NCBI GenBank assembly: GCA_016861205.1
Contig: BOKX01000001.1
Location: forward strand, 831,835 to 895,834
Length of the DNA: 64,000 nt
Source of the DNA: Patescibacteria group bacterium
GTDB lineage: Bacteria; Patescibacteriota; Microgenomatia; UBA1400; PJMF01
Direction: 5' to 3'
The position numbers and the translations under genes are program-made. This document shows, one piece after another, positions 1 through 64,000 of this stretch. Within the stretch, counting starts at the first letter, position 1. The number at the start of each line of letters is the position of its first letter. The notes beneath the pieces were generated by a model. The model saw only the letters and a program-made list of their open reading frames with translations, ran no database searches and was not told where the DNA came from.

Positions 1-97
1 CGAGGTGAAAGTCCAATCAAGTTGCTGCAACCCCAGCAAATAAGTGAGCCGGAGTCCATCTAGCCCACTTCGGACCAAACTGGTATAGTTATTTGTC

Positions 98-1159
98 ATG
101 AAGTTGTCAGTTCGGAACATCCCGGGTAAAATCTGGGCCTTTCTTAGGCGTCGTTGGAAGCTACTGTTGGTGCTACTGGTCGTGGTGGCTGGCGTTGGCT
201 TCTGGCAGTATCAACGAGTCCAAAAGAACAAACCCACCTACACCTTTGTCAAACCCAGCATCCAGACCATTAGCAAAACTTTGAACGTGTCTGGCGTGAT
301 CGACGCCGAGGAGAAAGCTAACCTTCGATTTGCAGCTGGCGGCAAAGTGGTTTACATCGGTGCTCAAGAGGGTGACTTTGTTACCAAAAACCAGACTCTA
401 GCCACCATCGACCAACGAGAACTTCAAAAACGTCTGCAGCAAGATTTGAATGCCTACCTGCGCGAGCGCTGGGACTGGGAAACCAGCCAAGACGCCACTG
501 ATTACAACGTGGAAAACCTGGCGACCCGCCGTGACCTTGACCAGCAGCAAACAAATCTCAATGACACAGTTCTCAACGTAGAAATCAGAGACATTGCTAT
601 TCAGAACACCGTTCTGAAAGCACCATTCAGTGGTTTGCTCGTAGCTAGTCCACTGACCGTGACAGGCGTTAACTTGCTAGCAACTGACGTATTTGAACTG
701 GTTAACCCAGACACGCTAGTCTTTAAAGCTGCCGTAGATGAAGCCGACATTGGTCAAGTTCGAGTCGGCCAAGCTGCCGCAGTCACCCTCGATTCATACC
801 CTGACAACCCAATTAGTAGCAATGTTCAATCTATTTCATATAAGAGCAGCCAAACCAGCTCGGGTACAGTGTTTGTAGTTAGACTCCCTATCACCGTAGC
901 TGACCTCCCAAGTGAGCTGAGACTCGGTATGAATGGTGACGCTACCATCACCCTCAACACCAAAGAAAATGTGTTGGCGATCCCTCTAGACACCACCCGC
1001 CAGCGTGATGGCAAAACCTACGTCGACGTCAAAACTGGGCCGTCTACCGTGGCCGAACGAGAGATCACAACCGGTCTAGAAACCGATGACATGGTGGAGG
1101 TGACCCAAGGTCTGACCGTCAATGATGAGGTGGTCGTACCCAATGGCACGCAAAAGTAA
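98..1159 (+). CDS. Efflux transporter periplasmic adaptor subunit (HlyD/MacA-like membrane fusion protein)
   Basis: N-terminal TM anchor, then a long coiled-coil and beta-barrel-like region typical of HlyD-family adaptors. Immediately upstream of, and overlapping by 1 nt, an ABC ATPase and FtsX-like permease (MacAB-like operon). Confidence 0.7.
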   Translation: MKLSVRNIPGKIWAFLRRRWKLLLVLLVVVAGVGFWQYQRVQKNKPTYTFVKPSIQTISKTLNVSGVIDAEEKANLRFAAGGKVVYIGAQEGDFVTKNQTLATIDQRELQKRLQQDLNAYLRERWDWETSQDATDYNVENLATRRDLDQQQTNLNDTVLNVEIRDIAIQNTVLKAPFSGLLVASPLTVTGVNLLATDVFELVNPDTLVFKAAVDEADIGQVRVGQAAAVTLDSYPDNPISSNVQSISYKSSQTSSGTVFVVRLPITVADLPSELRLGMNGDATITLNTKENVLAIPLDTTRQRDGKTYVDVKTGPSTVAEREITTGLETDDMVEVTQGLTVNDEVVVPNGTQK

Positions 1160-1941
1160 TGAAGCCACTCTTGCTCCAACTTCAAAACGTAACCAAAGAG
1201 TATCAACTTGGTGACTCGACGATCATGGCCCTAGCAGGAGTCAGCATCGATATTCGCGAAGGCGAGTTTGTGGCTATCATGGGACCATCAGGTTCTGGCA
1301 AATCCACCTTCTTACAAATCGCTAGCATGCTCGCCGAGCCCAGCGGGGGCATCATTAAGCTCAAAGAGCAAGATGTAACTAAGTACGATGAAAAAGAGCG
1401 GGCGCGGCTGCGTAACCGCGAAATTGGCTTCGTGTTTCAACAATTTAATCTGCTGGCTCGCACATCAGCGGTTGATAATGTTTCACTCCCCTTGATTTAT
1501 GCCCAAGTATCCGAGTCTGAACGACACCGTCGATCAGTTGAGATGCTGCAGCGAGTAGGACTTGGCGAAAGATTAGCCAACACACCGGCGCAGCTATCAG
1601 GTGGACAGCAGCAGCGCGTGGCGATTGCTCGGGCGCTCATCAACAATCCCAGCATCGTCTTTGCTGACGAACCAACTGGCAACCTTGACTCGCGCAGTGG
1701 CGAAGACATCAAAAAACTATTGACTGACCTCTACCAAGAAGGTCGGACCATTATTATGGTCACCCATGAGGAAGATGTGGCGGCCATCGCCAAACGGCTG
1801 GTGGTTTTCCGTGATGGTCAAATCATCTCTGACACAGCCAACACAGAGCACGCAATGAACAAAGCTGCCAAAGTCAAAGAAGGCAGTCCAGATCTCGAAG
1901 TTACCAAGACACCAAAAACAAAACGAAAGGGGCGTGCATAA
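1159..1941 (+). CDS. ABC transporter ATP-binding protein (MacB/LolD-like)
   Basis: Walker [13 protein letters not shown] signature [15 protein letters not shown], Walker [13 protein letters not shown] and H-loop MVTHE are all present. Confidence 0.85.
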
Positions 1942-1944
1942 GCT

Positions 1945-3159
1945 ATGCCATTTGGTTTTGTTTTCACCATCGCTATCAAGGCCATTTTGGTTAACAAAAC
2001 TCGCTCGTTTTTGACGATGCTGGGTGTGATCATCGGTGTTGGCTCGGTGGTGCTACTCACCAGTATCGGAACTGGACTTCAAGCGTATGTCAGCGATCAA
2101 TTCACTAGTCTAGGTGGTTCGGTCGTGTTTGTGGTCCCTGGCGATCCATTCGGTGACGGTGGGGGTTTTGGTGGGGAAACCTCCATGATTGAAAGCACTA
2201 AACCGTTACTTAAAAGAACCTACTTTAATCAAATCTTGCGCAATACCCGAGGCATCATCAAGGATGGGGTGGTAAGCGGCTTCAGTACGGGCGAAGCTAA
2301 ATACAAAACCACCACCAAAAAAGTAACTCTCTATGGTGTGACAGCTAGTTATGGCTCGGTTAACAAAAGCGACACCGCCAGCGGCGAGTGGTTTACTGAT
2401 GTGAATGAGCAAAAAGGTGATCGGGTAACTGTACTCGGACCAAAAATTGCCGAAGAACTCTTTGGAACGATTGACCCTGTTGGCAAAAAACTCCAGATTG
2501 AAAGCCGGTCTTACACTGTCGTGGGTGTTTTAGAAAAGAAAGGTAGCTCTTTTGGTGGCCCCAGTTTTGACAACTATGTTTACATTCCCCTGACTACCCT
2601 GTTTGACGACTTTAACACTCAGTTGATTGATAACTTTACGTTTGAGGCGGTCAGCCAAGAACAGGTCCCAGCTGTCAAAGCAGCCCTGGAAAAAGAACTG
2701 GGTCGGTACCTGGAAGAGGACGAGTTCACCGTGTTTGACCAAGCGCAACTGCTAGAAACCATCAACAGTGTATTGGGAATGTTGACTATCGGGCTCGGCG
2801 GCATCGCCGCCATTTCCCTGGTGGTCGGTGGTATTGGGATTATGAACATCATGTTGGTGTCGGTGACAGAACGGACTCGAGAAATAGGGTTGCGCAAAGC
2901 GCTAGGAGCCACACCTGACTTGATCTTGTTACAGTTTTTGATCGAAGCAGCCCTGCTGTCAGTATTGGGTGGCGGCATTGGTCTAGCAATTGCTTACTTA
3001 GGTTCCCTGGCTATTCAACCCTTCTTCCCCGCCCGGGTTACCCTCTCGGCAGTTATGTTGGCTTTTGGGGTATCAACCGTCGTGGGACTGATCTTTGGAG
3101 CTGCTCCCGCTCGACGCGCCGCTCGACTTTCACCGATCGAAGCTTTACGCTACGAGTAG
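1945..3159 (+). CDS. ABC transporter permease, FtsX/MacB family
   Basis: N-terminal TM helix, a large periplasmic domain, then 3 C-terminal TM helices (FtsX-like fold). Operon context with the adaptor and ATPase. Confidence 0.8.
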   Translation: MPFGFVFTIAIKAILVNKTRSFLTMLGVIIGVGSVVLLTSIGTGLQAYVSDQFTSLGGSVVFVVPGDPFGDGGGFGGETSMIESTKPLLKRTYFNQILRNTRGIIKDGVVSGFSTGEAKYKTTTKKVTLYGVTASYGSVNKSDTASGEWFTDVNEQKGDRVTVLGPKIAEELFGTIDPVGKKLQIESRSYTVVGVLEKKGSSFGGPSFDNYVYIPLTTLFDDFNTQLIDNFTFEAVSQEQVPAVKAALEKELGRYLEEDEFTVFDQAQLLETINSVLGMLTIGLGGIAAISLVVGGIGIMNIMLVSVTERTREIGLRKALGATPDLILLQFLIEAALLSVLGGGIGLAIAYLGSLAIQPFFPARVTLSAVMLAFGVSTVVGLIFGAAPARRAARLSPIEALRYE

Positions 3160-3186
3160 CACGTACTTCATAGCACGGATCTGCAT

Positions 3187-4320
3187 ATGAAAATTCTCGG
3201 CCGACGAAAATCTGGTGAAGGTAGTGAACCACAACCGACCACTGAAAAAAAGACAGCTGCCGTAGCTGAGCAACTCCGTCAAAAAGGCTGGTACGAGTTT
3301 CAACTGGAACGGTCGGGTCAACAGTGTTTCATTGATCCTAACCAGCAACCGATTGGAGCGGGTGGAGCCGCTGAAATCATTATGGGATACATTCCTACCC
3401 AACAACGTTGGGTGGCTATTAAAGTTCCGAAAAGCCTCATTTATCCCGAGCTCTACGCAGAAGAAATTCGCCTACACCTCAAAGCCCTCGAAGCTACTCC
3501 TGACCTAGTTGTGGAAATTGTCGATTTCATCATCAATGAAACCACTAGCAAAATCGCAGCTGACCACGAAAAAATGGTCGTCATGGAACTCTTGGATCCT
3601 GCCTGGGCACCAACTCTCAAACAGCGAATTACCGAGACGCACCCCGCTTATAGTTGGTCTGAGCCACGCCCCGAGCCAGAACCGCTCACCCCTATCGAGG
3701 TTAGTCAAATTACCGGTGACTTGGCCAGATTTGTGATCACACAATATCGTCAGAAAAATCTCATTCACCGCGACCTCAAACCCACTAACATCTACATTAT
3801 TCGCGATACCAATGCTCAGCGCACACTTACCAAAGTCGGTGACTTTGGCTCCGCTAGCGACGCCGAAGTTGACGATAGCGATCCATTAGTTGGCACTATC
3901 AATTACCTGTCACCCCGCCAAGTGTTGGCTGCCCAAGCTGGGTATGACACCACTCAAGAGCCAGCTCCTGATGCCGGCCTGTATGACGAATCTTGGCGTG
4001 TTGGGGTAATTGCGTATGAGATGCTATCTGGCCGAGTAATGTTTGCCCGAGCAAACCCCCAACAAGAAGCTCGCGCCATTCATGACTTTGCCTATGAGGA
4101 CGGCCTACAAATCAAAGATTACCCCACACTGGTCAAAAACCTGATGAAAATGAACGTTAAACCTGAGCCGGTCTTCGAAGCCTTTAATCGTTTCATGTTC
4201 TTAAAACACCCCGAGTATCATGGTGATGTAACTCGCTTTGCCAAAGAGCTTGAACTCGCCCTGACCGGACAACTCGAACCTGAGGCCGCTGATCAAAGTT
4301 CAGTCACCAGCGGAGACTAG
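3187..4320 (+). CDS. Eukaryotic-like Ser/Thr protein kinase
   Basis: Gly-rich loop GAGGAAEI, catalytic Lys in VAIKVPK, catalytic loop HRDLKPTNIYI, and DFG motif VGDFGSA. No TM segment or PASTA domain seen. Confidence 0.7.
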   Translation: MKILGRRKSGEGSEPQPTTEKKTAAVAEQLRQKGWYEFQLERSGQQCFIDPNQQPIGAGGAAEIIMGYIPTQQRWVAIKVPKSLIYPELYAEEIRLHLKALEATPDLVVEIVDFIINETTSKIAADHEKMVVMELLDPAWAPTLKQRITETHPAYSWSEPRPEPEPLTPIEVSQITGDLARFVITQYRQKNLIHRDLKPTNIYIIRDTNAQRTLTKVGDFGSASDAEVDDSDPLVGTINYLSPRQVLAAQAGYDTTQEPAPDAGLYDESWRVGVIAYEMLSGRVMFARANPQQEARAIHDFAYEDGLQIKDYPTLVKNLMKMNVKPEPVFEAFNRFMFLKHPEYHGDVTRFAKELELALTGQLEPEAADQSSVTSGD

Positions 4321-4377
4321 TCCAGCTTTTTCTTTTTAATAGGTAGTTATCAGCCAACCTGGTACAATGAAACGAAG

Positions 4378-4749
4378 ATGAAAGTGGTCAAAGTTGCATT
4401 GTTAGCGGTTTTGTTGCTCGTCCTGGCTGGAACAGGGGTAACTGTAGCTAGCAACCGTGGCTTGGTCAAAGCCCCCGACTGGGTCGCCAAGATCCCCCGC
4501 CAAGTTCCTTCCCTACCGCGACCAAAACTACCCCCAGAGGCTGAAAAGCAAGTTACCATCCTTAGTGATCGGACCCAAGCTGTCGGAAGCCATGTTGGGG
4601 CTGTCTTGGGCAGTTATATTCAAGCTAGTGAAGAAAAAGAACCAATACACCAACGCACATTTGAGTATGCCCGTTATGTTTACTGCCAACAAGTCGTTAA
4701 AGACTACCAAGAAAATGAGGCGGCCAGCGCTAGCTCTGTGCAACCGTAA
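4378..4749 (+). CDS. Hypothetical secreted protein (signal peptide)
   Basis: N-terminal hydrophobic signal-like segment MKVVKVALLAVLLLVLAGTG. No recognisable domain. Confidence 0.4.
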   Translation: MKVVKVALLAVLLLVLAGTGVTVASNRGLVKAPDWVAKIPRQVPSLPRPKLPPEAEKQVTILSDRTQAVGSHVGAVLGSYIQASEEKEPIHQRTFEYARYVYCQQVVKDYQENEAASASSVQP

Positions 4750-4763
4750 CTCCAACCAACTGC

Positions 4764-7100
4764 TTACAGCTTAGCCCGCGTCTTCATCTCAGCTTCCACC
4801 ACATCGCGGTCTTTACCGTACTTCAGCTGCGATAGCTGCTTAATCATCTCGGCTAAGCGAGGATTCATTTGGGCTTTGACCTGATCCATGTCTTTTTCCA
4901 GCGACATGCTGAATGGTGGCACTGGTTCATTACCCACAATAGTCTTGATATAAACGTGATACTTCTCGATGTTAGCTAGGTCAGTTTCATTAAAAGTCGG
5001 AGCAAACTCGTGCTGCAGGAAGTTGGCATCCGGCACACCTACCCGGAAACAGACAATGGTACCAACGTTACCAAACACCGCGTTCTTGATCTCTTCATCA
5101 ATCTGGCCAATAAACTGGTTGGCCACAATCAGGTTCAGGCGATACTTACGGGCCTCAGACAAAATCACCGCAAAGTCTTCCGTGGCATAGTTCTGGAACT
5201 CGTCAACATACAGGAAGAAATCTTCCCGCTTGTCCATGCCCACATCTTGGCGACTCATGGCCGCGGTCAACACTTTCGGCACCAAGATCAGACCCAAGAA
5301 CTTGGCGTCCTCTTCACCCAAAATACCTTTGGACAAGTTACACAAAATAATTTTCTTCTCGTCCATCGCTTTCCGGAAGTTAAAAGCACTTTCCGGCTGA
5401 CCAATGATGTTACGCATAGTTTTGTTGGTCACGAACCGACCGAACTTAGACACGATGTAGTCCAACACCTCTGACTTATGAAAGTCGGATGTCTGCGCGA
5501 TCTGGTCCGTCCAGTAACGGCGAACCACCGGATCTTTAACATAAGGCAGCAGTTCATCGACAAACTTGCTGTCGGTCAGACACCGGACCAACTCCAAAAA
5601 GGTTGACCCTTTTCGGCTCATGATCGTCAACATGGCATTTCGAATAGCGTGTTCAAACCGTGGTCCGATGATGCCGGTACGATGCGGGTCATACAGTTTG
5701 TACATCAAGCCAATAATAGAACTCACCACAAAGTGTTGCTGCTCTTCGGTATCGGCCTCCATCATGTTCAAACCCATTGGTCGTTGTACGTCGGACGGGT
5801 TGAAGTAAATCACATCTTCCGCTCGCTCGGGTGGCATCAACTGCAAAATATCCTCGATAAACTCACCGTGCGGGTCGATGGCGCACACACCATACCCAGA
5901 CTTGATATCCTGCAAAATCATTTCTTTCAGAAACTCTGACTTACCGGTACCAGTTTTCCCAATGATATACATGTGACGGCGACGGTCATTGAGACTCATG
6001 AACACTTCGCGAACTTCACCGCGATACTTCGATGTCCCAATTCGCAAACCTGAGGTGGGAATCATGTTCGGAGCTGGGGCATTTTTGGCATTGAGCCACT
6101 TAATGTGGTGAGTCTCAACTGTTTTATTCGGGAAATGGAAAATAGTAGCCAGCTCCTCCACATTTAAGACTGATGTCCCGCGCTTAATGATCGGCATGTA
6201 ACGATACAAAAAATCCAACATAAACAAGTGTTTCACAAATAACTGCACTCGTTTAAAGTTGTTGTGCGAGCTCGTGAACTGAGCAAATGCGCCCACAATG
6301 TTGTTGAGATGTGACTCCGCTACATATTCTTGAGGTGCCGACACTACGACACGAATAGAAACTCTAAACCCTGGCTTCTCAACTTTCGAGCTGATGCTCT
6401 CCATTTCTTTAGGATCGTGACGATACGTGGCTTTATCAGGATCGGCTTCACGCTTCTTTTCACCTTGAATGTGTGATCGACCTTTGTTTTGCCAACCTTT
6501 ACCTTCCGGCTGCAGCAAGATTTGCAAAATTGCCCCTTCGCCTTCACCCATTTTTGACAAGCCAGAGGTCATCAATGATAAGCCATCAGTTGGCAAATCC
6601 TTGTAGGTTTTAATGGGGAAAAAGGTGGGCTTTTCCAGAGCCAAGGCCGCAAAAGCAACTTTGCCTTTTTCACTAAAAATATTGATCTCATCTACCTCTG
6701 TGATGTCAGCTGATGGATATGCACCGTGAATCTGCTTTTCTACCAAGTCGCGAATTTTACGCGAGCAACTGATGTAAAACGTGATGCTCTCTTTGAGAGC
6801 CACGATCTCAAAACTAAATACATCTTCAGCTTTGGCCCAGGAGAACCAGCCAGTTTTTTTGAGTGAGTAGAGACCGGCAAACATCTGCTCAGCTGCGTCG
6901 ATCTTAATTTCATTGTCCTTCGGTAACCGGACTTGGAGCGTTACAAAATCTAGCGCGTACTCTTCACGATGCCGGTACTTGAGCCACTGAAACAACATGT
7001 AACCAAACACCGCGAACACCAAACCAACCACAATCAACATCCCGAGCAAACTCAGCCAGCTGATGAGGAGCGATAGTAGTCCAGCAGAATCAAATAACAT
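4764..7100 (-). CDS. Type IV secretion coupling-protein-like ATPase (VirD4/TraG/TraD family; a DUF87/HerA/FtsK-like ATPase is not excluded)
   Basis: Two N-terminal TM helices. Central P-loop IIGKTGTGKSEFLKEM followed by AIDPHGEF. Downstream acidic Walker B-like FFLYVDEFQNYA. This architecture is typical of T4 coupling proteins. Confidence 0.55.
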   Translation of the reverse strand: MLFDSAGLLSLLISWLSLLGMLIVVGLVFAVFGYMLFQWLKYRHREEYALDFVTLQVRLPKDNEIKIDAAEQMFAGLYSLKKTGWFSWAKAEDVFSFEIVALKESITFYISCSRKIRDLVEKQIHGAYPSADITEVDEINIFSEKGKVAFAALALEKPTFFPIKTYKDLPTDGLSLMTSGLSKMGEGEGAILQILLQPEGKGWQNKGRSHIQGEKKREADPDKATYRHDPKEMESISSKVEKPGFRVSIRVVVSAPQEYVAESHLNNIVGAFAQFTSSHNNFKRVQLFVKHLFMLDFLYRYMPIIKRGTSVLNVEELATIFHFPNKTVETHHIKWLNAKNAPAPNMIPTSGLRIGTSKYRGEVREVFMSLNDRRRHMYIIGKTGTGKSEFLKEMILQDIKSGYGVCAIDPHGEFIEDILQLMPPERAEDVIYFNPSDVQRPMGLNMMEADTEEQQHFVVSSIIGLMYKLYDPHRTGIIGPRFEHAIRNAMLTIMSRKGSTFLELVRCLTDSKFVDELLPYVKDPVVRRYWTDQIAQTSDFHKSEVLDYIVSKFGRFVTNKTMRNIIGQPESAFNFRKAMDEKKIILCNLSKGILGEEDAKFLGLILVPKVLTAAMSRQDVGMDKREDFFLYVDEFQNYATEDFAVILSEARKYRLNLIVANQFIGQIDEEIKNAVFGNVGTIVCFRVGVPDANFLQHEFAPTFNETDLANIEKYHVYIKTIVGNEPVPPFSMSLEKDMDQVKAQMNPRLAEMIKQLSQLKYGKDRDVVEAEMKTRAKL

Positions 7101-7126
7101 ACACTCTTAAACTTCCTCCTATTATC

Positions 7127-7918
7127 TCAGGTTTGTCGATAAATGACTCGACCAGTAAACATTTTCATCAATCGGCGGCTCCACTCGACCAACCACCGGA
7201 CACTCAACGATGGGGGTTTGTGTTCGCCTGCTTTTTCCACCTCAGGGCTGATCGGTAAAACCACCACCGGTTGTGGGGTATGTACAGCTTGGACATCTGT
7301 CGCCCCTTGCGGATTTATCACAATTTCTTGCGGTTGCTCGGTGACTTGATCTTCAACCTTTTGCAGGTACTCCTCGATCTCGGGTCCAATTTCTGGAGCT
7401 ACTTCCTGCTCAACATGCTGAACACCACCAGCTTCGCTTTGGGCAACTTGATCGACAACGCCTCGGTCAATGGCTTCTTTGGCAGTGCTGACCGGATAGC
7501 TTGGGTTCAAAGTGTCCGTTGCTTGCTGAATAACCGTGGGCACCACTGGGGCCACAGGCTCGGGCCAAGCTGCAGGCTCAACCGGAACTGCTGGAGGAGG
7601 CGGCGGCGAAACAACTGGCGGCGCCGGAGGTTGAGCTGGGGTGGTCTGCCCTTCCAACTCAGTAACAATCTGATCCATCAGCTGAAGTTTATCCTCGGCA
7701 GACACCAACTCTGGTGGCTGACTCGGAACCACATCTGGAATTGGGGCAGCAGGCTGAACCGGTGGCGAAGGTTGAACTTGAGTCGCAGCTGGAACAGAAC
7801 TCGAAGTGGCTACCGGGGCCGGTGACTGCAAAAACGGCACCAGCTGTTGGCCACTTGGGCTCAGCGTGCCACGCAAACGAGATACCAACCTGTTGGGGGT
7901 TGGGGCAGGACCGGTCAT
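7127..7918 (-). CDS. Proline-rich hypothetical protein
   Basis: Long ORF with P/A/V/Q-rich low-complexity sequence. Co-directional with and immediately downstream of the coupling-ATPase gene. Confidence 0.4.
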   Translation of the reverse strand: MTGPAPTPNRLVSRLRGTLSPSGQQLVPFLQSPAPVATSSSVPAATQVQPSPPVQPAAPIPDVVPSQPPELVSAEDKLQLMDQIVTELEGQTTPAQPPAPPVVSPPPPPAVPVEPAAWPEPVAPVVPTVIQQATDTLNPSYPVSTAKEAIDRGVVDQVAQSEAGGVQHVEQEVAPEIGPEIEEYLQKVEDQVTEQPQEIVINPQGATDVQAVHTPQPVVVLPISPEVEKAGEHKPPSLSVRWLVEWSRRLMKMFTGRVIYRQT

Positions 7919-7978
7919 AGCTTCATTGTATCGAGTTCTGGGCTGATCGTCACTATCGACTCACCTCGAGATACATAA

Positions 7979-8488
7979 TTATGGCAGTTGCAGCTCAAGA
8001 TTGTCGCCGACTTGCCAACCGACTTGTTCGACAAATCCAGCTGGAACCTCGAGAACCATGTCGACAACTTGGGGGGCAGGATACGTTGGCAAGTTGTTTA
8101 GAGTGGTACCTGGTAACGGGGCTGGCACTCGAGCGGTAATTCCGACAATTTTTTGGTTGCTGATCCAAACCATATCAAGATCAAACAGCATGTCTTTCAT
8201 CCAAAATTGGGCCGGCTGTGGCGTGGGTAGAATGAACAACATGCCGTCAGAACCGATTTCAGTTCGATCACTTAAACCTTGAATAATGCTATCTTGAGTC
8301 GTCACCAACTCGACCAGGAGAGTGCGGCTCTTAATCTTGAGTTGGGCTTGAGCGCGATCATACTTCGTCCAGTCCGGCGTTGAAGTGACTTGGGACAGGG
8401 AGCGTACCCGACTTAAAATGATGATCATCAACACTAACCCAATACCCAATAACCACCATGTGTGCTTACCCTGTGTGTTTGAGGCCAT
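7979..8488 (-). CDS. DUF192-like secreted/membrane-anchored protein
   Basis: N-terminal TM/signal anchor. The DGMLFILP...WMKDMLFDLDMVWI pattern is reminiscent of DUF192 (COG1430). Confidence 0.45.
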   Translation of the reverse strand: MASNTQGKHTWWLLGIGLVLMIIILSRVRSLSQVTSTPDWTKYDRAQAQLKIKSRTLLVELVTTQDSIIQGLSDRTEIGSDGMLFILPTPQPAQFWMKDMLFDLDMVWISNQKIVGITARVPAPLPGTTLNNLPTYPAPQVVDMVLEVPAGFVEQVGWQVGDNLELQLP

Positions 8489-8492
8489 ATCG

Positions 8493-9335
8493 TCACCTAG
8501 ATTTTACTAAGCTCAACCGCCGGTAAATAACCAGCAACCAAAATGTCATCATGATTACTATACCAAGCAAAACTAACTGATTAACCCCCAGGTTCCCCCA
8601 GCCAACTGTCTTATCTGGTCTAGCCCAGTCCAAACTGAACCGGATCAGCGCGTAGTACCATACGTAACTAGCAAACCAAGCCCCACTGCCCAGGTGCCAC
8701 CAAGCTGGTCGCCACCGCTCGCCAGCGGGTGAGGCCAACCACCACCAAACTAGACCGGCACTGGCGGTGGCTATCATTTCATAGGCAAATAATGGATGGA
8801 ATCTGGTCTCAACGGCTAAGTTGGCAAATTGCGGCAGTCGATGCTTGGCGTCAATGCTGATTCCCCAGGGAAGCGTGGTCGGATAGCCGTACAGTTCCTG
8901 ATTCACAAAGTTGGCCCATCGACCAATGGCCTGACCAATCGGTAATCCAAACACGGCGGAGTCAAGCCAAGTTAGCCAATTTGGTCCCGATGACCAAACC
9001 AGTGTAACCAGCCATGCGCCCACCATTCCCCCAGCAACTGCACCAAGAATGCTCAGACCACCTTGCCAGATTTGAATAGCTGCCCAGGGATGGGCTTGAT
9101 ACAACGACCAGTCTGTAGCTAGATGCCAAACTCTGGCCCCAAACACACCAAACAAAACGATACTCAAGCCTGCCAAATCCAAGCGATTGGTATCTGACCA
9201 TCCGAGTCGTGTTAACCGTTTGGCAATTAACCACCAACTTACTACTAAGGCCAACCCCACGATCAGGCCATAGGCATGAAACTCTAAACCAAAAACCGTC
9301 CAACTTGTTGGGACTAAACCTTCGTTCATAACCAA
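8493..9335 (-). CDS. lgt: Prolipoprotein diacylglyceryl transferase
   Basis: Polytopic membrane protein carrying the Lgt signature G...GRWANFVNQELYGYPTTLPWGI. Confidence 0.8.
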   Translation of the reverse strand: MVMNEGLVPTSWTVFGLEFHAYGLIVGLALVVSWWLIAKRLTRLGWSDTNRLDLAGLSIVLFGVFGARVWHLATDWSLYQAHPWAAIQIWQGGLSILGAVAGGMVGAWLVTLVWSSGPNWLTWLDSAVFGLPIGQAIGRWANFVNQELYGYPTTLPWGISIDAKHRLPQFANLAVETRFHPLFAYEMIATASAGLVWWWLASPAGERWRPAWWHLGSGAWFASYVWYYALIRFSLDWARPDKTVGWGNLGVNQLVLLGIVIMMTFWLLVIYRRLSLVKSR

Positions 9336-9808
9336 CTAATCAGAAGCAGGCCACTTGTGACTATGACCACTGCTCGAACTAACCAAATCTGGTGTTCAGC
9401 CTGCCAGCGATCAGTTTTCAGTTGCCACAAAAATCGGGACACAAACTCAGGACTCGCCCGCCATCGCCAAAACTCCACTGCTACAGCAGCTAACCAAGAC
9501 CAAACCAAGGCCGCCCCCAACAAGCTGCCAGACGACGTTAACAAAAAGAATCCTAAAATGCCCAGCACCGCCACCACTACCAATGAGCGAGTAACCAGCA
9601 CTGGCTTGAGTATTTCCAACCACCGCTGCGTGTATCGATAGCCAGCCAACTCATCTAGCCACACAATCACTAATCCCAATCCCAGACCCAACCACCACCA
9701 GAACCACCACGCGGTTCCCCAGTGCCAAGCTTGCCAGGTAACACCAGCCACCAAAACAACCAACAGCTGTAGGGTCCACACCGGTACTCTGTCCAAAAAA
9801 TGATTCAT
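9326..9808 (-). CDS. Hypothetical Trp-rich integral membrane protein
   Basis: Four predicted TM helices. Overlaps the lgt start by 10 nt, suggesting an operon. Confidence 0.4.
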   Translation of the reverse strand: MNHFLDRVPVWTLQLLVVLVAGVTWQAWHWGTAWWFWWWLGLGLGLVIVWLDELAGYRYTQRWLEILKPVLVTRSLVVVAVLGILGFFLLTSSGSLLGAALVWSWLAAVAVEFWRWRASPEFVSRFLWQLKTDRWQAEHQIWLVRAVVIVTSGLLLISWL

Positions 9809-10965
9809 TACGGTCCGATCTGAGTGGCTTGCAGTTTGTACCGTTGACTAGCTTGATACGCCTGTTCGATCTTGCTGCGGAGAAAGGCATCTGTCTTAGC
9901 CGCTGTTTCAATATCTGCCATGACTTGTTGTAGCTCGAGATCGCTTAACTTCGGTCCAAACAAAAGGACTTGGTTCCCGGCTTTGAGTGCCGCAATCGCC
10001 CGTTCACTCAATGATTTAGGTGGTTTATCTTGGCCATTGTACCCAGCCGATACCATCTCTAAGGCATCTGTCACAATCAGAGCTGATGGAAAATTGGCCG
10101 CCAACTCTTGTACACAAGCATCACTTTGTGAGCAGGGAATATCTGGATACTGATTGGTCACACCAACATGACTAACCATCACCGCCAACTTTGGAAACTT
10201 GTCCAAAATTTGCGCAAACACCCCAGCTTCAGCTGGATTTACCTCGACTCGAGCAAAGTTGGTATGCAGATCACGACTGGCGGCTCCGATCCCAGGAAAG
10301 TGTTTAATGACGGGTTGCACATCGGCCGCTTGCCAGGCGGCAATCACTGCTAAGCTGCGAGTGAGTACCACATCTGGCTGATCACTGCAGAGTCGTGTAC
10401 CTAAGACGCGGCTACCCGACCGCAAATCGAGAACTGGCCCCAACACGCCGTCTACCCCCACAGCCTTGAGTTCGCGTGCCGCCGTGGTAATCGCTTCACC
10501 ACTTTGGGTAGCGGACTGTTGACACAACTCACTCCAGCTCGGCACCTTGGAAAAACCTTCTCCGCTCAAGCGCTGCACAGTGCCACCCTCATGATCGACC
10601 CACACCCATGGCGCCGCGGCTTGCGTATCGAGCTGATGAATCGCTGCCTGAGCTTGAGCCGCAGTTACCGAGGTCCCAAACAAAGTCACGTAGCCAGGTT
10701 TCATTAGTGCGATGGTCTGCAACTCCGCCGAGAATGAAGCTGGCTCTGCATCAAGGTCAACTGGCCAAGCCATAATCCCGGCAATCTGTTGATTGATGGT
10801 AACTGGCACCGTGGTTGGACTGGGTGCGGGCACTGGCGAAGCTTTCAAGTGCGCCAGCTGTTGCGAAAAATAACGTTCAAATGGCCGAGCATAGTAGTTC
10901 CAACCCAGCCCTGCGGCGATCAGAGCCAAAACCGCAATCAAACTATACGTAGGTAGTCTCGACAT
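9808..10965 (-). CDS. Glycoside hydrolase family 3 N-terminal domain protein (beta-N-acetylhexosaminidase NagZ-like)
   Basis: KHFPGIGAASRDLH motif is the GH3/NagZ KHFPGHG...D..H signature. N-terminal signal anchor. Confidence 0.7.
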   Translation of the reverse strand: MSRLPTYSLIAVLALIAAGLGWNYYARPFERYFSQQLAHLKASPVPAPSPTTVPVTINQQIAGIMAWPVDLDAEPASFSAELQTIALMKPGYVTLFGTSVTAAQAQAAIHQLDTQAAAPWVWVDHEGGTVQRLSGEGFSKVPSWSELCQQSATQSGEAITTAARELKAVGVDGVLGPVLDLRSGSRVLGTRLCSDQPDVVLTRSLAVIAAWQAADVQPVIKHFPGIGAASRDLHTNFARVEVNPAEAGVFAQILDKFPKLAVMVSHVGVTNQYPDIPCSQSDACVQELAANFPSALIVTDALEMVSAGYNGQDKPPKSLSERAIAALKAGNQVLLFGPKLSDLELQQVMADIETAAKTDAFLRSKIEQAYQASQRYKLQATQIGP

Positions 10966-10973
10966 AAATATAG

Positions 10974-11318
10974 TTATTTCCCAATTGCAGTAGGCTGCTT
11001 GTCAGCCAACTCAGTCCGCAACTGTTTTACCTTCCACATAAATAACTTGGCTTTACTTTTTGCTTGTGAATCTGAAACAAATCCCAATGCCTGATCGAGA
11101 ATCCGGCGATCAACTGTCTTCGCCATTTTCATATATACGCTCTTGTGTGGCAAGTCGTCCAAAGCGACCGCCAAGCGATATGCGTAGTCTTGAAACTCCT
11201 GAGTAATGTAGCCACCTTTATCCTGTAGTTGGTAACCCTGGAGCAAGTTGCCAAGCGGCAACGCACCTTGATGGGTTGTTGAGCCCGCTGGTTGGTGTGT
11301 CTGACTTTTTTTAGTCAT
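10974..11318 (-). CDS. Hypothetical protein
   Basis: ORF only. Downstream of pth on the same strand. Confidence 0.35.
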   Translation of the reverse strand: MTKKSQTHQPAGSTTHQGALPLGNLLQGYQLQDKGGYITQEFQDYAYRLAVALDDLPHKSVYMKMAKTVDRRILDQALGFVSDSQAKSKAKLFMWKVKQLRTELADKQPTAIGK

Positions 11319-11323
11319 GTTAG

Positions 11324-11896
11324 TTATTTCGGCTGGTCAAACATTTGTTTGGCAACCTGTGCAGAAGCTTTAGCAATCGCCGTAGCTAATTCGGCTCGCT
11401 CCGTCTTAGTGAAAGACTGCAAAACATATGCTGAACCTGGTAGGCTGCGATCGCCTTGTCTCGCATCAATGCCGAGCCTCACATGCCAAAACTGCTGTGT
11501 ACCTAAGTGTTGATACAACGAGCTCAAACCATTGTGTACTTTTGGTCCAGTTCCAAACTGGATTTTGACCTGGCCAAGTTGCAAATCGAGATCATCGTGG
11601 CACACCCAAAGGTTGGTGAGTCCTTGTGACACCCGGGCTAAGCTCGCTTTGTCGTAAAACTGCAGCAACGCCCTAGCTGCTTGGCCGGAATTGTTCATGA
11701 AAGTATGGGGCTTGGCCAACAAGAGCGTTTTAGCTCGACTGACTTCGGCTGGCCATTTGTTTTCGAGCAAAAAAGCTGGCAGCTGGCTATCAACTTTCCA
11801 TTGTTCCCACATCTCATCAACTGCCATAAAACCGGCATTGTGCCGAGAGAGAGCGTACGTTTCGCCTGGATTGCCCAGACCGATCACAAAGTTCAT
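11324..11896 (-). CDS. pth: Peptidyl-tRNA hydrolase
   Basis: N-terminus MNFVIGLGNPGETYALSRHNAGF is the canonical Pth signature. Confidence 0.9.
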   Translation of the reverse strand: MNFVIGLGNPGETYALSRHNAGFMAVDEMWEQWKVDSQLPAFLLENKWPAEVSRAKTLLLAKPHTFMNNSGQAARALLQFYDKASLARVSQGLTNLWVCHDDLDLQLGQVKIQFGTGPKVHNGLSSLYQHLGTQQFWHVRLGIDARQGDRSLPGSAYVLQSFTKTERAELATAIAKASAQVAKQMFDQPK

Positions 11897-11933
11897 ATGC
11901 TTGATTGTAACTCAAACCAGGTATAATCGGTGA

Positions 11934-13082
11934 GTGCCAAGCCATGTTGATCGTCGTTCACCCGCTGCCAGTGCTTCACATCGGCCGGTTATCGCGATCC
12001 TATCAGCCAATCAAGGTCATGCCAGTCTGGCAGAAGCAGCCGCGCACCATTTAGCTGACCGCTACCAGATAGTCACTTTCCAACAACCTATCAAAGCCAG
12101 TGATGCGTACACCTTAGTTTATCGCTACATTCCTTGGGCGTTTCGTGCGGTTTATCAGGTATCAACGTTAGGTTTGATTCAAGCTCTCGCTCGCTGGTTC
12201 TTTTACTGGGATGATGCTCAAAAAATGCACGCTTTTCTCCATCGCCATCAGCCCGCAGCGTGTTTGACAACATACTTCAGCTACCTACCTATTCTTGAGA
12301 AGTGGCAACGTCAGACTGGCCGACCAGTTTTCAATGTGGTGGCCAACCCTAGGACCACTCACCCATTAGAAATTGCCGCGAATCCTGTTAACAACTTCGT
12401 CTTTGATGAGTTCCAAGTTAAGCGCGCTTGCCAGCTAAAACCTGGTAGCTACCTGACTGAGCTCGGGTGGCTCACTCGGCCTGAGTTTAAGCCAGCTACC
12501 AACAGAAAGTCCTTGCGTACGCAACTCAAACTTGATCCTGATCGGCTCACCTTCACCTTGATCGGTGGCTCAGAAGGGAGTCAAACCCTATCTCGTATTA
12601 CGAAGTACTTAACCCAGACACATCGCGAACACATACAACTCGTTGTGGTGTGCGGTACTAACAAGTTACTTCTCCAAGAGCTGACGAGCTGGCGAGCTGA
12701 CCTACCGACCGACCTGCAAGCCAATGTACATTTGGTAGGCTTCACTACCAAGCTGGAAGAGTATGTGCGAGTAGCCGACTTAGTAGTGGGAAAAGCTGGT
12801 CCAAACAGTCTTTTTGAAACCACTGCTTGTGAAGTTCCGTTTGTGGCCATGACGCATATTTCAGGTCAAGAAGATGGCAATCTGGAGTTGATCCAAGAAA
12901 AACAACTCGGTATGGTTTTGGAAGAGTGGTCAGAGTTGGTGGCTTACCTTGATTTAGTGGTGAATGATCCCACCCAGCTCGAACGTTTCACCAAACATAT
13001 CAAAATCACGGCTGAGTATTTACGTCAAACAGGGCCACGTCTCAAAGCCGTTGTGAGCTCTGCTTTAGCAGAGCTAAGATAG
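11934..13082 (+). CDS. Glycosyltransferase, GT28/MGDG-synthase-like (diacylglycerol glycosyltransferase family)
   Basis: N-terminal MGDG-synthase-like region and a C-terminal GT-B domain with GGSEGSQ and VVCGTN...LVGF pattern. Confidence 0.55.
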   Translation: MPSHVDRRSPAASASHRPVIAILSANQGHASLAEAAAHHLADRYQIVTFQQPIKASDAYTLVYRYIPWAFRAVYQVSTLGLIQALARWFFYWDDAQKMHAFLHRHQPAACLTTYFSYLPILEKWQRQTGRPVFNVVANPRTTHPLEIAANPVNNFVFDEFQVKRACQLKPGSYLTELGWLTRPEFKPATNRKSLRTQLKLDPDRLTFTLIGGSEGSQTLSRITKYLTQTHREHIQLVVVCGTNKLLLQELTSWRADLPTDLQANVHLVGFTTKLEEYVRVADLVVGKAGPNSLFETTACEVPFVAMTHISGQEDGNLELIQEKQLGMVLEEWSELVAYLDLVVNDPTQLERFTKHIKITAEYLRQTGPRLKAVVSSALAELR

Positions 13083-13090
13083 TTCGTTGT

Positions 13091-13960
13091 ATGCCAAAAG
13101 CTACGCCACCTTTTTTTACGATAGTTATCCCCACTCTTAACGAAGCCAAGTATGTTCCCACACTCCTAAAAGATTTGGTGCATCAAAGTTATCAAGACTT
13201 TGAAGTAGTTATCGTTGATGGTGGTTCAAGTGACAATACGTTGACAAAGGTCAACCGTTTCGGCGACCAACTCAAACTAAAACCGGTTGTCAGTTCGGTC
13301 GCCAACGTTGCAGCTCAACGAAACTTAGGGGCCGTCACAGCGCAAGGCCAGTGGATTATTTTCATGGACGCAGATAATCGCCTACCAAGCTACTTTTTGT
13401 TGGGAGTTAAGTATCAACTGGAGCGTCGGCCAGAAACCAAAGCTTTTACCACTTGGATGGATACTCGCAGCTATCGCAACCGAGACGCCACGTTAATTGC
13501 CACCACCTACAACTTAGGTATGCAAGCCTACTCTTTACTGAAAAAACCAACTGCCGTCGGGGCGTTGATCGGTGTTCACCGTAGCGTTGCAACAAAGATC
13601 AAGTTTCGCGACAATCAAGGCCAGTTTGAAGATTACGACTACATCAATCAAATAAACAAGCATCGCTGGCCATTTCTGATTTTGCGCGAACCAATGTACA
13701 CCTACTCTATGCGGCGATTTCAAAAAGAGGGCACCCTCAAAATGATGCGTGTGTATGCTTTGGCCAACATCAACTCACTCCTCGGTCGAACCAACGCCCA
13801 GGTGCTCGCTAAGTATCCTATGCAAGGCGGCCAGTACTACCTACCGAGTAATGGGTCTGACAAGGTTGGTTTCTTAGGCAAACTGCAAACCACTTTGCGA
13901 CATATACCTCGGTCGGAACTCAGACGACTGCAAAAAACCTTGGGAGACTTGCTCGAATGA
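13091..13960 (+). CDS. Glycosyltransferase family 2
   Basis: IVIPTLNEAKYV...VVIVDGGSSDNT, and DxD-like FMDADN. Confidence 0.75.
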   Translation: MPKATPPFFTIVIPTLNEAKYVPTLLKDLVHQSYQDFEVVIVDGGSSDNTLTKVNRFGDQLKLKPVVSSVANVAAQRNLGAVTAQGQWIIFMDADNRLPSYFLLGVKYQLERRPETKAFTTWMDTRSYRNRDATLIATTYNLGMQAYSLLKKPTAVGALIGVHRSVATKIKFRDNQGQFEDYDYINQINKHRWPFLILREPMYTYSMRRFQKEGTLKMMRVYALANINSLLGRTNAQVLAKYPMQGGQYYLPSNGSDKVGFLGKLQTTLRHIPRSELRRLQKTLGDLLE

Positions 13961-14832
13961 AACCCAGCCAAACGCGACGGCTGCGTAGCTTTGATGACGC
14001 CGAACTGTACGTTGAGATTTACGACCCCCCACAAGGTGACGCAGTGTTTGACGTGGTCCTTGTTCACGGGCTGACTGGCGACACCGCTGCGTACTCATGG
14101 GTCATTGAAGGTCTTCAGCAAAACTCGCCAGTACCCATTCGGTGTCTCACTTTCGACTTACGAGGACACGGGTGGTCGGCTTGTCACTTTCCGGTTAACG
14201 AACCCCACTTGATTCGCACCTTGGCACGGGACTTAAACGAAGTATGTCAGCAGCTAGTAACTCACCCCTTGATCTTGGCAGGTCAAAGCTTATTTGGTTT
14301 GGTTATTCAACATTACTTCACCATTGAGAAACATATCCCGCCAGTCGCGACTGTCTTGATTACACCGGTCACCCAAACCGCACCACTTTCAATCAACTCC
14401 AGCTGGTGGTGGCACCAACTGCTCAAAGCCTCCCGAGCTTGGACACCTCATCCCACTAAACGATCTTCGGATGATCACCTACGATACTTGGGTAGTTTTG
14501 ACTACTCACCACACCGAATTCGCTCGGACATCACTTTCATGGGACTCAAACGCTATCTACTCTTATGGCTATCACTTTTCGGACAACGCAGTTCAAATCT
14601 AGCGGCTCTCAACAATCCAAACACACATTACATTTACGGCTTGCAAGACAGAATCGTGTCTAGCTATATTCAACGCCGGGTTTTGAAACACCTGCCGCTC
14701 GCAACCAGCTATCCAATTAACAGCAACCACAACGCCATTGTGAATCATCCCAAAGAGGTCACATCTGTGTTACTCAACGTCATCACCAGCTGTCTGCCGA
14801 ATGTTCAGGTCGCGTCTAAAAACTCACGCTAA
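13957..14832 (+). CDS. Alpha/beta hydrolase fold protein
   Basis: LVHGLTGD oxyanion region and a GQSLFG nucleophile elbow (GxSxG). Confidence 0.55.
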   Translation: MKPSQTRRLRSFDDAELYVEIYDPPQGDAVFDVVLVHGLTGDTAAYSWVIEGLQQNSPVPIRCLTFDLRGHGWSACHFPVNEPHLIRTLARDLNEVCQQLVTHPLILAGQSLFGLVIQHYFTIEKHIPPVATVLITPVTQTAPLSINSSWWWHQLLKASRAWTPHPTKRSSDDHLRYLGSFDYSPHRIRSDITFMGLKRYLLLWLSLFGQRSSNLAALNNPNTHYIYGLQDRIVSSYIQRRVLKHLPLATSYPINSNHNAIVNHPKEVTSVLLNVITSCLPNVQVASKNSR

Positions 14833-16596
14833 CTGTTTTACCTCAACCAACGTAGTAGCATCTTGCCATTTTTTGTCGGGTCGAAATCTGACCAAACGGG
14901 GAAATCGCAAAGCCAGACCAGCTGTGTGTTGAGGCGACGTTGTGAGCTCATCGGCAGCAACTTCCACCACCAAACTTGGCTCTACCCACACATCCGGTAT
15001 CAAAGCTTTAGCCACTTGATACACCGCCGGGGCGGTCGAAACTTGGTGCGGTTTTAGGGTGGTGTGCAGCGTTCGAAACTGCTCGTCAGATAAACCTGTC
15101 CCAATTTTAGCCAAGGTCACCACTTGCCCTTCCGCATCCAACACACCCACCAAAAAAGCCCCCAACCCAAACTCGGTCCGTTTACCCCGACCTTGGTAGT
15201 ATCCCATCACCACGGCGTCAATGGTGTCTAACAGTTTGCCACGGGTACCTTCAGCTTCCTTCATCTTCACCCACGCCCAACCTTTACGACCCGGCTGATA
15301 GTTGCTGACCACCTGTTTAATAACTACTCCCTCCAATCCCTCTGCCAAAGCTTGCGTGTGGAGCTGCTGCACCGCTTCGGGTTTGTCAGCCAGCTCATAT
15401 GGAGTAGTTAAAAATACCTCGTTTTTCTTAAAAAGCTTTTTTAAAAGCTCTTTTCTATCTTGCAACTTTTCCTGAATCAGAGTCTTGCCGTCTAGGGCTA
15501 GCACATCAAACACGAAAAACTTTAATGGGATCTGAGCTGCTGTTTCAGCCACCCCGTGCTTGCGTTTGCGAGTGATCGTTTCTTGAAATGGTTTCAACTT
15601 CCCCGTGGTCGGATCAAAGCCAATCGCTTCTCCGTCCAACACACACTCATCACAGTTCACGACTTCACCCAGCTGACTCAATTCCGGAAACATCTCGGTG
15701 CTGACTTCCAAGCTGCGACTAAAACTACGAATGAGCTCAGGCTGCTTTGCTGTCGCTCGACGATAATGGATTTGAACCCGAACCCCGTCGTACTTCGGTT
15801 CGACAAAAACGTGATCCATTTTGGCAATCACTTCAGCTGCGGTTTCCAGCCGCTGACATAAGGCTGGGGTAACCGGTACTCCAACTTCGATTGAGTACGC
15901 AGCCAGTTGCTGTTGACGATCTGCTTCGCGATGATGACTGAGATATAACTCTGCCAAGTGCCCAATGTCAGTCTGCTTTTGCCAAGCCGCTTCCAGTAAA
16001 TCGCGCTCAGCCTTACTGCCTGTCATCGTCCACGACAAAGCATCGATAATGGTCATTGTCGAAAAACCGAGTCGAAGTTTGCCGATGATCATTCTCGTCA
16101 CGAACTTAGCAGATACGCCATCCAACTCTTGCAACAACTCACTCAGCAGCTGAATTTTCTGGTCTTGTGAGCCTGCCCCACGGGCATCAGCAATCGCCAA
16201 CAAACGCTCATATACCTGGGTAAGAGTCAGTTGCTGTGTGGGGTGTTGACTGACTGTGACTTCTGCGGCTAGGTCGCCGATGTCACCCAATTTCTGATAA
16301 CGCTGATTCAGTTCGAGTTCAACAGTGGACCAGTCGGGCTCCGCGAACAAAGTTTGCGTTTGAGCAGCTTTGGCAGGAGTGAGACGGACCAAACTTTTTA
16401 TCACAGACTTGGTAGCTACTTGAAACTCGCGCCCTTCATATGCCGGCCTGAGTTGTCCCAACAGGAAGTTGCACGCTGGCTGGACTTCAGTTGGTTTGAG
16501 GTCTTTGAAAAGTTTGGCAAGAACTCCAGTGATTTCCAGTCGGCTCGAAATTCCATCTAATGTCTGTAAATACGTAGCAAACTCGGCAAATGTCAT
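14824..16596 (-). CDS. ATP-dependent DNA ligase
   Basis: Adenylation motif I EPKYDGVRVQIH (KxDG). Followed by motifs consistent with ligase OB-fold domains; an N-terminal DNA-binding domain is also present. Confidence 0.85.
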   Translation of the reverse strand: MTFAEFATYLQTLDGISSRLEITGVLAKLFKDLKPTEVQPACNFLLGQLRPAYEGREFQVATKSVIKSLVRLTPAKAAQTQTLFAEPDWSTVELELNQRYQKLGDIGDLAAEVTVSQHPTQQLTLTQVYERLLAIADARGAGSQDQKIQLLSELLQELDGVSAKFVTRMIIGKLRLGFSTMTIIDALSWTMTGSKAERDLLEAAWQKQTDIGHLAELYLSHHREADRQQQLAAYSIEVGVPVTPALCQRLETAAEVIAKMDHVFVEPKYDGVRVQIHYRRATAKQPELIRSFSRSLEVSTEMFPELSQLGEVVNCDECVLDGEAIGFDPTTGKLKPFQETITRKRKHGVAETAAQIPLKFFVFDVLALDGKTLIQEKLQDRKELLKKLFKKNEVFLTTPYELADKPEAVQQLHTQALAEGLEGVVIKQVVSNYQPGRKGWAWVKMKEAEGTRGKLLDTIDAVVMGYYQGRGKRTEFGLGAFLVGVLDAEGQVVTLAKIGTGLSDEQFRTLHTTLKPHQVSTAPAVYQVAKALIPDVWVEPSLVVEVAADELTTSPQHTAGLALRFPRLVRFRPDKKWQDATTLVEVKQLA

Positions 16597-16681
16597 GGAA
16601 CTCCTTGCAAAAACTCGTACTCAAAGTCTACCAAAGTTACTCAGCTAGAGGGCAACCAAAACCTGCGAGAGCAGGCTAGTT

Positions 16682-17836
16682 CTAATCACGCAACCGATAA
16701 CGAACACCTTTGGTGACACCCTGTTTTTCGATAACCCGCTTGGCAATTAAATCCTTTATATCGCGCAAAATCGTATCAACAGATACATTAGGCAGAGCGG
16801 CTTGAGCATCTTGGGAAGTAATTTCACCTTGGTTGTGCAGCAGTTCGAGTAAGATAATTTGTCGCTCAGACAACGCTACCTGCTCACCTAGTTGCTGTTT
16901 TAGCTTGAGATCCTTAGACAATTTCAAAACTTGGTTCTTAATCTTCTCGATTTCAATGGCCAGCCCGTAACAAAAGTACTCCAGCCAATACGTGAGGTCG
17001 TGACCTTGGCTTTGCTGAACTGATAACAAGGCCTGATAGTAGCGATCAACATCTGCGTCAAAGTATTGCTCAAGAGAAAAGAACCGTTTGAAGTCATACT
17101 CACTGGTATACAAAACTAGAGTGGCCATGCCTCGCGCCGTCCGGCCATTGCCTTCAATAAATGGGTGAATAAACACGAGTTGGTAATGGGTAATAGCGGC
17201 TCGGAAAATTGGGTGCACAGTTTGGCTCGCTGGCCCGGATAACCAGGCAATGAAGTCTTCCAGTAAGTACGGGACCTCCACAGAAACCGGTGGTCGAAAC
17301 ACAATTTGACCATCACTGGCGCTGCGTACAATCACTTGCTTATCACGGAACCGACCCACATATCGATCCTCAATTAACTGTTGCATGGTCAACGTGTGAA
17401 GATGCTTGAGGGTTTCAATTGAAAAGAGTCGCGAGCTTTGTCGGGCATCCTGCTGGTCAATCCATCGGATCACATTTCGATAATTAATAACCTCTTGAAT
17501 ATCACGTTCACGAGCCAAGAGACCAGTTTTTTGGACAACTTCGTTGCTGCTGAGCATGCCATCGAGCCGGACCACCTGTTGCGTTTGCTCATGCGTCAAA
17601 TCGTTGCCTTCAATTTTGGTGCCAAAGTGCACCGTCCGGGTCAGAGCATCATCACGAAACTTCGCCTCCCAAGCTGGCACTAATGCTGCTTGATCAATTA
17701 ACGCTTTCGCTGCTTCGATGCGAGTAATGTACGTTAGTAAGTTGTTGGTGATGGAAAATTTTGGCTGATACATTCTGATCGATTGTAACAATTCACGCAA
17801 TTTTTGCAAGGAAAGTTTGGGGCTAAAACTGGCCAA
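16682..17836 (-). CDS. Fic family protein (putative AMPylase) with C-terminal wHTH
   Basis: Fic motif HPFIEGNGRTARG matches the canonical HxFx(D/E)GNGRxxR. The C-terminal TKGVRYRL motif suggests a winged helix. Confidence 0.85.
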   Translation of the reverse strand: MASFSPKLSLQKLRELLQSIRMYQPKFSITNNLLTYITRIEAAKALIDQAALVPAWEAKFRDDALTRTVHFGTKIEGNDLTHEQTQQVVRLDGMLSSNEVVQKTGLLARERDIQEVINYRNVIRWIDQQDARQSSRLFSIETLKHLHTLTMQQLIEDRYVGRFRDKQVIVRSASDGQIVFRPPVSVEVPYLLEDFIAWLSGPASQTVHPIFRAAITHYQLVFIHPFIEGNGRTARGMATLVLYTSEYDFKRFFSLEQYFDADVDRYYQALLSVQQSQGHDLTYWLEYFCYGLAIEIEKIKNQVLKLSKDLKLKQQLGEQVALSERQIILLELLHNQGEITSQDAQAALPNVSVDTILRDIKDLIAKRVIEKQGVTKGVRYRLRD

Positions 17837-17876
17837 AACTTGGCAATTCGTCGAATCCTTGTATACTATGCGCTAT

Positions 17877-18209
17877 ATGGCCACCGTCAAAACCGCTCGC
17901 TCACTCTCAGAACTCCCCTCGGCTACCATCCGGAGCATGATTGAGTTAGCCACCAGTGGCTTTGGGGTGGTGGTAGCTTTGGCCTGGAATGAGTTCATTC
18001 AAAAAGCCGTCCGCGACTACCTAGATCCTTATCTCGGCAAAAATAGTGGACTGATTTCAATGTTGATCTACGCAATAATCGTGACAGTTTTAGCTGTCGT
18101 AGTTACTATGCAGCTCGCTTATTTGCAAAATCGCTTTGAAGTTTTGGAGAGTAAAGTCAAAACTCGCCGGCCAGCTGCCCCGACCTCAACAACGCATTCA
18201 AAAAAGTAA
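17877..18209 (+). CDS. Hypothetical small membrane protein
   Basis: Two TM helices. Start moved to the internal Met (MATVK...) to avoid overlapping the fic start. Confidence 0.35.
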   Translation: MATVKTARSLSELPSATIRSMIELATSGFGVVVALAWNEFIQKAVRDYLDPYLGKNSGLISMLIYAIIVTVLAVVVTMQLAYLQNRFEVLESKVKTRRPAAPTSTTHSKK

Positions 18210-18228
18210 ATTCAGGCAACCAAGCTTT

Positions 18229-19245
18229 TTATTTGTTGAGCTGGTTGTGGTGGTAGGCTGACCACAACGCCACTGGCACTTCTATTACCAAATCGCTAGC
18301 ATTGAAGAAGGGCCCAACTCGCTGATAGAGCGTCTCACCAGCTAGCTTATTGGCATAACTTGCCAAAACCGCCGCTTCAAAGGCAGGGTGCGAACAGTAC
18401 AACCCGGCCACTATACCAGCCAATACATCGCCGGTGCCCCCTTTGGTCATGCCGGCGTTGCCGCCCTTGATTTCAGCTAGCACTGACTGGTCGTAGCTCT
18501 GCTGCCACTGTGTCACCCAATCTTGTTGACCTTTGACCAACACAGTCGCCTCACCAAGGAGCCGACTAACATGTTTCAAGTGACTTTTGAGGTCCGTCTT
18601 TTCTGACTCAGTCAATGTCTGATACTCGGCCAGACCTCTAGCCAGTGCACTCTCAAACCAGATGGGATCATGTTCCTGCCAATTGGCTGCAGTGTCAAAC
18701 TGCTCACCAGCAAACTCCCCATGATAGGAACCGTCAGCTTGTCGCACAGCCAGCGCCATGACGCGGCGATGATAAAGTGCTAAAAATTCCTGCTGATGCG
18801 GGGTGACGATGCAGTTGGCGTTCAGCAAGGTTGGCTCGATCATTTGCAGTGCCCCAGCATCGATGACCCATTTTTTGGTGGAATATGTCCGCAACAAGTG
18901 GTTGGTCAGATCGGCGGTCTCAGTGGTCCGCTCCATACCTGGACCAATCAATACAACGTCGGCCTCACGTAAGTACGACTCAACTTGATCACGGTCAATC
19001 ACAATGCCGTTCCAGAACTCACCTTTGGCAACGCGCACTAACTCATTGTTACTGGGCACCGAGGCATAAAACACCATGTCCACAAACTTGGACACGATGT
19101 CTAAGCTCCATTTGCTCGCTGCATGAAAAAGTTCCGATCCCCCAATCACCAAAACTTTCCCGTTCTGACCTTTATGAGAATCTGCGGCGGGCAACTGTAG
19201 TTTGCCGAGCAAACTAGCTAATTGAGGTGGGTTAACTTCTGGCAT
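18229..19245 (-). CDS. ADP-dependent NAD(P)H-hydrate dehydratase (YjeF C-terminal domain, Nnr)
   Basis: GGNAGMTKGGTGDVLAGIVAGL is the YjeF-C GxGDxLxG signature. Carbohydrate-kinase-like fold. Confidence 0.75.
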   Translation of the reverse strand: MPEVNPPQLASLLGKLQLPAADSHKGQNGKVLVIGGSELFHAASKWSLDIVSKFVDMVFYASVPSNNELVRVAKGEFWNGIVIDRDQVESYLREADVVLIGPGMERTTETADLTNHLLRTYSTKKWVIDAGALQMIEPTLLNANCIVTPHQQEFLALYHRRVMALAVRQADGSYHGEFAGEQFDTAANWQEHDPIWFESALARGLAEYQTLTESEKTDLKSHLKHVSRLLGEATVLVKGQQDWVTQWQQSYDQSVLAEIKGGNAGMTKGGTGDVLAGIVAGLYCSHPAFEAAVLASYANKLAGETLYQRVGPFFNASDLVIEVPVALWSAYHHNQLNK

Positions 19246-19275
19246 AAGTGGCTAAATTGTACTAGAAAAATGTGA

Positions 19276-20349
19276 CTATAACTCGACAACTTGCAGCTCA
19301 CCCAGCTCAGCTTGCAACTCGGCCACCACTCGCTGTTCAGTGGTGGTAATAATAGTTTGTTGACGACGGATCAAACTCATCACCAACGTCCGCACATCTG
19401 GATCAAGTTCTGAAAAGATGTCATCCAGGGCTAGGAGTGGTCGTGAGGCGGTTTTGCCTAATACATACTCCAGCTCCGCAACCTTCAGCCACAGCACGGC
19501 CAGCCTTTGCTGTCCTCGCGAACCAAAGGTACTCACGGAATGCCACTCATCAGTTGGTCGCCACTGGAAGCTGACGTCAAAGTCATCTTTGTGCGGACCA
19601 ATCAAAGTGTGGCCAGCTGCAATCTCGCGTGGCTGATACTCAGCCAGCCGCTCAGCGGTCATCAGTGATGGCCGATACTCAATCTCAAATCTTGTGGGAA
19701 ACTCCACTGCCCCAAACGTCTCCAAAAACCGCTGCCGATGACCCTGCACCACTTCCCCATGTTTCACCAGCTGCAAGTTCCAGTAGGTCAGCACTGAGCT
19801 CGGCATCTCGCCATCACGCACAGCTTGGAGTAACTTATTTCGTTTCAACAAGGCTTGTTCGTAAGTGCTATGTGAGTGCGCGTACTGAATATGGGTCTGA
19901 CTCAACACGGTGTCCAAAAAGTTCCGACGCCGAGACGGTGAGCCTTCCATGAGTCGCATGTCTTCCGGCCGAAACACCACACAGTTGAAGTGACCGATAA
20001 AGTCCTTGCGGCGGCGGCGGACTTGGTTGACACTGTACAACCTTGTTTGGGTGCGCTTGCCCTGCACCACCCCCCGCGTCACCATTACCTCCAGTTGTTC
20101 GACCGTGTCATTACTAAGCTGACCAACCACTTGGGCTAGCTCAGCGTCAAACTGCACCATCTCTTCAGCCCGATCGGCTCTAAAACTCTCACCAGTAGCA
20201 AGTAGTTGGACAGCCTCCAAAATCGAAGTCTTACCGTGACCATTGTCCGCCACAATTACCGTAATCGGTTCGTCAAAACGCAAATCCAAAGTGGTGTGGT
20301 TGCGAAAACGCTGGAGCTGGAGGCGATTAAGTCTCGACATGCTGGCCAA
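19276..20349 (-). CDS. recF: DNA replication and repair protein RecF
   Basis: Walker A GHGKTSILEA at the N-terminus, SMC-like signature region, and C-terminal Walker B LLALDDIFSELD. Confidence 0.85.
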   Translation of the reverse strand: MASMSRLNRLQLQRFRNHTTLDLRFDEPITVIVADNGHGKTSILEAVQLLATGESFRADRAEEMVQFDAELAQVVGQLSNDTVEQLEVMVTRGVVQGKRTQTRLYSVNQVRRRRKDFIGHFNCVVFRPEDMRLMEGSPSRRRNFLDTVLSQTHIQYAHSHSTYEQALLKRNKLLQAVRDGEMPSSVLTYWNLQLVKHGEVVQGHRQRFLETFGAVEFPTRFEIEYRPSLMTAERLAEYQPREIAAGHTLIGPHKDDFDVSFQWRPTDEWHSVSTFGSRGQQRLAVLWLKVAELEYVLGKTASRPLLALDDIFSELDPDVRTLVMSLIRRQQTIITTTEQRVVAELQAELGELQVVEL

Positions 20350-20373
20350 GTATACCTTGAACTGATTGCAAAG

Positions 20374-22113
20374 CTACTGCTTGTGTTCAATGTTGAAGAA
20401 CGAGAAACCACTTTGCGGAATGCGCAGGTAGCCCGGCGCCCGAAGATTGAAACTTTCTTTGAACTCACTGCCGGGAATGTTGATCTCACCGCGGTTGGTT
20501 TGGAGTTTGACATTGGTGGTCACTCCACTGCTGCTATGACTGACCGAAACCGATGAGATGCTGGTCACCGCTCCGCCAGAACCGTTAGCTTTGTCGCGCA
20601 GTTCTGACATCGAGTAAGGATTGCCACCTCCGCCGCCGATGTTACAGTCGTTGATGGTGACTGGCTGAATCCGATTCACGTCCGCGCCACCAGGATTTTT
20701 GCGCACAATCCAAGCATTGATGATGTCGGCAAACTCTTCTTGTGACAACCAGGGGTGATTGCGACCACAGTTGGCTCCGCTGGAGCTGTAACCTGAGCGG
20801 TACCATGATTTATAAAACCAGGGTGAGCCCGCCATACTTTCCCAGGCTTTGCTGCTCCAGTTGCCATCGCCGTTGCGATCAGTGGTGTCCCAACCGGAGG
20901 TTGTTAAATAACCACCAGCGGTGGATGAGTACTGCGCCGAAACATCACCGTCGATAATTTCTTTCTCCGTGTCGTCGACGGCCTTTTTCCAAGCTTCTGG
21001 TGGATTGTCCGATTTACCTTTGTTGAAAACCTGGCAAGCTTCCGTGGTACAGATCGGTTTGCTAGCGCGGTTGGCGTAACTGCGAGCTGCGATTGCTTGA
21101 GCTTTCAAAGCCTCTGGGTGCCAGCTCGACGGCATCTCGGCAATTCCATACAAGTACTTCTGCATACTCATCTCACCATGGCCTTGTACATTGATGCTGC
21201 CCGACATCCCATCATCTTTGCGCACCCCTTTGCCGTAGTACCACTGAATAATATCTTTGTAGTTTTTGCCGTTCTCAGCCTGCTTTTTGGCACCATACTG
21301 ACTCATACCTTTGCGATGCGTGTAAGCTCCAAAACTGAACACTGCAAACGAGTTGCCCGGTGCCTGGCTTTTGAAACCGATCGAGGCATTAAAGTCGTCG
21401 GCCAACGGGACATCGCCGACAGAAGTAGTCGTGGTCCCCGACCGAGCATTGATAATGGCTTGCTGTTGAGCGCTTAAAGCTGCGATCTTGCCTGACAGTT
21501 CTTGTTGATAACTCCGGGCTTTGGTTATTTCAGTTTTGAAAAAAGCCGCTTGGGTATCGAGTTGTTTCTCGAGGGCGGCTAGCCGTACTTGGTCGGACTC
21601 GAGTTTTGCTTTGTCGGTCTCCAGCTTACCAATCTCGCTGCCAATACCTTGGATGAGGCGATTGTCGTGAGCTTTAATTGAGTCGCGATAAGCCAAGTCT
21701 TGGGTGAGCTGGGCGGCGTTATCAGTACTTAAAAGTGTCATGATTGGCGAAAAGGTGCGGGACCGTTTGTACTGGTCGGCAATCCGCTTGGACAGTAGTT
21801 CATAGCGAGCAGCCAAGTCGAGTTCGCGTTCATCGATATCTTTGGCGAGAGCGGTGGCTTGTTGTTTGGCCGAGGCAATTCCTTTACGAGCACTATCGAT
21901 ACGACTTTCCAGCGTTTCCAGTTCTTTTTCGAGTGGTTTGGTCGCATCCACAGAGAGTTGCTTCAGTTTTTCGAGTTCGTTGATTTGGTTCTGGAGGTCA
22001 TCGACCGGGTCGGTAGCGAAAACTTGACTGACTTGGTAGCTGCCCAACAGCACCGCCACCGCACTCAAGGTGAGGGCCACGACCACAAAGACTCTTTTGC
22101 TCAGCCGAACCAT
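20374..22113 (-). CDS. SpoIID/LytB-domain protein with long N-terminal coiled coil (PcsB-like architecture)
   Basis: N-terminal signal anchor and about 230 aa of heptad-like coiled coil. A C-terminal region containing KAQAIAARSYA...CTTEACQVF is typical of SpoIID/LytB amidase-enhancer domains. Confidence 0.6.
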   Translation of the reverse strand: MVRLSKRVFVVVALTLSAVAVLLGSYQVSQVFATDPVDDLQNQINELEKLKQLSVDATKPLEKELETLESRIDSARKGIASAKQQATALAKDIDERELDLAARYELLSKRIADQYKRSRTFSPIMTLLSTDNAAQLTQDLAYRDSIKAHDNRLIQGIGSEIGKLETDKAKLESDQVRLAALEKQLDTQAAFFKTEITKARSYQQELSGKIAALSAQQQAIINARSGTTTTSVGDVPLADDFNASIGFKSQAPGNSFAVFSFGAYTHRKGMSQYGAKKQAENGKNYKDIIQWYYGKGVRKDDGMSGSINVQGHGEMSMQKYLYGIAEMPSSWHPEALKAQAIAARSYANRASKPICTTEACQVFNKGKSDNPPEAWKKAVDDTEKEIIDGDVSAQYSSTAGGYLTTSGWDTTDRNGDGNWSSKAWESMAGSPWFYKSWYRSGYSSSGANCGRNHPWLSQEEFADIINAWIVRKNPGGADVNRIQPVTINDCNIGGGGGNPYSMSELRDKANGSGGAVTSISSVSVSHSSSGVTTNVKLQTNRGEINIPGSEFKESFNLRAPGYLRIPQSGFSFFNIEHKQ

Positions 22114-22281
22114 ATCCTAAGGGTATCACACCCAACCTGGGAATCGAAGTTTACAAAGTGGCACAAACCAGAACGTCAAACTGTTTTTGTCTTGCATTTG
22201 AGGGTGCCTTTTTAGCACCCGAAAACGCAAGGCTAAAAACGTTCTATTCGAACTTTGCCATCTGTGCGGTACAATACAGGG

Positions 22282-23547
22282 GTGAAACGAAAACTAGTAT
22301 TCGCGGTTTTATCTTTCTTGGTTGCAACCTGCATTTCAGTGAGACTTCCCTCAACTGCACAAGCACGAGGAAATGTGTCTTGTTCTAACATCAGTCAGGT
22401 CACAACCAGTTTTGGCAACGGAGTGGGTTTTGGCGGCAATCCTGAAATCCCCATTGGGGTGCAGTACCCTCCTTTTGATGTCATCTTAGAAGGTCAGTTT
22501 GCGAATGGAGATGAGTATCGCTTGGAACAAGTCCAAGATGCCATAGGACCCGATAATACGTTCCATACAACAGACGACGTTCGATCTGAACCCGGATCAA
22601 ATGGCAACACGAGAATCTCTTTTACCAACCGAAGCGAGCCAGATTGGTACACCGCAGGAGGAGATACTGACGTTGGGTGGACACAAGGACGCTGTTTGCA
22701 GTTCTACATTAAATTGCGGAATACCACGACAAATCAGGATGTTTGCCGTGTTGGCTCCTATCAACTCTGCGAGCCTGAATCTGATGACCTAATTTGTGAC
22801 AATTTTTATGTCTATCAGAATAACTCTCAATCCCAACCCACGAACGGTTGTTTTTCAACCGGGCGCACCTACTGGACACTTTCAAACTTGAGATACACCG
22901 ACGGAACACTGTATAACGGCGGCGATGGCGACGTTGAAATTCAATTCACTGGAGGCGGTGTCGCTGGTAATGACCAAGAACCAACTGTTAGAGATGGTGC
23001 TGCATCAGGCAGCTTTCAACTTGATGGTGACGATATCGGAACCAATCAATATGTTCGACTGACAGTTAATGGTCGTGAGATCTGCACCGCTAACCCAGAG
23101 CCATTTGTTCCGGCTGAAGCTTGTTCAGATGAGCAACGAGGTGAACCAATTGCTAATGCCCCACCAGTTAACGGATCTGGTTCAAATGTAGGCAGCTTTG
23201 TTCTTTGCGAGCAGATCCCAAATACAACAGCCCGCGAAGATTGCCGGCACTGTGATGAGGACCTGCATGGCGTCTGGACTGCAGTTGGTTGCATCTCTCG
23301 GCAACCTACCAGCATGATTCAAACCCTGATGGGGATTGGTCTGTCACTGGCAGGCGGGGTTTGCTTGCTCATGATGTTGGCTGCTGGCTTCACCTTTTCC
23401 ACCAGCCAAGGCGATCCCAAGAAAACAGGTCAAGCCAAAGAAATGATGACTTCTGCCATTGTCGGTTTAGTGTTTATACTTTTGTCAGTCACTCTGTTAC
23501 AGTTTATTGGAGTATCACTGCTCGGCATACCTGGGTTTGGTAGTTAA
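22282..23547 (+). CDS. Pilin-like (VirB2/TrbC-like two-helix module) protein fused to an approximately 350-aa N-terminal ectodomain
   Basis: GTG start gives a KRK signal peptide. The C-terminal 90 aa (MIQTLMGIGLSLAGGVCLLMMLAAGF..SQGDPKKTGQAKEMMTSAIVGLVFILLSV) shares the helix-charged-loop-helix motif of the tandem paralog array at 28.2-32.1 kb. Confidence 0.5.
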   Translation: MKRKLVFAVLSFLVATCISVRLPSTAQARGNVSCSNISQVTTSFGNGVGFGGNPEIPIGVQYPPFDVILEGQFANGDEYRLEQVQDAIGPDNTFHTTDDVRSEPGSNGNTRISFTNRSEPDWYTAGGDTDVGWTQGRCLQFYIKLRNTTTNQDVCRVGSYQLCEPESDDLICDNFYVYQNNSQSQPTNGCFSTGRTYWTLSNLRYTDGTLYNGGDGDVEIQFTGGGVAGNDQEPTVRDGAASGSFQLDGDDIGTNQYVRLTVNGREICTANPEPFVPAEACSDEQRGEPIANAPPVNGSGSNVGSFVLCEQIPNTTAREDCRHCDEDLHGVWTAVGCISRQPTSMIQTLMGIGLSLAGGVCLLMMLAAGFTFSTSQGDPKKTGQAKEMMTSAIVGLVFILLSVTLLQFIGVSLLGIPGFGS

Positions 23548-23553
23548 CCACAT

Positions 23554-24258
23554 ATGAAAAAAATCGCCACAGTACTAGTAACCCTACTCTTACTGGCAGT
23601 GACCGCCCAACCAGTATCTGCACAGTGGAGTTGTGTTCCAGCCGAAGACAGCAACCCGCAGTGTCCTTTAACTGGTTTTTCATACTATTGTGGTAACCCA
23701 AGCCCTGTTGATCCAAGTACTGGTCAACCATACCCCGAAGGCAACCCATATCATGAGGGACCACTGTGTTGTAACAACCAAGCTTCTTGTGAGAGTACTT
23801 TCCCCATAGTTCATTGCTGTATTAACGGAACTACACAACCCAACATGAACACTCAGGATTGTTTGGCACAAGGTGGCTCACCTCTTGCGTGTGAGGATAA
23901 TAACAACCCGAATCAACCTGGCAACTACAACTTACTCAACGGCCCCTCATCAGATGACTTCAACGCCCTCAATCCACTCCGACGCCCCGATGCTGACTCA
24001 GCGATTGCTGACCAATTCGCCACCCCCGCTGGCTTGATTTCTCGGGTGTTGCTGTTTGCCTTCCCAATTGCCGGCATTTTAATGTTGCTGATGCTTGTCT
24101 GGGGTGGTTTTGAAATCTTGTCAGGCGCCACCAACAAAAAATCACTCGACTCTGGCAAGAACCGCATCAAGGCGGGCATCGCTGGTTTTATGCTCTTGTT
24201 CACTTCCTACTGGATCGTCCAAGTCATCGAAGTGGTGTTGGGAATTCAAATTTTCTAA
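23554..24258 (+). CDS. Pilin-like (VirB2/TrbC-like) protein with Cys-rich N-terminal extracellular domain
   Basis: Signal peptide, a Cys-rich approximately 120-aa region, then the paralog motif ...LMLVWGGFEILSGATNKKSLDSGKNRIKAGIAGFMLLFTSYWIV. Confidence 0.5.
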   Translation: MKKIATVLVTLLLLAVTAQPVSAQWSCVPAEDSNPQCPLTGFSYYCGNPSPVDPSTGQPYPEGNPYHEGPLCCNNQASCESTFPIVHCCINGTTQPNMNTQDCLAQGGSPLACEDNNNPNQPGNYNLLNGPSSDDFNALNPLRRPDADSAIADQFATPAGLISRVLLFAFPIAGILMLLMLVWGGFEILSGATNKKSLDSGKNRIKAGIAGFMLLFTSYWIVQVIEVVLGIQIF

Positions 24259-24300
24259 AAATGGCGGCCACTAACGGCTAAACCGTGACTGGTCAACGTC

Positions 24301-25002
24301 TTACTTGCCAAATCGGCGCTGTCGCTTAGCAAACTCGGCCAAGGCAATATCCAGTTCATCCGGACCAAAATCCGGCATTAACACGTCAGTAAAGTACAAC
24401 TCCGCGTACACGCCCTGCCATGGCAAAAAACCAGACAACCGCTGCTCGCCACCGGGTCGAATAATCAAGTCAGGATCAGGCATACCCACCGTGTCTAGGT
24501 GAGCCTCAATTGACTCAGCCGTGACCGGACTACCCTTAGCCCCTGCCTTATTTATGGCGCGCACCAACTCATCTCGCCCGCCATAGTTCAGCGCAAAAGT
24601 GACGGTCATGTTTTGATTTTTGGCTGATGTGTCTAACCAATGCTGAACATTATCCTGAATATCCTTGGGGAAACCAGATAGATCACCAATCATACTCAAC
24701 CGAACACCTTTGGCATGGAGCGGCTCCGCACTTTTGGTGAAACTGTGTCGGAACAGCTGCATTAAACCCTCAACCTCAGCTGGATCGCGATGCCAGTTCT
24801 CAGTACTAAACGCCCACAGGGTCAGATACTTCACACCGCGCTCAAGGCAGCGGTCCACCAAGGTTTCAATCACTTTTTCAGCTACATAGGCATGACCCTT
24901 GATAATCTCTAGTTGGTGTTGTCTGGCCCAACGACGGTTGCCGTCCATGATGATGGCCACATGTTGCGGAGTTGATGATTGGTTAGGCTTAGTTTTTGAC
25001 AT
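24301..25002 (-). CDS. uppS: Undecaprenyl/isoprenyl diphosphate synthase
   Basis: HVAIIMDGNRRWA plus the C-terminal RFG are canonical cis-prenyltransferase motifs. Confidence 0.9.
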   Translation of the reverse strand: MSKTKPNQSSTPQHVAIIMDGNRRWARQHQLEIIKGHAYVAEKVIETLVDRCLERGVKYLTLWAFSTENWHRDPAEVEGLMQLFRHSFTKSAEPLHAKGVRLSMIGDLSGFPKDIQDNVQHWLDTSAKNQNMTVTFALNYGGRDELVRAINKAGAKGSPVTAESIEAHLDTVGMPDPDLIIRPGGEQRLSGFLPWQGVYAELYFTDVLMPDFGPDELDIALAEFAKRQRRFGK

Positions 25003-25014
25003 ATGTCCTTCAGT

Positions 25015-25833
25015 CTAGCTGGGTACCACCCGAGTCCCTGCAAACGGTTGCCCCAGCAAACATCGATACAAATTATCAGGCTCTAGCCCCGTGATGATGT
25101 CACTCTCAATACCTTGATCAGCAGCTAACAACGACTCTTCAATCTTGTGCCACATACCACCACTAACATCGACACCTTTGGTAGTGGTAATCAGCGCCTG
25201 AGCCTCTGCCTCTGTGGCCCGTGAGATTACAGGCACAGTTTGGCCGGCGGCGTCAAGCACACCGGCGGTCTCAGTGACGTGAATAATTTTGGTAACTGGC
25301 TGTTGATGCGCGCGCAAATCATCAGCCAAAAAACCCAGCACCATTTCTGTGGACCACAGAGAACAACCCTGCGCAGTATCGGCCATCACATCACCACAAG
25401 TCACGGGCAAAATGCCTCGTTCCAGGTATGCATGAAAAACTGCTCCATCCCAATGAGCTGGCTGCGTTTGGTGTGTCACCAACGTATTGGCCAATCGAAA
25501 ACTGGCCGCCGGTAAACCATGGGCCAGCATTGCCTCAAGCACTACTTGATGGAGTTGCGAAACAGCGGCGAGGGTTTTAACCATGCCGATGGGACCCTTT
25601 TCGGCAGTGAAGCCAGCTGGTACTTGATACTCGGCTGCCGGCCGATGGGCAAAACCACCGTGACCATGACCAACAACGAACTGAGTCTCTGGCATCTGAG
25701 CCTGTGCCCGACTCAGCTCAGCCACCAAGCGATCCAGCACCTGACTGCGTAAAGTATCAGCCTGATCTTTTTGGGTAATGACTGAGCCGCCCAGTTTGAT
25801 GAGTACAAAGCTATTTGGTGAATGGTTAGACAT
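25015..25833 (-). CDS. Amino-acid-kinase-family protein, probable isopentenyl phosphate kinase
   Basis: VLIKLGGSVIT N-terminal motif (IPK/fosfomycin-kinase family). Sits between idi and uppS. Start set at the internal Met MSNHSP. Confidence 0.55.
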   Translation of the reverse strand: MSNHSPNSFVLIKLGGSVITQKDQADTLRSQVLDRLVAELSRAQAQMPETQFVVGHGHGGFAHRPAAEYQVPAGFTAEKGPIGMVKTLAAVSQLHQVVLEAMLAHGLPAASFRLANTLVTHQTQPAHWDGAVFHAYLERGILPVTCGDVMADTAQGCSLWSTEMVLGFLADDLRAHQQPVTKIIHVTETAGVLDAAGQTVPVISRATEAEAQALITTTKGVDVSGGMWHKIEESLLAADQGIESDIITGLEPDNLYRCLLGQPFAGTRVVPS

Positions 25834-26443
25834 GAACTGCTCCAGAGTGCTGCAAAAGTTGGAACACTGCCACCGCAAAGGGTCGCAGTGTAACATCAGG
25901 ACTATTGATCACTTCCTGTGGGGTCAAAATTCTTGGCTGATAGTTCGGTCGCGTCCGCCCCACGTACTCTTCCAATGCCTGCATTTGTTGGCCACTTAAC
26001 TGCGTACTATACCCCGATCCAGCAATAATTACTAACTCTTTGTCTCCCCGCTGTTGCAGGGTTCGAGTATTGAAGTCACTGGGTAATGATTTGAGCGAAT
26101 CAAGATCCACCGCCACTCCCGCCTCTTCCCATATTTCCTGCTGCATTTTGGCTGCCCCCCGTTGGTGCCGGTCCGCCCCACTGATGACAGTTAACATATG
26201 CGGAGCCAAGGGCACTAACTCTGAGTGCAAACTGAGGGTCAGGTCGGCTTCATATTTACCTGCACCATAACGACGACCGGTATCTTCACTGTCTACTGGC
26301 AACAGCACCATTTTCTGATCTGATAGCGAGGCTGCCTCACCAATCAAAAATAAACAGTAAACACCCGGGATGGTAACGGGATTGGTAGCCAAAGCAGTTT
26401 CAATAGTCAGATTGGGCATATCGTTAAACCTGGATAAATGCAT
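25826..26443 (-). CDS. Hypothetical protein (embedded in isoprenoid cluster)
   Basis: ORF only, 205 aa, no motif recognised. Lies between idi and IPK. Confidence 0.35.
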   Translation of the reverse strand: MHLSRFNDMPNLTIETALATNPVTIPGVYCLFLIGEAASLSDQKMVLLPVDSEDTGRRYGAGKYEADLTLSLHSELVPLAPHMLTVISGADRHQRGAAKMQQEIWEEAGVAVDLDSLKSLPSDFNTRTLQQRGDKELVIIAGSGYSTQLSGQQMQALEEYVGRTRPNYQPRILTPQEVINSPDVTLRPFAVAVFQLLQHSGAVHV

Positions 26444-26984
26444 CTAAGGCCTCGGTCACTGAGGTCGTCCGAAGCATCAACTCAAACCAAGGCGCCATCG
26501 GGGTCACCGCTGTCAGAGCAGCCCCTCGGAACTGAGACCACGGCACCCACTTGCTACTCGAAACTTCCTCGGGGTTTGGGATCACTGGACCGTCATACCA
26601 ACCGGCAAAAACGTGGTCGATTTCATTTTCACCAAACTCATCGTTGCACTTCACTTCATAGCGAAAGGTGACTATGTCCTGAATTGTCGCAGTAGTGATC
26701 CCCAACTCAAATGTCAGTCGTCGCTTCGCGCACTCCAAGTACGACTCGCCTGGCCAAACATTGCCACAACACGTGTTGGCCCATTGACCAGCACCCACAA
26801 TCTTTTGGCCACTGCGCTGTTGCACCAAAACTTCAACTTCACCGCCCGGAGCTTTGCGAAACAGATACACAGAAATAGCTCGATGGAGTCGTGTTGGATA
26901 ACGATGTGCTTCGTACTTATCCAGCTCGCCCACTACGCGGTCTTGTTCATCAACGAGGGTCACCAAATCAGTTGTTTTTGACAT
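26424..26984 (-). CDS. idi: Isopentenyl-diphosphate delta-isomerase type 1 (Nudix)
   Basis: Nudix-box-like GESYLECAKRRLTFELGI. IDI-like N-terminus VDEQDRVVGELDKYEAH. Confidence 0.55.
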   Translation of the reverse strand: MSKTTDLVTLVDEQDRVVGELDKYEAHRYPTRLHRAISVYLFRKAPGGEVEVLVQQRSGQKIVGAGQWANTCCGNVWPGESYLECAKRRLTFELGITTATIQDIVTFRYEVKCNDEFGENEIDHVFAGWYDGPVIPNPEEVSSSKWVPWSQFRGAALTAVTPMAPWFELMLRTTSVTEALDAFIQV

Positions 26985-27053
26985 ACCAATGCACCTACAG
27001 AGTCGGATGACTATCTCAAAATCATGCAAATTATTCGGAATACTTGAGAGAAA

Positions 27054-27467
27054 TTACTTAAACGCCCGGGAAAATCGGAACAACAGGTACAGCAGCAATA
27101 TTTGCCAATATATGCAGAAAAATGTGATCCAGTTCGAACTGAAGTTCAGCCAGTTGCAGCCCACAAAGTGGGTGCTCTGACATGAAAAAACGAGTCGAAC
27201 AACCGGCACTACTCCCCATCGCCAGCTAATGGTCACGAGCGACAAAACCAAGGTCGGCAACAAACTCATCCACACAAAAACTTTGTCCAAAACCAAGGAC
27301 TGCATGGTTTGGTACGGATGTACTAACAAACCAAAAGTAATTTGGGCCAACGAGTACAGAACAGATGCCACAACTCGAGCCTTGTTCACCAGCTGCCTCC
27401 TTTGAAAAGCTTGCTGAGCTCCATAAAAACTGCTGTAAAACCTGACAGAATGAGGATAACTTGCCAA
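27054..27467 (-). CDS. Hypothetical membrane protein
   Basis: Hydrophobic ORF downstream of the sigma factor. Overlaps the next small ORF, so the true start is uncertain. Confidence 0.25.
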   Translation of the reverse strand: MASYPHSVRFYSSFYGAQQAFQRRQLVNKARVVASVLYSLAQITFGLLVHPYQTMQSLVLDKVFVWMSLLPTLVLSLVTISWRWGVVPVVRLVFSCQSTHFVGCNWLNFSSNWITFFCIYWQILLLYLLFRFSRAFK

Positions 27468-27589
27468 GGGTACTTACCAATTAATGTCGTCACCCGATCC
27501 AACTGCGGTGGCAACACTCGCTGTTGATACAGCTTGGCTTGACGAGCTGCTTCCTGCTCAAGCTTAGCTAAAAATACAGCTTGACCCAT
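27386..27589 (-). CDS. Small membrane protein, possible anti-sigma factor
   Basis: 67 aa with a C-terminal TM helix, immediately downstream of the ECF sigma factor. Assigned by position only. Confidence 0.3.
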   Translation of the reverse strand: MGQAVFLAKLEQEAARQAKLYQQRVLPPQLDRVTTLIGKYPWQVILILSGFTAVFMELSKLFKGGSW

Positions 27590-27601
27590 AGGTTCTTTTT
27601 T

Positions 27602-28162
27602 CTAGGTGCTTAGTTCAACAAAGTAGTAACGAAAATCTCGCCTAGCTCGAAACAGATCTGACTCAACTGCCTTGATTGTTCTCCCCAGCTCTTCTGCGAT
27701 ATCTTTCACTGACTTGTTGTCAACGTACTTCATAAGCAGAAGTTCTTGAGCATCCGCTGACAGACGAGCAAAAACTGTTTTTACCTTTTCAGCTACTTCG
27801 TGGGCATCAGAAATGTCACTCACACTCACCAACTCAGTCAGTGGCAGGGCTGCAATGGCTTTTTTGGCGTAGCGCTTGCGATAGTAGTCAGCCACTTCGT
27901 GCCGAGCGATGCCAAGCATCCAGCTCCACAAACTTGACTCCCCGCGAAAAAGGGGCAAGTGTTTCAAGCAATTCAGAAAAACTTCTTGGGCCACCTCTTC
28001 GGCATCGGCGGGGTTGGAAATTCGTTGACCCAGCCAGCCTATGAGCCGCTGGCTATACAGCTGATACCACTCTCGGACTGCCGACGATGAACCGTCACGC
28101 AGTTCAGCCAGAAGGTGCTGTTCACTCTCTGTCAGTCTCGGCTGGGTGTTGTACGATGGCAT
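27602..28162 (-). CDS. ECF-type RNA polymerase sigma-70 factor
   Basis: Region 2 VFLNCLKHLPLFRGESSLWSWMLGIARHEVADYYRKR and region 4 KSVKDIAEELGRTIKAVESDLFRAR. Transcribed divergently from the pilin-like array. Confidence 0.75.
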   Translation of the reverse strand: MPSYNTQPRLTESEQHLLAELRDGSSSAVREWYQLYSQRLIGWLGQRISNPADAEEVAQEVFLNCLKHLPLFRGESSLWSWMLGIARHEVADYYRKRYAKKAIAALPLTELVSVSDISDAHEVAEKVKTVFARLSADAQELLLMKYVDNKSVKDIAEELGRTIKAVESDLFRARRDFRYYFVELST

Positions 28163-28187
28163 AGCCTTAGGGGTATAATAGCACGCA

Positions 28188-28550
28188 ATGCTAACTCTTC
28201 TCGCCCAAGATACAACCACCACTACCGGCTGTGATCCGAGCGCCGGTGCCATCAATCTCGGGGACTGTTATGTCCTCAACCGAGAAACTGGGACCACTGT
28301 TAGTTCAGTTTACCAACAACCAGCTGATCTGGTGAATGTTCTTATTCGCAATATTTTTGTGGTGGGCGGCGTCATCTTGTTCGGCAGCTTGTTGTTTGCA
28401 GGTTTCAAGTTCATTCAATCTGGTTCTAAGGGTAAAGAAGAGGCTAAAACAATTGTTAAAACCGCTGCCATTGGCTTCATTGTCATGTTTGCCGCTTTCT
28501 GGATTGTGCGAATTATTCAAGTGATTATTGGCCAAAATCTGATCCAGTAG
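28188..28550 (+). CDS. VirB2/TrbC-like pilin family protein (paralog 1 of tandem array)
   Basis: Helix 1 NIFVVGGVILFGSLLFAGFKFIQSG, charged loop SKGKEEAKT, helix 2 AAIGFIVMFAAFWIV. Confidence 0.5.
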   Translation: MLTLLAQDTTTTTGCDPSAGAINLGDCYVLNRETGTTVSSVYQQPADLVNVLIRNIFVVGGVILFGSLLFAGFKFIQSGSKGKEEAKTIVKTAAIGFIVMFAAFWIVRIIQVIIGQNLIQ

Positions 28551-28600
28551 AACTTGAACCAGTAGCTTGTCAGATCAAGAAAAGTGATACAATACAGCGT

Positions 28601-28990
28601 ATGCGCCTCGCACAAGCCTTAACCCCCACCGACATCATTGGTAGTGTGACTCCTCCTCCTGGCGTAACCGCCTATGACGCTCAAGCTGGTGGCATTGGTC
28701 TTATTTTGTTTCTTTCAACTTTGATTCGCGTTTTTACTGTAGTCGCAGGTTTGTACGTCATGGCTCAGTTCTTACTGGCCGGTTGGCAGTACATCACCGC
28801 CAACGGTGATACCGGTGTTAATGCTAAAGTTCGAGAGCGCATTACCATGAGTCTGATCGGTATTGTCATCATCGTGGCTTCGTACACAGTGGCCGGTATG
28901 ATTGGCTATCTGTTCTTCGGCGATGCTTCGTTCATTCTCAATCCTAATATTCAAGGACCGACCGCTCCAGCGCCGGTAATAACACAATAG
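28601..28990 (+). CDS. VirB2/TrbC-like pilin family protein (paralog 2)
   Basis: ...LYVMAQFLLAGWQYITANGDTGVNAKVRERITMSLIGIVIIVASY. Confidence 0.5.
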   Translation: MRLAQALTPTDIIGSVTPPPGVTAYDAQAGGIGLILFLSTLIRVFTVVAGLYVMAQFLLAGWQYITANGDTGVNAKVRERITMSLIGIVIIVASYTVAGMIGYLFFGDASFILNPNIQGPTAPAPVITQ

Positions 28991-28993
28991 TTT

Positions 28994-29401
28994 ATGTCAA
29001 ACTTCATCGCCCAAGCCGCACCTGCTAACCCATTTGGTAATGAGGGCATCGCTCCGGTCAGTCCCCGCTTTGAAGTTGACCTGAGTAGTGCTGAAGCAGC
29101 AAATGCCAGTTCTCTGAGCAATCTAGAGTTATTTATCTCACAACTAATTGGGTTTTTAACTGTCGGTGCCAGTCTCTTTTTCATCATTTACTTCATCATG
29201 GGCGCCTTCAAGTGGACCACTGCCGGTGGCGATAGTGGCAAAGTGCAAAAAGCCCGTGACCAGATGATTCAAGGCGCGATGGGCCTGATTTTGATTGTGG
29301 CTGCCTACAGCGTGATGGGTATCATCGGAACTGTCCTGGGTGTTGAAATCCTACAACCGGCCAATACGTTACGCAGTATCGTGGGACCAATCCAGAACTA
29401 A
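28994..29401 (+). CDS. VirB2/TrbC-like pilin family protein (paralog 3)
   Basis: ...IIYFIMGAFKWTTAGGDSGKVQKARDQMIQGAMGLILIVAAY. Confidence 0.55.
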   Translation: MSNFIAQAAPANPFGNEGIAPVSPRFEVDLSSAEAANASSLSNLELFISQLIGFLTVGASLFFIIYFIMGAFKWTTAGGDSGKVQKARDQMIQGAMGLILIVAAYSVMGIIGTVLGVEILQPANTLRSIVGPIQN

Positions 29402-29402
29402 T

Positions 29403-29918
29403 ATGAAAAAACTAACTCACTTCCTGACTCGTTCCAGCCTAGTTTTAGCGGTAGTGGTGGCAACATTAAGCTTTGCAACCAAAGCTCAGGCGCAGTTTAC
29501 CAACTTCGCCGAGTGTTTGGCTAATGGTTACTCAGATGTTGAGTGCCAAGATATCATGAGTCGACAGGGTGGCATCACTAATCCAGCCATCGGTCAGCTT
29601 GGTAACGACGCCGCTGGCGCCAGCGATGGCAGCCTGTTTGTTGGCTACTTCATCACTCTTTGGCGAGCCCTCATCGTAGTTGGCGGCCTAGCCGTGGTTT
29701 ACTTCTTTATTTGGGGTGCTCTGCGCTGGATTCTGGCTGGTGGTGACGCTGGCAAAGTTCAAAAAGCTCGTGACCAAATCATCCAGGCTATTATCGGTAT
29801 GATCCTGCTGGTTAGTTCGTTTGTGATTATCGGCTTCGTCAGTCAATTGGTGTTTGGTGAAAACTTTGATATTCTTAACTTGACCCTGCCTCAAGCCGGG
29901 CAAAGCACAACCAATTAA
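29403..29918 (+). CDS. VirB2/TrbC-like pilin family protein (paralog 4)
   Basis: Start at the internal Met MKKLTHFL, which gives a signal peptide. ...FFIWGALRWILAGGDAGKVQKARDQIIQAIIGMILLVSS. Confidence 0.55.
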   Translation: MKKLTHFLTRSSLVLAVVVATLSFATKAQAQFTNFAECLANGYSDVECQDIMSRQGGITNPAIGQLGNDAAGASDGSLFVGYFITLWRALIVVGGLAVVYFFIWGALRWILAGGDAGKVQKARDQIIQAIIGMILLVSSFVIIGFVSQLVFGENFDILNLTLPQAGQSTTN

Positions 29919-29919
29919 T

Positions 29920-30468
29920 ATGAAGATTGCCCAAGCCACCCTCAACTTTTATGAAGAAGCTGTTAACCAGCAACTTCCTGGCGTCACCGCTGCTGATATA
30001 GCAGCTGAGGATCGAGGTTTTGGCGCCTTGGTATCGCGGTTTTTTGGAGTGGCTTTGAGCGCAGCCAGTTTACTCCTGCTTTTCTATCTCGTTTGGGGTG
30101 CCATTGACTGGATGACCTCTGGCGGTGACAAAGGTAAAGTTGAAAAGGCCCGCAACAAGATTACCCAAGCCGTTATCGGACTGCTGGTATTATTGGCGTC
30201 AGTTGCCCTGATTACCTTGCTGCAAGGTTTCTTTAACTTTGAAGTGCTGCGGTTCAGTCAAAACACAACTCCCACAACCAATACTGTCAACTTGCCAGCT
30301 TTCTGTGATAACGATCCCTGTGCTACCGGATACACCTGTGATGAGAGTCGTGACAGATGTGTCCCGAGCTTAAATCAAACCCTACCTCAAACCTGTCGCA
30401 ACAATCCTTGTGGAACAGGCTATCGATGTGTGGAGAACCAAAACGGGTTCTCGTGTGTGCCGAATTAG
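29920..30468 (+). CDS. VirB2/TrbC-like pilin family protein with C-terminal tandem Cys-rich repeats (paralog 5)
   Basis: ...LVWGAIDWMTSGGDKGKVEKARNKITQAVIGLLVLLAS, then two modules: CDNDPCATGYTCDESRDRCVP and CRNNPCGTGYRCVENQNGFSCVPN. Confidence 0.55.
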   Translation: MKIAQATLNFYEEAVNQQLPGVTAADIAAEDRGFGALVSRFFGVALSAASLLLLFYLVWGAIDWMTSGGDKGKVEKARNKITQAVIGLLVLLASVALITLLQGFFNFEVLRFSQNTTPTTNTVNLPAFCDNDPCATGYTCDESRDRCVPSLNQTLPQTCRNNPCGTGYRCVENQNGFSCVPN

Positions 30469-30562
30469 GTAAAAAACTTGTCTAAGCACGCCAGCAGCGG
30501 GGTTTGACTTGAAGAAAACAACAAACTATAATACTATTATTGAGTAAGCAAAAGGAGCAATA

Positions 30563-30967
30563 ATGAAAAAGATTGTCCAAAAAGGTATTTCCGCTCTGGC
30601 TGGCGCCGCCGCCATTGCCCAGGCAGCTGCTGTGACTGTCAGTGCTGCAGCGATCACTGAGATTGATCCGCCCACCGCTTTCGTATCAGACATCGGTGTG
30701 TTGTTCAACAACATCTTAACTTTCGTCTTCATCATCGCCGCACTGCTGGTCTTCTTCTACCTCATCTGGGGTGGTATCGACTGGATCACTTCAGGTGGTG
30801 ACAAAGGTCAAACTGAAAAAGCTCGCAACAAAATCACCGCTGCTATCGTTGGTTTGATCGTGCTCTTGGCCTCATTCGCCATCTTGCAACTGGTGCTCCG
30901 CTTCTTCACTGGCGGCAGTGACCTGAACCAAATCTTGGATCAAAACGTTAACCAACGTTTGAACTAA
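30563..30967 (+). CDS. VirB2/TrbC-like pilin family protein (paralog 6)
   Basis: Signal peptide, ITEIDPPTAF junction, ...LIWGGIDWITSGGDKGQTEKARNKITAAIVGLIVLLAS. Confidence 0.6.
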   Translation: MKKIVQKGISALAGAAAIAQAAAVTVSAAAITEIDPPTAFVSDIGVLFNNILTFVFIIAALLVFFYLIWGGIDWITSGGDKGQTEKARNKITAAIVGLIVLLASFAILQLVLRFFTGGSDLNQILDQNVNQRLN

Positions 30968-30990
30968 GAGTTTACACTTTGAACTTGAAA

Positions 30991-31017
30991 CCCCCGCCAC
31001 TGGCGGGGGTTTTGGTT
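30991..31017 (+). terminator. Rho-independent terminator after pilin paralog 6
   Basis: CCCCCGCC-ACT-GGCGGGGG hairpin followed by a TTTTGGTTT run. Confidence 0.6.
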
Positions 31018-31045
31018 TCTCAGCACTAGGCAGTATAATATCGAC

Positions 31046-31621
31046 ATGCTCACGACACTTAAAACATCATTTGCTGTGTTACTAACTGTCCTTGGCCTGA
31101 GCTTGGCTACACCCGCTCTAGCCAGTGGTGAGTTGGTCGTCCAGCAAAATGGCGACGTGATGTATGTGACTACTGAAATTGATCCCGCCACTGGTGAGCA
31201 AGTCGTCGTCACTCGACCGGCCGATCCAGCTATTTCTGAGATTGATCCACCCACAGCCTTTGCCAGAGACATTGGTACCCTTATCAACAATGTGCTGACC
31301 TTCATTTTTATTGTCTGTTCACTGATGGTCTTTTTCTACCTGATTTGGGGCGGTTTGGACTGGATTACCTCTGGTGGTGATAAAGGCAAAACTGAGAAAG
31401 CCCGCAACAAAATGGTGGCGGCTATCGTTGGCTTAATTATCGTGTTGGCCTCGTATGCCGCGGTGAACTTAATTGTTCGCTTCTTCACTGCCAACTCACT
31501 CAACGAATTGCTGCAACAATTTTCATCAGGACCAGTTGAGGGTGAAACCCGCTTGACACCAGCAGTCACTCCTTCGCCAACTGGCTCACCCAAACCATCA
31601 CCATCAGCAACGTCTACCTAA
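31046..31621 (+). CDS. VirB2/TrbC-like pilin family protein with Pro/Ser/Thr-rich C-terminal tail (paralog 7)
   Basis: ISEIDPPTAF junction, ...LIWGGLDWITSGGDKGKTEKARNKMVAAIVGLIIVLAS. Near-identical core to paralog 6. Confidence 0.6.
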   Translation: MLTTLKTSFAVLLTVLGLSLATPALASGELVVQQNGDVMYVTTEIDPATGEQVVVTRPADPAISEIDPPTAFARDIGTLINNVLTFIFIVCSLMVFFYLIWGGLDWITSGGDKGKTEKARNKMVAAIVGLIIVLASYAAVNLIVRFFTANSLNELLQQFSSGPVEGETRLTPAVTPSPTGSPKPSPSATST

Positions 31622-31656
31622 AAACTTGTGAAGGACTGTCAAACATAAGGTATACT

Positions 31657-32091
31657 ATGCACATGTCACATCGCCGTTGGTTGCCTCGAGTTTTAGTCAT
31701 CCTCAGTTTGTTTGTATGGTTGGTAGCTATGCCTGTCCAGGCTCAAGCCCAGGGCGGCACCTGGTCGGGCGTCTGTGTAGCCAGTGATATCGGCTACGAT
31801 GACGTGGCTACTATTCAAGGTGTACAGTGTTTGATTGCCAACATTTTATCCGTGGCCATTAGCTTGATCGGGATGGCTGGGTTTGTGATGATGTTGATCG
31901 GCAGCTTCCGCTACATTATCTCTGGTGGCAACTCCAAGGGCGCTGATGCTGCTCGCAACACCATCACTTTTGCAGTGGTGGGACTGGCCGTGGCTCTGAG
32001 TGCCTTCATCGTCCTCAATCTGATTGCCGCCTTCACCGGCGTTCAAACAATCAAAGTTTTCCAGATTCCGAACTCATCAACTGGGTTATAA
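31657..32091 (+). CDS. VirB2/TrbC-like pilin family protein (paralog 8)
   Basis: ...MMLIGSFRYIISGGNSKGADAARNTITFAVVGLAVALSAF. Confidence 0.5.
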   Translation: MHMSHRRWLPRVLVILSLFVWLVAMPVQAQAQGGTWSGVCVASDIGYDDVATIQGVQCLIANILSVAISLIGMAGFVMMLIGSFRYIISGGNSKGADAARNTITFAVVGLAVALSAFIVLNLIAAFTGVQTIKVFQIPNSSTGL

Positions 32092-32098
32092 TACCCAC

Positions 32099-35000
32099 AT
32101 GCAGCATTTCCTGCTCAGGTTAGCTCGCGCAATTGGTGGAGTGGCATTTATTTTTGCCCTGAGCGCTCGGCCCGTGTTTGCTCAAGGCGTTCCTAATAAT
32201 GGCTGTGGTTCAACCAATATTACTGAGTACGTGGCCCCCCGCAACCCGGGTGGCTTGATCGGCTCATCTTCCGTTGGTGAAGGATATGAGTACTACGGTA
32301 ACGTTGCTAATCGAGTCGAGTGGGTAAACGGTGACACGTTCAAACAAATTTCCAATGACATTCACTTCTTGTACCGAGTTGGCAGTAGTCACATTAACTT
32401 CCTGCAAGACACTATCTGGAATCCTTTCACCTGTGACGGCAGTCAGCTTGATGCCATGTACCGTGTTTACCAAAATGATAATGGTCGTACTCCCCAACTA
32501 GGTGGCGCAGCAGCTGATGCGGGCAACTGGGGAGCGCGCTTCTTGGCTAACACCATGAGTTGTGGACAAACTGTCAGCAGTACTTCGTACATCCGTGGTT
32601 ACTCCACACCAGCCGATATTGAAACCAATCCTTTGCGCGACATTAGTGCCAATGAGTGTCGCGTCGGCAACTACACACTTACTACTGTTACCAACACATA
32701 CCAGCTGATTTTCCAAGGTGAGGCCACCTGTAATGACAAAAACACCGGGGTCAACGGCGAACCCCTCGAGGTAATTGCGATTACTATCACCGGTGGGGCC
32801 GGCGCCGGCGAAGTCGATGTGTACTGTAAAGGCTACGGTTTGTGTGCTTTTTACCAATCACTTGACTTCAGCGACCCTGATAACAATCCTGCCAACTGGA
32901 CGGCTGAGACCGATGTCTGTCACCTGAAAGGTGGCAAAACGAGAGCACCCTACTACCTGTACCCCATCAATGGCTTAAACAAATCCACCAACTTAGGTTC
33001 AATTTCTGACATTCAACAAAGCCTGGTCAATCAGGGTTATGAGGTGCAGTGCACTACCCCTCAGTTTTACATCAATGCCAAAACCGGCGGTGACCTCGAG
33101 CGCTTTTTCGACCTCGGCGGCTCTACCGTGGTCTCGCTCGATCCCAAACTCATCTACAACTTTGACCAAGCTCGCTACCCGCTGTTCCGCAAGGGCACCG
33201 GCGGCAGCTCCACCAGCAACTCGAGTTCGGGCAGTAGTAACGACACCGGCGGAAAGGGCGTCCTGGAGTCACTAGAAAATTACTTTGGTTTTATCGACAC
33301 CGACACCACTGATGTTGAAAGTGACGAGATGCGGCTGGAACAGGCTATCAAGTCAGCCCCAATTTACAGTTTGTTGAGTCTAGAAGACCAATGTATACAA
33401 AAAATTAAACTGCTAGAAACAATTCAGGTCATGTGTGAAAAGCTGGATGACCCCAGCAAATGTGCTCTGTACAAATCAATTCCCAACACTAACTTTAACA
33501 CTGAGCCCACTGGGTCGGCCTCACTGCTCGGCACCTTTAACGAGCGTGGCTATAGTTGTGCGCAACTCTTTGGCGGCGGTCCTGAGCGACTGCAAGTGAT
33601 TGGAGCGGATGTGATCGCTTTAAAGGAAGCCATCACTAACTTGCCACTCTACCTCGACAAGGCCTATCGTTTAGCTTTCTTGGTGATCACTTCAGAGCTC
33701 TGGCCACAACGCAACCAGCTCGATTTCTTCACTTTTTTGCGCGCCCGCGATAAATCAGGCGAAAAGCACGAGGTCAAAGTTCTGGCTTTCCGAATTCCCG
33801 ACATTGGCACCAACAAGGATTACAACAGCGACATCTTTTATACTGATCCCTTACAGTTGACCCGTGACACCCTCTTAAATAAGGAACTGCAAGATCAAGC
33901 TAAGGAAAAGCTGTTGCTTGAGCGGCAAAGCGACATCGAAGGCCTGGCGGCAGGTGACTACACCTTCTGCGGAGACGGCTGTCCAGTCCTCTGCCAAGAC
34001 CCAGAGTGTTCATCACTCCAAGATCCGTTGGCCATCAGTCTAGCTCGCCTCGTTAACCATGAAGGTAAAGTCTGTAGTGTTGATGCAGATGACCTGAAGG
34101 CAGAGGATGTTTTCACCATCACCGATAAAGTCGGTTTACAACAAACCGATGGTAACGTACTAAAACCCGACCAGTATCGTCAAGTCGCTGACTTGTTCAA
34201 AAGTAACGAGGCAAATGGCGTGGCTTCTAGCCCAAGCCAAGCGCGCTTCAACTTCTTCTCAAACATCCGTATTCAGCGAAATGTAACGGGCAACGGTTCT
34301 CCAGCAGTGCGAGCTTATCTGGTGTATCCGGTCGGAGCCGAGTTGAGTTCTGTTGAAGACACCTTATTGGGGTTAATCATGACTCCTGAACAAGTCACTG
34401 CCTACAAGAGCAACCCTGATCTCTTGAAGTACTTCCCCATGGAAAATACCGAGCCAAAGCTTGATTCCTCCAAACCCCAGGTCGGCTTCCGTGACCCAGC
34501 TTGTATCCCCACCCTTGACGGGAAGGGTTGCCAAAAGAATGTGGAAGCTTACGTCGAAGCTGAACCCAAAGACCAAAACTTTGTACGAGTACTTGGAGGT
34601 GTGCTGGGTTCAACTATTCGCACCTTGCAACAGTCGCTCTATTCGCTCGGAAGTCTGCAGTACAAGTTCATCACCAGCTGCAAAACGACTGAAGACTACC
34701 TCCTCGGTCGCTGTAAACCGGCTGACGATGATACCAATGACCCTTCGTCTCCAGTTGCTCCTACCGAAGGCATGTACTGTATTGACTGGGAAGTTGATGC
34801 CAGTCGAGCTGATGAGATCAAAGCGGCAGCTCGCAATGCCTTGACCACTCAATATCCTTACAATTTTGTCCAACCCGGTAGTCCTGGCCGCAACGGCAAC
34901 CAGTATCAGGATGAGCGCTATCAGGAACTGCTGGGCCAAAATCACGTTCGGTGGGATGGCTCAGTTATTCGGCCCGAAGAAATCAATCGGATGGAAAACT

Positions 35001-35401
35001 TCTATGGCGGTGGCCGAGCTTTGCTGTGGACCGTCAGCGACCAGTGTGAAGGCCAAGTCTGTTTCGACTATATCTTGGACAGGTGTGCCGCCGCGGGCTT
35101 TAACCCTGCCCTGTGTGTGGCCATGAACTTCAGTGAAAGTGGTGGCTCAAACCAAATTCGCTTCGGCGGCAGTTACGACTTCGGGTGTCTCCTAGCCGAG
35201 ACTAACAATGTTCAGTCTGGTCTAAATTGCTTGATCAATCGATTCTTTGTTCATCAGAGCGGCAAGGATTACAATGGCATGTTTGTCCGCTTCGCCGGGT
35301 ATGGACTCGACTCTCCCAGTTACCAAAAAATCCGCCAGTACTACACTGAGTTGACGGCTGGTTTATCAGACCCGGGAATTAGTGACGGGGCGTGCCAGTA
35401 G
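32099..35401 (+). CDS. Large secreted protein (1100 aa), possible cell-wall-active T4SS accessory protein
   Basis: Start at the internal Met, giving signal peptide MQHFLLRLARAIGGVAFIFALSARPVFAQG. Cys-rich. The C-terminal region (CAAAGFNPALCVAMNFSESGGSN) is weakly reminiscent of lysozyme-like/transglycosylase folds; that link is speculative. Confidence 0.5.
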   Translation: MQHFLLRLARAIGGVAFIFALSARPVFAQGVPNNGCGSTNITEYVAPRNPGGLIGSSSVGEGYEYYGNVANRVEWVNGDTFKQISNDIHFLYRVGSSHINFLQDTIWNPFTCDGSQLDAMYRVYQNDNGRTPQLGGAAADAGNWGARFLANTMSCGQTVSSTSYIRGYSTPADIETNPLRDISANECRVGNYTLTTVTNTYQLIFQGEATCNDKNTGVNGEPLEVIAITITGGAGAGEVDVYCKGYGLCAFYQSLDFSDPDNNPANWTAETDVCHLKGGKTRAPYYLYPINGLNKSTNLGSISDIQQSLVNQGYEVQCTTPQFYINAKTGGDLERFFDLGGSTVVSLDPKLIYNFDQARYPLFRKGTGGSSTSNSSSGSSNDTGGKGVLESLENYFGFIDTDTTDVESDEMRLEQAIKSAPIYSLLSLEDQCIQKIKLLETIQVMCEKLDDPSKCALYKSIPNTNFNTEPTGSASLLGTFNERGYSCAQLFGGGPERLQVIGADVIALKEAITNLPLYLDKAYRLAFLVITSELWPQRNQLDFFTFLRARDKSGEKHEVKVLAFRIPDIGTNKDYNSDIFYTDPLQLTRDTLLNKELQDQAKEKLLLERQSDIEGLAAGDYTFCGDGCPVLCQDPECSSLQDPLAISLARLVNHEGKVCSVDADDLKAEDVFTITDKVGLQQTDGNVLKPDQYRQVADLFKSNEANGVASSPSQARFNFFSNIRIQRNVTGNGSPAVRAYLVYPVGAELSSVEDTLLGLIMTPEQVTAYKSNPDLLKYFPMENTEPKLDSSKPQVGFRDPACIPTLDGKGCQKNVEAYVEAEPKDQNFVRVLGGVLGSTIRTLQQSLYSLGSLQYKFITSCKTTEDYLLGRCKPADDDTNDPSSPVAPTEGMYCIDWEVDASRADEIKAAARNALTTQYPYNFVQPGSPGRNGNQYQDERYQELLGQNHVRWDGSVIRPEEINRMENFYGGGRALLWTVSDQCEGQVCFDYILDRCAAAGFNPALCVAMNFSESGGSNQIRFGGSYDFGCLLAETNNVQSGLNCLINRFFVHQSGKDYNGMFVRFAGYGLDSPSYQKIRQYYTELTAGLSDPGISDGACQ

Positions 35402-35501
35402 TTACTTCGATCCTAGCTATTTATTGCTTCTAATCGAAAACCACGCAGCAATTCCAGCCATGACTGCTACCCCGATCATGAGAAAGAGATTTTTCTCCAT
35501 A

Positions 35502-35699
35502 CTAAACATCCTTTGCCAAAAAATAGGTGATTAGTAAAAGGATACCATAAACAGAAAGACCTACGATTACATGAGACCATTCCTCTTGAACCCAAATATT
35601 GTTTAGTACCATCCCACCTAAGAAAATGTTAGCTGAATCCATGAGTTTGCCGGCTAAGTGCTTGCACTGAGACTTCGTGAAGTGTTCCTTTTTTACCAT
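35502..35699 (-). CDS. Small hypothetical membrane protein
   Basis: 65 aa with a C-terminal TM helix. Confidence 0.25.
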   Translation of the reverse strand: MVKKEHFTKSQCKHLAGKLMDSANIFLGGMVLNNIWVQEEWSHVIVGLSVYGILLLITYFLAKDV

Positions 35700-35754
35700 G
35701 GGATCAGTTTAGCTCACCAAGCTTGCGTCAGGCCGTAACTCCCAAAAAATGGTT

Positions 35755-36780
35755 TTACTTCAACTGACTTGGGTGGTAATCTAAACTGCCCGGCTGAGGT
35801 TCCTCAGCGTTTTTGGGTTTCTTTTTGGCAGGTTTGGCTGGTGTCTTGGTGACTTCGCCGCTCGAACTAGAAACTGCAGCGACCTTATTTGGCGTGGTTT
35901 CCTCTGGTAGTTCAGCCTCAGACTCGCCCATAACTTGGTTCTTTTGAGCCATAGCTTTCACAAAGAGATTCGTGTCAGATTTGGCTGAGAGTGACGGTGT
36001 GGGACTGGGTAGATTTTTACTACTGGCAACAGCACTCGCACCTGGCCGACGCATCCGCCTAGCTCCGAATCGCATCAGTCTGGCTACGGTCTCAAACGTC
36101 TCAGCTGTCGTTCCGAGTGATTTAAAGTTTTCCGTTTGATCTTCAATAGCCGCTAATAAATTGGTCGCTACTTCACTACTCAGTTGGATTCCCATGCCGG
36201 TCAACAACTGCGCCATACCTTCACTAATACAGCTACTACCGGCTGTGTTCAGTTTCAGGTTGCCGAAACTAACTTCATAGTTGTGCAGACTGATCAAACT
36301 GGTAGTTTGAAACAACTCTTCATACCCCACATACAGCTGGTCCAAAGACTCCAAATCATTGACTCCCACGGTGATCAACAAGTCTGCTTCAGCTCCGGTG
36401 TACATCATACTAACTTGGTCCATTGGTAAGGGGCGCACGCCTGGCTGAGGTTTAATCACTAAGTGAAAGAACTCCTGACTATCATCAATGTGGTAACTCA
36501 CTTTATCAACTTGGCTGGCTTGGTAAGGAAATGAAATCTGCAGGTCTTTATTGCCTAGCTCGTGCTGGATCTGGTCAGTACCCACCAAGAGTGCCAAGTC
36601 AGCAGCGGGCTGCGAAGGGGCTAGGAGTGTTACATCTTTGCCCTGCTCCCGCCAACTCAGGTATAGGCTGGTAGCGGCCGCAACCTGATCAAATGTTGCT
36701 TTGGACGACAAGAAAACCAAGATGGTTTTGGCCGAAGCAGAAATCTCCCCGAGTTGGGTAATCTGGTCAGGTGTAATCAT
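35755..36780 (-). CDS. Hypothetical protein with Lys/Pro/Ala-rich C-terminal tail
   Basis: 341-aa ORF. The N-terminal layout is faintly DHH-like but lacks catalytic His/Asp motifs. Confidence 0.4.
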   Translation of the reverse strand: MITPDQITQLGEISASAKTILVFLSSKATFDQVAAATSLYLSWREQGKDVTLLAPSQPAADLALLVGTDQIQHELGNKDLQISFPYQASQVDKVSYHIDDSQEFFHLVIKPQPGVRPLPMDQVSMMYTGAEADLLITVGVNDLESLDQLYVGYEELFQTTSLISLHNYEVSFGNLKLNTAGSSCISEGMAQLLTGMGIQLSSEVATNLLAAIEDQTENFKSLGTTAETFETVARLMRFGARRMRRPGASAVASSKNLPSPTPSLSAKSDTNLFVKAMAQKNQVMGESEAELPEETTPNKVAAVSSSSGEVTKTPAKPAKKKPKNAEEPQPGSLDYHPSQLK

Positions 36781-36919
36781 ATGGGCTTTCTAAGAGGCGG
36801 TTTGTCCGCTCTTCGGCAGGTATAGAGAACCATACACCAGCAAGTCTGGCAACTCAAGGCGTATCTGTGATTCCAGTCTCTTCACAAGGCGAGAAGTTTG
36901 GTACAATAGCGGTTGCATC

Positions 36920-38614
36920 ATGAAAAAAATCTCCTCCGGATTGATGCTAGCTTTTGTGTTCCTAATTGCGTTAACTGTGAGCGTGGTGTCATTGGCGAAG
37001 CCAGTGTCTGCCCAAACGCTTGGTCCTGAGTGTGAAACCGATGCCGACTGTGGTCCATCCACCGAAGGCCTGATCATTCGTTGTGAGGCGATTGGTGCCA
37101 GTGGCACCAGAACCTGCGTAGACCGAACACCTCGGAGGGGCAACATCCCGGAGTTGGTCGAGTACGATGAAGGCAAAACTGCTGGTGAGGCCGGTGACGT
37201 TAACCAAGCTTTTAATATAAACCAAACCTTAACTTGGGTCCAAGCCGGAATTATCGACTCAGTGCTGACTGACCCCAACAGTTTGGCCCAGTCCATGACC
37301 AAAGCCATCGCCTACATGTACGGCGATCCCCCAGCCTCTACCGATCGCTACGTGGCCTATGTCCTTGACTCAGCACACATTGTGCCTCAGGCTTACGCCC
37401 AAGGCTTAGGCTTTTCGTCACTCAGTCCTGTTTTAGATGCCTGGCGCACCTTCCGCAACATCGCCTACTTTTTCTTTGTGCTGATTTTCTTGGTGATTGG
37501 CTTCATGATCATGTTCCGATACCGGATTGGTCAGACGGCCATTACCGCCCAACAAGCTATCCCCCGGATTATCATCGCACTGTTAACAGTCACTTTTTCT
37601 TACGCCATCGCCGGACTGCTCGTCGATGTCATGTACCTGGTGATGTTCCTGTTAATTGGCGTGTTCGGCGTCAGTCAAGGCGACTTTTTGACCGTTGGCC
37701 CTGTTGAACTTGGAGCGGCCCTGATTACTGGCGGCGGTGATGCTGGCCGTCAAGCAGCCGAGGAAATCGTAACTGCGCTACTGGGTGGTGGAGTGGTAGC
37801 TGATGCCCTGGGCATCACTAGTGGCTTGATGGCTGGCGTAGTCGTGGCCGTGGCCATTGCCATTGGTATTTTCCGAGTTTTCTTCTCACTGCTGCGCACG
37901 TACGTCAGTTTGATCGTCTCGATCGCCACAGCACCAGTGGTGTTGATGCTGGGTGCTATTCCAGGTCGCAATGTTTTTAAACCTTGGTTCATGGGTATCG
38001 TCGGCAACCTGTCGGCTTTTCCGATTGTGCTGATTTTCTTGATTTTGTTTGACAAACTAACTGGTGGCGTCACCGGTGGCAGCGCTTCAGTTCAACAAGG
38101 TGGCTTCACTCCACCCTACTTATTTGGGGCGAGTGGAGCTGGTATTATTCCCCTGGCGCTCGGCTTGGGTGGCATATTAGTGCTCGAAAAAATTATCGAA
38201 GAAGGCAAAAAAGCCATGGGTGCCAAAGGCGGTCTGTTCGAACAGTACGCCGGCGCGCTCAGCGACTCAGTCAAGAGAGGCTGGAAGGGTGGGGAGCTGG
38301 TACCAGGGCTTGGGTTTACTAACACTGCCAAATACGGCCTTAGTGGCCAAAGTCTTGCTCGGACCGGAGCTGTGGCTGGAGCTGGATTGGCAGCCCTCCC
38401 TGGCGCTGCCCTCAACTACATGGGTACAGCCGTTCGAACACAAGGTTCGAGTGCGGCTTCAGCTGAAGCTGGTCTGGGTAACATCCGTGCTGCCATGCGA
38501 ACTGCTGCTGACGCCACCGGCTCTGGCTTTATGAAGGGTGACCGCGAGAAACGCAAGAAGGTCTCCTGGGTTGATATCGCGCGCAAGCGTCAGGCTTATC
38601 GACAAGAGAAGTAA
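36920..38614 (+). CDS. VirB6/TrbL-like polytopic membrane protein
   Basis: Signal peptide, Cys-rich extracellular N-domain (ECETDADCGPS...RCEAIG), at least 6 TM helices with Gly-rich segments, and a Gly/Ala-rich cytoplasmic tail. This is the architecture of T4SS inner-membrane channel subunits. Confidence 0.5.
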   Translation: MKKISSGLMLAFVFLIALTVSVVSLAKPVSAQTLGPECETDADCGPSTEGLIIRCEAIGASGTRTCVDRTPRRGNIPELVEYDEGKTAGEAGDVNQAFNINQTLTWVQAGIIDSVLTDPNSLAQSMTKAIAYMYGDPPASTDRYVAYVLDSAHIVPQAYAQGLGFSSLSPVLDAWRTFRNIAYFFFVLIFLVIGFMIMFRYRIGQTAITAQQAIPRIIIALLTVTFSYAIAGLLVDVMYLVMFLLIGVFGVSQGDFLTVGPVELGAALITGGGDAGRQAAEEIVTALLGGGVVADALGITSGLMAGVVVAVAIAIGIFRVFFSLLRTYVSLIVSIATAPVVLMLGAIPGRNVFKPWFMGIVGNLSAFPIVLIFLILFDKLTGGVTGGSASVQQGGFTPPYLFGASGAGIIPLALGLGGILVLEKIIEEGKKAMGAKGGLFEQYAGALSDSVKRGWKGGELVPGLGFTNTAKYGLSGQSLARTGAVAGAGLAALPGAALNYMGTAVRTQGSSAASAEAGLGNIRAAMRTAADATGSGFMKGDREKRKKVSWVDIARKRQAYRQEK

Positions 38615-48836: not shown

Positions 48837-51800
48837 ATGCCGGTTCAGCACAGTCATATGGTGGACAGCCCAACCACAACCAGCGCTCCGTCCTCAACTC
48901 GCACCAAACAGCAAGTCTGGTTGAAGCGGCTGCAGATTCCTGCCATCAAAGATGGTCAACGCGACCAGTTCCTGACTGCTCTTCAGCAAATCATTACCTC
49001 GATTACCAACACCAACTTGAGCAAGGTCACGATCGTCGACCCGTTCCGACTAACGTTCGCCGGCAGCACTCGACCGGCTCAAAGTTACAGTGTTGAGTTC
49101 AAAAACCGCCCCACCGAAGGTGACACCGATCAAGCGGTGATCTCGGCCCAAACCGAGAAAATGTACCTCGATGACGTGGCGGTGCTCTTGCTGGACGTCG
49201 CTAACTGGATTGAGGCTGCATTTCCCAAGACTCCAGCGGCCAACCGATTTGCCAAAAACGACACGCTCGATAATGTACGTGAACTAGTGACCAACTCGTT
49301 CGAAGGGATTGAGCCTGATTTTGCCAAACTCAACACCAAACGAACTGAGCTGCTGAACTTAGCTGCTGAAATCAGCGAATCTCTGGAGAGCTTGATTACT
49401 TCCGCTGGCGAAACCACCAGTGGCTATGACAGTTTGCGGCCGTTGGTTGCAGAGCTGGAGCGTGACCCTGCTCAAGCTTTAGCCTTGTGGAGCAGCGATA
49501 TCTTGGTTTTGGCGCAAGCCGTTCGGGACACCAAACAGCTCCCTACCCAAGCCGTGGTCTCGGCTCAGCCGCTCAGCACCGTCCGGGCTGTGCACGGCAA
49601 CCGTTTTAGTCCGCCAGAAGTTCGGCTGGTTTTACACACCTTTAGTAAAGCACTGCAAACAATCTTCAAAGATAGCGACGGCACCAAGAAGTACCTCAAC
49701 CGATACTTAGCCAAAGAGAACCAAAATCGCCCAATCAACGCCATTCTCGATCCTCGAGATCTCGAGTTGTTATTGAGTGAGTCATCGCCATTTTTCTTCC
49801 GACCTGAGCTCAGCGCCGCCGATCTAGCTTTGGCTAGCGAACAGGAACTGCGTGATAGCGATATTCAACAAGCCCGCGCTTTTTACACTTTCTTTACCAA
49901 AAAAGAAGTCTTTGGTCGCATCTTCGGCAAAGAAACCCTCCCCGAACTAGCTGGTGAAGCAGGGACTGAGGCAGCTGCTGAGGCTGGTGGCAGTGAGGAG
50001 ACCAAGGAGGAAAAACCGCCCGAGACCACTACCCCGACACTCATCCAGTTCTCAACTGCCCTCAATGAAGTCAACATTCGCATCACCAATGCCATTATTG
50101 ATGAGCTTAACCTCAGAGGAATTGGGTCGGCTCGTTTGGAGCGCCTCGTTTGGCAACAACTCTTCAGCGACATGCTGCAAAGACTTGAGGGACGAGCCTA
50201 CTTTGATCTCCAGTCTGCAACTCTCGATCCACAAGGCAAGGTGTATGACGCTGCTACTCGCTCGGTCGTGAGCAACCTGTTCGAAATTTGGGCTGGGCAG
50301 TACGTACCGGTGGCAGTGGCCACTTTTATGCAGCGGATTGGCCAACCTGCTACCTATCGCCAAACTATCTTGTCGTGGGCCGAGACAGAAGTTGCTGTTT
50401 TTGAGGGTAAAATGGAACTGGCTCCCGAAGCCGTCCCCGTCAACAACGCCACTGTCCTACTCGCCCTCAGCAAATTAACTCAACTGGTTCAAACGGGCGA
50501 CCGCGGTATTCTTCCTGGTCGGGCTGAAGACTTCAACAGCAGTTGGTGGTCCCAGCTGCCACTGGCTGAGCGGCGGCGGCTGACGGCACTGGTGCTTGGT
50601 CCCACCATCGGAACAGGCGCTGAAAAAGTTCGGTTAGCGAACGCCCTGGCCATCAACTACTTTGGTAGCACCGACATGGGCTTTGATGGCTTTGACCCCA
50701 CCCAACTGACTGGTGGGCTGCGCGATCAATTCGTCCCGATCCAAAACTTGTTCCTCCAAAACATTGAGACAACTTTGGCTGAGCTGAACTACGAAGACTT
50801 TGTTCGCTGTCTCAACAATCCGACCTATGCTCGGTTGTTCGTCCTCAATCGAATTCGATCGAGGTTAAATCAAGATCCAAGATTCCAAGCTTCAGTCCAA
50901 GCTTTCTTACAGGCCCGCACCCAAGAACAGCGTCAAGCTGCCGCTAAAGCTCTGGCCGGTGACGCCGCGGCTGATGGCATTTTGGCCCTGCAACTTGACC
51001 AAAGTGTTGATAGTTTATTGGTCACCTTCCAGGATGAAACGAGCGCCAAACGGTTTGTTGACAGCTTGACACCCACAGAGATAGCCCGTCACTTCGGTCG
51101 CAGCCTCAGTGAAGAACAAGCCGCCCGGTTCAAAAAAGAACTCAACAAACTACTCAGTGAGCGCTACAAAACTGAAAATGCACTGTTGAATCAGCGGCTG
51201 CGTGGTGAAGGTTTGAGTCGTCAATCTGGTAACGTCGGTCTTTTCACGTACGATGACGACACCGACGCGGATGAACGCGAACAACTCCAAGATAGTCTTG
51301 ATCGCTATCGCGAAGTCCTGCGAACAGTCAATGTCCGGACCGTTATCTCGGCTGCTCACACTCCCTACTCATATGTGGTTGGCCAAACAGAACCGACCAC
51401 CGCTAACGAGGAGGCGATTGCCGAGTGGCGATACCGGCAAGCATTTGTCCAAAATCTTTGGAAAGAGCTTGAGTTGGCTGGCCTAACTGAAGCCGCCAAA
51501 GCCGATCCCAACTTTACTCCCTCGGTTCTCATCCAAGAACTTAATTCGAATCGTAAAAAGACCCTCAGTGCCAAAACCCTTGGTGGTCGAGCCAAAAACT
51601 ACTTCCACCGGCTACGCGGTGGCAAAGAAGAGACAGTTGGAAACGCGGTCCAAAAAGCCACAACTGGCGCTGCTGAAATGGCAGCTGCCCAAGCTGCCGG
51701 CATGGCCGTAAATGCTGCTGTGCCTGGATTGGGAACGGCTTTAAACGCCGTCAGTACTGGCCTTGAGCGACTTGGCATCAAGAAGCGCTATCAAGCCCTT

Positions 51801-53207
51801 GGTGGCTTGATGATTGTGCTCAACTTTCCGTTTACCTTCTTAGGAGCTGGGTTAGGAGCTGCCATCGGTGGCTTTTTCTTTGGACCTGCCGGCGCTAGCA
51901 TTGGTGCTGGCATCGGTGGCGGCATTGGTTTCGCAGCTGATGTTGTCTACAAAACTGGTGCCGATCTCTTGGGTGGCGCCAAAACTGCCTCGGCAGCTGG
52001 TCAAGCTTCGCTTGGCGAAGCCCAGAGCGTCCTCGGCGGGACCCCAGCGGCTGCCACACCCGCAACCACCACTGGAGCTGCCGCAGCAGCCACTCGAGTT
52101 CCGTTTATCGCTACCCCAACTGCACCAGTGGTCATTGCTACTGTGGGAACGGCTGTTGTTTCGACAGTCACCATCATGGCCATCCAGAACTCATTGATCG
52201 ATCCCCTGACCATTACTCCACAAGCTACCGAGTACTCGCAGTATGTTGAAATCAGCAAAAAAGTTTTACCAGCCCAGATCGAAAACAATCAAGCCACTGA
52301 TATTACCTATACCATTGAAATTACCCCGCGAGAAGACTACGTGATTGTGCCTGGTGTTGATCAAACCACCGACACGTTTTCATACCTAGGCGGCGATGCC
52401 CTCACCCTCCCCGACCAAACAGAAGCAGTCCGCCAGCAACTCGGCAGTGATCCTATTACTGGCAAAAAAACCATTACGTATACTGTGCCCGCTGTCAGCG
52501 GCGTAGATGTTCAGGTCAACAACAAGTTCCATTTTGTGTTCCAAGTTCAAGGCATTACCGGCGACGTCCAGGTTCTCGACGTGATTGGTTCATTAACAAT
52601 TGGTGATCCGGAGATTGGGTGTTTCACCTTTGCGGAAGGTGGTCAGACTTTTGGAGGTGGTGAGTTTGCCATTCAATCCAAAGCCTGGAATGATAAAGAC
52701 CGAACCCAAGTCTTGTCAGCCTTCAACCGCCGAGCCGGCACCAACTCTAACTATATTAGTTTATTGTGTGAGAAGGGCCCCGTCGAACTGTATCGACTCC
52801 CCGGTGGTGGTGGCGGTAGTTGTAACGGGGAATGTGGTGGTTGGGCACCAGCTGCCTACGGTGGCAACAAAGTTGGTATTTATGACCCCGGCGTTCAGTA
52901 CAGTATAGATAGTACTGAATACACCCTAGTTCATGAACTCGGCCATGCTATTGATTATCGCAACGGCAACCTGCGCACCAACTTTAATACCATCTGGTCA
53001 GGTCGCTGTTATACCTATCCATTCCCCGCTGTTTGTTCTTCTGGTAGTGGCGAGGCTTTCCCCGAAGCCATGGTGCTATACGTCATCTCAAAGACATATC
53101 GCTTCTCGATCAATGACGCACCTCAGTTATTCGACTTTCAAGGTCGGTACCAAGCTGAGTATAATTGGATGCGAGACAACATTTTTGGCGGACAAGAGTT
53201 TAATTAA
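48837..53207 (+). CDS. Very large hypothetical protein (1456 aa) with C-terminal HExxH zincin-like motif, candidate effector/toxin
   Basis: No signal peptide. Internal Gly-zipper hydrophobic segment GGLMIVLNFPFTFLGAGLGAAIGGFFFGPAGASIGAGIGGGIGF. The C-terminal region has Cys pairs and TLVHELGHAIDY (HExxH). Confidence 0.55.
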   Translation: MPVQHSHMVDSPTTTSAPSSTRTKQQVWLKRLQIPAIKDGQRDQFLTALQQIITSITNTNLSKVTIVDPFRLTFAGSTRPAQSYSVEFKNRPTEGDTDQAVISAQTEKMYLDDVAVLLLDVANWIEAAFPKTPAANRFAKNDTLDNVRELVTNSFEGIEPDFAKLNTKRTELLNLAAEISESLESLITSAGETTSGYDSLRPLVAELERDPAQALALWSSDILVLAQAVRDTKQLPTQAVVSAQPLSTVRAVHGNRFSPPEVRLVLHTFSKALQTIFKDSDGTKKYLNRYLAKENQNRPINAILDPRDLELLLSESSPFFFRPELSAADLALASEQELRDSDIQQARAFYTFFTKKEVFGRIFGKETLPELAGEAGTEAAAEAGGSEETKEEKPPETTTPTLIQFSTALNEVNIRITNAIIDELNLRGIGSARLERLVWQQLFSDMLQRLEGRAYFDLQSATLDPQGKVYDAATRSVVSNLFEIWAGQYVPVAVATFMQRIGQPATYRQTILSWAETEVAVFEGKMELAPEAVPVNNATVLLALSKLTQLVQTGDRGILPGRAEDFNSSWWSQLPLAERRRLTALVLGPTIGTGAEKVRLANALAINYFGSTDMGFDGFDPTQLTGGLRDQFVPIQNLFLQNIETTLAELNYEDFVRCLNNPTYARLFVLNRIRSRLNQDPRFQASVQAFLQARTQEQRQAAAKALAGDAAADGILALQLDQSVDSLLVTFQDETSAKRFVDSLTPTEIARHFGRSLSEEQAARFKKELNKLLSERYKTENALLNQRLRGEGLSRQSGNVGLFTYDDDTDADEREQLQDSLDRYREVLRTVNVRTVISAAHTPYSYVVGQTEPTTANEEAIAEWRYRQAFVQNLWKELELAGLTEAAKADPNFTPSVLIQELNSNRKKTLSAKTLGGRAKNYFHRLRGGKEETVGNAVQKATTGAAEMAAAQAAGMAVNAAVPGLGTALNAVSTGLERLGIKKRYQALGGLMIVLNFPFTFLGAGLGAAIGGFFFGPAGASIGAGIGGGIGFAADVVYKTGADLLGGAKTASAAGQASLGEAQSVLGGTPAAATPATTTGAAAAATRVPFIATPTAPVVIATVGTAVVSTVTIMAIQNSLIDPLTITPQATEYSQYVEISKKVLPAQIENNQATDITYTIEITPREDYVIVPGVDQTTDTFSYLGGDALTLPDQTEAVRQQLGSDPITGKKTITYTVPAVSGVDVQVNNKFHFVFQVQGITGDVQVLDVIGSLTIGDPEIGCFTFAEGGQTFGGGEFAIQSKAWNDKDRTQVLSAFNRRAGTNSNYISLLCEKGPVELYRLPGGGGGSCNGECGGWAPAAYGGNKVGIYDPGVQYSIDSTEYTLVHELGHAIDYRNGNLRTNFNTIWSGRCYTYPFPAVCSSGSGEAFPEAMVLYVISKTYRFSINDAPQLFDFQGRYQAEYNWMRDNIFGGQEFN

Positions 53208-53230
53208 TTGCTTGATTCGCCAGCAACTAA

Positions 53231-53863
53231 ATGGCGTTCAGTTCAACTCAACCCAATCCCAACACTCCGCTCCAGCCGATCCCGTGGTGGAGAGAGTATT
53301 GGTGGATACTCGGCTTGATTGGTGTTGCTGTTCTCCTCGTACTGGCATTTCTCATCCAATTATTTGTAGCTGCTCGTTACCCCGTTAACCAAGAGAACAC
53401 CTGGAATGCCATCACTCCCGGTTACACAACTTTGTTTCAGGTTGAGAGTCGCCTGGGACAACCCATCAGTAAAACTAGAACGGCAGAAGGTACAAAAGTT
53501 ACCTATACTTCCCCCTTTAAAGCAATTCCGCATGAAGTCATCGCCGATCAACAAAATAAAGTCGTGTTTATCCGTGAACTGTTACCCGCTGATAGCACTC
53601 TCACTCTCGAAGAAGTTAAGGCAGAGTTCGGTGAACCAGATATGTCTTTGTTCCACACCACTATCGCCATCGGGCAACAAGCTCATGTTTTCTTGGCAAA
53701 AGGAGTTGTAGCCGTGGCAAATTTGAGTGATGGCCGAATTGAAGAAAAGTGGTACTTTGAACCCACCACCGCTGACGCATTTATGAATTCGTGGGGTAAA
53801 GACCTCAGTGAAGATGGGGCTGGCCCTGAAGAGTTTCCTGCTCCGCCTGAAGCCCAGCTCTAG
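53231..53863 (+). CDS. Hypothetical membrane-anchored protein
   Basis: N-terminal TM helix WWILGLIGVAVLLVLAFLIQLFV, then a soluble domain. Confidence 0.45.
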   Translation: MAFSSTQPNPNTPLQPIPWWREYWWILGLIGVAVLLVLAFLIQLFVAARYPVNQENTWNAITPGYTTLFQVESRLGQPISKTRTAEGTKVTYTSPFKAIPHEVIADQQNKVVFIRELLPADSTLTLEEVKAEFGEPDMSLFHTTIAIGQQAHVFLAKGVVAVANLSDGRIEEKWYFEPTTADAFMNSWGKDLSEDGAGPEEFPAPPEAQL

Positions 53864-53911
53864 GCAACTTTAAGCCTGCGGCATCACCTCTTTTCCTGCT
53901 ACAATCATAGT

Positions 53912-55054
53912 ATGCGAGAACATCCGATCCCTCAGGATGTGGTTGGTTATCGGTTTCACATTGTCGGTAACATGACCATCAAACAGTTCGCGGAAATCGG
54001 CGCGGGCTGTATCGTGGCGTTCCTCATTTACACCACCAACCTGTTCGACTTAATTAAGTGGCCCTTGATTGGTATCAGTGTGGCCATGGGTGCTATGGCG
54101 GCTTTTGTGCCGTTTGAAGAGCGCCCGCTCGATCACTGGTTGATCACGTTCATCAGAGTCATGTACAAGCCCACTCTGTTTTACTGGCGTCGGGAACCAA
54201 AAGTGCCGGAACCGTTTCTCTACCAACCCAACCAAGTCAAAAATACTACAACCGATCTCGACTTGAGCCCTGCGCGTCGCCAACGCATCAAAGAGTATTT
54301 GGGCACACTCAACCAGGGACAAGCTCCCGACCAACTCGAACTGATGGAACAGTCACGACTTCAAGAGATCATGATGGCGTTTCAAACCACACAAGGCGTG
54401 GGCTTGATTAAACAAGGACACCGAGCTACCCTGACCGTTCGCACACACAGTCTTAAGTCACTGCCCACTGACACCACCACAGCCCAGCCAGCACCAGCTT
54501 CGGTCACCGTTTTTGAAACACCCGCCTCCTCTGGGCTACCCACCAGCACCTCTTTGGCTGCCAACAAACAGCTTCTGGGCGTTCATCAGGTGGCCACTTC
54601 CATTGAGATTCCCGAGGCACCAACGGTAAACTTGCAATCTTCCCAACTCACCACAGATGAGGCAACAGCCATCAATGCAACCCAGGCACCTGCTGATGAG
54701 CGCGCCTATACTGATGTGGCAGCAACCCCAGCAATCGTGGGAACGGCTTCACCTGCCGAGTTGAACGCGAACCTACCCTTTCCCACGCGCCCATCCGAAC
54801 CCAACAAACTGGTAGGAATGGTGTTGACTCCCACAAACGAACTTATCAACGACGCAATTGTTGAAATTGGCACCCCGCAGGGGCTCGTGGCTCGAGCGGT
54901 AAAAACGAACGCACTTGGCCAATTCTTTGTCACCACCCCCTTGCCGTCAGGTGAGTACACCATCAGCGTTGATAAAGAAAACTATCAATTCTTGCCCCAA
55001 TCACTCAGCTTGACCGGTCAGGTCGTCGATCCAATCGAGATTCGCAGTCTGTAA
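53912..55054 (+). CDS. PrgI/VirB3-like T4SS membrane protein fused to Thr/Pro-rich linker and carboxypeptidase-regulatory-like beta-sandwich
   Basis: N-terminal approximately 100 aa (PQDVVGYRFHIVGNMTIKQFAEIGAGCIVAFLIY...WPLIGISVAMGAMAAFVPFEERPLDHW) match the PrgI-family two-TM pattern. The C-terminal GMVLTPTNELINDAIVEI...GQFFVTTPLPSGEYTISVDKENY resembles a CarboxypepD_reg domain. Confidence 0.5.
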   Translation: MREHPIPQDVVGYRFHIVGNMTIKQFAEIGAGCIVAFLIYTTNLFDLIKWPLIGISVAMGAMAAFVPFEERPLDHWLITFIRVMYKPTLFYWRREPKVPEPFLYQPNQVKNTTTDLDLSPARRQRIKEYLGTLNQGQAPDQLELMEQSRLQEIMMAFQTTQGVGLIKQGHRATLTVRTHSLKSLPTDTTTAQPAPASVTVFETPASSGLPTSTSLAANKQLLGVHQVATSIEIPEAPTVNLQSSQLTTDEATAINATQAPADERAYTDVAATPAIVGTASPAELNANLPFPTRPSEPNKLVGMVLTPTNELINDAIVEIGTPQGLVARAVKTNALGQFFVTTPLPSGEYTISVDKENYQFLPQSLSLTGQVVDPIEIRSL

Positions 55055-55129
55055 AAAAAACTCACTACCAACTAAAATTTGCCCCCGCTACAGCAAATGC
55101 TTGCTTTGGTCTCCTGAACACTGGACCGA

Positions 55130-56407
55130 ATGAGTACTTCACACAGCCTAGAGAGATTCCGCTATAATGATGCTGTCATGCCGACGACACCGTCTGTCCA
55201 GTCCACCACCCAACAGTTTTTGGATATCTACGATATCACCAACGACCTCTTGATCATGAAGGACGGCAGTACCGCCTTAATTATCACGGTGAATGCCATT
55301 AATTTTGGTCTGTTTGCTGAAGAAGAACAGGATGCGGTTATTTACTCGTATGCTAGCTTACTAAACTCGCTGAACTACCCCATTCAAATTGTCGTTAAAT
55401 CCCAAACCAAAGACGTGACTGCTTACCTTCAGCTACTTAAAGATCAAGAAGACGAAACTCAAGATATGGAAAAGAAGGAGCGCATCAAGCGCTACCGCAT
55501 GTTTGTCGGTGACCTCATTCATGAGGGCAATGTTCTCGATAAAAAGTTCTATGTGGCGATTCCCGCCACGGCGCTGGAAATGGGCTTGCTCCCACCCCAG
55601 ACCGTCATTCCTGGTGTAAAAAAGGTGGACATTTCATCAGTTGAACGCAGTGTCATCTTGCAAAAAGCTCGCGACATTCTCGAACCAAAGCGAGATCACT
55701 TGATTGGCCAGTTTGCCAGAATTGGTTTGCAGGCTCGCCAATTGACCACTCAAGAAATCATTCAGCTGTTTTACACTAGTTACAATCCTGAGGCCGCCGA
55801 AGGTCAGCAAATTACTGACACCCGGAGTTACACTACTCCCTTAGTGAATGCTCAAATGCAGAGTTCCGGTCTCCAGCCCGCCGCAACTCAACCAGTACCA
55901 ACTACCGTACAAGGAGTCGACCCTATGTTAGCGACTACCACCCCTCCTACCAACCAAGCCCCTGGCAACACGCCCACCCCGGCCCCAATGCCTGAGACTG
56001 CGCCAGCTATGACGCCGCCGGTTGCACCAGTTCCAGTGGCACCAGCTGCGCCAATCGTTAGTGACAACCCTGCGGTGCCCACGCCACCTCCAGCACCAAG
56101 CATGCCACCAGCTATGCCACCGGCTAGTCCCGCACCCACCCCAATCCCAACTCCGGTCCCAGCCCCGATGAGCCCACCAGCTCCAACTCCAACTCCAGCT
56201 CCAGTGGCACCGCCAGTGGTCCCTACCATTGAAGCGCAAGCTGACATTGACTCAGCGCTTAAAGAGTTGGGTGGCGCTACTCCAGCGGCACCAGCTGCTG
56301 AGAGCAGTTCCGGCATGGCCGTCCCACCCAGTACCCCACCGGGACCGGCCCCAGCAGACAATCCAGCGGCTGGCGCGGGTGCTATGCCACCCCTACCAGA
56401 GATTTAA
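55130..56407 (+). CDS. T4SS-locus hypothetical protein with N-terminal globular domain and Pro/Ala/Thr-rich tail
   Basis: The N-terminal 240 aa (DLLIMKDGSTALIITVNAINFGLFAEEEQDAVIYSYASLLNSLNYPIQIVVKSQ) recall the N-terminal domain of VirB4/TrbE-type ATPases. The C-terminal 180 aa are low-complexity P/A/T. Confidence 0.45.
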   Translation: MSTSHSLERFRYNDAVMPTTPSVQSTTQQFLDIYDITNDLLIMKDGSTALIITVNAINFGLFAEEEQDAVIYSYASLLNSLNYPIQIVVKSQTKDVTAYLQLLKDQEDETQDMEKKERIKRYRMFVGDLIHEGNVLDKKFYVAIPATALEMGLLPPQTVIPGVKKVDISSVERSVILQKARDILEPKRDHLIGQFARIGLQARQLTTQEIIQLFYTSYNPEAAEGQQITDTRSYTTPLVNAQMQSSGLQPAATQPVPTTVQGVDPMLATTTPPTNQAPGNTPTPAPMPETAPAMTPPVAPVPVAPAAPIVSDNPAVPTPPPAPSMPPAMPPASPAPTPIPTPVPAPMSPPAPTPTPAPVAPPVVPTIEAQADIDSALKELGGATPAAPAAESSSGMAVPPSTPPGPAPADNPAAGAGAMPPLPEI

Positions 56408-56451
56408 TACGACTAGCATCATCCCAAGCTGGTGACGTACAATAAGAAGTA

Positions 56452-58518
56452 ATGCCTAATTTGCTGGCTAGCCTGCCACTACCGTTCGCCAAGAAACCTG
56501 CCGCCGAGACAAATCCCGAGGCGGCCCAGGCTGAACGTGATATGGAACGCCTGAAAGAGTTCTCGCGTGGCCTGGTAACCATCCAAGACATTATTGCGCC
56601 TGAGGCTATTGAGGTTGATTTTACCTACCAAAAAATCAACTCCACTTATACGCGCACGCTGTTCGTGGCTGGCTATCCCAGAACCGTGCCGGCTAACTGG
56701 TTGTCGCCATTAATCAACTTTCCTAACCAGCTCAACATCTCAATGTTCATCTTTCCGGTTGATGTGAAAGACGTGTTGGACAACCTAAAACGCAAAATTA
56801 CCGAGATGGAGGCGGAAATTCAGTCCGATATCCGGCAGGGCAAGATTAGCAACATCAATACTGAGGTCAAACTGGAAGATGCGCGAGTGATTCGGGAACA
56901 GCTGGCCAAAGGCTCCGAGCGGTTTTACCAACTCGGCTTGTACGTAACCATCCAGGCAAAGAGCAAAGAGGACCTCGAACGTGTTACTAAAAGTTTGCAG
57001 TCTACACTCGGCTCGCTTTTGATTGTGTCCAAAAAGGCCACCCTCCAGATGGATGAGGGCTTCAAAACCACCCTCCCAATGGGCTTGGACAAACTGCTGG
57101 TAACTCGCAACATGGACACCACGTCGCTGGCGACAACCTTTCCCTTCACCTCGTCAGAACTCACCATGGAAACAGGAATCATGTACGGCATCAACGAGCA
57201 CAATGATTCGCTGGTGATTTTTGATCGCTATAAGATGGAAAACGCCAACATGGTGGTGTTTGCCAAGTCTGGTGCAGGTAAGTCATACACCGTGAAGCTC
57301 GAGATTTTGCGCCAACTCATGTTTGGCGTGGAAGTCATTGTCCTTGACCCCGAACACGAGTACGAAGATCTGTCCAAATCAGTGAATGGCGAGTACATTA
57401 ACTTTACTTTCAATTCTGAAAAGAAAATCAACCCTTTTGACCTGTCGGCCCTCTATGAAGAAGGTGAAAATGAGTTGGGTCAAAAAATTATCTCGCTGCA
57501 TGGCTTGTTAAAAGTCATGCTGGGCCAGATGACCCCCACTCAAGATGCTCTACTCGACCGTGCCCTGGTAGCTGCTTACAAGGCCAAAGGCATTACTCCT
57601 GACCCAGCCACCCAAACCAATGAACCACCACTCATGGAAGACCTGTACAAGGCTTTGATTGGCATGGAAAACAACGAAGCTAATGACATCGCCGCCCGGC
57701 TGGAGAAGTTCATCACTGGTTCGTTCCGCGGTATTTTTGACCATCCATCGAACTTTGACATCACCAATGAGTTCACCGTCTTTTCCGTCAAGGACATGGA
57801 AGAGGAGCTGCGGCCGATCGCCATGTTCATCGTGCTGGACTTTATCTGGACTCGCGTCAAAAAGAACCTTAAGAAACGTTTGTTGGTCATCGATGAGGCC
57901 TGGTACTTCATGAAACACCCCGACTCGGCTTCATTTATTCACTCGATGGCCAAACGGGCTCGCAAGTACTACCTTGGCATCACCACCATCACCCAAGACG
58001 TTGAGGACTTTTTGCATAGTGACTACGGCAAAGCCATCGTGACCAATGCTTCCATTCAATTCTTGATGAAACAGTCCACTGCGTCCGTTCCCATCTTGGC
58101 CGAAACATTTTATTTGTCTGAAGGTGAGCGACAGCTTTTGGTTTCAGCTGATGTCGGAGAAGGAATCTTTTTCGCCGGCCAGAATCATGTGGCGCTGCGG
58201 GTGGTAGCCAGTGACGAAGAACACCAAGTCATCACCACCAATCCTGAAGAAATTCTGCGCCGACGGGCTACCGAACAGGCTGCTGCCGGAGCCACAGCTC
58301 CAGTCGCCTCTCCACAATCACCCAAGATTACACCGAGTTGGATGGCGGCCCCCGCAACAAGCCCTGCCGCTGGCTCCGCCCCGACCAATCAAGCGGGAGC
58401 TGCCTCTGTTGGCCCCAGTCCTGGAACGCCCACGGCAGCTACCAACGCTACCGAACAACCCGCCTCCCCGTTTAGTCGCTACTCCATCGATAACTACGTT
58501 CCCCCGAGCGAAACCTAG
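56452..58518 (+). CDS. VirB4-like type IV secretion ATPase (Gram-positive PrgJ/TcpF type)
   Basis: N-terminal TRTLFVAGYPRTVPANWLSPLINFPNQLNISMFIFPVD pattern. Walker A VVFAKSGAGKSYTV. Walker B LLVIDEAWYFM. Pro/Ala-rich C-terminal tail. Confidence 0.75.
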   Translation: MPNLLASLPLPFAKKPAAETNPEAAQAERDMERLKEFSRGLVTIQDIIAPEAIEVDFTYQKINSTYTRTLFVAGYPRTVPANWLSPLINFPNQLNISMFIFPVDVKDVLDNLKRKITEMEAEIQSDIRQGKISNINTEVKLEDARVIREQLAKGSERFYQLGLYVTIQAKSKEDLERVTKSLQSTLGSLLIVSKKATLQMDEGFKTTLPMGLDKLLVTRNMDTTSLATTFPFTSSELTMETGIMYGINEHNDSLVIFDRYKMENANMVVFAKSGAGKSYTVKLEILRQLMFGVEVIVLDPEHEYEDLSKSVNGEYINFTFNSEKKINPFDLSALYEEGENELGQKIISLHGLLKVMLGQMTPTQDALLDRALVAAYKAKGITPDPATQTNEPPLMEDLYKALIGMENNEANDIAARLEKFITGSFRGIFDHPSNFDITNEFTVFSVKDMEEELRPIAMFIVLDFIWTRVKKNLKKRLLVIDEAWYFMKHPDSASFIHSMAKRARKYYLGITTITQDVEDFLHSDYGKAIVTNASIQFLMKQSTASVPILAETFYLSEGERQLLVSADVGEGIFFAGQNHVALRVVASDEEHQVITTNPEEILRRRATEQAAAGATAPVASPQSPKITPSWMAAPATSPAAGSAPTNQAGAASVGPSPGTPTAATNATEQPASPFSRYSIDNYVPPSET

Positions 58519-58655
58519 CTTGGATTGATGTCGCCTGCCGTTTCTGCCCTTGCGGAGTGTGGAAAAAACTGTGTATAACCGCTGTTACCAAACTTTCAAC
58601 GAAGTTTACTGAAAGCCTGTCCCCTGCTTGCCCCAGCACAAGGTTAACGTTTGTC
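58519..58655 (+). promoter_or_regulatory. dnaA upstream region with DnaA-box-like sites
   Basis: TGTGGAAAA (about 58558-58566, reverse complement TTTTCCACA) and TGTGTATAA (about 58570-58578, reverse complement TTATACACA). Each is a 1-mismatch variant of TTATCCACA. Confidence 0.4.

Positions 58656-64000: not shown

What the first reader, a model, noticed from the sequence alone, without database searches (positions are those of the whole stretch)
22255..58518. Gram-positive-type T4SS-like island abutting the replication origin
Between the SpoIID gene and dnaA lie the pilin-like family, a 1100-aa secreted protein, a VirB6/TrbL-like channel protein (36920), a PrgI/VirB3-like protein (53912), a VirB4 ATPase (56452), and multiple giant signal-less proteins. 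A VirD4/TraG-like coupling ATPase sits about 50 kb away (4764-7100). No relaxase, integrase or transposase is visible. The system therefore looks like a chromosomal, non-conjugative protein-secretion or attachment T4SS rather than a mobile element. The combination of VirB2-like pilins with PrgI/PrgJ-type (Gram-positive) components is atypical.
Basis: partly seen in the sequence, partly recalled or inferred. Interest (0 to 1): 0.8.

Follow-up and report, generated by a model that had tools for sequence, protein, structure and literature searches.

The report
Patescibacteria-type chromosomal type IV secretion locus
The genes are real, but this is the chromosomal, pilus-bearing, relaxase-free type IV secretion system next to dnaA that was already described for ultrasmall CPR/Patescibacteria bacteria in 2023-2025, so it is a known kind of system and not a mobile island.

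Summary
Between SpoIID (20374-22113, -) and dnaA lie:
- ten paralogous VirB2-like pilin-domain genes (Pfam PF18895);
- a 1100-aa secreted protein;
- a PrgI/VirB3-like protein, a TrsD-like VirB4 N-domain protein, and a Firmicute-type VirB4 ATPase (NCBIfam CD1110 family, 388 bits against a cutoff of 325).

A weak VirD4-like ATPase lies about 50 kb away. No relaxase, integrase or transposase is encoded in the window.

The interpretation (chromosomal, non-conjugative) is supported, but "island" is wrong. Housekeeping genes interrupt the region. Composition matches the flanks except at 38-44 kb. The gene order of the parts sampled recurs in related Patescibacteria MAGs.

All headline features are published: Wang et al. 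2023 (PMC10633639), Quinonero-Coronel et al. 2025 (PMC12102498) and a 2025 review (PMC12857230).

Small additions from this work:
- a divergent VirB6 family that sequence profiles do not detect;
- pilin paralogs that are ancient positional orthologs, not recent variants;
- an ECF sigma gene usually divergent from the array;
- fast-evolving giant proteins at conserved positions.

Novelty: already known. Interest: about 0.3.

The parts
22255..23547 (+). 430-aa protein with a signal-peptide-like N-terminus, a ~330-aa Cys-rich ectodomain and a C-terminal VirB2-like pilin hairpin (candidate adhesin-pilin fusion)
   Evidence: PF18895 33.1 bits against a cutoff of 26.6, residues 355-418. Membrane segments at 13-33, 354-383 and 394-428. 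The C-terminus is 53% identical to the syntenic gene in L083.
23554..24258 (+). 234-aa protein with a Cys-rich N-terminal domain and a C-terminal pilin hairpin
   Evidence: PF18895 29.4 bits. 45% identical to the syntenic gene in L083.
27602..28255 (-). ECF-type sigma factor, divergent from the pilin array (true start probably near 28162)
   Evidence: Sigma70_r2 and Sigma70_r4_2. An ortholog occupies the same divergent position in L082, L084, L085 and L086 but not L083. A regulatory role is inferred only.
28188..32091 (+). Array of eight VirB2-like pilin genes: 28188-28550, 28601-28990, 28994-29401, 29340 (probably 29403)-29918, 29920-30468, 30563-30967, 31046-31621, 31657-32091
   Evidence: PF18895 hits, hairpin alignment and paralogy. 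Positional orthology with five related loci: orthologs 36-66% identical, paralogs 29-42%, except the 30563/31046 pair at 65-70%. That pair is 72% identical at the nucleotide level.
32099..35401 (+). 1100-aa secreted or anchored giant protein. Its C-terminal ~170 aa form a rare conserved domain (SESGG...DFGC) that may be lysozyme-like.
35755..36780 (-). Conserved 341-aa cytoplasmic protein of unknown function, always found between the giant secreted gene and the VirB6-like gene
   Evidence: 41-51% identical to positional counterparts in all five loci. No Pfam hit, and only a faint NCBIfam hit to a DHH-type diphosphatase (E 0.066).
36920..38614 (+). VirB6-like polytopic membrane protein (probable start 36944)
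39605..46152 (-). Three minus-strand genes for proteins of 1369, 394 and 396 aa with no signal peptide or membrane segment. They evolve fast but keep their position and are candidate substrates or accessory proteins.
   Evidence: No Pfam hits. The 1369-aa protein is 23-24% identical to positional counterparts in L083 and L085. No relatives in phages, plasmids, or viral and metagenome pattern scans. GC 0.45 and tetranucleotide z about 3 over 38-44 kb.
46491..48470 (+). 659-aa cytoplasmic protein of unknown function, upstream of the core operon in some relatives
   Evidence: Weak tblastn and BLASTP matches at the same position in 7 loci and in L086. No Pfam hit. A terminator-like hairpin follows at 48500-48529.
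48837..53207 (+). 1456-aa protein with a ~980-aa cytoplasmic region, Gly/Ala-rich membrane segments and a ~330-aa extracellular domain carrying an invariant HExxH...GEAFAE zincin-like motif
   Evidence: Membrane segments. C-terminal domain 30-43% identical in about 12 loci, with invariant H237, E238, H241 and E277. Only sub-threshold peptidase hits (ATLF, M57, M91). The L083 counterpart carries Peptidase_M23 instead.
53231..53863 (+). 210-aa bitopic protein with an N-terminal membrane anchor and a ~150-aa ectodomain. The architecture resembles VirB8/PrgL, but the fold was not tested.
   Evidence: Membrane segment 21-53. Conserved next to PrgI in 11 loci at 34-38% identity. No PDB or Pfam support.
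53912..55054 (+). PrgI/VirB3-like membrane protein fused to a long linker and a C-terminal Ig-like (CarboxypepD_reg-like) domain
   Evidence: PF12666 33.0 bits against 27, residues 5-87. PF13620 E 1.1e-5, below its cutoff. Conserved over its full length two genes upstream of virB4 in 70 of 80 loci.
55130..56407 (+). TrsD-like protein, equivalent to a detached VirB4 N-terminal domain, with a Pro-rich tail
   Evidence: NF041427 TrsD E 3.9e-6. The VirB4_plasma model matches at positions 103-236, E 1e-9, collinear with the VirB4 match at 292-893. Precomputed PF26593 TraC-like. Found in 75 of 80 loci.
56452..58518 (+). VirB4 ATPase of the MPF_FATA/Firmicute type
   Evidence: NF045971 388.5 bits against 325, covering model positions 179-734 of 752. 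P-loop_TraG 1e-23. PDB 4AG5 2e-49. Walker A GAGKS and Walker B VIDEAW are visible in the sequence. 70-86% identical in 80 Patescibacteria MAG loci.
4764..7100 (-). VirD4/T4CP-like membrane ATPase about 50 kb from virB4. Its link to this system is uncertain.
   Evidence: PF10412 30.9 bits against 20.5 and DUF87. All NCBIfam T4CP models are below cutoff. DotL 4.7e-4. Two N-terminal membrane segments.
58557..60515 (+). dnaA (probable start 58656) and the AT-rich dnaA-dnaN spacer, which is the likely oriC
   Evidence: Bac_DnaA 2e-66. DnaA-box-like 9-mers at 58558-58578 and 60265-60422. Spacer GC 0.39-0.40. GC skew is negative up to about 61 kb.

Best explanation
This is the vertically inherited chromosomal type IV secretion system typical of Patescibacteria (CPR). 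Relatives of this genome are labelled Pacebacteria, Woesebacteria or Microgenomates.

Parts:
- Membrane core, derived from monoderm conjugation machines: a VirB4 ATPase with its N-domain split off as a TrsD-like protein, a PrgI/VirB3 anchor and a divergent VirB6 channel subunit.
- A set of about seven differentiated VirB2-like pilins plus two pilin-adhesin fusions.
- Large envelope-anchored proteins with hydrolase-like heads: a zincin-like head here, M23 in a relative, and possibly a lysozyme-like domain.

Inferred mechanism. The hydrolases open the cell wall. VirB3, VirB4 and VirB6 assemble in the membrane, and VirB4 extracts pilins from the membrane to build a heteromeric pilus or stalk that contacts the host cell. 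The apparatus then moves proteins or other molecules between epibiont and host. It does not conjugate DNA.

Shown here: the gene identities, the VirB6 fold, the synteny and the lack of mobility genes in the window.
Shown elsewhere: the essentiality of the homologous system in Southlakia epibionticum.
Inferred: pilus formation, substrate identity, direction of transport, the ECF-sigma control, and any role for the giant cytoplasmic proteins or the distant T4CP-like ATPase.
For: Component identities.

VirB6 fold.

Split VirB4: the TrsD-like and VirB4 proteins cover the VirB4 models collinearly and without overlap.

Taxonomy and vertical inheritance:
- VirB4 relatives at 70-86% identity lie almost entirely in MAGs titled Patescibacteria, Pacebacteria, Paceibacterota, Woesebacteria or Microgenomates (many records carry other or uninformative labels).
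- PrgI-TrsD-VirB4-DnaA-DnaN-YidC-Jag is syntenic in 63-80 of 80 loci.
- The SpoIID / pilin fusions / UppS...NUDIX / ECF sigma / pilin array / giant / ~300-aa / VirB6 / giant layout recurs in L082-L086.

Pilins: positional orthology shows old, differentiated paralogs.

Against mobility: no relaxase, integrase or transposase, no composition anomaly apart from 38-44 kb, and no flanking repeats.

Selection: across the same loci VirB4 has a median identity of 77%, against DnaA 54%, DnaN 41% and YidC 60%. This points to strong purifying selection, with the caveat that the loci were chosen by VirB4 similarity.

Literature:
- The homologous system, including its pilins, is essential in S. epibionticum and lacks a recognisable relaxase and coupling protein (PMC10633639).
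- A phylum-wide survey reports the same repertoire, the position near dnaA and arrays of 2-11 pilins (PMC12102498).
- A review proposes the system as a conduit for exchange with, or uptake from, the host (PMC12857230).
Against: - No experiment exists for this lineage.
- No pilus built from PF18895 proteins has been seen in any Patescibacterium.
- VirB6 is supported only by fold. Foldseek E-values are 0.015-0.07, TM-scores 0.24-0.47, and no sequence profile hits.
- No VirB8 homolog was found, and the VirB1-like role of the giant proteins is unproven. The lysozyme-like test was inconclusive and the zincin assignment rests on a motif.
- The T4CP-like ATPase is weakly assigned and distant.
- The pilin/VirB6 cluster and the VirB3/B4 cluster are about 15 kb apart. 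Their joint function is inferred from family knowledge and co-conservation.
- A relaxase elsewhere in the 1.15-Mb genome could not be checked.
Confidence: 0.8

Rival explanations
1. It is an integrated conjugative element, or a decayed one. On this reading the T4SS genes arrived as a mobile island and transfer, or used to transfer, DNA.
For: VirB4 belongs to a family named for a conjugative transposon (CD1110 of CTn2). A T4CP-like ATPase exists in the window. GC and tetranucleotide composition deviate at 38-44 kb. A degenerate tRNA-like gene with a partial inverted copy lies at 48.5-48.7 kb.
Against: No relaxase, integrase or transposase was found, and no flanking direct repeats. Housekeeping genes are interspersed. 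Gene order, including those housekeeping genes, is conserved in relatives whose DnaA is only 50-76% identical (median 54%). The survey found relaxases in only 103 of 3,035 Patescibacteria genomes.
Confidence: 0.03
2. It is an uptake machine. The T4SS and pilus would import DNA or other host molecules into the epibiont, as the ComB system of Helicobacter or the Ced system of archaea do, rather than export effectors.
For: VirB4 also matches the CedB and CedD DNA-import ATPase models, though far below cutoff. Patescibacteria lack nucleotide and amino-acid synthesis and depend on hosts. The review suggests uptake from the host. ABY1-class loci co-localise with comF, recG and radA.
Against: The CedB/CedD hits are generic VirB4 homology. 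No com or recombination genes lie next to this locus. In S. epibionticum the comEC mutant is viable, whereas the T4SS is essential, so DNA uptake for transformation is not the essential role. Direction of transport cannot be read from sequence.
Confidence: 0.15
3. It is only an attachment organelle. VirB4, VirB3 and VirB6 would serve solely to assemble an adhesive VirB2-type pilus, and nothing would be translocated.
For: There are ten pilin-domain genes, including two with large Cys-rich ectodomains that look like adhesins. The T4CP is distant and only weakly assigned. T4CP was not essential in S. epibionticum.
Against: Patescibacteria already use type IV pili for adhesion. Conserved giant proteins without signal peptides sit inside the locus. 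Some T4CP-less T4SSs, such as Ptl and Brucella VirB, do secrete proteins.
Confidence: 0.1
4. The locus is two unrelated systems that happen to lie close together. The pilin array, giant secreted protein and VirB6-like protein (22-39 kb) would be independent of the PrgI-TrsD-VirB4 operon (49-58.5 kb).
For: About 10 kb of fast-evolving genes on the opposite strand separate them. VirB6 is supported by fold only. The VirB6-like gene lies within 10 kb of virB4 in only 2 of 80 loci.
Against: VirB2 pilins and VirB6 have no known function without VirB4. This is established T4SS knowledge, and the R388 structure places VirB6 at the base of the stalk (hits 7o3v and 8rtd). The 1439-aa gene at the downstream edge of L082 matches the giant gene that precedes PrgI in the same organism's VirB4 locus, L010 (BroJett025), which suggests the two clusters are also near each other there. 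In Saccharibacteria the pilins and the core lie in one essential cluster.
Confidence: 0.07

Closest known systems
Patescibacteria T4SS (Southlakia epibionticum ML1 SEML1_0006-0019; the Patescibacteria VirB4 clade of Quinonero-Coronel et al. 2025)
   Same: MPF_FATA-like VirB4 with a TrsD-like protein. PrgI/VirB3, VirB6 and an array of sequence-divergent VirB2-like pilins. Peptidase and possibly lysozyme-type envelope proteins nearby. No relaxase, a T4CP that is absent or distant, a chromosomal location and a position next to dnaA/dnaN/rnpA.
   Different: A different lineage (Pacebacteria/Microgenomates-like rather than Saccharimonadia). The genes are spread over about 36 kb with housekeeping genes in between. 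VirB6 is undetectable by sequence profiles; the survey reports VirB6 as scarce in Microgenomatia. PrgI lies next to VirB4, whereas the survey found that association in only 22.6% of Microgenomatia VirB3 homologs. The hydrolase-like head is zincin-like.
Monoderm conjugative T4SS, class MPF_FATA (pCF10 Prg/Pcf, pGO1 Trs, CTn2 CD1110)
   Same: VirB4 passes the CD1110-family cutoff. PrgI and TrsD homologs are present. No outer-membrane core (VirB7/9/10) is present.
   Different: No relaxase, no adjacent T4CP and no PrgB-type adhesin. It has VirB2-like pilins, which MPF_FATA systems lack. It is not on a mobile element.
Diderm VirB/Trw systems (Agrobacterium VirB, R388 Trw)
   Same: VirB2-type hairpin pilins and a VirB6-fold subunit. 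TrwI is the best structural match.
   Different: No VirB5, B7, B8, B9, B10 or B11 was detected. Sequence similarity to VirB6 is nil (12-16% identity in the structural alignments). TrbC/VirB2 Pfam hits are only sub-threshold.
VirB2 paralog arrays of Bartonella and Anaplasma
   Same: Several tandem, sequence-divergent VirB2 genes.
   Different: Here each paralog has its own ortholog at the same position in distant genomes. That argues for fixed, distinct structural roles rather than antigenic variation.

Membership tests
Patescibacteria-clade T4SS | VirB4 ATPase of MPF_FATA ancestry | tested here: met
   NF045971 388.5 bits against a cutoff of 325, ahead of TraC-F (184) and VirB4_CagE (106). Best PDB match is a Firmicute VirB4, 4AG5, 2e-49. 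Relatives at 70-86% identity are almost all titled as Patescibacteria-group MAGs. No tree was built.
Patescibacteria-clade T4SS | TrsD-like protein (VirB4 N-domain homolog) next to virB4 | tested here: met
   55130-56407: TrsD E 3.9e-6, VirB4_plasma positions 103-236 E 1e-9 (both below the whole-protein cutoffs), PF26593 TraC-like. Adjacent in 75 of 80 loci.
Patescibacteria-clade T4SS | VirB3/PrgI homolog | tested here: met
   PF12666 33.0 bits against 27.
Patescibacteria-clade T4SS | VirB6 homolog | tested here: inconclusive
Patescibacteria-clade T4SS | Array of VirB2-like pilins (PF18895/PF04956) | tested here: met
   Ten genes, eight at or above the gathering score, within or beside the published range of 2-11 per array.
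Patescibacteria-clade T4SS | No relaxase associated; chromosomal; near dnaA | tested here: met
   No relaxase in 64 kb. The virB4 stop lies 38-137 nt before dnaA. The rest of the genome could not be searched.
Patescibacteria-clade T4SS | Required for host-dependent growth | not testable with these tools
   Shown only for S. epibionticum.
Integrative conjugative element / conjugative T4SS | Relaxase (MOB) and oriT | tested here: not met
   No relaxase-family Pfam hit in any ORF of the window.
Integrative conjugative element / conjugative T4SS | Integrase or transposase and flanking att repeats | tested here: not met
   No recombinase domains (same calls). No direct repeats of 25 nt or more bound the region.
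Integrative conjugative element / conjugative T4SS | Patchy presence or foreign composition | tested here: not met
   Synteny is conserved in relatives. Tetranucleotide z is below 1.4 everywhere in the region except 38-44 kb.
Diderm VirB/D4 (MPF_T) T4SS | Outer-membrane core VirB7/9/10, plus VirB5, VirB8 and VirB11 | tested here: not met
   None of these families appears in the Pfam or NCBIfam scans of the region's proteins.
Type IV coupling protein (VirD4/TraG/TrwB) | Membrane-anchored P-loop ATPase matching T4CP profiles | tested here: inconclusive
   4764-7100: PF10412 30.9 bits against 20.5, matching only residues 367-463. TraG-D_C E 0.0048, below its cutoff. All NCBIfam T4CP models are far below cutoff. 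DotL 4.7e-4, and HerA hits are of similar strength.
VirB1-type cell-wall hydrolase (SLT/lysozyme-like) | Lysozyme-like fold with a catalytic Glu | tested here: inconclusive
VirB8/PrgL | Bitopic protein with an NTF2-like ectodomain | not tested
   The 210-aa protein (53231-53863) has the right topology and position.

The most novel reading that the evidence does not exclude
The roughly seven positionally conserved pilin paralogs, together with the two pilin-adhesin fusions, build a heteromeric VirB2-type pilus or stalk with fixed major, minor and tip subunits. This structure would be transcribed under the divergent ECF sigma factor. The fast-evolving giant signal-less proteins held at conserved positions inside the locus would be its translocated, host-targeting substrates. 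On this reading the locus is a complete host-manipulation organelle, with a divergent VirB6 family that current T4SS profiles miss.
Probability: 0.2. Interest if true: 0.6.

Novelty: already known. Interest (0 to 1): 0.3.

Why it matters
The Patescibacteria T4SS is the only T4SS known to be essential for its bearer's growth. It is also the only monoderm-type T4SS with VirB2-like pilins. What it transports, and in which direction, remains open.

This locus adds no new kind of system. It does supply testable details for a poorly covered lineage:
- a candidate for the VirB6 that sequence profiles miss in Microgenomates-like genomes;
- evidence that the pilin paralogs are old and non-redundant, which argues against simple antigenic variation;
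- a candidate regulator, the ECF sigma factor;
- candidate substrates or hydrolases, the giant proteins.

Tried and rejected
1. Sequence-profile detection of VirB6. Pfam, NCBIfam, PDB phmmer and a 59-sequence profile against the PDB all found nothing. Only fold comparison worked.
2. A word-indexed homolog search with the whole 1456-aa protein returned only the query itself, probably because low-complexity Gly/Ala stretches dominated the candidate list. Homologs were recovered from the fetched loci instead.
4. Zincin domain. Only sub-threshold Pfam and PDB hits were found, so the assignment rests on the invariant HExxH...E motif.
5. VirB8 test of the 210-aa protein. No profile hits.
6. The 1369-aa protein had no match in phages, plasmids, or the viral and metagenome pattern scans.
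7. The AFDB Foldseek library was unavailable.
8. Promoter and terminator scans gave counts equal to shuffled sequence and were not used.
9. The ICE/island hypothesis was rejected (see rivals).
10. An Rfam scan at gathering thresholds found no RNA family in the window.

Full report
**1. What is in the window**

I built a gene map from the ORF list and translations and scanned every long ORF with Pfam. The key ORFs were also scanned with NCBIfam.

The flanks are ordinary chromosome:
- a MacB-type ABC exporter, a Ser/Thr kinase, Lgt, a GH3 hydrolase and Pth;
- glycosyltransferases, an ATP-dependent DNA ligase, Fic and RecF;
- SpoIID at 20374-22113 (-);
- at the right end, DnaA (58557-60263), DnaN, RnpA, YidC and Jag/KhpB.

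DnaA-box-like 9-mers cluster just before dnaA and in the AT-rich dnaA-dnaN spacer. GC skew is negative up to about 61 kb. The region therefore really does abut the replication origin.

**2. Checking the observation**

All named genes exist.

Ten ORFs end in the PF18895 'T4SS_pilin' domain, eight of them at or above Pfam's gathering score. They are mutually homologous. They share two hydrophobic helices joined by a short basic loop, which is the VirB2/TrbC topology.

- 53912-55054 carries an N-terminal PrgI domain above threshold and a C-terminal Ig-like domain.
- 56452-58518 passes the curated cutoff of the Firmicute CD1110 VirB4 family. Its best solved relative is the Thermoanaerobacter VirB4.
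- The gene just upstream, 55130-56407, matches TrsD and the N-terminal part of VirB4 models. The match is collinear with the VirB4 match, so VirB4 is split in two.
- The distant ATPase 4764-7100 reaches the Pfam T4CP threshold only on a short P-loop stretch and fails all NCBIfam T4CP models. It is T4CP-like, but weakly so.

The 564-aa polytopic protein at 36920 has no sequence-profile support at all. It belongs to a family with more than 600 hits. The 120 listed have no Pfam domain, and the few that are named are Patescibacteria hypothetical proteins.

An AlphaFold model of it (pLDDT 76) gives the following:
- The five best Foldseek hits in the PDB are all TrwI/VirB6 of R388, though with weak scores.

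**3. Not an island**

- Genes for UppS, an amino-acid-kinase-family protein and a NUDIX protein interrupt the region. So do an ECF sigma factor, a conserved ~340-aa protein and a tRNA-like gene.
- Tetranucleotide composition is indistinguishable from the flanks except at 38-44 kb, where z is about 3 and GC is 0.45.
- No long direct repeats bound the region.
- No relaxase, integrase or transposase is encoded anywhere in the 64 kb.

A scan of species-representative genomes with VirB4 returned 303 relatives, and the best 80 (70-86% identical) were kept. Nearly all that carry an informative title are labelled Patescibacteria, Pacebacteria, Paceibacterota, Woesebacteria or Microgenomates. In those loci PrgI-TrsD-VirB4-DnaA-DnaN-(RnpA)-YidC-Jag is syntenic in 63-80 of 80. 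The 1456-aa and 210-aa genes precede PrgI in a subset.

I also fetched the neighbourhoods of five homologs of the VirB6-like protein. They show the rest of the layout conserved as well:
- SpoIID (seen in L085) and two pilin-fusion genes (seen in L083 and L085);
- UppS...NUDIX, or the NUDIX gene alone where the locus is cut;
- the ECF sigma factor, present in five of six loci counting the window;
- an array of six to eight pilins;
- a giant secreted protein, present in five of six;
- a ~300-aa gene on the other strand;
- the VirB6-like gene;
- a giant gene plus one of 400-600 aa on the other strand.

This is an old, vertically inherited arrangement.

**4. Comparison with the literature**

Wang et al. 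2023 (PMC10633639) showed that an apparent T4SS (SEML1_0006-0019) is essential for epibiotic growth of Southlakia epibionticum. It resembles Gram-positive conjugative systems, has an essential series of pilins, and lacks recognisable coupling and relaxase proteins.

Quinonero-Coronel et al. 2025 (PMC12102498) surveyed 3,035 Patescibacteria genomes. They found:
- a monophyletic VirB4 clade nested in MPF_FATA;
- TrsD, PrgI/VirB3 and VirB6;
- VirB2-like arrays of 2-11 genes, especially in Microgenomatia and Saccharimonadia;
- T4CP mostly far from virB4;
- relaxases in only 103 genomes;
- virB4 near dnaA, dnaN and rnpA.

The 2025 nomenclature review (PMC12857230) calls these systems unique among monoderms. 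It speculates that they form a pilus conduit for exchange with, or uptake from, the host.

Every headline point of the finding is therefore already published.

**5. What this analysis adds**

All of the following are modest additions.

a. *A sequence-divergent VirB6 family.* The survey reports VirB6 as scarce in Microgenomatia and suspects extreme divergence. The 564-aa family found here is a concrete candidate.

b. *The pilins are positional orthologs.* Each of array positions 1-4 and 8 has a reciprocal best hit at the corresponding position in most or all of five related loci. Ortholog identity is 36-66%, while paralogs within the genome are 29-42% identical. Only the 30563/31046 pair is a recent duplicate. 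Paralog-specific motifs are visible. This argues for fixed, non-redundant subunits rather than antigenic variation.

c. *Pilin-adhesin fusions.* Two further pilin-domain proteins carry variable Cys-rich ectodomains.

d. *Hydrolase-like heads.* The giant protein upstream of PrgI is membrane-anchored and has a conserved extracellular HExxH...E domain. Its counterpart in one relative carries Peptidase_M23 instead. The giant secreted protein ends in a rare domain with an invariant Glu that may be lysozyme-like, but that test was inconclusive.

e. *Fast-evolving giant proteins.* The minus-strand giant proteins keep their position while diverging to the limit of detection. That pattern would fit host-interaction substrates, but there is no direct evidence.

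f. *Strong conservation of VirB4.* Across the same loci VirB4 has a median identity of 77%, against 54% for DnaA and 41% for DnaN. The loci were selected by VirB4 similarity, so this comparison is biased upward.

**6. Mechanism**

Shown here: the component identities, the VirB6 fold, the synteny and the absence of mobility genes from the window.

Inferred from T4SS knowledge and the cited papers:
- the hydrolase-like proteins open the wall;
- VirB3, VirB4 and VirB6 form the membrane machine;
- VirB4 feeds pilins into a stalk or pilus;
- the apparatus mediates exchange with a host cell rather than conjugation.

The substrate and the direction of transport are unknown. An uptake role and an adhesion-only role remain live alternatives.

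**7. Verdict**

The system is an already known kind, with interest of about 0.3.

Noticed in passing
window 48621-48689 (-) and 48537-48575 (+): The tRNA-Arg(CCG) called by ARAGORN is not found by Rfam at gathering thresholds. Its only match is 27.4 bits to the tRNA-Sec model. It has no bases between the acceptor and D stems and a 4-nt D loop. A partial inverted copy of its D and anticodon arms lies about 100 nt away. It could be a degenerate or unusual CPR tRNA, or a remnant.
   Followed up: partly
window 58558-58578 and 60265-60422: DnaA-box-like 9-mers (one mismatch each) cluster just upstream of dnaA and in the AT-rich dnaA-dnaN spacer (GC 0.39-0.40), which is the likely oriC. If so, the plus-strand T4SS core operon is transcribed toward the origin, head-on to the leftward replication fork.
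   Followed up: partly
window 27602-28255 (-): An ECF sigma factor gene is divergent from the pilin array here and in four of five related loci (L082, L084, L085, L086). The gap to the first pilin ORF is only about 25 nt if the probable start at 28162 is right, so any promoters must overlap coding sequence.
   Followed up: partly
window 38000-44000: This is the only compositionally deviant stretch (GC 0.45, tetranucleotide z about 3). It covers a 264-aa gene and the 1369-aa gene. The 1369-aa protein has no detectable relatives apart from weak positional counterparts.
   Followed up: partly
window 53912-55054: The PrgI/VirB3-like protein is 380 aa rather than the usual ~100. It has a Thr/Pro/Ala-rich linker and a C-terminal CarboxypepD_reg-like beta-sandwich. 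The full length is conserved in 70 of 80 related loci.
   Followed up: partly
window 35755-36780 (-): A conserved ~300-340-aa cytoplasmic protein (41-51% identical in five relatives) always lies on the opposite strand between the giant secreted gene and the VirB6-like gene. It has only a faint resemblance to DHH-type phosphoesterases and its function is unknown.
   Followed up: no
window 17817-18209 (+): A small membrane protein with DUF5654 (E 4e-17) lies between the Fic and NAD(P)H-hydrate dehydratase genes.
   Followed up: no
window 14824-16596 (-): The window encodes an ATP-dependent DNA ligase with all three domains. No NAD-dependent LigA was seen in the window.
   Followed up: no
window 30504-30532: A near-consensus sigma-70 promoter (TTGACT-17-TATAAT, 11 of 12 matches) lies inside the pilin array, just before the pilin gene at 30563. 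This suggests an internal transcription start.
   Followed up: no
L083 18794-21575; L084 16565-18580: In relatives, the giant protein at the position of the 1456-aa gene carries Peptidase_M23. In L084, one of the minus-strand genes downstream of VirB6 carries a DnaJ domain.
   Followed up: no

What the first reader, a model, noticed from the sequence alone, without database searches (positions are those of the whole stretch)
28188..32091. Tandem array of eight paralogous two-helix pilin-like (VirB2/TrbC-like) genes
Eight consecutive same-strand genes (120-192 aa) each encode a signal peptide, then hydrophobic helix 1, then a short charged loop, then hydrophobic helix 2. The shared motif reads ...LxWGxxxWxxSGGDxGKxxKARxxIxxAxxGLxxxLAS. 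This is the topology of T4SS VirB2/TrbC pilins. A single pilin gene is the norm, and eight in a row is highly unusual. The paralogs diverge most in the surface-exposed N- and C-terminal parts. That suggests antigenic or host-range diversification of a pilus or adhesin, possibly linked to epibiotic attachment if this is a CPR organism. Paralogs 6 and 7 are near-duplicates, pointing to ongoing gene conversion or duplication.
Basis: partly seen in the sequence, partly recalled or inferred. Interest (0 to 1): 0.85.

Follow-up and report, generated by a model that had tools for sequence, protein, structure and literature searches.

The report
Patescibacterial VirB2-like pilin gene array
Eight neighbouring genes encode small two-helix membrane proteins of the type IV secretion pilin family; such arrays are real but already described in these ultrasmall bacteria, and here they are an old, conserved set of distinct subunits, not a fast-varying antigen family.

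Summary
The eight same-strand ORFs exist at the stated coordinates. All eight match Pfam PF18895 (T4SS_pilin), six of them above the curated cut-off.

Tandem VirB2-like pilin arrays are already published for Patescibacteria: 441 arrays of 2-11 genes (PMC12102498), essential in Southlakia epibionticum (PMC10633639). In 80 related species-level loci an array of 7-9 genes is the norm.

Several details in the finding are wrong:
- Only 4 of the 8 have a signal peptide.
- Paralogs 6 and 7 share 66% of amino acids, with synonymous sites near saturation and no conversion tract.
- Each paralog has a positional orthologue in other species (44-54% identity, higher than between most paralogs). The set is therefore ancient and under purifying selection, not diversifying.

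Added here:
- Paralog 6 is the only unit with its own Shine-Dalgarno site (89% of orthologues) and terminator (80%), like a major pilin.
- A conserved polytopic protein 5 kb downstream has a VirB6-like fold.
- The signal-peptide-less paralogs carry a conserved short M-x-LLA|Q leader.
- Elsewhere, five to eight hairpins are fused into one polypeptide.

Best reading: one major and several minor subunits of the chromosomal T4SS pilus. No pilus has been seen.

The parts
28188..28550 (+). Pilin paralog 1 (120 aa). It has no signal peptide and starts MLTLLAQD. The ectodomain has two Cys. A TATAAT box at 28174-28179 lies 8 nt before the ATG, which is a leaderless-mRNA signature.
   Evidence: PF18895 at 27.6 bits. 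Hydrophobic segments at 46-77 and 88-116. Upstream sequence. 35 of 55 orthologues share the -10 box 5-9 nt upstream, and none has a Shine-Dalgarno site.
28601..28990 (+). Pilin paralog 2 (129 aa). It has no signal peptide and starts MRLAQA. An extended -10 box (TGATACAAT, 28585-28593) lies 7 nt before the ATG. It is the first gene of a tightly coupled 2-3-4-5 unit.
   Evidence: PF18895 at 21.4 bits, E 2.7e-4, below the cut-off. hhalign to the other groups is >=97.7%. Upstream sequence.
28994..29401 (+). Pilin paralog 3 (135 aa). It has no signal peptide and starts MSNFIAQA. The start lies 3 nt after the stop of paralog 2.
   Evidence: PF18895 at 26.8 bits.
29403..29918 (+). Pilin paralog 4 (171 aa from the ATG). 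It has a signal peptide ending ...TKAQA|Q. The start lies 1 nt after the stop of paralog 3.
   Evidence: PF18895 at 31.4 bits. Gene call of 171 aa. 38 of 67 orthologues are coupled to the previous stop.
29920..30468 (+). Pilin paralog 5 (182 aa). It has no signal peptide and starts MKIAQA. It has a 72-aa C-terminal tail with 8 Cys.
   Evidence: PF18895 at 29.9 bits.
30504..31019 (+). Self-contained expression unit of pilin paralog 6 (gene 30563-30967, 134 aa, with a signal peptide). It has a TTGACT-17-TATAAT promoter at 30504-30532, an AGGAG Shine-Dalgarno site, and a terminator hairpin at about 30981-31019. This is the candidate major pilin.
   Evidence: Second-best PF18895 score in the window, 38.2 bits. 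Promoter matches 11 of 12 positions. Hairpin MFE -26.3 kcal/mol, z -3.9. 80% of orthologues are followed by a terminator-like hairpin, against 0-1% at positions 1-5 and 8 (14% in the paralog-7 group). 89% have a Shine-Dalgarno site, against 0-33% elsewhere. AF2 model has pLDDT 80.6, with the hairpin at 94-97.
31046..31621 (+). Pilin paralog 7 (191 aa). It has a signal peptide, a longer N-terminal ectodomain and a Pro/Ser/Thr-rich C-tail. A TATAAT box at 31034-31039 lies 6 nt before the ATG. It is a lineage-specific old duplicate of the paralog-6 type.
   Evidence: PF18895 at 41.0 bits. Both p6 and p7 map to position 6 of the 7-gene arrays. dS about 1.4 against p6.
31657..32091 (+). Pilin paralog 8 (144 aa, or 142 aa from the ATG at 31663, which lies 6 nt after a TATACT box). 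It has a signal peptide ending ...VQAQA|Q and the conserved ectodomain motif W-x-GVCV...ATIQG-x-C. It is followed 7 nt later by the 1100-aa gene.
   Evidence: PF18895 at 23.8 bits, E 4.7e-5, below the cut-off. hhalign >=97.7% to all groups. It is always the last gene of the array in relatives.
22255..24258 (+). Two further pilin-domain genes (about 390-430 aa and 234 aa). Each has a signal peptide, a large Cys-rich ectodomain (13 and 10 Cys) and a C-terminal pilin hairpin. They are candidate tip or adhesin subunits.
   Evidence: PF18895 at 33.1 and 29.4 bits. The same '2 + 8/9' layout occurs in at least 10 related loci. Cys counts.
27602..28255 (-). Divergently transcribed ECF-type sigma factor, followed by small membrane proteins at 27386-27589 and 27054-27467. 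It is a conserved neighbour of the array.
   Evidence: Sigma70_r2, Sigma70_r4_2 and Sigma70_ECF domains. Present on the same relative strand in 55 of 80 loci; the membrane protein is present in 54.
32099..35401 (+). 1100-aa secreted protein (signal peptide ...RPVFA|QG) with no family match. It is co-oriented with paralog 8 and conserved downstream of the array.
   Evidence: No Pfam or NCBIfam hit. tblastn hits in 41 of 80 loci.
36944..38614 (+). Polytopic membrane protein (556 aa; signal peptide plus about 7 TM helices) with a VirB6-like predicted fold.
53912..58518 (+). Core T4SS genes next to dnaA: PrgI/VirB3-like (53912-55054), TrsD-like (55130-56407) and VirB4-like ATPase (56452-58518).
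   Evidence: PF12666 at 9e-8. NF041427 TrsD at 3.9e-6. PF19044 and AAA_10. dnaA at 58557-60263.

Best explanation
The array is the pilin gene set of the chromosomal, conjugation-derived (MPF-FATA-like) type IV secretion system of a Patescibacteria bacterium, probably Microgenomatia/Pacebacteria-like.

Shown: it encodes about seven ancient, non-redundant types of VirB2-like two-helix subunits. The eighth is an old duplicate of type 6.

Inferred, assembly:
- Each subunit inserts in the membrane as a hairpin. The N- and C-termini face outside and the basic SGGDKGKxEKARNK loop faces the cytoplasm.
- Subunits with a signal peptide are cut at a conserved A|Q site.
- Subunits are then drawn out of the membrane by the TrsD/VirB4 ATPase on a VirB6-like platform encoded 5 kb downstream.
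- They polymerise into a pilus- or tube-like filament.

Inferred, roles:
- Paralog 6 is the abundant major subunit. It alone has its own promoter, ribosome-binding site and terminator, and it is the most conserved.
- The other types, and the two upstream pilin-anchored large ectodomain proteins, are low-copy minor, initiator or tip subunits.
- From literature on relatives, the filament serves contact with, or exchange of material with, a host cell.
For: Family:
- All 8 hit PF18895.
- Homologues reach PF04956 TrbC/VirB2 at 2.9e-8 and also hit T4SS_CagC.
- All give sub-threshold hits to NF045849, the pilin-like protein of mycoplasma ICEs.

Topology:
- There are two TM segments. The loop has K+R 3-5 against D+E 1-3, and the N-parts are acidic or neutral with paired Cys.
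- The AF2 hairpin has pLDDT 94-97.

T4SS link:
- PrgI, TrsD and VirB4 lie on the same chromosome segment next to dnaA. This is the layout described for Microgenomatia in PMC12102498.
- A VirB6-like fold is encoded 5 kb downstream and is syntenic in 34 loci.

Ancient, non-redundant set:
- The best hit of window paralog i is position i in every one of the 26 seven-gene arrays.
- Orthologue identity is 44-54%, against 21-42% between most paralogs.
- Each group has its own ectodomain signature.
- dN/dS is 0.11-0.19.

Major/minor split:
- A terminator follows 68 of 85 type-6 orthologues, against 0-1% at positions 1-5 and 8 (14% in the paralog-7 group).
- A Shine-Dalgarno site precedes 73 of 82 type-6 orthologues, against 0-33% of the others. 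The others are leaderless or translationally coupled.

Co-assembly:
- Single polypeptides with 5-8 fused hairpins exist in other metagenomes, inside pilin arrays.

Function in relatives:
- The pilin series and the T4SS are essential for epibiotic growth of S. epibionticum (PMC10633639; PMC12857230).
Against: - No pilus of this system has been observed in any Patescibacterium. Reviews call it a possibility.
- The window proteins themselves do not reach the PF04956 threshold (best 15.5 bits against 27.9).
- The array is 24 kb from virB4. In 80 relatives virB4 is never within 10 kb of the array.
- Four of the eight lack a signal peptide, so their export route is unexplained.
- Fused poly-hairpin proteins could equally mean a membrane-embedded bundle and not a filament.
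- The major-pilin role of paralog 6 rests on sequence signals only. There are no expression data.
Confidence: 0.6

Rival explanations
1. Diversifying pilin repertoire. The paralogs are interchangeable major pilins that vary the exposed surface for antigenic variation or to match different host strains. Recent duplication and gene conversion keep the repertoire fluid, as proposed for the virB2 paralogs of Anaplasma and Bartonella.
For: - The paralogs differ most in the N- and C-terminal exposed parts.
- Several genes have their own -10 boxes, so differential expression is possible.
- Array size varies from 7 to 12 among species. The extra copies are mainly of types 2 and 6/7.
- The literature suggests host adaptation.
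Against: - Positional orthology is strict across species.
- The exposed parts carry signatures conserved within each orthologue group.
- The closest pair has dS about 1.4, dN/dS 0.19 and no identical run longer than 13 nt. DNA repeats within the array are at most 72-79% identical.
- The expression architecture is fixed by position.
Confidence: 0.12
2. Membrane-resident hairpin proteins that never form a pilus. The paralogs, and the fused poly-hairpin versions elsewhere, build or line a membrane channel or envelope scaffold together with the VirB6-like protein and the large secreted protein. This could be part of the T4SS translocon or an independent envelope system under ECF-sigma control.
For: - The array is not adjacent to virB4 in this clade. 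It is syntenic with an ECF sigma factor, a 1100-aa secreted protein and a polytopic membrane protein.
- Covalently fused 5-8-hairpin proteins exist.
- Monoderm MPF-FATA systems are generally pilus-less.
- Four paralogs lack a cleavable leader.
- The fold is a generic membrane hairpin.
Against: - There is sequence kinship with bona fide pilin families PF04956 and CagC.
- The basic loop and the termini-outside topology match conjugative pilins.
- The polytopic neighbour resembles VirB6, which is the pilus assembly platform in R388.
- One paralog has the expression signature of an abundant structural subunit.
Confidence: 0.23
3. Chance or annotation artefact: the ORFs are hydrophobic reading frames without function.
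For: None beyond the small size and the low complexity of the TM segments.
Against: - There are 76,220 family representatives at E<=1e-3.
- The genes are conserved in order and sequence in 80 species.
- They are under purifying selection.
- Independent gene calls agree.
Confidence: 0.01

Closest known systems
VirB2-like pilin arrays of Patescibacteria T4SS (Quinonero-Coronel et al. 2025, PMC12102498; Wang et al. 2023, PMC10633639; 'Sec secreted array' of TM7x)
   Same: - Tandem PF18895/VirB2-like genes: 2-11 per array, about 25% mean identity, most abundant in Microgenomatia and Saccharimonadia.
- The genome has PrgI-TrsD-VirB4 next to dnaA and no relaxase in view.
- This window fits all of these features.
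   Different: Nothing essential differs. In this clade the array sits about 24 kb from virB4, not inside the T4SS cluster as in S. epibionticum. The closest pair (66%) exceeds the 54% maximum quoted in the survey.
VirB2/TrbC conjugative pilins of diderm T4SS (Pfam PF04956; e.g. Agrobacterium VirB2, RP4 TrbC)
   Same: - A small protein with two hydrophobic helices and a short basic loop.
- A leader cut to give an N-terminal Gln. For VirB2, A47|Q48 is from my memory and was not checked here.
- Weak-to-significant profile matches among homologues.
   Different: - Classical systems have a single gene per system, in diderm hosts, and the pilin is cyclised. Here there are seven conserved types in a monoderm.
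- Half of the paralogs here have no signal peptide.
- The window proteins score below the PF04956 threshold.
virB2 paralog clusters of Anaplasma, Ehrlichia and Bartonella (cited in PMC12102498)
   Same: Several tandem VirB2 genes next to a T4SS of a host-dependent bacterium.
   Different: Those clusters are interpreted as antigenic variants. Here the paralogs are positionally orthologous across species and under purifying selection.
Mbov_0395 family pilin-like conjugal transfer protein of mycoplasma and Firmicutes ICEs (NCBIfam NF045849)
   Same: An 80-residue two-helix module. All ten window pilin domains hit it, best at E 2.3e-6. It belongs to MPF-FATA-type elements, the class from which the Patescibacteria T4SS is thought to derive.
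   Different: All scores are below the 40-bit cut-off. It is a single-copy gene in ICEs.
Major/minor pilin gene sets of type IV pili (analogy only, not homologous)
   Same: One highly expressed major subunit gene with its own promoter and terminator, plus an operon of several conserved low-abundance minor subunits and large tip proteins.
   Different: The fold, leader (class III signal with a prepilin peptidase) and assembly machine are different.
Archaeal Ced/Ted conjugation-like pili (Aeropyrum pernix pilin, PDB 8dfu)
   Different: There is no detectable sequence relation. The match is no better than to many unrelated hairpins.

Membership tests
Pfam PF18895 T4SS_pilin | Match to the family HMM at or above the gathering score (26.6 bits) | tested here: met
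   Six of eight are above the cut-off: 27.6, 26.8, 31.4, 29.9, 38.2 and 41.0 bits. Paralogs 2 (21.4 bits, E 2.7e-4) and 8 (23.8 bits, E 4.7e-5) are below it. Both join the family by profile-profile comparison at >=97.7%.
Pfam PF04956 TrbC/VirB2 pilin | Match to the family HMM at or above the gathering score (27.9 bits) | tested here: not met
   The best window protein scores 15.5 bits, E 0.021. Among 34 close homologues, 21 match at E<=0.1 and the best reaches 2.9e-8. The relation is therefore transitive, not direct.
VirB2-type conjugative pilin (functional class) | Two hydrophobic helices joined by a short basic loop, with both termini on the outer side | tested here: met
   Hydropathy. Loop K+R exceeds D+E in all eight, and the ectodomains have Cys pairs. 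AF2 helices at 44-76 and 81-115.
VirB2-type conjugative pilin (functional class) | Cleavable N-terminal leader (Sec signal peptide) | tested here: inconclusive
   Present in paralogs 4, 6, 7 and 8. Absent in 1, 2, 3 and 5, which keep only M-x(2-5)-[LI]AQ. The same split occurs in relatives: 300 of 617 lack a leader.
VirB2-type conjugative pilin (functional class) | Specific structural similarity to solved conjugative pilins | tested here: inconclusive
VirB2-type conjugative pilin (functional class) | Polymerises into an extracellular pilus dependent on VirB4 and VirB6 | not testable with these tools
   Needs microscopy or biochemistry. Only the genes for VirB4-like, TrsD-like, VirB3-like and a VirB6-like fold are shown.
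Patescibacteria VirB2 pilin array (PMC12102498) | Two or more PF18895/PF04956 genes in tandem (or separated by one gene) in a Patescibacteria genome that carries the Patescibacteria-type VirB4 | tested here: met
   Eight genes in tandem plus two more 4 kb upstream. VirB4-like, TrsD and PrgI lie next to dnaA. The relatives are Patescibacteria by record title. The VirB4 clade itself was not placed by phylogeny.
Patescibacteria VirB2 pilin array (PMC12102498) | High divergence between members (mean about 25% identity) | tested here: met
   21-42% for most pairs. The 5/6/7 subgroup is at 49-66%.
VirB6/TrbL family (for the neighbour at 36944-38614) | Polytopic membrane protein with sequence or fold similarity to VirB6 | tested here: inconclusive

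The most novel reading that the evidence does not exclude
The array encodes a fixed-composition, heteromeric T4SS filament in a monoderm. It has one major subunit (type 6) and six conserved minor types, plus two pilin-anchored large ectodomain proteins, and it assembles on a highly divergent VirB6 encoded beside the array instead of beside virB4. About half of the subunits use a short conserved M-x-LLA|Q leader in place of a Sec signal peptide. That leader would be processed by an as yet unknown route to give an N-terminal Gln, possibly for pyroglutamate formation or head-to-tail cyclisation as in VirB2/TrbC. The fused poly-pilin proteins of other lineages would be covalent versions of the same assembly.
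Probability: 0.3. Interest if true: 0.6.

Novelty: already known. Interest (0 to 1): 0.3.

Why it matters
The T4SS and its pilin series are among the few functions shown to be essential for the epibiotic life of cultivated Patescibacteria. What the system transports, and whether it builds a pilus at all, is unknown. This locus adds no new kind of system.

The comparative results do sharpen the question:
- The pilin set is an ancient, position-conserved group of about seven distinct subunits with one major-pilin-like gene. That argues for a composite structure and against antigenic variation.
- A candidate for the VirB6 reported as scarce in Microgenomatia sits next to the array.
- The short A|Q leaders and the fused poly-pilins are concrete handles for biochemical tests.

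Tried and rejected
- A profile search of PDB sequences with the family alignment found nothing.
- tblastn of a homologue against 72,556 plasmids gave only four weak hits, one of them to an Mbov_0395-family pilin-like gene. It yielded no usable set of classical VirB2/TrbC sequences for a profile-profile test, so that test was not done.
- Recent duplication or gene conversion was rejected. There is no long identical DNA tract.
- Hidden signal peptides from mis-called starts were rejected for paralogs 1, 2, 3 and 5. In-frame stops lie 2-14 codons upstream, and -10 boxes sit 6-8 nt before the ATG of paralogs 1, 2, 7 and 8.
- Pfam, NCBIfam, PADLOC and PDB sequence searches of the conserved neighbours (1100-aa, 341-aa, 564-aa and small membrane proteins) gave nothing.
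- The organism could not be named. The exact proteins occur on a 1.149-Mb NCBI contig and in Logan assemblies DRR258780/1, without names.

Full report
**1. Observation**

The region 28188-32091 holds eight consecutive + strand ORFs. Two independent metagenome assemblies carry the identical array with the same gene calls: 120, 129, 135, 171, 182, 134, 191 and 142 aa, followed by an 1100-aa gene.

- Each product has two strong hydrophobic segments separated by a short loop.
- The loop is net positive (K+R 3-5, D+E 1-3). The N-terminal parts are acidic or neutral and often carry paired cysteines. This fits a hairpin with both ends outside and the loop in the cytoplasm.
- The quoted motif holds for paralogs 3-7 and is degenerate in 1, 2 and 8.
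- Profiles built from the orthologues of each paralog all align to each other with hhalign probability >=96.6%, so the eight are one family.
- A family HMM hits only these eight and two more genes upstream (22255-23547 and 23554-24258) in the whole 64-kb window.

Three details of the finding do not hold.

- Only paralogs 4, 6, 7 and 8 have a signal peptide. Paralogs 1, 2, 3 and 5 begin MLTLLAQD, MRLAQA, MSNFIAQA and MKIAQA, with in-frame stops just upstream.
- Paralogs 6 and 7 are the closest pair but are not near-duplicates. They share 66% amino-acid and 68% nucleotide identity, with pS 0.63 (dS about 1.4), dN/dS 0.19 and a longest identical run of 13 nt. DNA repeats in the array are 60-79% identical.
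- Eight in a row is not unusual for this lineage (section 3).

**2. What the proteins are**

- All eight match Pfam PF18895 (T4SS_pilin). Six are above the gathering score. Paralogs 2 and 8 are just below it, at E 2.7e-4 and 4.7e-5.
- The canonical TrbC/VirB2 model PF04956 is hit only weakly by the window proteins (best E 0.021). Among 34 close homologues, 21 match at E<=0.1, the best at 2.9e-8, and two hit the Helicobacter CagC pilin model.
- All ten pilin domains also give sub-threshold hits to NCBIfam NF045849, the 'Mbov_0395 family pilin-like conjugal transfer protein' of mycoplasma and Firmicutes ICEs (best 2.3e-6). The only annotated plasmid gene hit by tblastn is of that family.
- The AlphaFold model of paralog 6 is a confident helical hairpin, with pLDDT 94-97 over residues 50-110.
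- The family is very large, with 76,220 representatives at E<=1e-3 in 1.84 billion proteins.

**3. Context and relatives**

The window is chromosomal and near the origin: dnaA, dnaN, rnpA, yidC and jag lie at 58.5-63.6 kb. Directly upstream of dnaA lie a PrgI/VirB3-like gene, a TrsD-like gene and a VirB4-like ATPase. A T4CP-like ATPase lies at 4764-7100. This is the arrangement described for Patescibacteria, in particular Microgenomatia (PMC12102498).

A scan of one genome per species found 384 relatives of paralog 6. The best 80 loci come from MAGs titled Pacebacteria, Paceibacterota, Microgenomates, Woesebacteria or 'Patescibacteria group'. Some carry evidently wrong titles such as 'uncultured Pseudomonadales'; that judgement is my inference from the shared synteny.

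- Counting pilin domains in these loci gives arrays of 7 (26 loci), 8 (17), 9 (14), 10-12 (7) and fewer (16; I did not check how many of the smaller ones are cut by contig ends).
- The '2 upstream + 8/9' layout of the window recurs in at least ten loci.

**4. It is already known**

- Quinonero-Coronel et al. 2025 report 441 VirB2 arrays of 2-11 pilin genes in 383 Patescibacteria assemblies. [quoted passage not shown]
- Wang et al. [quoted passage not shown] It treats a pilus in a monoderm as an open possibility.

The finding is therefore a further example of a published kind.

**5. What the comparison adds**

(a) Positional orthology.
- The best match of window paralog i in another genome is the gene at position i. 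This holds in 26 of 26 seven-gene arrays for every paralog. Paralogs 6 and 7 both map to position 6, and paralog 8 always maps to the last position.
- Orthologues are 44-54% identical (median), which is more than most paralog pairs at 21-42%.
- Each group keeps its own ectodomain signature:
  - type 1: C-x-pG...LGdC
  - type 2: G-x-I-x-P-x-GV
  - type 4: ITNPViG-x-LG
  - type 8: W-x-GVCV...ATIQG-x-C
- The set of about seven types therefore predates the divergence of these species and is under purifying selection. This argues against antigenic variation and ongoing conversion.

(b) Conserved expression architecture.
- In the window, paralog 6 has a near-consensus promoter (TTGACT-17-TATAAT), an AGGAG site and a strong terminator hairpin (-26.3 kcal/mol, z -3.9).
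- Across species, 68 of 85 type-6 genes are followed by a terminator-like hairpin, against 0-1% at positions 1-5 and 8 (14% in the paralog-7 group).
- 73 of 82 type-6 genes have a Shine-Dalgarno-like site, against 0-33% for the others.
- Type 1 genes have a -10 box 5-9 nt before the start and no Shine-Dalgarno site (35 of 55). Types 4 and 5 start within 8 nt of the preceding stop.
- This pattern is that of one abundant major subunit and several low-level partners. That reading is inference; there are no expression data.

(c) A VirB6-like neighbour.
- The polytopic protein at 36944-38614 belongs to a family of at least 601 Patescibacteria proteins with no Pfam domain. It is syntenic with the array in 34 loci.
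- PMC12102498 notes that VirB6 homologues are scarce in Microgenomatia, presumably through divergence. This is a candidate for that gene, and it ties the array's neighbourhood to the T4SS.

(d) Short leaders.
- About half of the array genes in the 80 loci (300 of 617) have no signal-peptide-like segment even in the longest possible ORF.
- 44% of those carry A-Q within the first 13 residues (MLTLLAQ, MFLPTLIAQF, MKLAQV, MQIVKQAYAQT).
- 53% of the leader-bearing genes have A-Q right after the hydrophobic core.
- The background frequency is 0.13% per position.
- A mature N-terminal Gln thus seems to be selected. How a 5-8-residue leader is handled is unexplained.

(e) Fused poly-pilins.
- About 60 of the best 150 family representatives contain 2-8 hairpin modules in one polypeptide.
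- One of them (552 aa, six modules) is a genuine table-11 ORF without DNA tandem repeats. It sits inside an array of single pilins.
- Fusion of modules that elsewhere are separate genes suggests that the paralogs act in one assembly.

**6. Mechanism**

Shown:
- family membership and topology signals;
- a conserved multi-type set under purifying selection;
- presence of VirB3-, TrsD-, VirB4- and T4CP-like genes and a VirB6-like fold;
- a conserved, position-specific expression architecture.

Inferred:
- The hairpins are inserted in the membrane, with the basic loop inside.
- They are processed at A|Q, extracted by the VirB4-type ATPase on the VirB6-like platform, and polymerised into a filament.
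- In that filament, type 6 is the major subunit and the others are minor, initiator or tip subunits.
- The two upstream proteins with large Cys-rich ectodomains, and the 1100-aa secreted protein, are candidates for distal or adhesive parts.
- The divergent ECF sigma factor, conserved in 55 of 80 loci, may regulate part of the locus.

From literature on relatives: the system is needed for epibiotic growth, and its substrate is unknown.

Main rival: the hairpins stay in the membrane as part of a channel or scaffold. This is kept at about 0.23, for three reasons:
- no pilus has been seen;
- virB4 is never within 10 kb of the array in this clade;
- poly-hairpin fusions are easier to picture in a membrane.

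**7. Verdict**

The pilin-family reading is right. The claims of rarity, of a signal peptide on each gene, of near-duplication and of diversification are not supported. The kind is already described, so the overall interest is low to moderate. The side observations (positional orthology, a major-pilin-like unit, a VirB6-like neighbour, A|Q short leaders, poly-pilins) are the parts worth following.

Noticed in passing
window 28188, 28601, 28994, 29920 (N-termini of paralogs 1, 2, 3, 5); L003-L082: A conserved very short leader, M-x(1-8)-[LI]-A-Q, replaces a signal peptide in about half of all array pilins. Genes with a leader also have A|Q at the predicted cleavage site. AQ occurs in 44% and 53% of N-termini against a 0.13% per-position background. 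The processing or export route is unknown.
   Followed up: partly
window 28174-28179, 28585-28593, 31034-31039, 31651-31656: -10 boxes (TATAAT, TGATACAAT, TATAAT, TATACT) lie 6-8 nt upstream of the start codons of paralogs 1, 2, 7 and 8, with no Shine-Dalgarno site. This suggests leaderless mRNAs. The same signature occurs in 35 of 55 type-1 and 18 of 27 type-8 orthologues.
   Followed up: partly
window 36944-38614: A conserved polytopic membrane protein without any Pfam or NCBIfam match has VirB6 (TrwI) and DotA as its best fold matches. It is a candidate for the VirB6 reported as scarce in Microgenomatia.
   Followed up: partly
L083 1777-3435 (also P0254, P0266): Single polypeptides with 5-8 tandem pilin hairpin modules behind one signal peptide ('poly-pilins'). 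About 60 of the best 150 family representatives have 2-8 modules. The L083 example is a real ORF inside an array of single pilin genes. I found no mention of this in the papers read.
   Followed up: partly
window 22255-24258: Two genes encode large Cys-rich ectodomains (13 and 10 Cys) fused to a C-terminal pilin hairpin. They lie downstream of a SpoIID-domain protein (20374-22113, - strand). The pair recurs upstream of the array in at least ten related loci.
   Followed up: partly
window 27054-28255 (- strand): An ECF-type sigma factor plus two small membrane proteins (67 and 137 aa) are transcribed divergently from the array. They are conserved at this position in 55, 37 and 54 of the 80 loci. 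This is a possible sigma/anti-sigma pair controlling the locus.
   Followed up: no
window pilin domains vs NCBIfam NF045849: All ten pilin domains resemble the Mbov_0395 pilin-like protein of mycoplasma/Firmicutes ICEs at sub-threshold level (E down to 2.3e-6). PMC12102498 states that MPF-FATA systems lack VirB2 homologues, so this hints that the pilin may have come with the monoderm system instead of being co-opted from diderm T4SS.
   Followed up: no
window 39605-53207: A block of large genes has no match in Pfam or NCBIfam and no homologue within the flanks of the related loci: 1369 aa (-), 394 aa (-), 396 aa (-), 659 aa (+) and 1456 aa (+). They lie between the array sub-locus and the PrgI-TrsD-VirB4 genes.
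   Followed up: no
L068 (CP011212.1): A complete 853-kb genome titled 'candidate division TM6 bacterium GW2011_GWF2_28_16' carries a 7-gene array of the same type. Several other loci carry titles such as 'uncultured Pseudomonadales' or 'Vitreimonas sp.'. These are probably deposit-level taxonomic labels that do not fit the content.
   Followed up: no

Follow-up and report, generated by a model that had tools for sequence, protein, structure and literature searches.

The window, a 64,000-nucleotide stretch of a contig from an ultrasmall Patescibacteria group bacterium, contains a T4SS operon in which a giant gene is followed by genes for a small membrane protein and for PrgI/VirB3-like, TrsD-like and VirB4 proteins, and then by dnaA and dnaN (Table 1). 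This operon is a Patescibacteria-type T4SS core (Gram-positive-like, MPF-FATA-related) located beside oriC, and it fits the published occurrence of Patescibacteria T4SS next to dnaA (PMC12102498; PMC10633639). A VirB2-like pilin array in the same T4SS region resembles the one found in the T4SS cluster of S. epibionticum (PMC10633639). No VirB1-like lysozyme was recognisable among the cluster ORFs scanned.

The giant gene occurs once in the window. It opens the core operon in all 14 loci examined, and the gene order is the same in each. Its 1456-aa ORF and its location next to T4SS core genes were both correctly reported in the preliminary description, the PrgI-like, TrsD-like and VirB4 genes lying directly downstream. 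Both strings quoted there were found in the translation: GAGLGAAIGGFFFGPAGASIGAGIGGGIGF is located inside the Gly-zipper stretch, and TLVHELGHAIDYRNGNL includes the HELGH motif, the coordinates of which were checked. Since the start methionine of 35 homologues aligns with M8 of the window protein, the true start of the gene may be at position 48858.

Table 1. Features of the giant gene, its operon and the associated pilin array.
Feature	Position	Strand	Basis
Giant T4SS-operon gene, 1456 aa	48837..53207	+	ATG-to-stop ORF (ORF list and translation)
N-terminal hydrophilic region of ~985 aa, fast-evolving, fold unknown, predicted cytoplasmic	48837..51791	+	no TM segment
Gly-zipper hydrophobic stretch, aa 986-1037	51792..51947	+	hydropathy; three GxxxGxxxG motifs
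Low-complexity linker, Ala/Thr/Gly/Pro-rich, aa 1038-1087	51948..52097	+	read from sequence
Last transmembrane helix, aa 1088-1118	52098..52190	+	top hydropathy peak, 2.21
Beta-sandwich (Ig/DUF11-like) stalk domain, aa 1120-1254	52194..52598	+	AF2, all-beta
Junction motif IGDPEIGCF, head-exchange point	52599..52625	+	conserved in homologues
M34-like gluzincin domain, aa 1255-1456	52599..53204	+	AF2, Foldseek, profile search
HELGH, aa 1366-1370: predicted zinc ligands H1366 and H1370, general base E1367	52932..52946	+	invariant in 42 domains
Y1394...E1406-A-F-P-E1410: candidate catalytic Tyr and third zinc ligand (Glu helix)	53016..53066	+	conservation, LF alignment
210-aa bitopic membrane protein, 'small' family	53231..53863	+	one N-terminal TM helix
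PrgI/VirB3-like protein with C-terminal CarboxypepD_reg-like domain	53912..55054	+	Pfam PF12666 9e-08, PF13620 1e-05
TrsD/TraC-N-like protein (VirB4 N-terminal-like)	55130..56407	+	NCBIfam TrsD and VirB4_plasma matches
VirB4 ATPase (CD1110 type)	56452..58518	+	NCBIfam NF045971 6e-116 (above cut-off); Pfam TraG P-loop
VirB2-like T4SS pilin array	29340..31621	+	three ORFs match PF18895

Architecture and topology of the giant protein

The N-terminal region has no match in Pfam or PDB, and its homology to the N-termini of relatives, both HExxH-type and M23-type, is detectable at the profile level only (hhalign probability 99%, E 8e-18, 536 columns; 24% identity by BLAST). As hydropathy analysis revealed no hydrophobic segment within the first ~980 aa, the protein lacks a signal peptide, in agreement with the preliminary description. 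The single Gly-zipper stretch noted there is real, but the hydrophobic region is longer, comprising a probable two-helix membrane hairpin and a further TM helix. Of 127 long homologues, 91 carry a strict GxxxGxxxG motif before the beta-sandwich, compared with 2 of 73 when the first 330 aa of these proteins are considered, and the pattern is also present in the consensus of the homologue alignment.

A weak match to the tape-measure family PHROG_167 (aa 907-1051, E 1.8e-5) is confined to the hydrophobic part, rich in Gly and Ala, and probably reflects composition. Phage tape measure proteins that end in a muralytic domain, such as T5 pb2 (PMC10038345), share with the giant protein the order of a long hydrophilic region, about 46-52 hydrophobic residues that could form two TM helices, and a metallopeptidase domain. 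However, the window gene belongs to a T4SS operon and has no tail genes nearby. The resemblance is an analogy and does not make the giant protein a member of this group.

The last TM helix is preceded by Arg and followed by acidic or neutral residues, which obeys the positive-inside rule. The C-terminal head is most likely located outside the membrane, the topology being predicted solely from hydropathy; this location is backed by the positive-inside pattern, by two conserved Cys pairs in the head and by the homologue P0005, in which the last TM helix alone stands at the start as a signal anchor, followed by the sandwich and the head. The AF2 model of the stalk (block pLDDT 74-93) matched arrestin- or Ig-like sandwiches in Foldseek searches. 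In 15 of the 16 proteins inspected a motif (V/I)G-x-P-x-(I/V/L/M)-G-C-(F/W) directly precedes the HExxH or M23 domain; the exception, P0071, has no beta-sandwich and a degenerate junction motif.

The C-terminal HExxH domain

The preliminary description suggested a zincin-like module at the C-terminus, and modelling and profile searches agree with it. In the AF2 model (pLDDT 93.3, pTM 0.91) the HExxH motif lies inside a long helix (model helix 106-124), and an invariant Glu opens a later helix. The best PDB neighbours found by Foldseek are the M34 gluzincins PPEP-2, PPEP-1, PPEP-3 and anthrax LF, together with 4l7a, with TM-scores of about 0.53-0.58 and probabilities up to 1.0 for the PPEPs, E-values of only about 0.01, and 12-18% identity to PPEPs and LF. 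A PDB profile search retrieved CapP (3e-4) and LF (0.002-0.03), the latter match lining up H-E-x-x-H, Tyr and ExFAE. The match to Pfam ATLF scored under the gathering threshold, and all matches to known peptidase families were under curated thresholds.

Across 42 diverse catalytic domains with a mean column identity of only about 31%, seven residues (H1366, E1367, H1370, Y1394, E1406, C1262 and C1311) never vary, and F1408 and E1410 almost never do. Y1394 and E1406-A-F-P-E1410 align with Y728 and E735-FFAE739 of LF. An exhaustive profile search yielded 596 cluster representatives. Of the 153 sequences checked (the 150 profile matches listed plus others), 143 retain HExxH within their C-terminal 160 aa. 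One homologue, P0131, has lost HExxH and kept the remainder of the domain. The motif is not a chance occurrence.

On the model, the head is a real zincin-type domain with the anthrax-LF/Pro-Pro-endopeptidase (M34-like gluzincin) fold, and it is most likely a catalytically intact metallopeptidase with a putative zinc site. Given the HExxH helix, the Glu helix, the M34 neighbours and the LF profile alignment, neither a non-zincin helix arrangement nor a non-catalytic fold was found. The head shares the HExxH...Tyr...ExxAE signature and the alpha/beta gluzincin fold with PPEP-1/2/3 and LF (MEROPS M34; Pfam ATLF PF07737), but differs in its two conserved disulfide-type Cys pairs and its fusion to a T4SS membrane scaffold. 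With regard to the cysteines reported around the motif, C1391/C1400 are conserved, as is a second pair, C1262/C1311, whereas those of CNGEC lie in a non-conserved insert.

Head exchange and the downstream gene

Homologues of the giant protein have in common the N-terminal region, the Gly-zipper, the last TM helix and the beta-sandwich, the latter occurring in both HExxH-type and M23-type proteins. In seven of them a Peptidase_M23 domain replaces the HExxH head, the switch being at the conserved junction, and one homologue carries an additional NAGPA phosphodiester glycosidase. Judged from these comparisons, the head is an exchangeable module on a common scaffold; the M23 swap is a positional equivalence and does not imply the same substrate.

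The T4SS cluster SEML1_0004-0019 of 'Ca. Southlakia epibionticum' ML1 includes SEML1_0007, an essential 1114-aa protein required for growth as an epibiont (Wang et al. 2023, PMC10633639). Its C-terminus has a Hedgehog/DD-peptidase fold, with M15B- and M23-annotated nearest structure neighbours (PMC10633639 Tables S1/S2). Both proteins are giant, 'hypothetical', encoded beside VirB4/TrsD/PrgI near dnaA and end in a metallopeptidase head, and from its published description SEML1_0007 is an apparent counterpart with an M15-fold head instead of HExxH. Their positions differ, since SEML1_0007 is downstream of virB4 and beside a lysozyme-like gene, while the window gene is upstream of PrgI with no lysozyme found.

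The gene directly 3' of the giant gene belongs to the 'small' family in 10 of 10 HExxH-type loci, and in 4 of 4 M23-type loci its place is taken by a gene for an unrelated bitopic protein of ~325 aa ('big'). The two locus types are interleaved in the poorly resolved PrgI tree, and several loci have the giant gene adjoining or overlapping its downstream neighbour. Neither partner family has a PDB or Pfam match, the 'small' protein showing just weak DUF4309 and BamE-like matches. A candidate for the small immunity-like gene that the preliminary description had proposed to look for is present and switches with the head; its product could equally be a VirB8-like scaffold protein.

Possible role of the giant protein

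The likeness to polymorphic toxins or effector proteases, also drawn in the preliminary description, implies that the T4SS would deliver the protein or its released C-terminal part to the host or to a competitor cell, the head would damage the target envelope and the downstream protein would protect the producer. As in CdiA, Rhs and LXG toxins, a variable enzymatic domain follows a conserved junction, and the family of the downstream gene changes with it; the interleaved locus types, the abutting genes, the weak BamE/DUF4309-like matches and the absence of a signal peptide, expected of a dedicated-secretion substrate, point the same way. Such delivery is partly supported but less likely than a role within the T4SS itself: the giant gene is single-copy and opens the core operon in every locus examined, no orphan cassette having been seen, no known toxin-trafficking or pre-toxin domain was found in the giant protein, and the heads are envelope enzymes only, the wide repertoire of polymorphic toxins being missing. 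Three hydrophobic segments favour a protein that stays in the membrane. The downstream protein occupies the VirB8-like scaffold position of Gram-positive T4SS operons, its gene may merely hitch-hike in the same recombination block, and the partner families match nothing in PDB or Pfam. A T4SS-integral envelope hydrolase is the better fit than a classical toxin.

A still less probable explanation is that the head acts as a PPEP-like surface protease, cleaving VirB2-like pilins, adhesins or a proteinaceous host surface layer and not peptidoglycan; with adhesins as substrates it could switch between attachment and release, as for C. difficile PPEP-1. The nearest solved relatives, PPEPs and LF, are protein-cleaving, a pilin array lies in the same region, and a co-varying, predicted surface-exposed protein is encoded next door, PPEP substrates often being encoded beside the protease gene. 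However, in the equivalent position relatives carry cell-wall peptidases of the M23 and apparently the M15 type, the added glycosidase of one relative points to wall polymers, and the similarity to PPEPs is so distant (TM about 0.55) that their specificity is not transferable. It is highly improbable that the protein is a non-catalytic T4SS scaffold in which HExxH survives as a structural relic: P0131 and the sub-threshold peptidase matches would be consistent with this, but the five catalytic-type residues are invariant across the divergent domains and nearly all homologues checked keep HExxH.

The giant protein is probably a T4SS-integral, membrane-anchored envelope hydrolase with an exchangeable head. 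An envelope-cutting job is suggested because the head is exchangeable and relatives carry an M23 peptidoglycan endopeptidase and apparently an M15-fold DD-peptidase; the NAGPA relative, the scaffold homology, SEML1_0007 and the lack of a recognisable VirB1-like lysozyme also speak for it. Against it, we know of no zincin of this fold that cleaves peptidoglycan, and the ~980-aa N-terminal region is without precedent among VirB1-like hydrolases. The latter (PrgK of pCF10, TraG of pIP501, CwlT of ICEBs1, TcpG of pCW3) are likewise T4SS-encoded and membrane-anchored with an extracytoplasmic hydrolytic head, and PrgK contains a LytM/M23-type module, matching the M23 heads found in relatives of the window protein. 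In contrast, domain searches found no lytic transglycosylase, CHAP or NlpC/P60 domain in the window protein, which has a Gly-zipper and a zincin head, a fold not known among VirB1-like proteins.

In the proposed hydrolase, the fast-evolving N-terminal region would lie on the cytoplasmic side, the Gly-zipper hairpin and one more TM helix would anchor the protein in the membrane, and the beta-sandwich stalk would hold the metallopeptidase head extracytoplasmically. The head would cut the envelope locally, attacking the wall of the bacterium itself, the wall or surface layer of its host, or both; the substrate, be it wall peptide or surface protein, and the cell under attack are inferred. As a functional analogue of VirB1/PrgK/CwlT, the giant protein would thereby allow the channel and pilus of the T4SS to be built and to extend to the partner cell.

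Giant gene, its family and its predicted membrane anatomy

The open reading frame with which the T4SS core operon begins is real and encodes 1456 aa, as the preliminary description had it (see the table below). In an alignment, M8 of this protein pairs with the first methionine of 35 homologues, and therefore the true start codon may be M8 at 48858. Hydropathy analysis found no hydrophobic segment in the first ~980 aa, so a signal peptide is absent, as had been reported, and the glycine-zipper string noted at first inspection lies inside aa 986-1037. This stretch of about 52 residues is able, according to its hydropathy, to form a two-helix hairpin, and is followed by a low-complexity Ala/Thr/Gly/Pro linker and by a stronger transmembrane (TM) helix (aa 1088-1118). 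Lysine and arginine residues occupy the cytoplasmic flanks, while neutral or acidic residues are found past the last helix. The most parsimonious topology would place the N-terminus inside and the C-terminal ~340 aa outside. The glycine-zipper pattern is kept in 91 of 127 long family members, compared with 2 of 73 N-terminal control segments. Matches of the full protein to TraT and threonine synthase in the PDB were rejected as compositional, arising from Gly/Ala-rich segments. The match to the tape-measure family PHROG_167 (23.6 bits) is restricted to the Gly-rich hydrophobic stretch and probably reflects its composition.

Searched against a word index, the full-length protein had no match besides itself, and its last 366 aa found four relatives. 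An exhaustive profile search recovered 596 cluster representatives at E ≤ 1e-3, including 93 with E ≤ 1e-30, mostly of 800-1600 aa and with the catalytic domain at the C-terminus. The N-terminal regions evolve fast, so that in BLAST just three others, at ~24% identity, can be linked to that of the window protein. A profile-profile comparison of cluster c1, which contains the window protein, with cluster c2 (probability 99%, E 8e-18, 536 columns) shows that the N-terminal regions form, as judged from sequence profiles, one collinear family. No matching Pfam or PDB family was found for the N-terminal region, and no recurrent Pfam domain was present in 35 full-length members.

Fold and catalytic signature of the C-terminal domain

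The HExxH motif pointed out in the preliminary description is present, since TLVHELGHAIDYRNGNL puts HELGH at aa 1366-1370. The last 366 aa were modelled (pLDDT 72) as a beta-sandwich with an alpha/beta domain behind it, and Foldseek searches with this two-domain model were dominated by arrestin- or Ig-like sandwiches. The C-terminal domain alone, hereafter the head (the remainder of the protein being the scaffold), was modelled with a 42-sequence alignment to pLDDT 93.3 and pTM 0.91. In this model HELGH occupies domain positions 115-119 within helix 106-124, as in zincins, and the invariant E1406 stands one residue before the following helix (156-166), where it is the predicted third zinc ligand. 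The best PDB neighbours of the head in Foldseek were the Pro-Pro endopeptidases PPEP-2 (6fpc; E 0.01, probability 1.0, TM 0.53/0.58), PPEP-1 and PPEP-3, the Bacteroides zinc peptidase 4l7a and anthrax lethal factor (LF). The zincin-like nature proposed for this domain therefore stands, neither a different arrangement of the HExxH helix nor a non-catalytic fold having been found for the head.

HExxH is kept in 143 of the 153 sequences checked. Across 42 diverse catalytic domains, with a mean column identity of about 31% in their alignment, residues C1262, C1311, H1366, E1367, H1370, Y1394 and E1406 are invariant, and F1408 and E1410 nearly so. A profile search of PDB sequences recovered CapP at 3e-4 and LF at 0.002-0.03, and in the profile alignment HExxH, Tyr and ExFAE of the head pair with HEFGH, Y728 and E735-FFAE of LF, the catalytic residues of that enzyme. 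The M34 signature, HExxH followed by a catalytic Tyr and ExxAE, is thus conserved as H1366, E1367, H1370, Y1394 and E1406-x-F-x-E1410. The window protein scored 11.6-15.4 bits against Pfam ATLF (PF07737), short of the gathering threshold of 27.4, and its head is outside that family by the curated cut-off; only seven of the 42 family members match ATLF at any score, with a best E of 7e-6. Pfam M57, M78 and M91 were likewise matched below their thresholds. A BFVD search of the head gave weak zincin matches only (‘lethal factor’, ‘minor capsid component’) and revealed no relative among lysins or tape-measure proteins. On these sequence and model comparisons, the head is apparently an active, distant M34-like gluzincin.

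Two Flavobacteriaceae genomes (L008, at 9683-10279, and L009) encode stand-alone proteins of ~198 aa that match the catalytic-domain core with 33-34% identity, and therefore the head has distant relatives beyond Patescibacteria and away from T4SS loci. One homologue, P0131 (1211 aa), has lost HExxH and retained the domain including DDFAE; because of this loss it is probably a pseudo-enzyme.

Locus organisation and exchange of heads

Patescibacteria T4SSs have been described as relatives of the Gram-positive-like MPF-FATA type, with TrsD, PrgI and VirB2-like pilins, usually without a relaxase and often adjoining dnaA (PMC12102498). The arrangement in the window matches this published layout, with VirB4 function split between a TrsD/TraC-N-like gene and the VirB4 ATPase gene. 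The architecture that joins a PrgI/VirB3-like protein to a CarboxypepD_reg-like domain was found in all related loci. The pilin array resembles the essential one of S. epibionticum. Downstream of dnaN, yidC and a Jag/KhpB-like gene are typical origin-proximal content.

Coordinates of features in the window
Feature	Position	Strand	Remarks
ECF-type sigma factor	27602-28255	-	Upstream of the pilin array
VirB2-like pilin array	29340-31621		At least three genes, ~17 kb upstream of the giant gene
VirB2-like T4SS pilin (PF18895)	29340-29918	+	
VirB2-like T4SS pilin (PF18895)	29920-30468	+	
VirB2-like T4SS pilin (PF18895)	31046-31621	+	
564-aa protein	36920-38614	+	~8 TM helices; no Pfam match; homologues near the cluster in related loci L005 and L010
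1369-aa hydrophilic ORF	39605-43714	-	
394-aa hydrophilic ORF	43718-44902	-	
396-aa hydrophilic ORF	44962-46152	-	
659-aa hydrophilic protein	46491-48470	+	Upstream of the giant gene
tRNA-Arg(CCG)	48621-48689	-	Directly upstream of the giant gene, opposite strand
TATAAT box	48809-48814		22 nt before the annotated ATG of the giant gene
Giant gene	48837-53207	+	1456 aa
Junction motif IGDPEIGCF	52599-52625		In the giant gene
HELGH	52932-52946		In the giant gene
Bitopic membrane protein	53231-53863		210 aa; downstream of the giant gene
PrgI/VirB3-like protein	53912-55054	+	380 aa; C-terminal CarboxypepD_reg-like beta-sandwich
TrsD/TraC-N-like protein	55130-56407	+	425 aa
VirB4 ATPase, CD1110 type	56452-58518	+	688 aa
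dnaA	58557-60263		
dnaN	60516-61643		
yidC	62390-63148	+	Downstream of dnaN
Jag/KhpB-like (KH + R3H)	63155-63625	+	Downstream of dnaN

In 14 loci the giant gene stands first in an operon that also contains the PrgI-like, TrsD-like and VirB4 genes. Since the genes upstream of it differ between loci, and since it is preceded in the window by a TATAAT box and an oppositely oriented tRNA-Arg gene, it appears to open the operon. The 659-aa gene was considered as a lysozyme-like counterpart of SEML1_0006 and rejected: its product is hydrophilic, without a TM segment or any PDB or Pfam match, resembles, weakly, proteins of L005 and L010 only, and is not consistently encoded upstream in other loci. 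The 564-aa multi-TM protein is a possible VirB6-like channel subunit. The three hydrophilic ORFs of the reverse strand, divergent from the T4SS operon, contain no TM segment and have no Pfam match, and the two shorter ones are rich in low-complexity sequence.

In ten loci with an HExxH head (the window, L001-L007, L013 and L014), the giant gene is directly followed by a gene of one family encoding a bitopic protein of ~190-212 aa (‘small’), the stop and start codons overlapping in some of them. The PrgI-like, TrsD-like and VirB4 genes come next, and then dnaA and dnaN where the contig extends far enough. Between these loci VirB4 is 73-83% identical, whereas identity falls to 30-42% in the head and BLAST cannot align the N-terminus. 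In four loci the giant protein ends in an M23 head (L010, L011, L012 and L015), and the same position is taken by a bitopic protein of ~323-330 aa of a different family (‘big’), which shows no similarity to ‘small’ beyond the TM helix (hmmsearch; hhalign probability 3%). The PrgI tree is star-like and pairs L011 (M23) with L013 (HExxH) and L010 (M23) with L014; therefore the head types are not two deep clades. The downstream family tracks the head, being ‘small’ in 10/10 HExxH loci and ‘big’ in 4/4 M23 loci, and therefore the head and the downstream gene switch together. Searches of PDB and Pfam gave nothing above noise for either family. The downstream protein may be a partner specific to the head, possibly inhibiting it or conferring immunity; it may also be a VirB8-like scaffold within the same recombination block.

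Several records deserve separate mention. On the P0004 contig two ORFs (1018 + 491 aa) take the place of the giant gene, which may be a real split or a frameshift; the split in L016 (82-4766; 843 + 732 aa) is not genuine but a scaffold gap of N's. The records of L002, L003 and L005 are titled ‘Pseudomonadales bacterium’ despite their Patescibacteria-type T4SS/dnaA locus, which looks like a taxonomic mislabel in public records.

The exchange point lies directly after a conserved junction, (V/I)G-x-P-x-(I/V/L/M)-G-C-(F/W). Seven homologues share with the family profile only the final TM helix and beta-sandwich and then end in Peptidase_M23, and P0071 (1587 aa) carries an additional NAGPA phosphodiester glycosidase domain after its HExxH head. 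The N-termini of M23-type and HExxH-type proteins are homologous (P0134 versus P0030: 25% identity over 418 aa, BLAST E 9e-19).

Possible role at the cell envelope

The T4SS cluster itself is already known, as is an essential ‘peptidase’ gene within it. In S. epibionticum, the cluster adjoining dnaA includes SEML1_0007, an essential protein of 1114 aa whose residues 951-1105 adopt a Hedgehog/DD-peptidase (M15) fold, the closest predicted structures being annotated as M15B and M23 (PMC10633639). A survey of Patescibacteria T4SSs mentions it as a homologue of peptidases that could stand in for VirB1 (PMC12102498). A link between the window protein and SEML1_0007 may be supposed. Like the VirB1-like hydrolases PrgK, CwlT, TraG and TcpG, the window protein is encoded in a T4SS cluster, and a similar way of working may be proposed for it; however, no lytic transglycosylase/muramidase, CHAP or NlpC-P60 domain was found in it or in 35 homologues with Pfam and NCBIfam, and because these defining domains are absent it is not a member of the VirB1 family.

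On balance, the window protein is probably a module of the T4SS that is anchored in the membrane and cuts the envelope. The zinc peptidase that it holds outside the cell would open the wall locally, and this opening would serve channel or pilus assembly and/or access to the host. From the M23 heads of homologues, and from the M15 fold in the head of SEML1_0007, which is essential, peptidoglycan hydrolysis may be inferred to be needed for T4SS function. The preliminary description had likened the protein to polymorphic toxins or effector proteases, and this comparison holds in part. As in polymorphic toxins, alternative C-terminal domains (HExxH, M23 and HExxH plus NAGPA) are exchanged on a homologous scaffold after a conserved junction, and the downstream gene co-varies with them (10/10 versus 4/4 loci), but no polymorphic-toxin trafficking or pre-toxin domain (Rhs, LXG, PT-HINT and others) was recognised by Pfam in 35 full-length members; an effector of this kind with its immunity protein is a tentative and rather unlikely alternative. 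The structural neighbours of the head agree with a PPEP-like protease acting on surface proteins or pilins, for which we hold the chances to be low. A non-catalytic scaffold, set beside the conserved M34 residues, is very improbable. The envelope-cutting reading and these rivals are not fully exclusive.

T5 pb2 and similar muralytic tape-measure proteins of phages share the order of parts, in which a long hydrophilic region is followed by ~50 hydrophobic residues and a metallopeptidase. The window protein does not belong with them, its only match being PHROG_167 and its neighbours being T4SS and replication genes. A tape-measure-like penetration device deployed by the T4SS can nevertheless be imagined, though we consider it distinctly doubtful. 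In such a device the T4SS channel would be traversed or lined by the long N-terminal region, and the glycine-zipper helices would oligomerise to form a pore in the membrane of the host. An exchangeable head (zincin, M23 or M15), chosen to suit the chemistry of the host envelope, would cleave the wall or surface layer of the host, while the downstream membrane protein that co-varies with the head would protect the producer. If true, this would be the long-sought way for ultrasmall epibionts to make a passage into their hosts.

In the single species examined so far, epibiotic growth requires the T4SS of Patescibacteria as an essential system, which has neither a relaxase nor a linked coupling protein (PMC10633639, PMC12102498). 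Neither the HExxH head nor the switching of head plus partner was found described in the searchable literature. The analysis defines a conserved, unannotated first gene of the core operon, encoding a giant membrane scaffold with an exchangeable, predicted extracellular zinc peptidase head and accompanied by a co-varying partner gene. For those working on Patescibacteria and T4SSs, it would add an M34-like zincin to the enzyme repertoire of these machines and provides testable handles on how ultrasmall bacteria breach the cell envelope, and the head type could predict the host envelope type from genomes.
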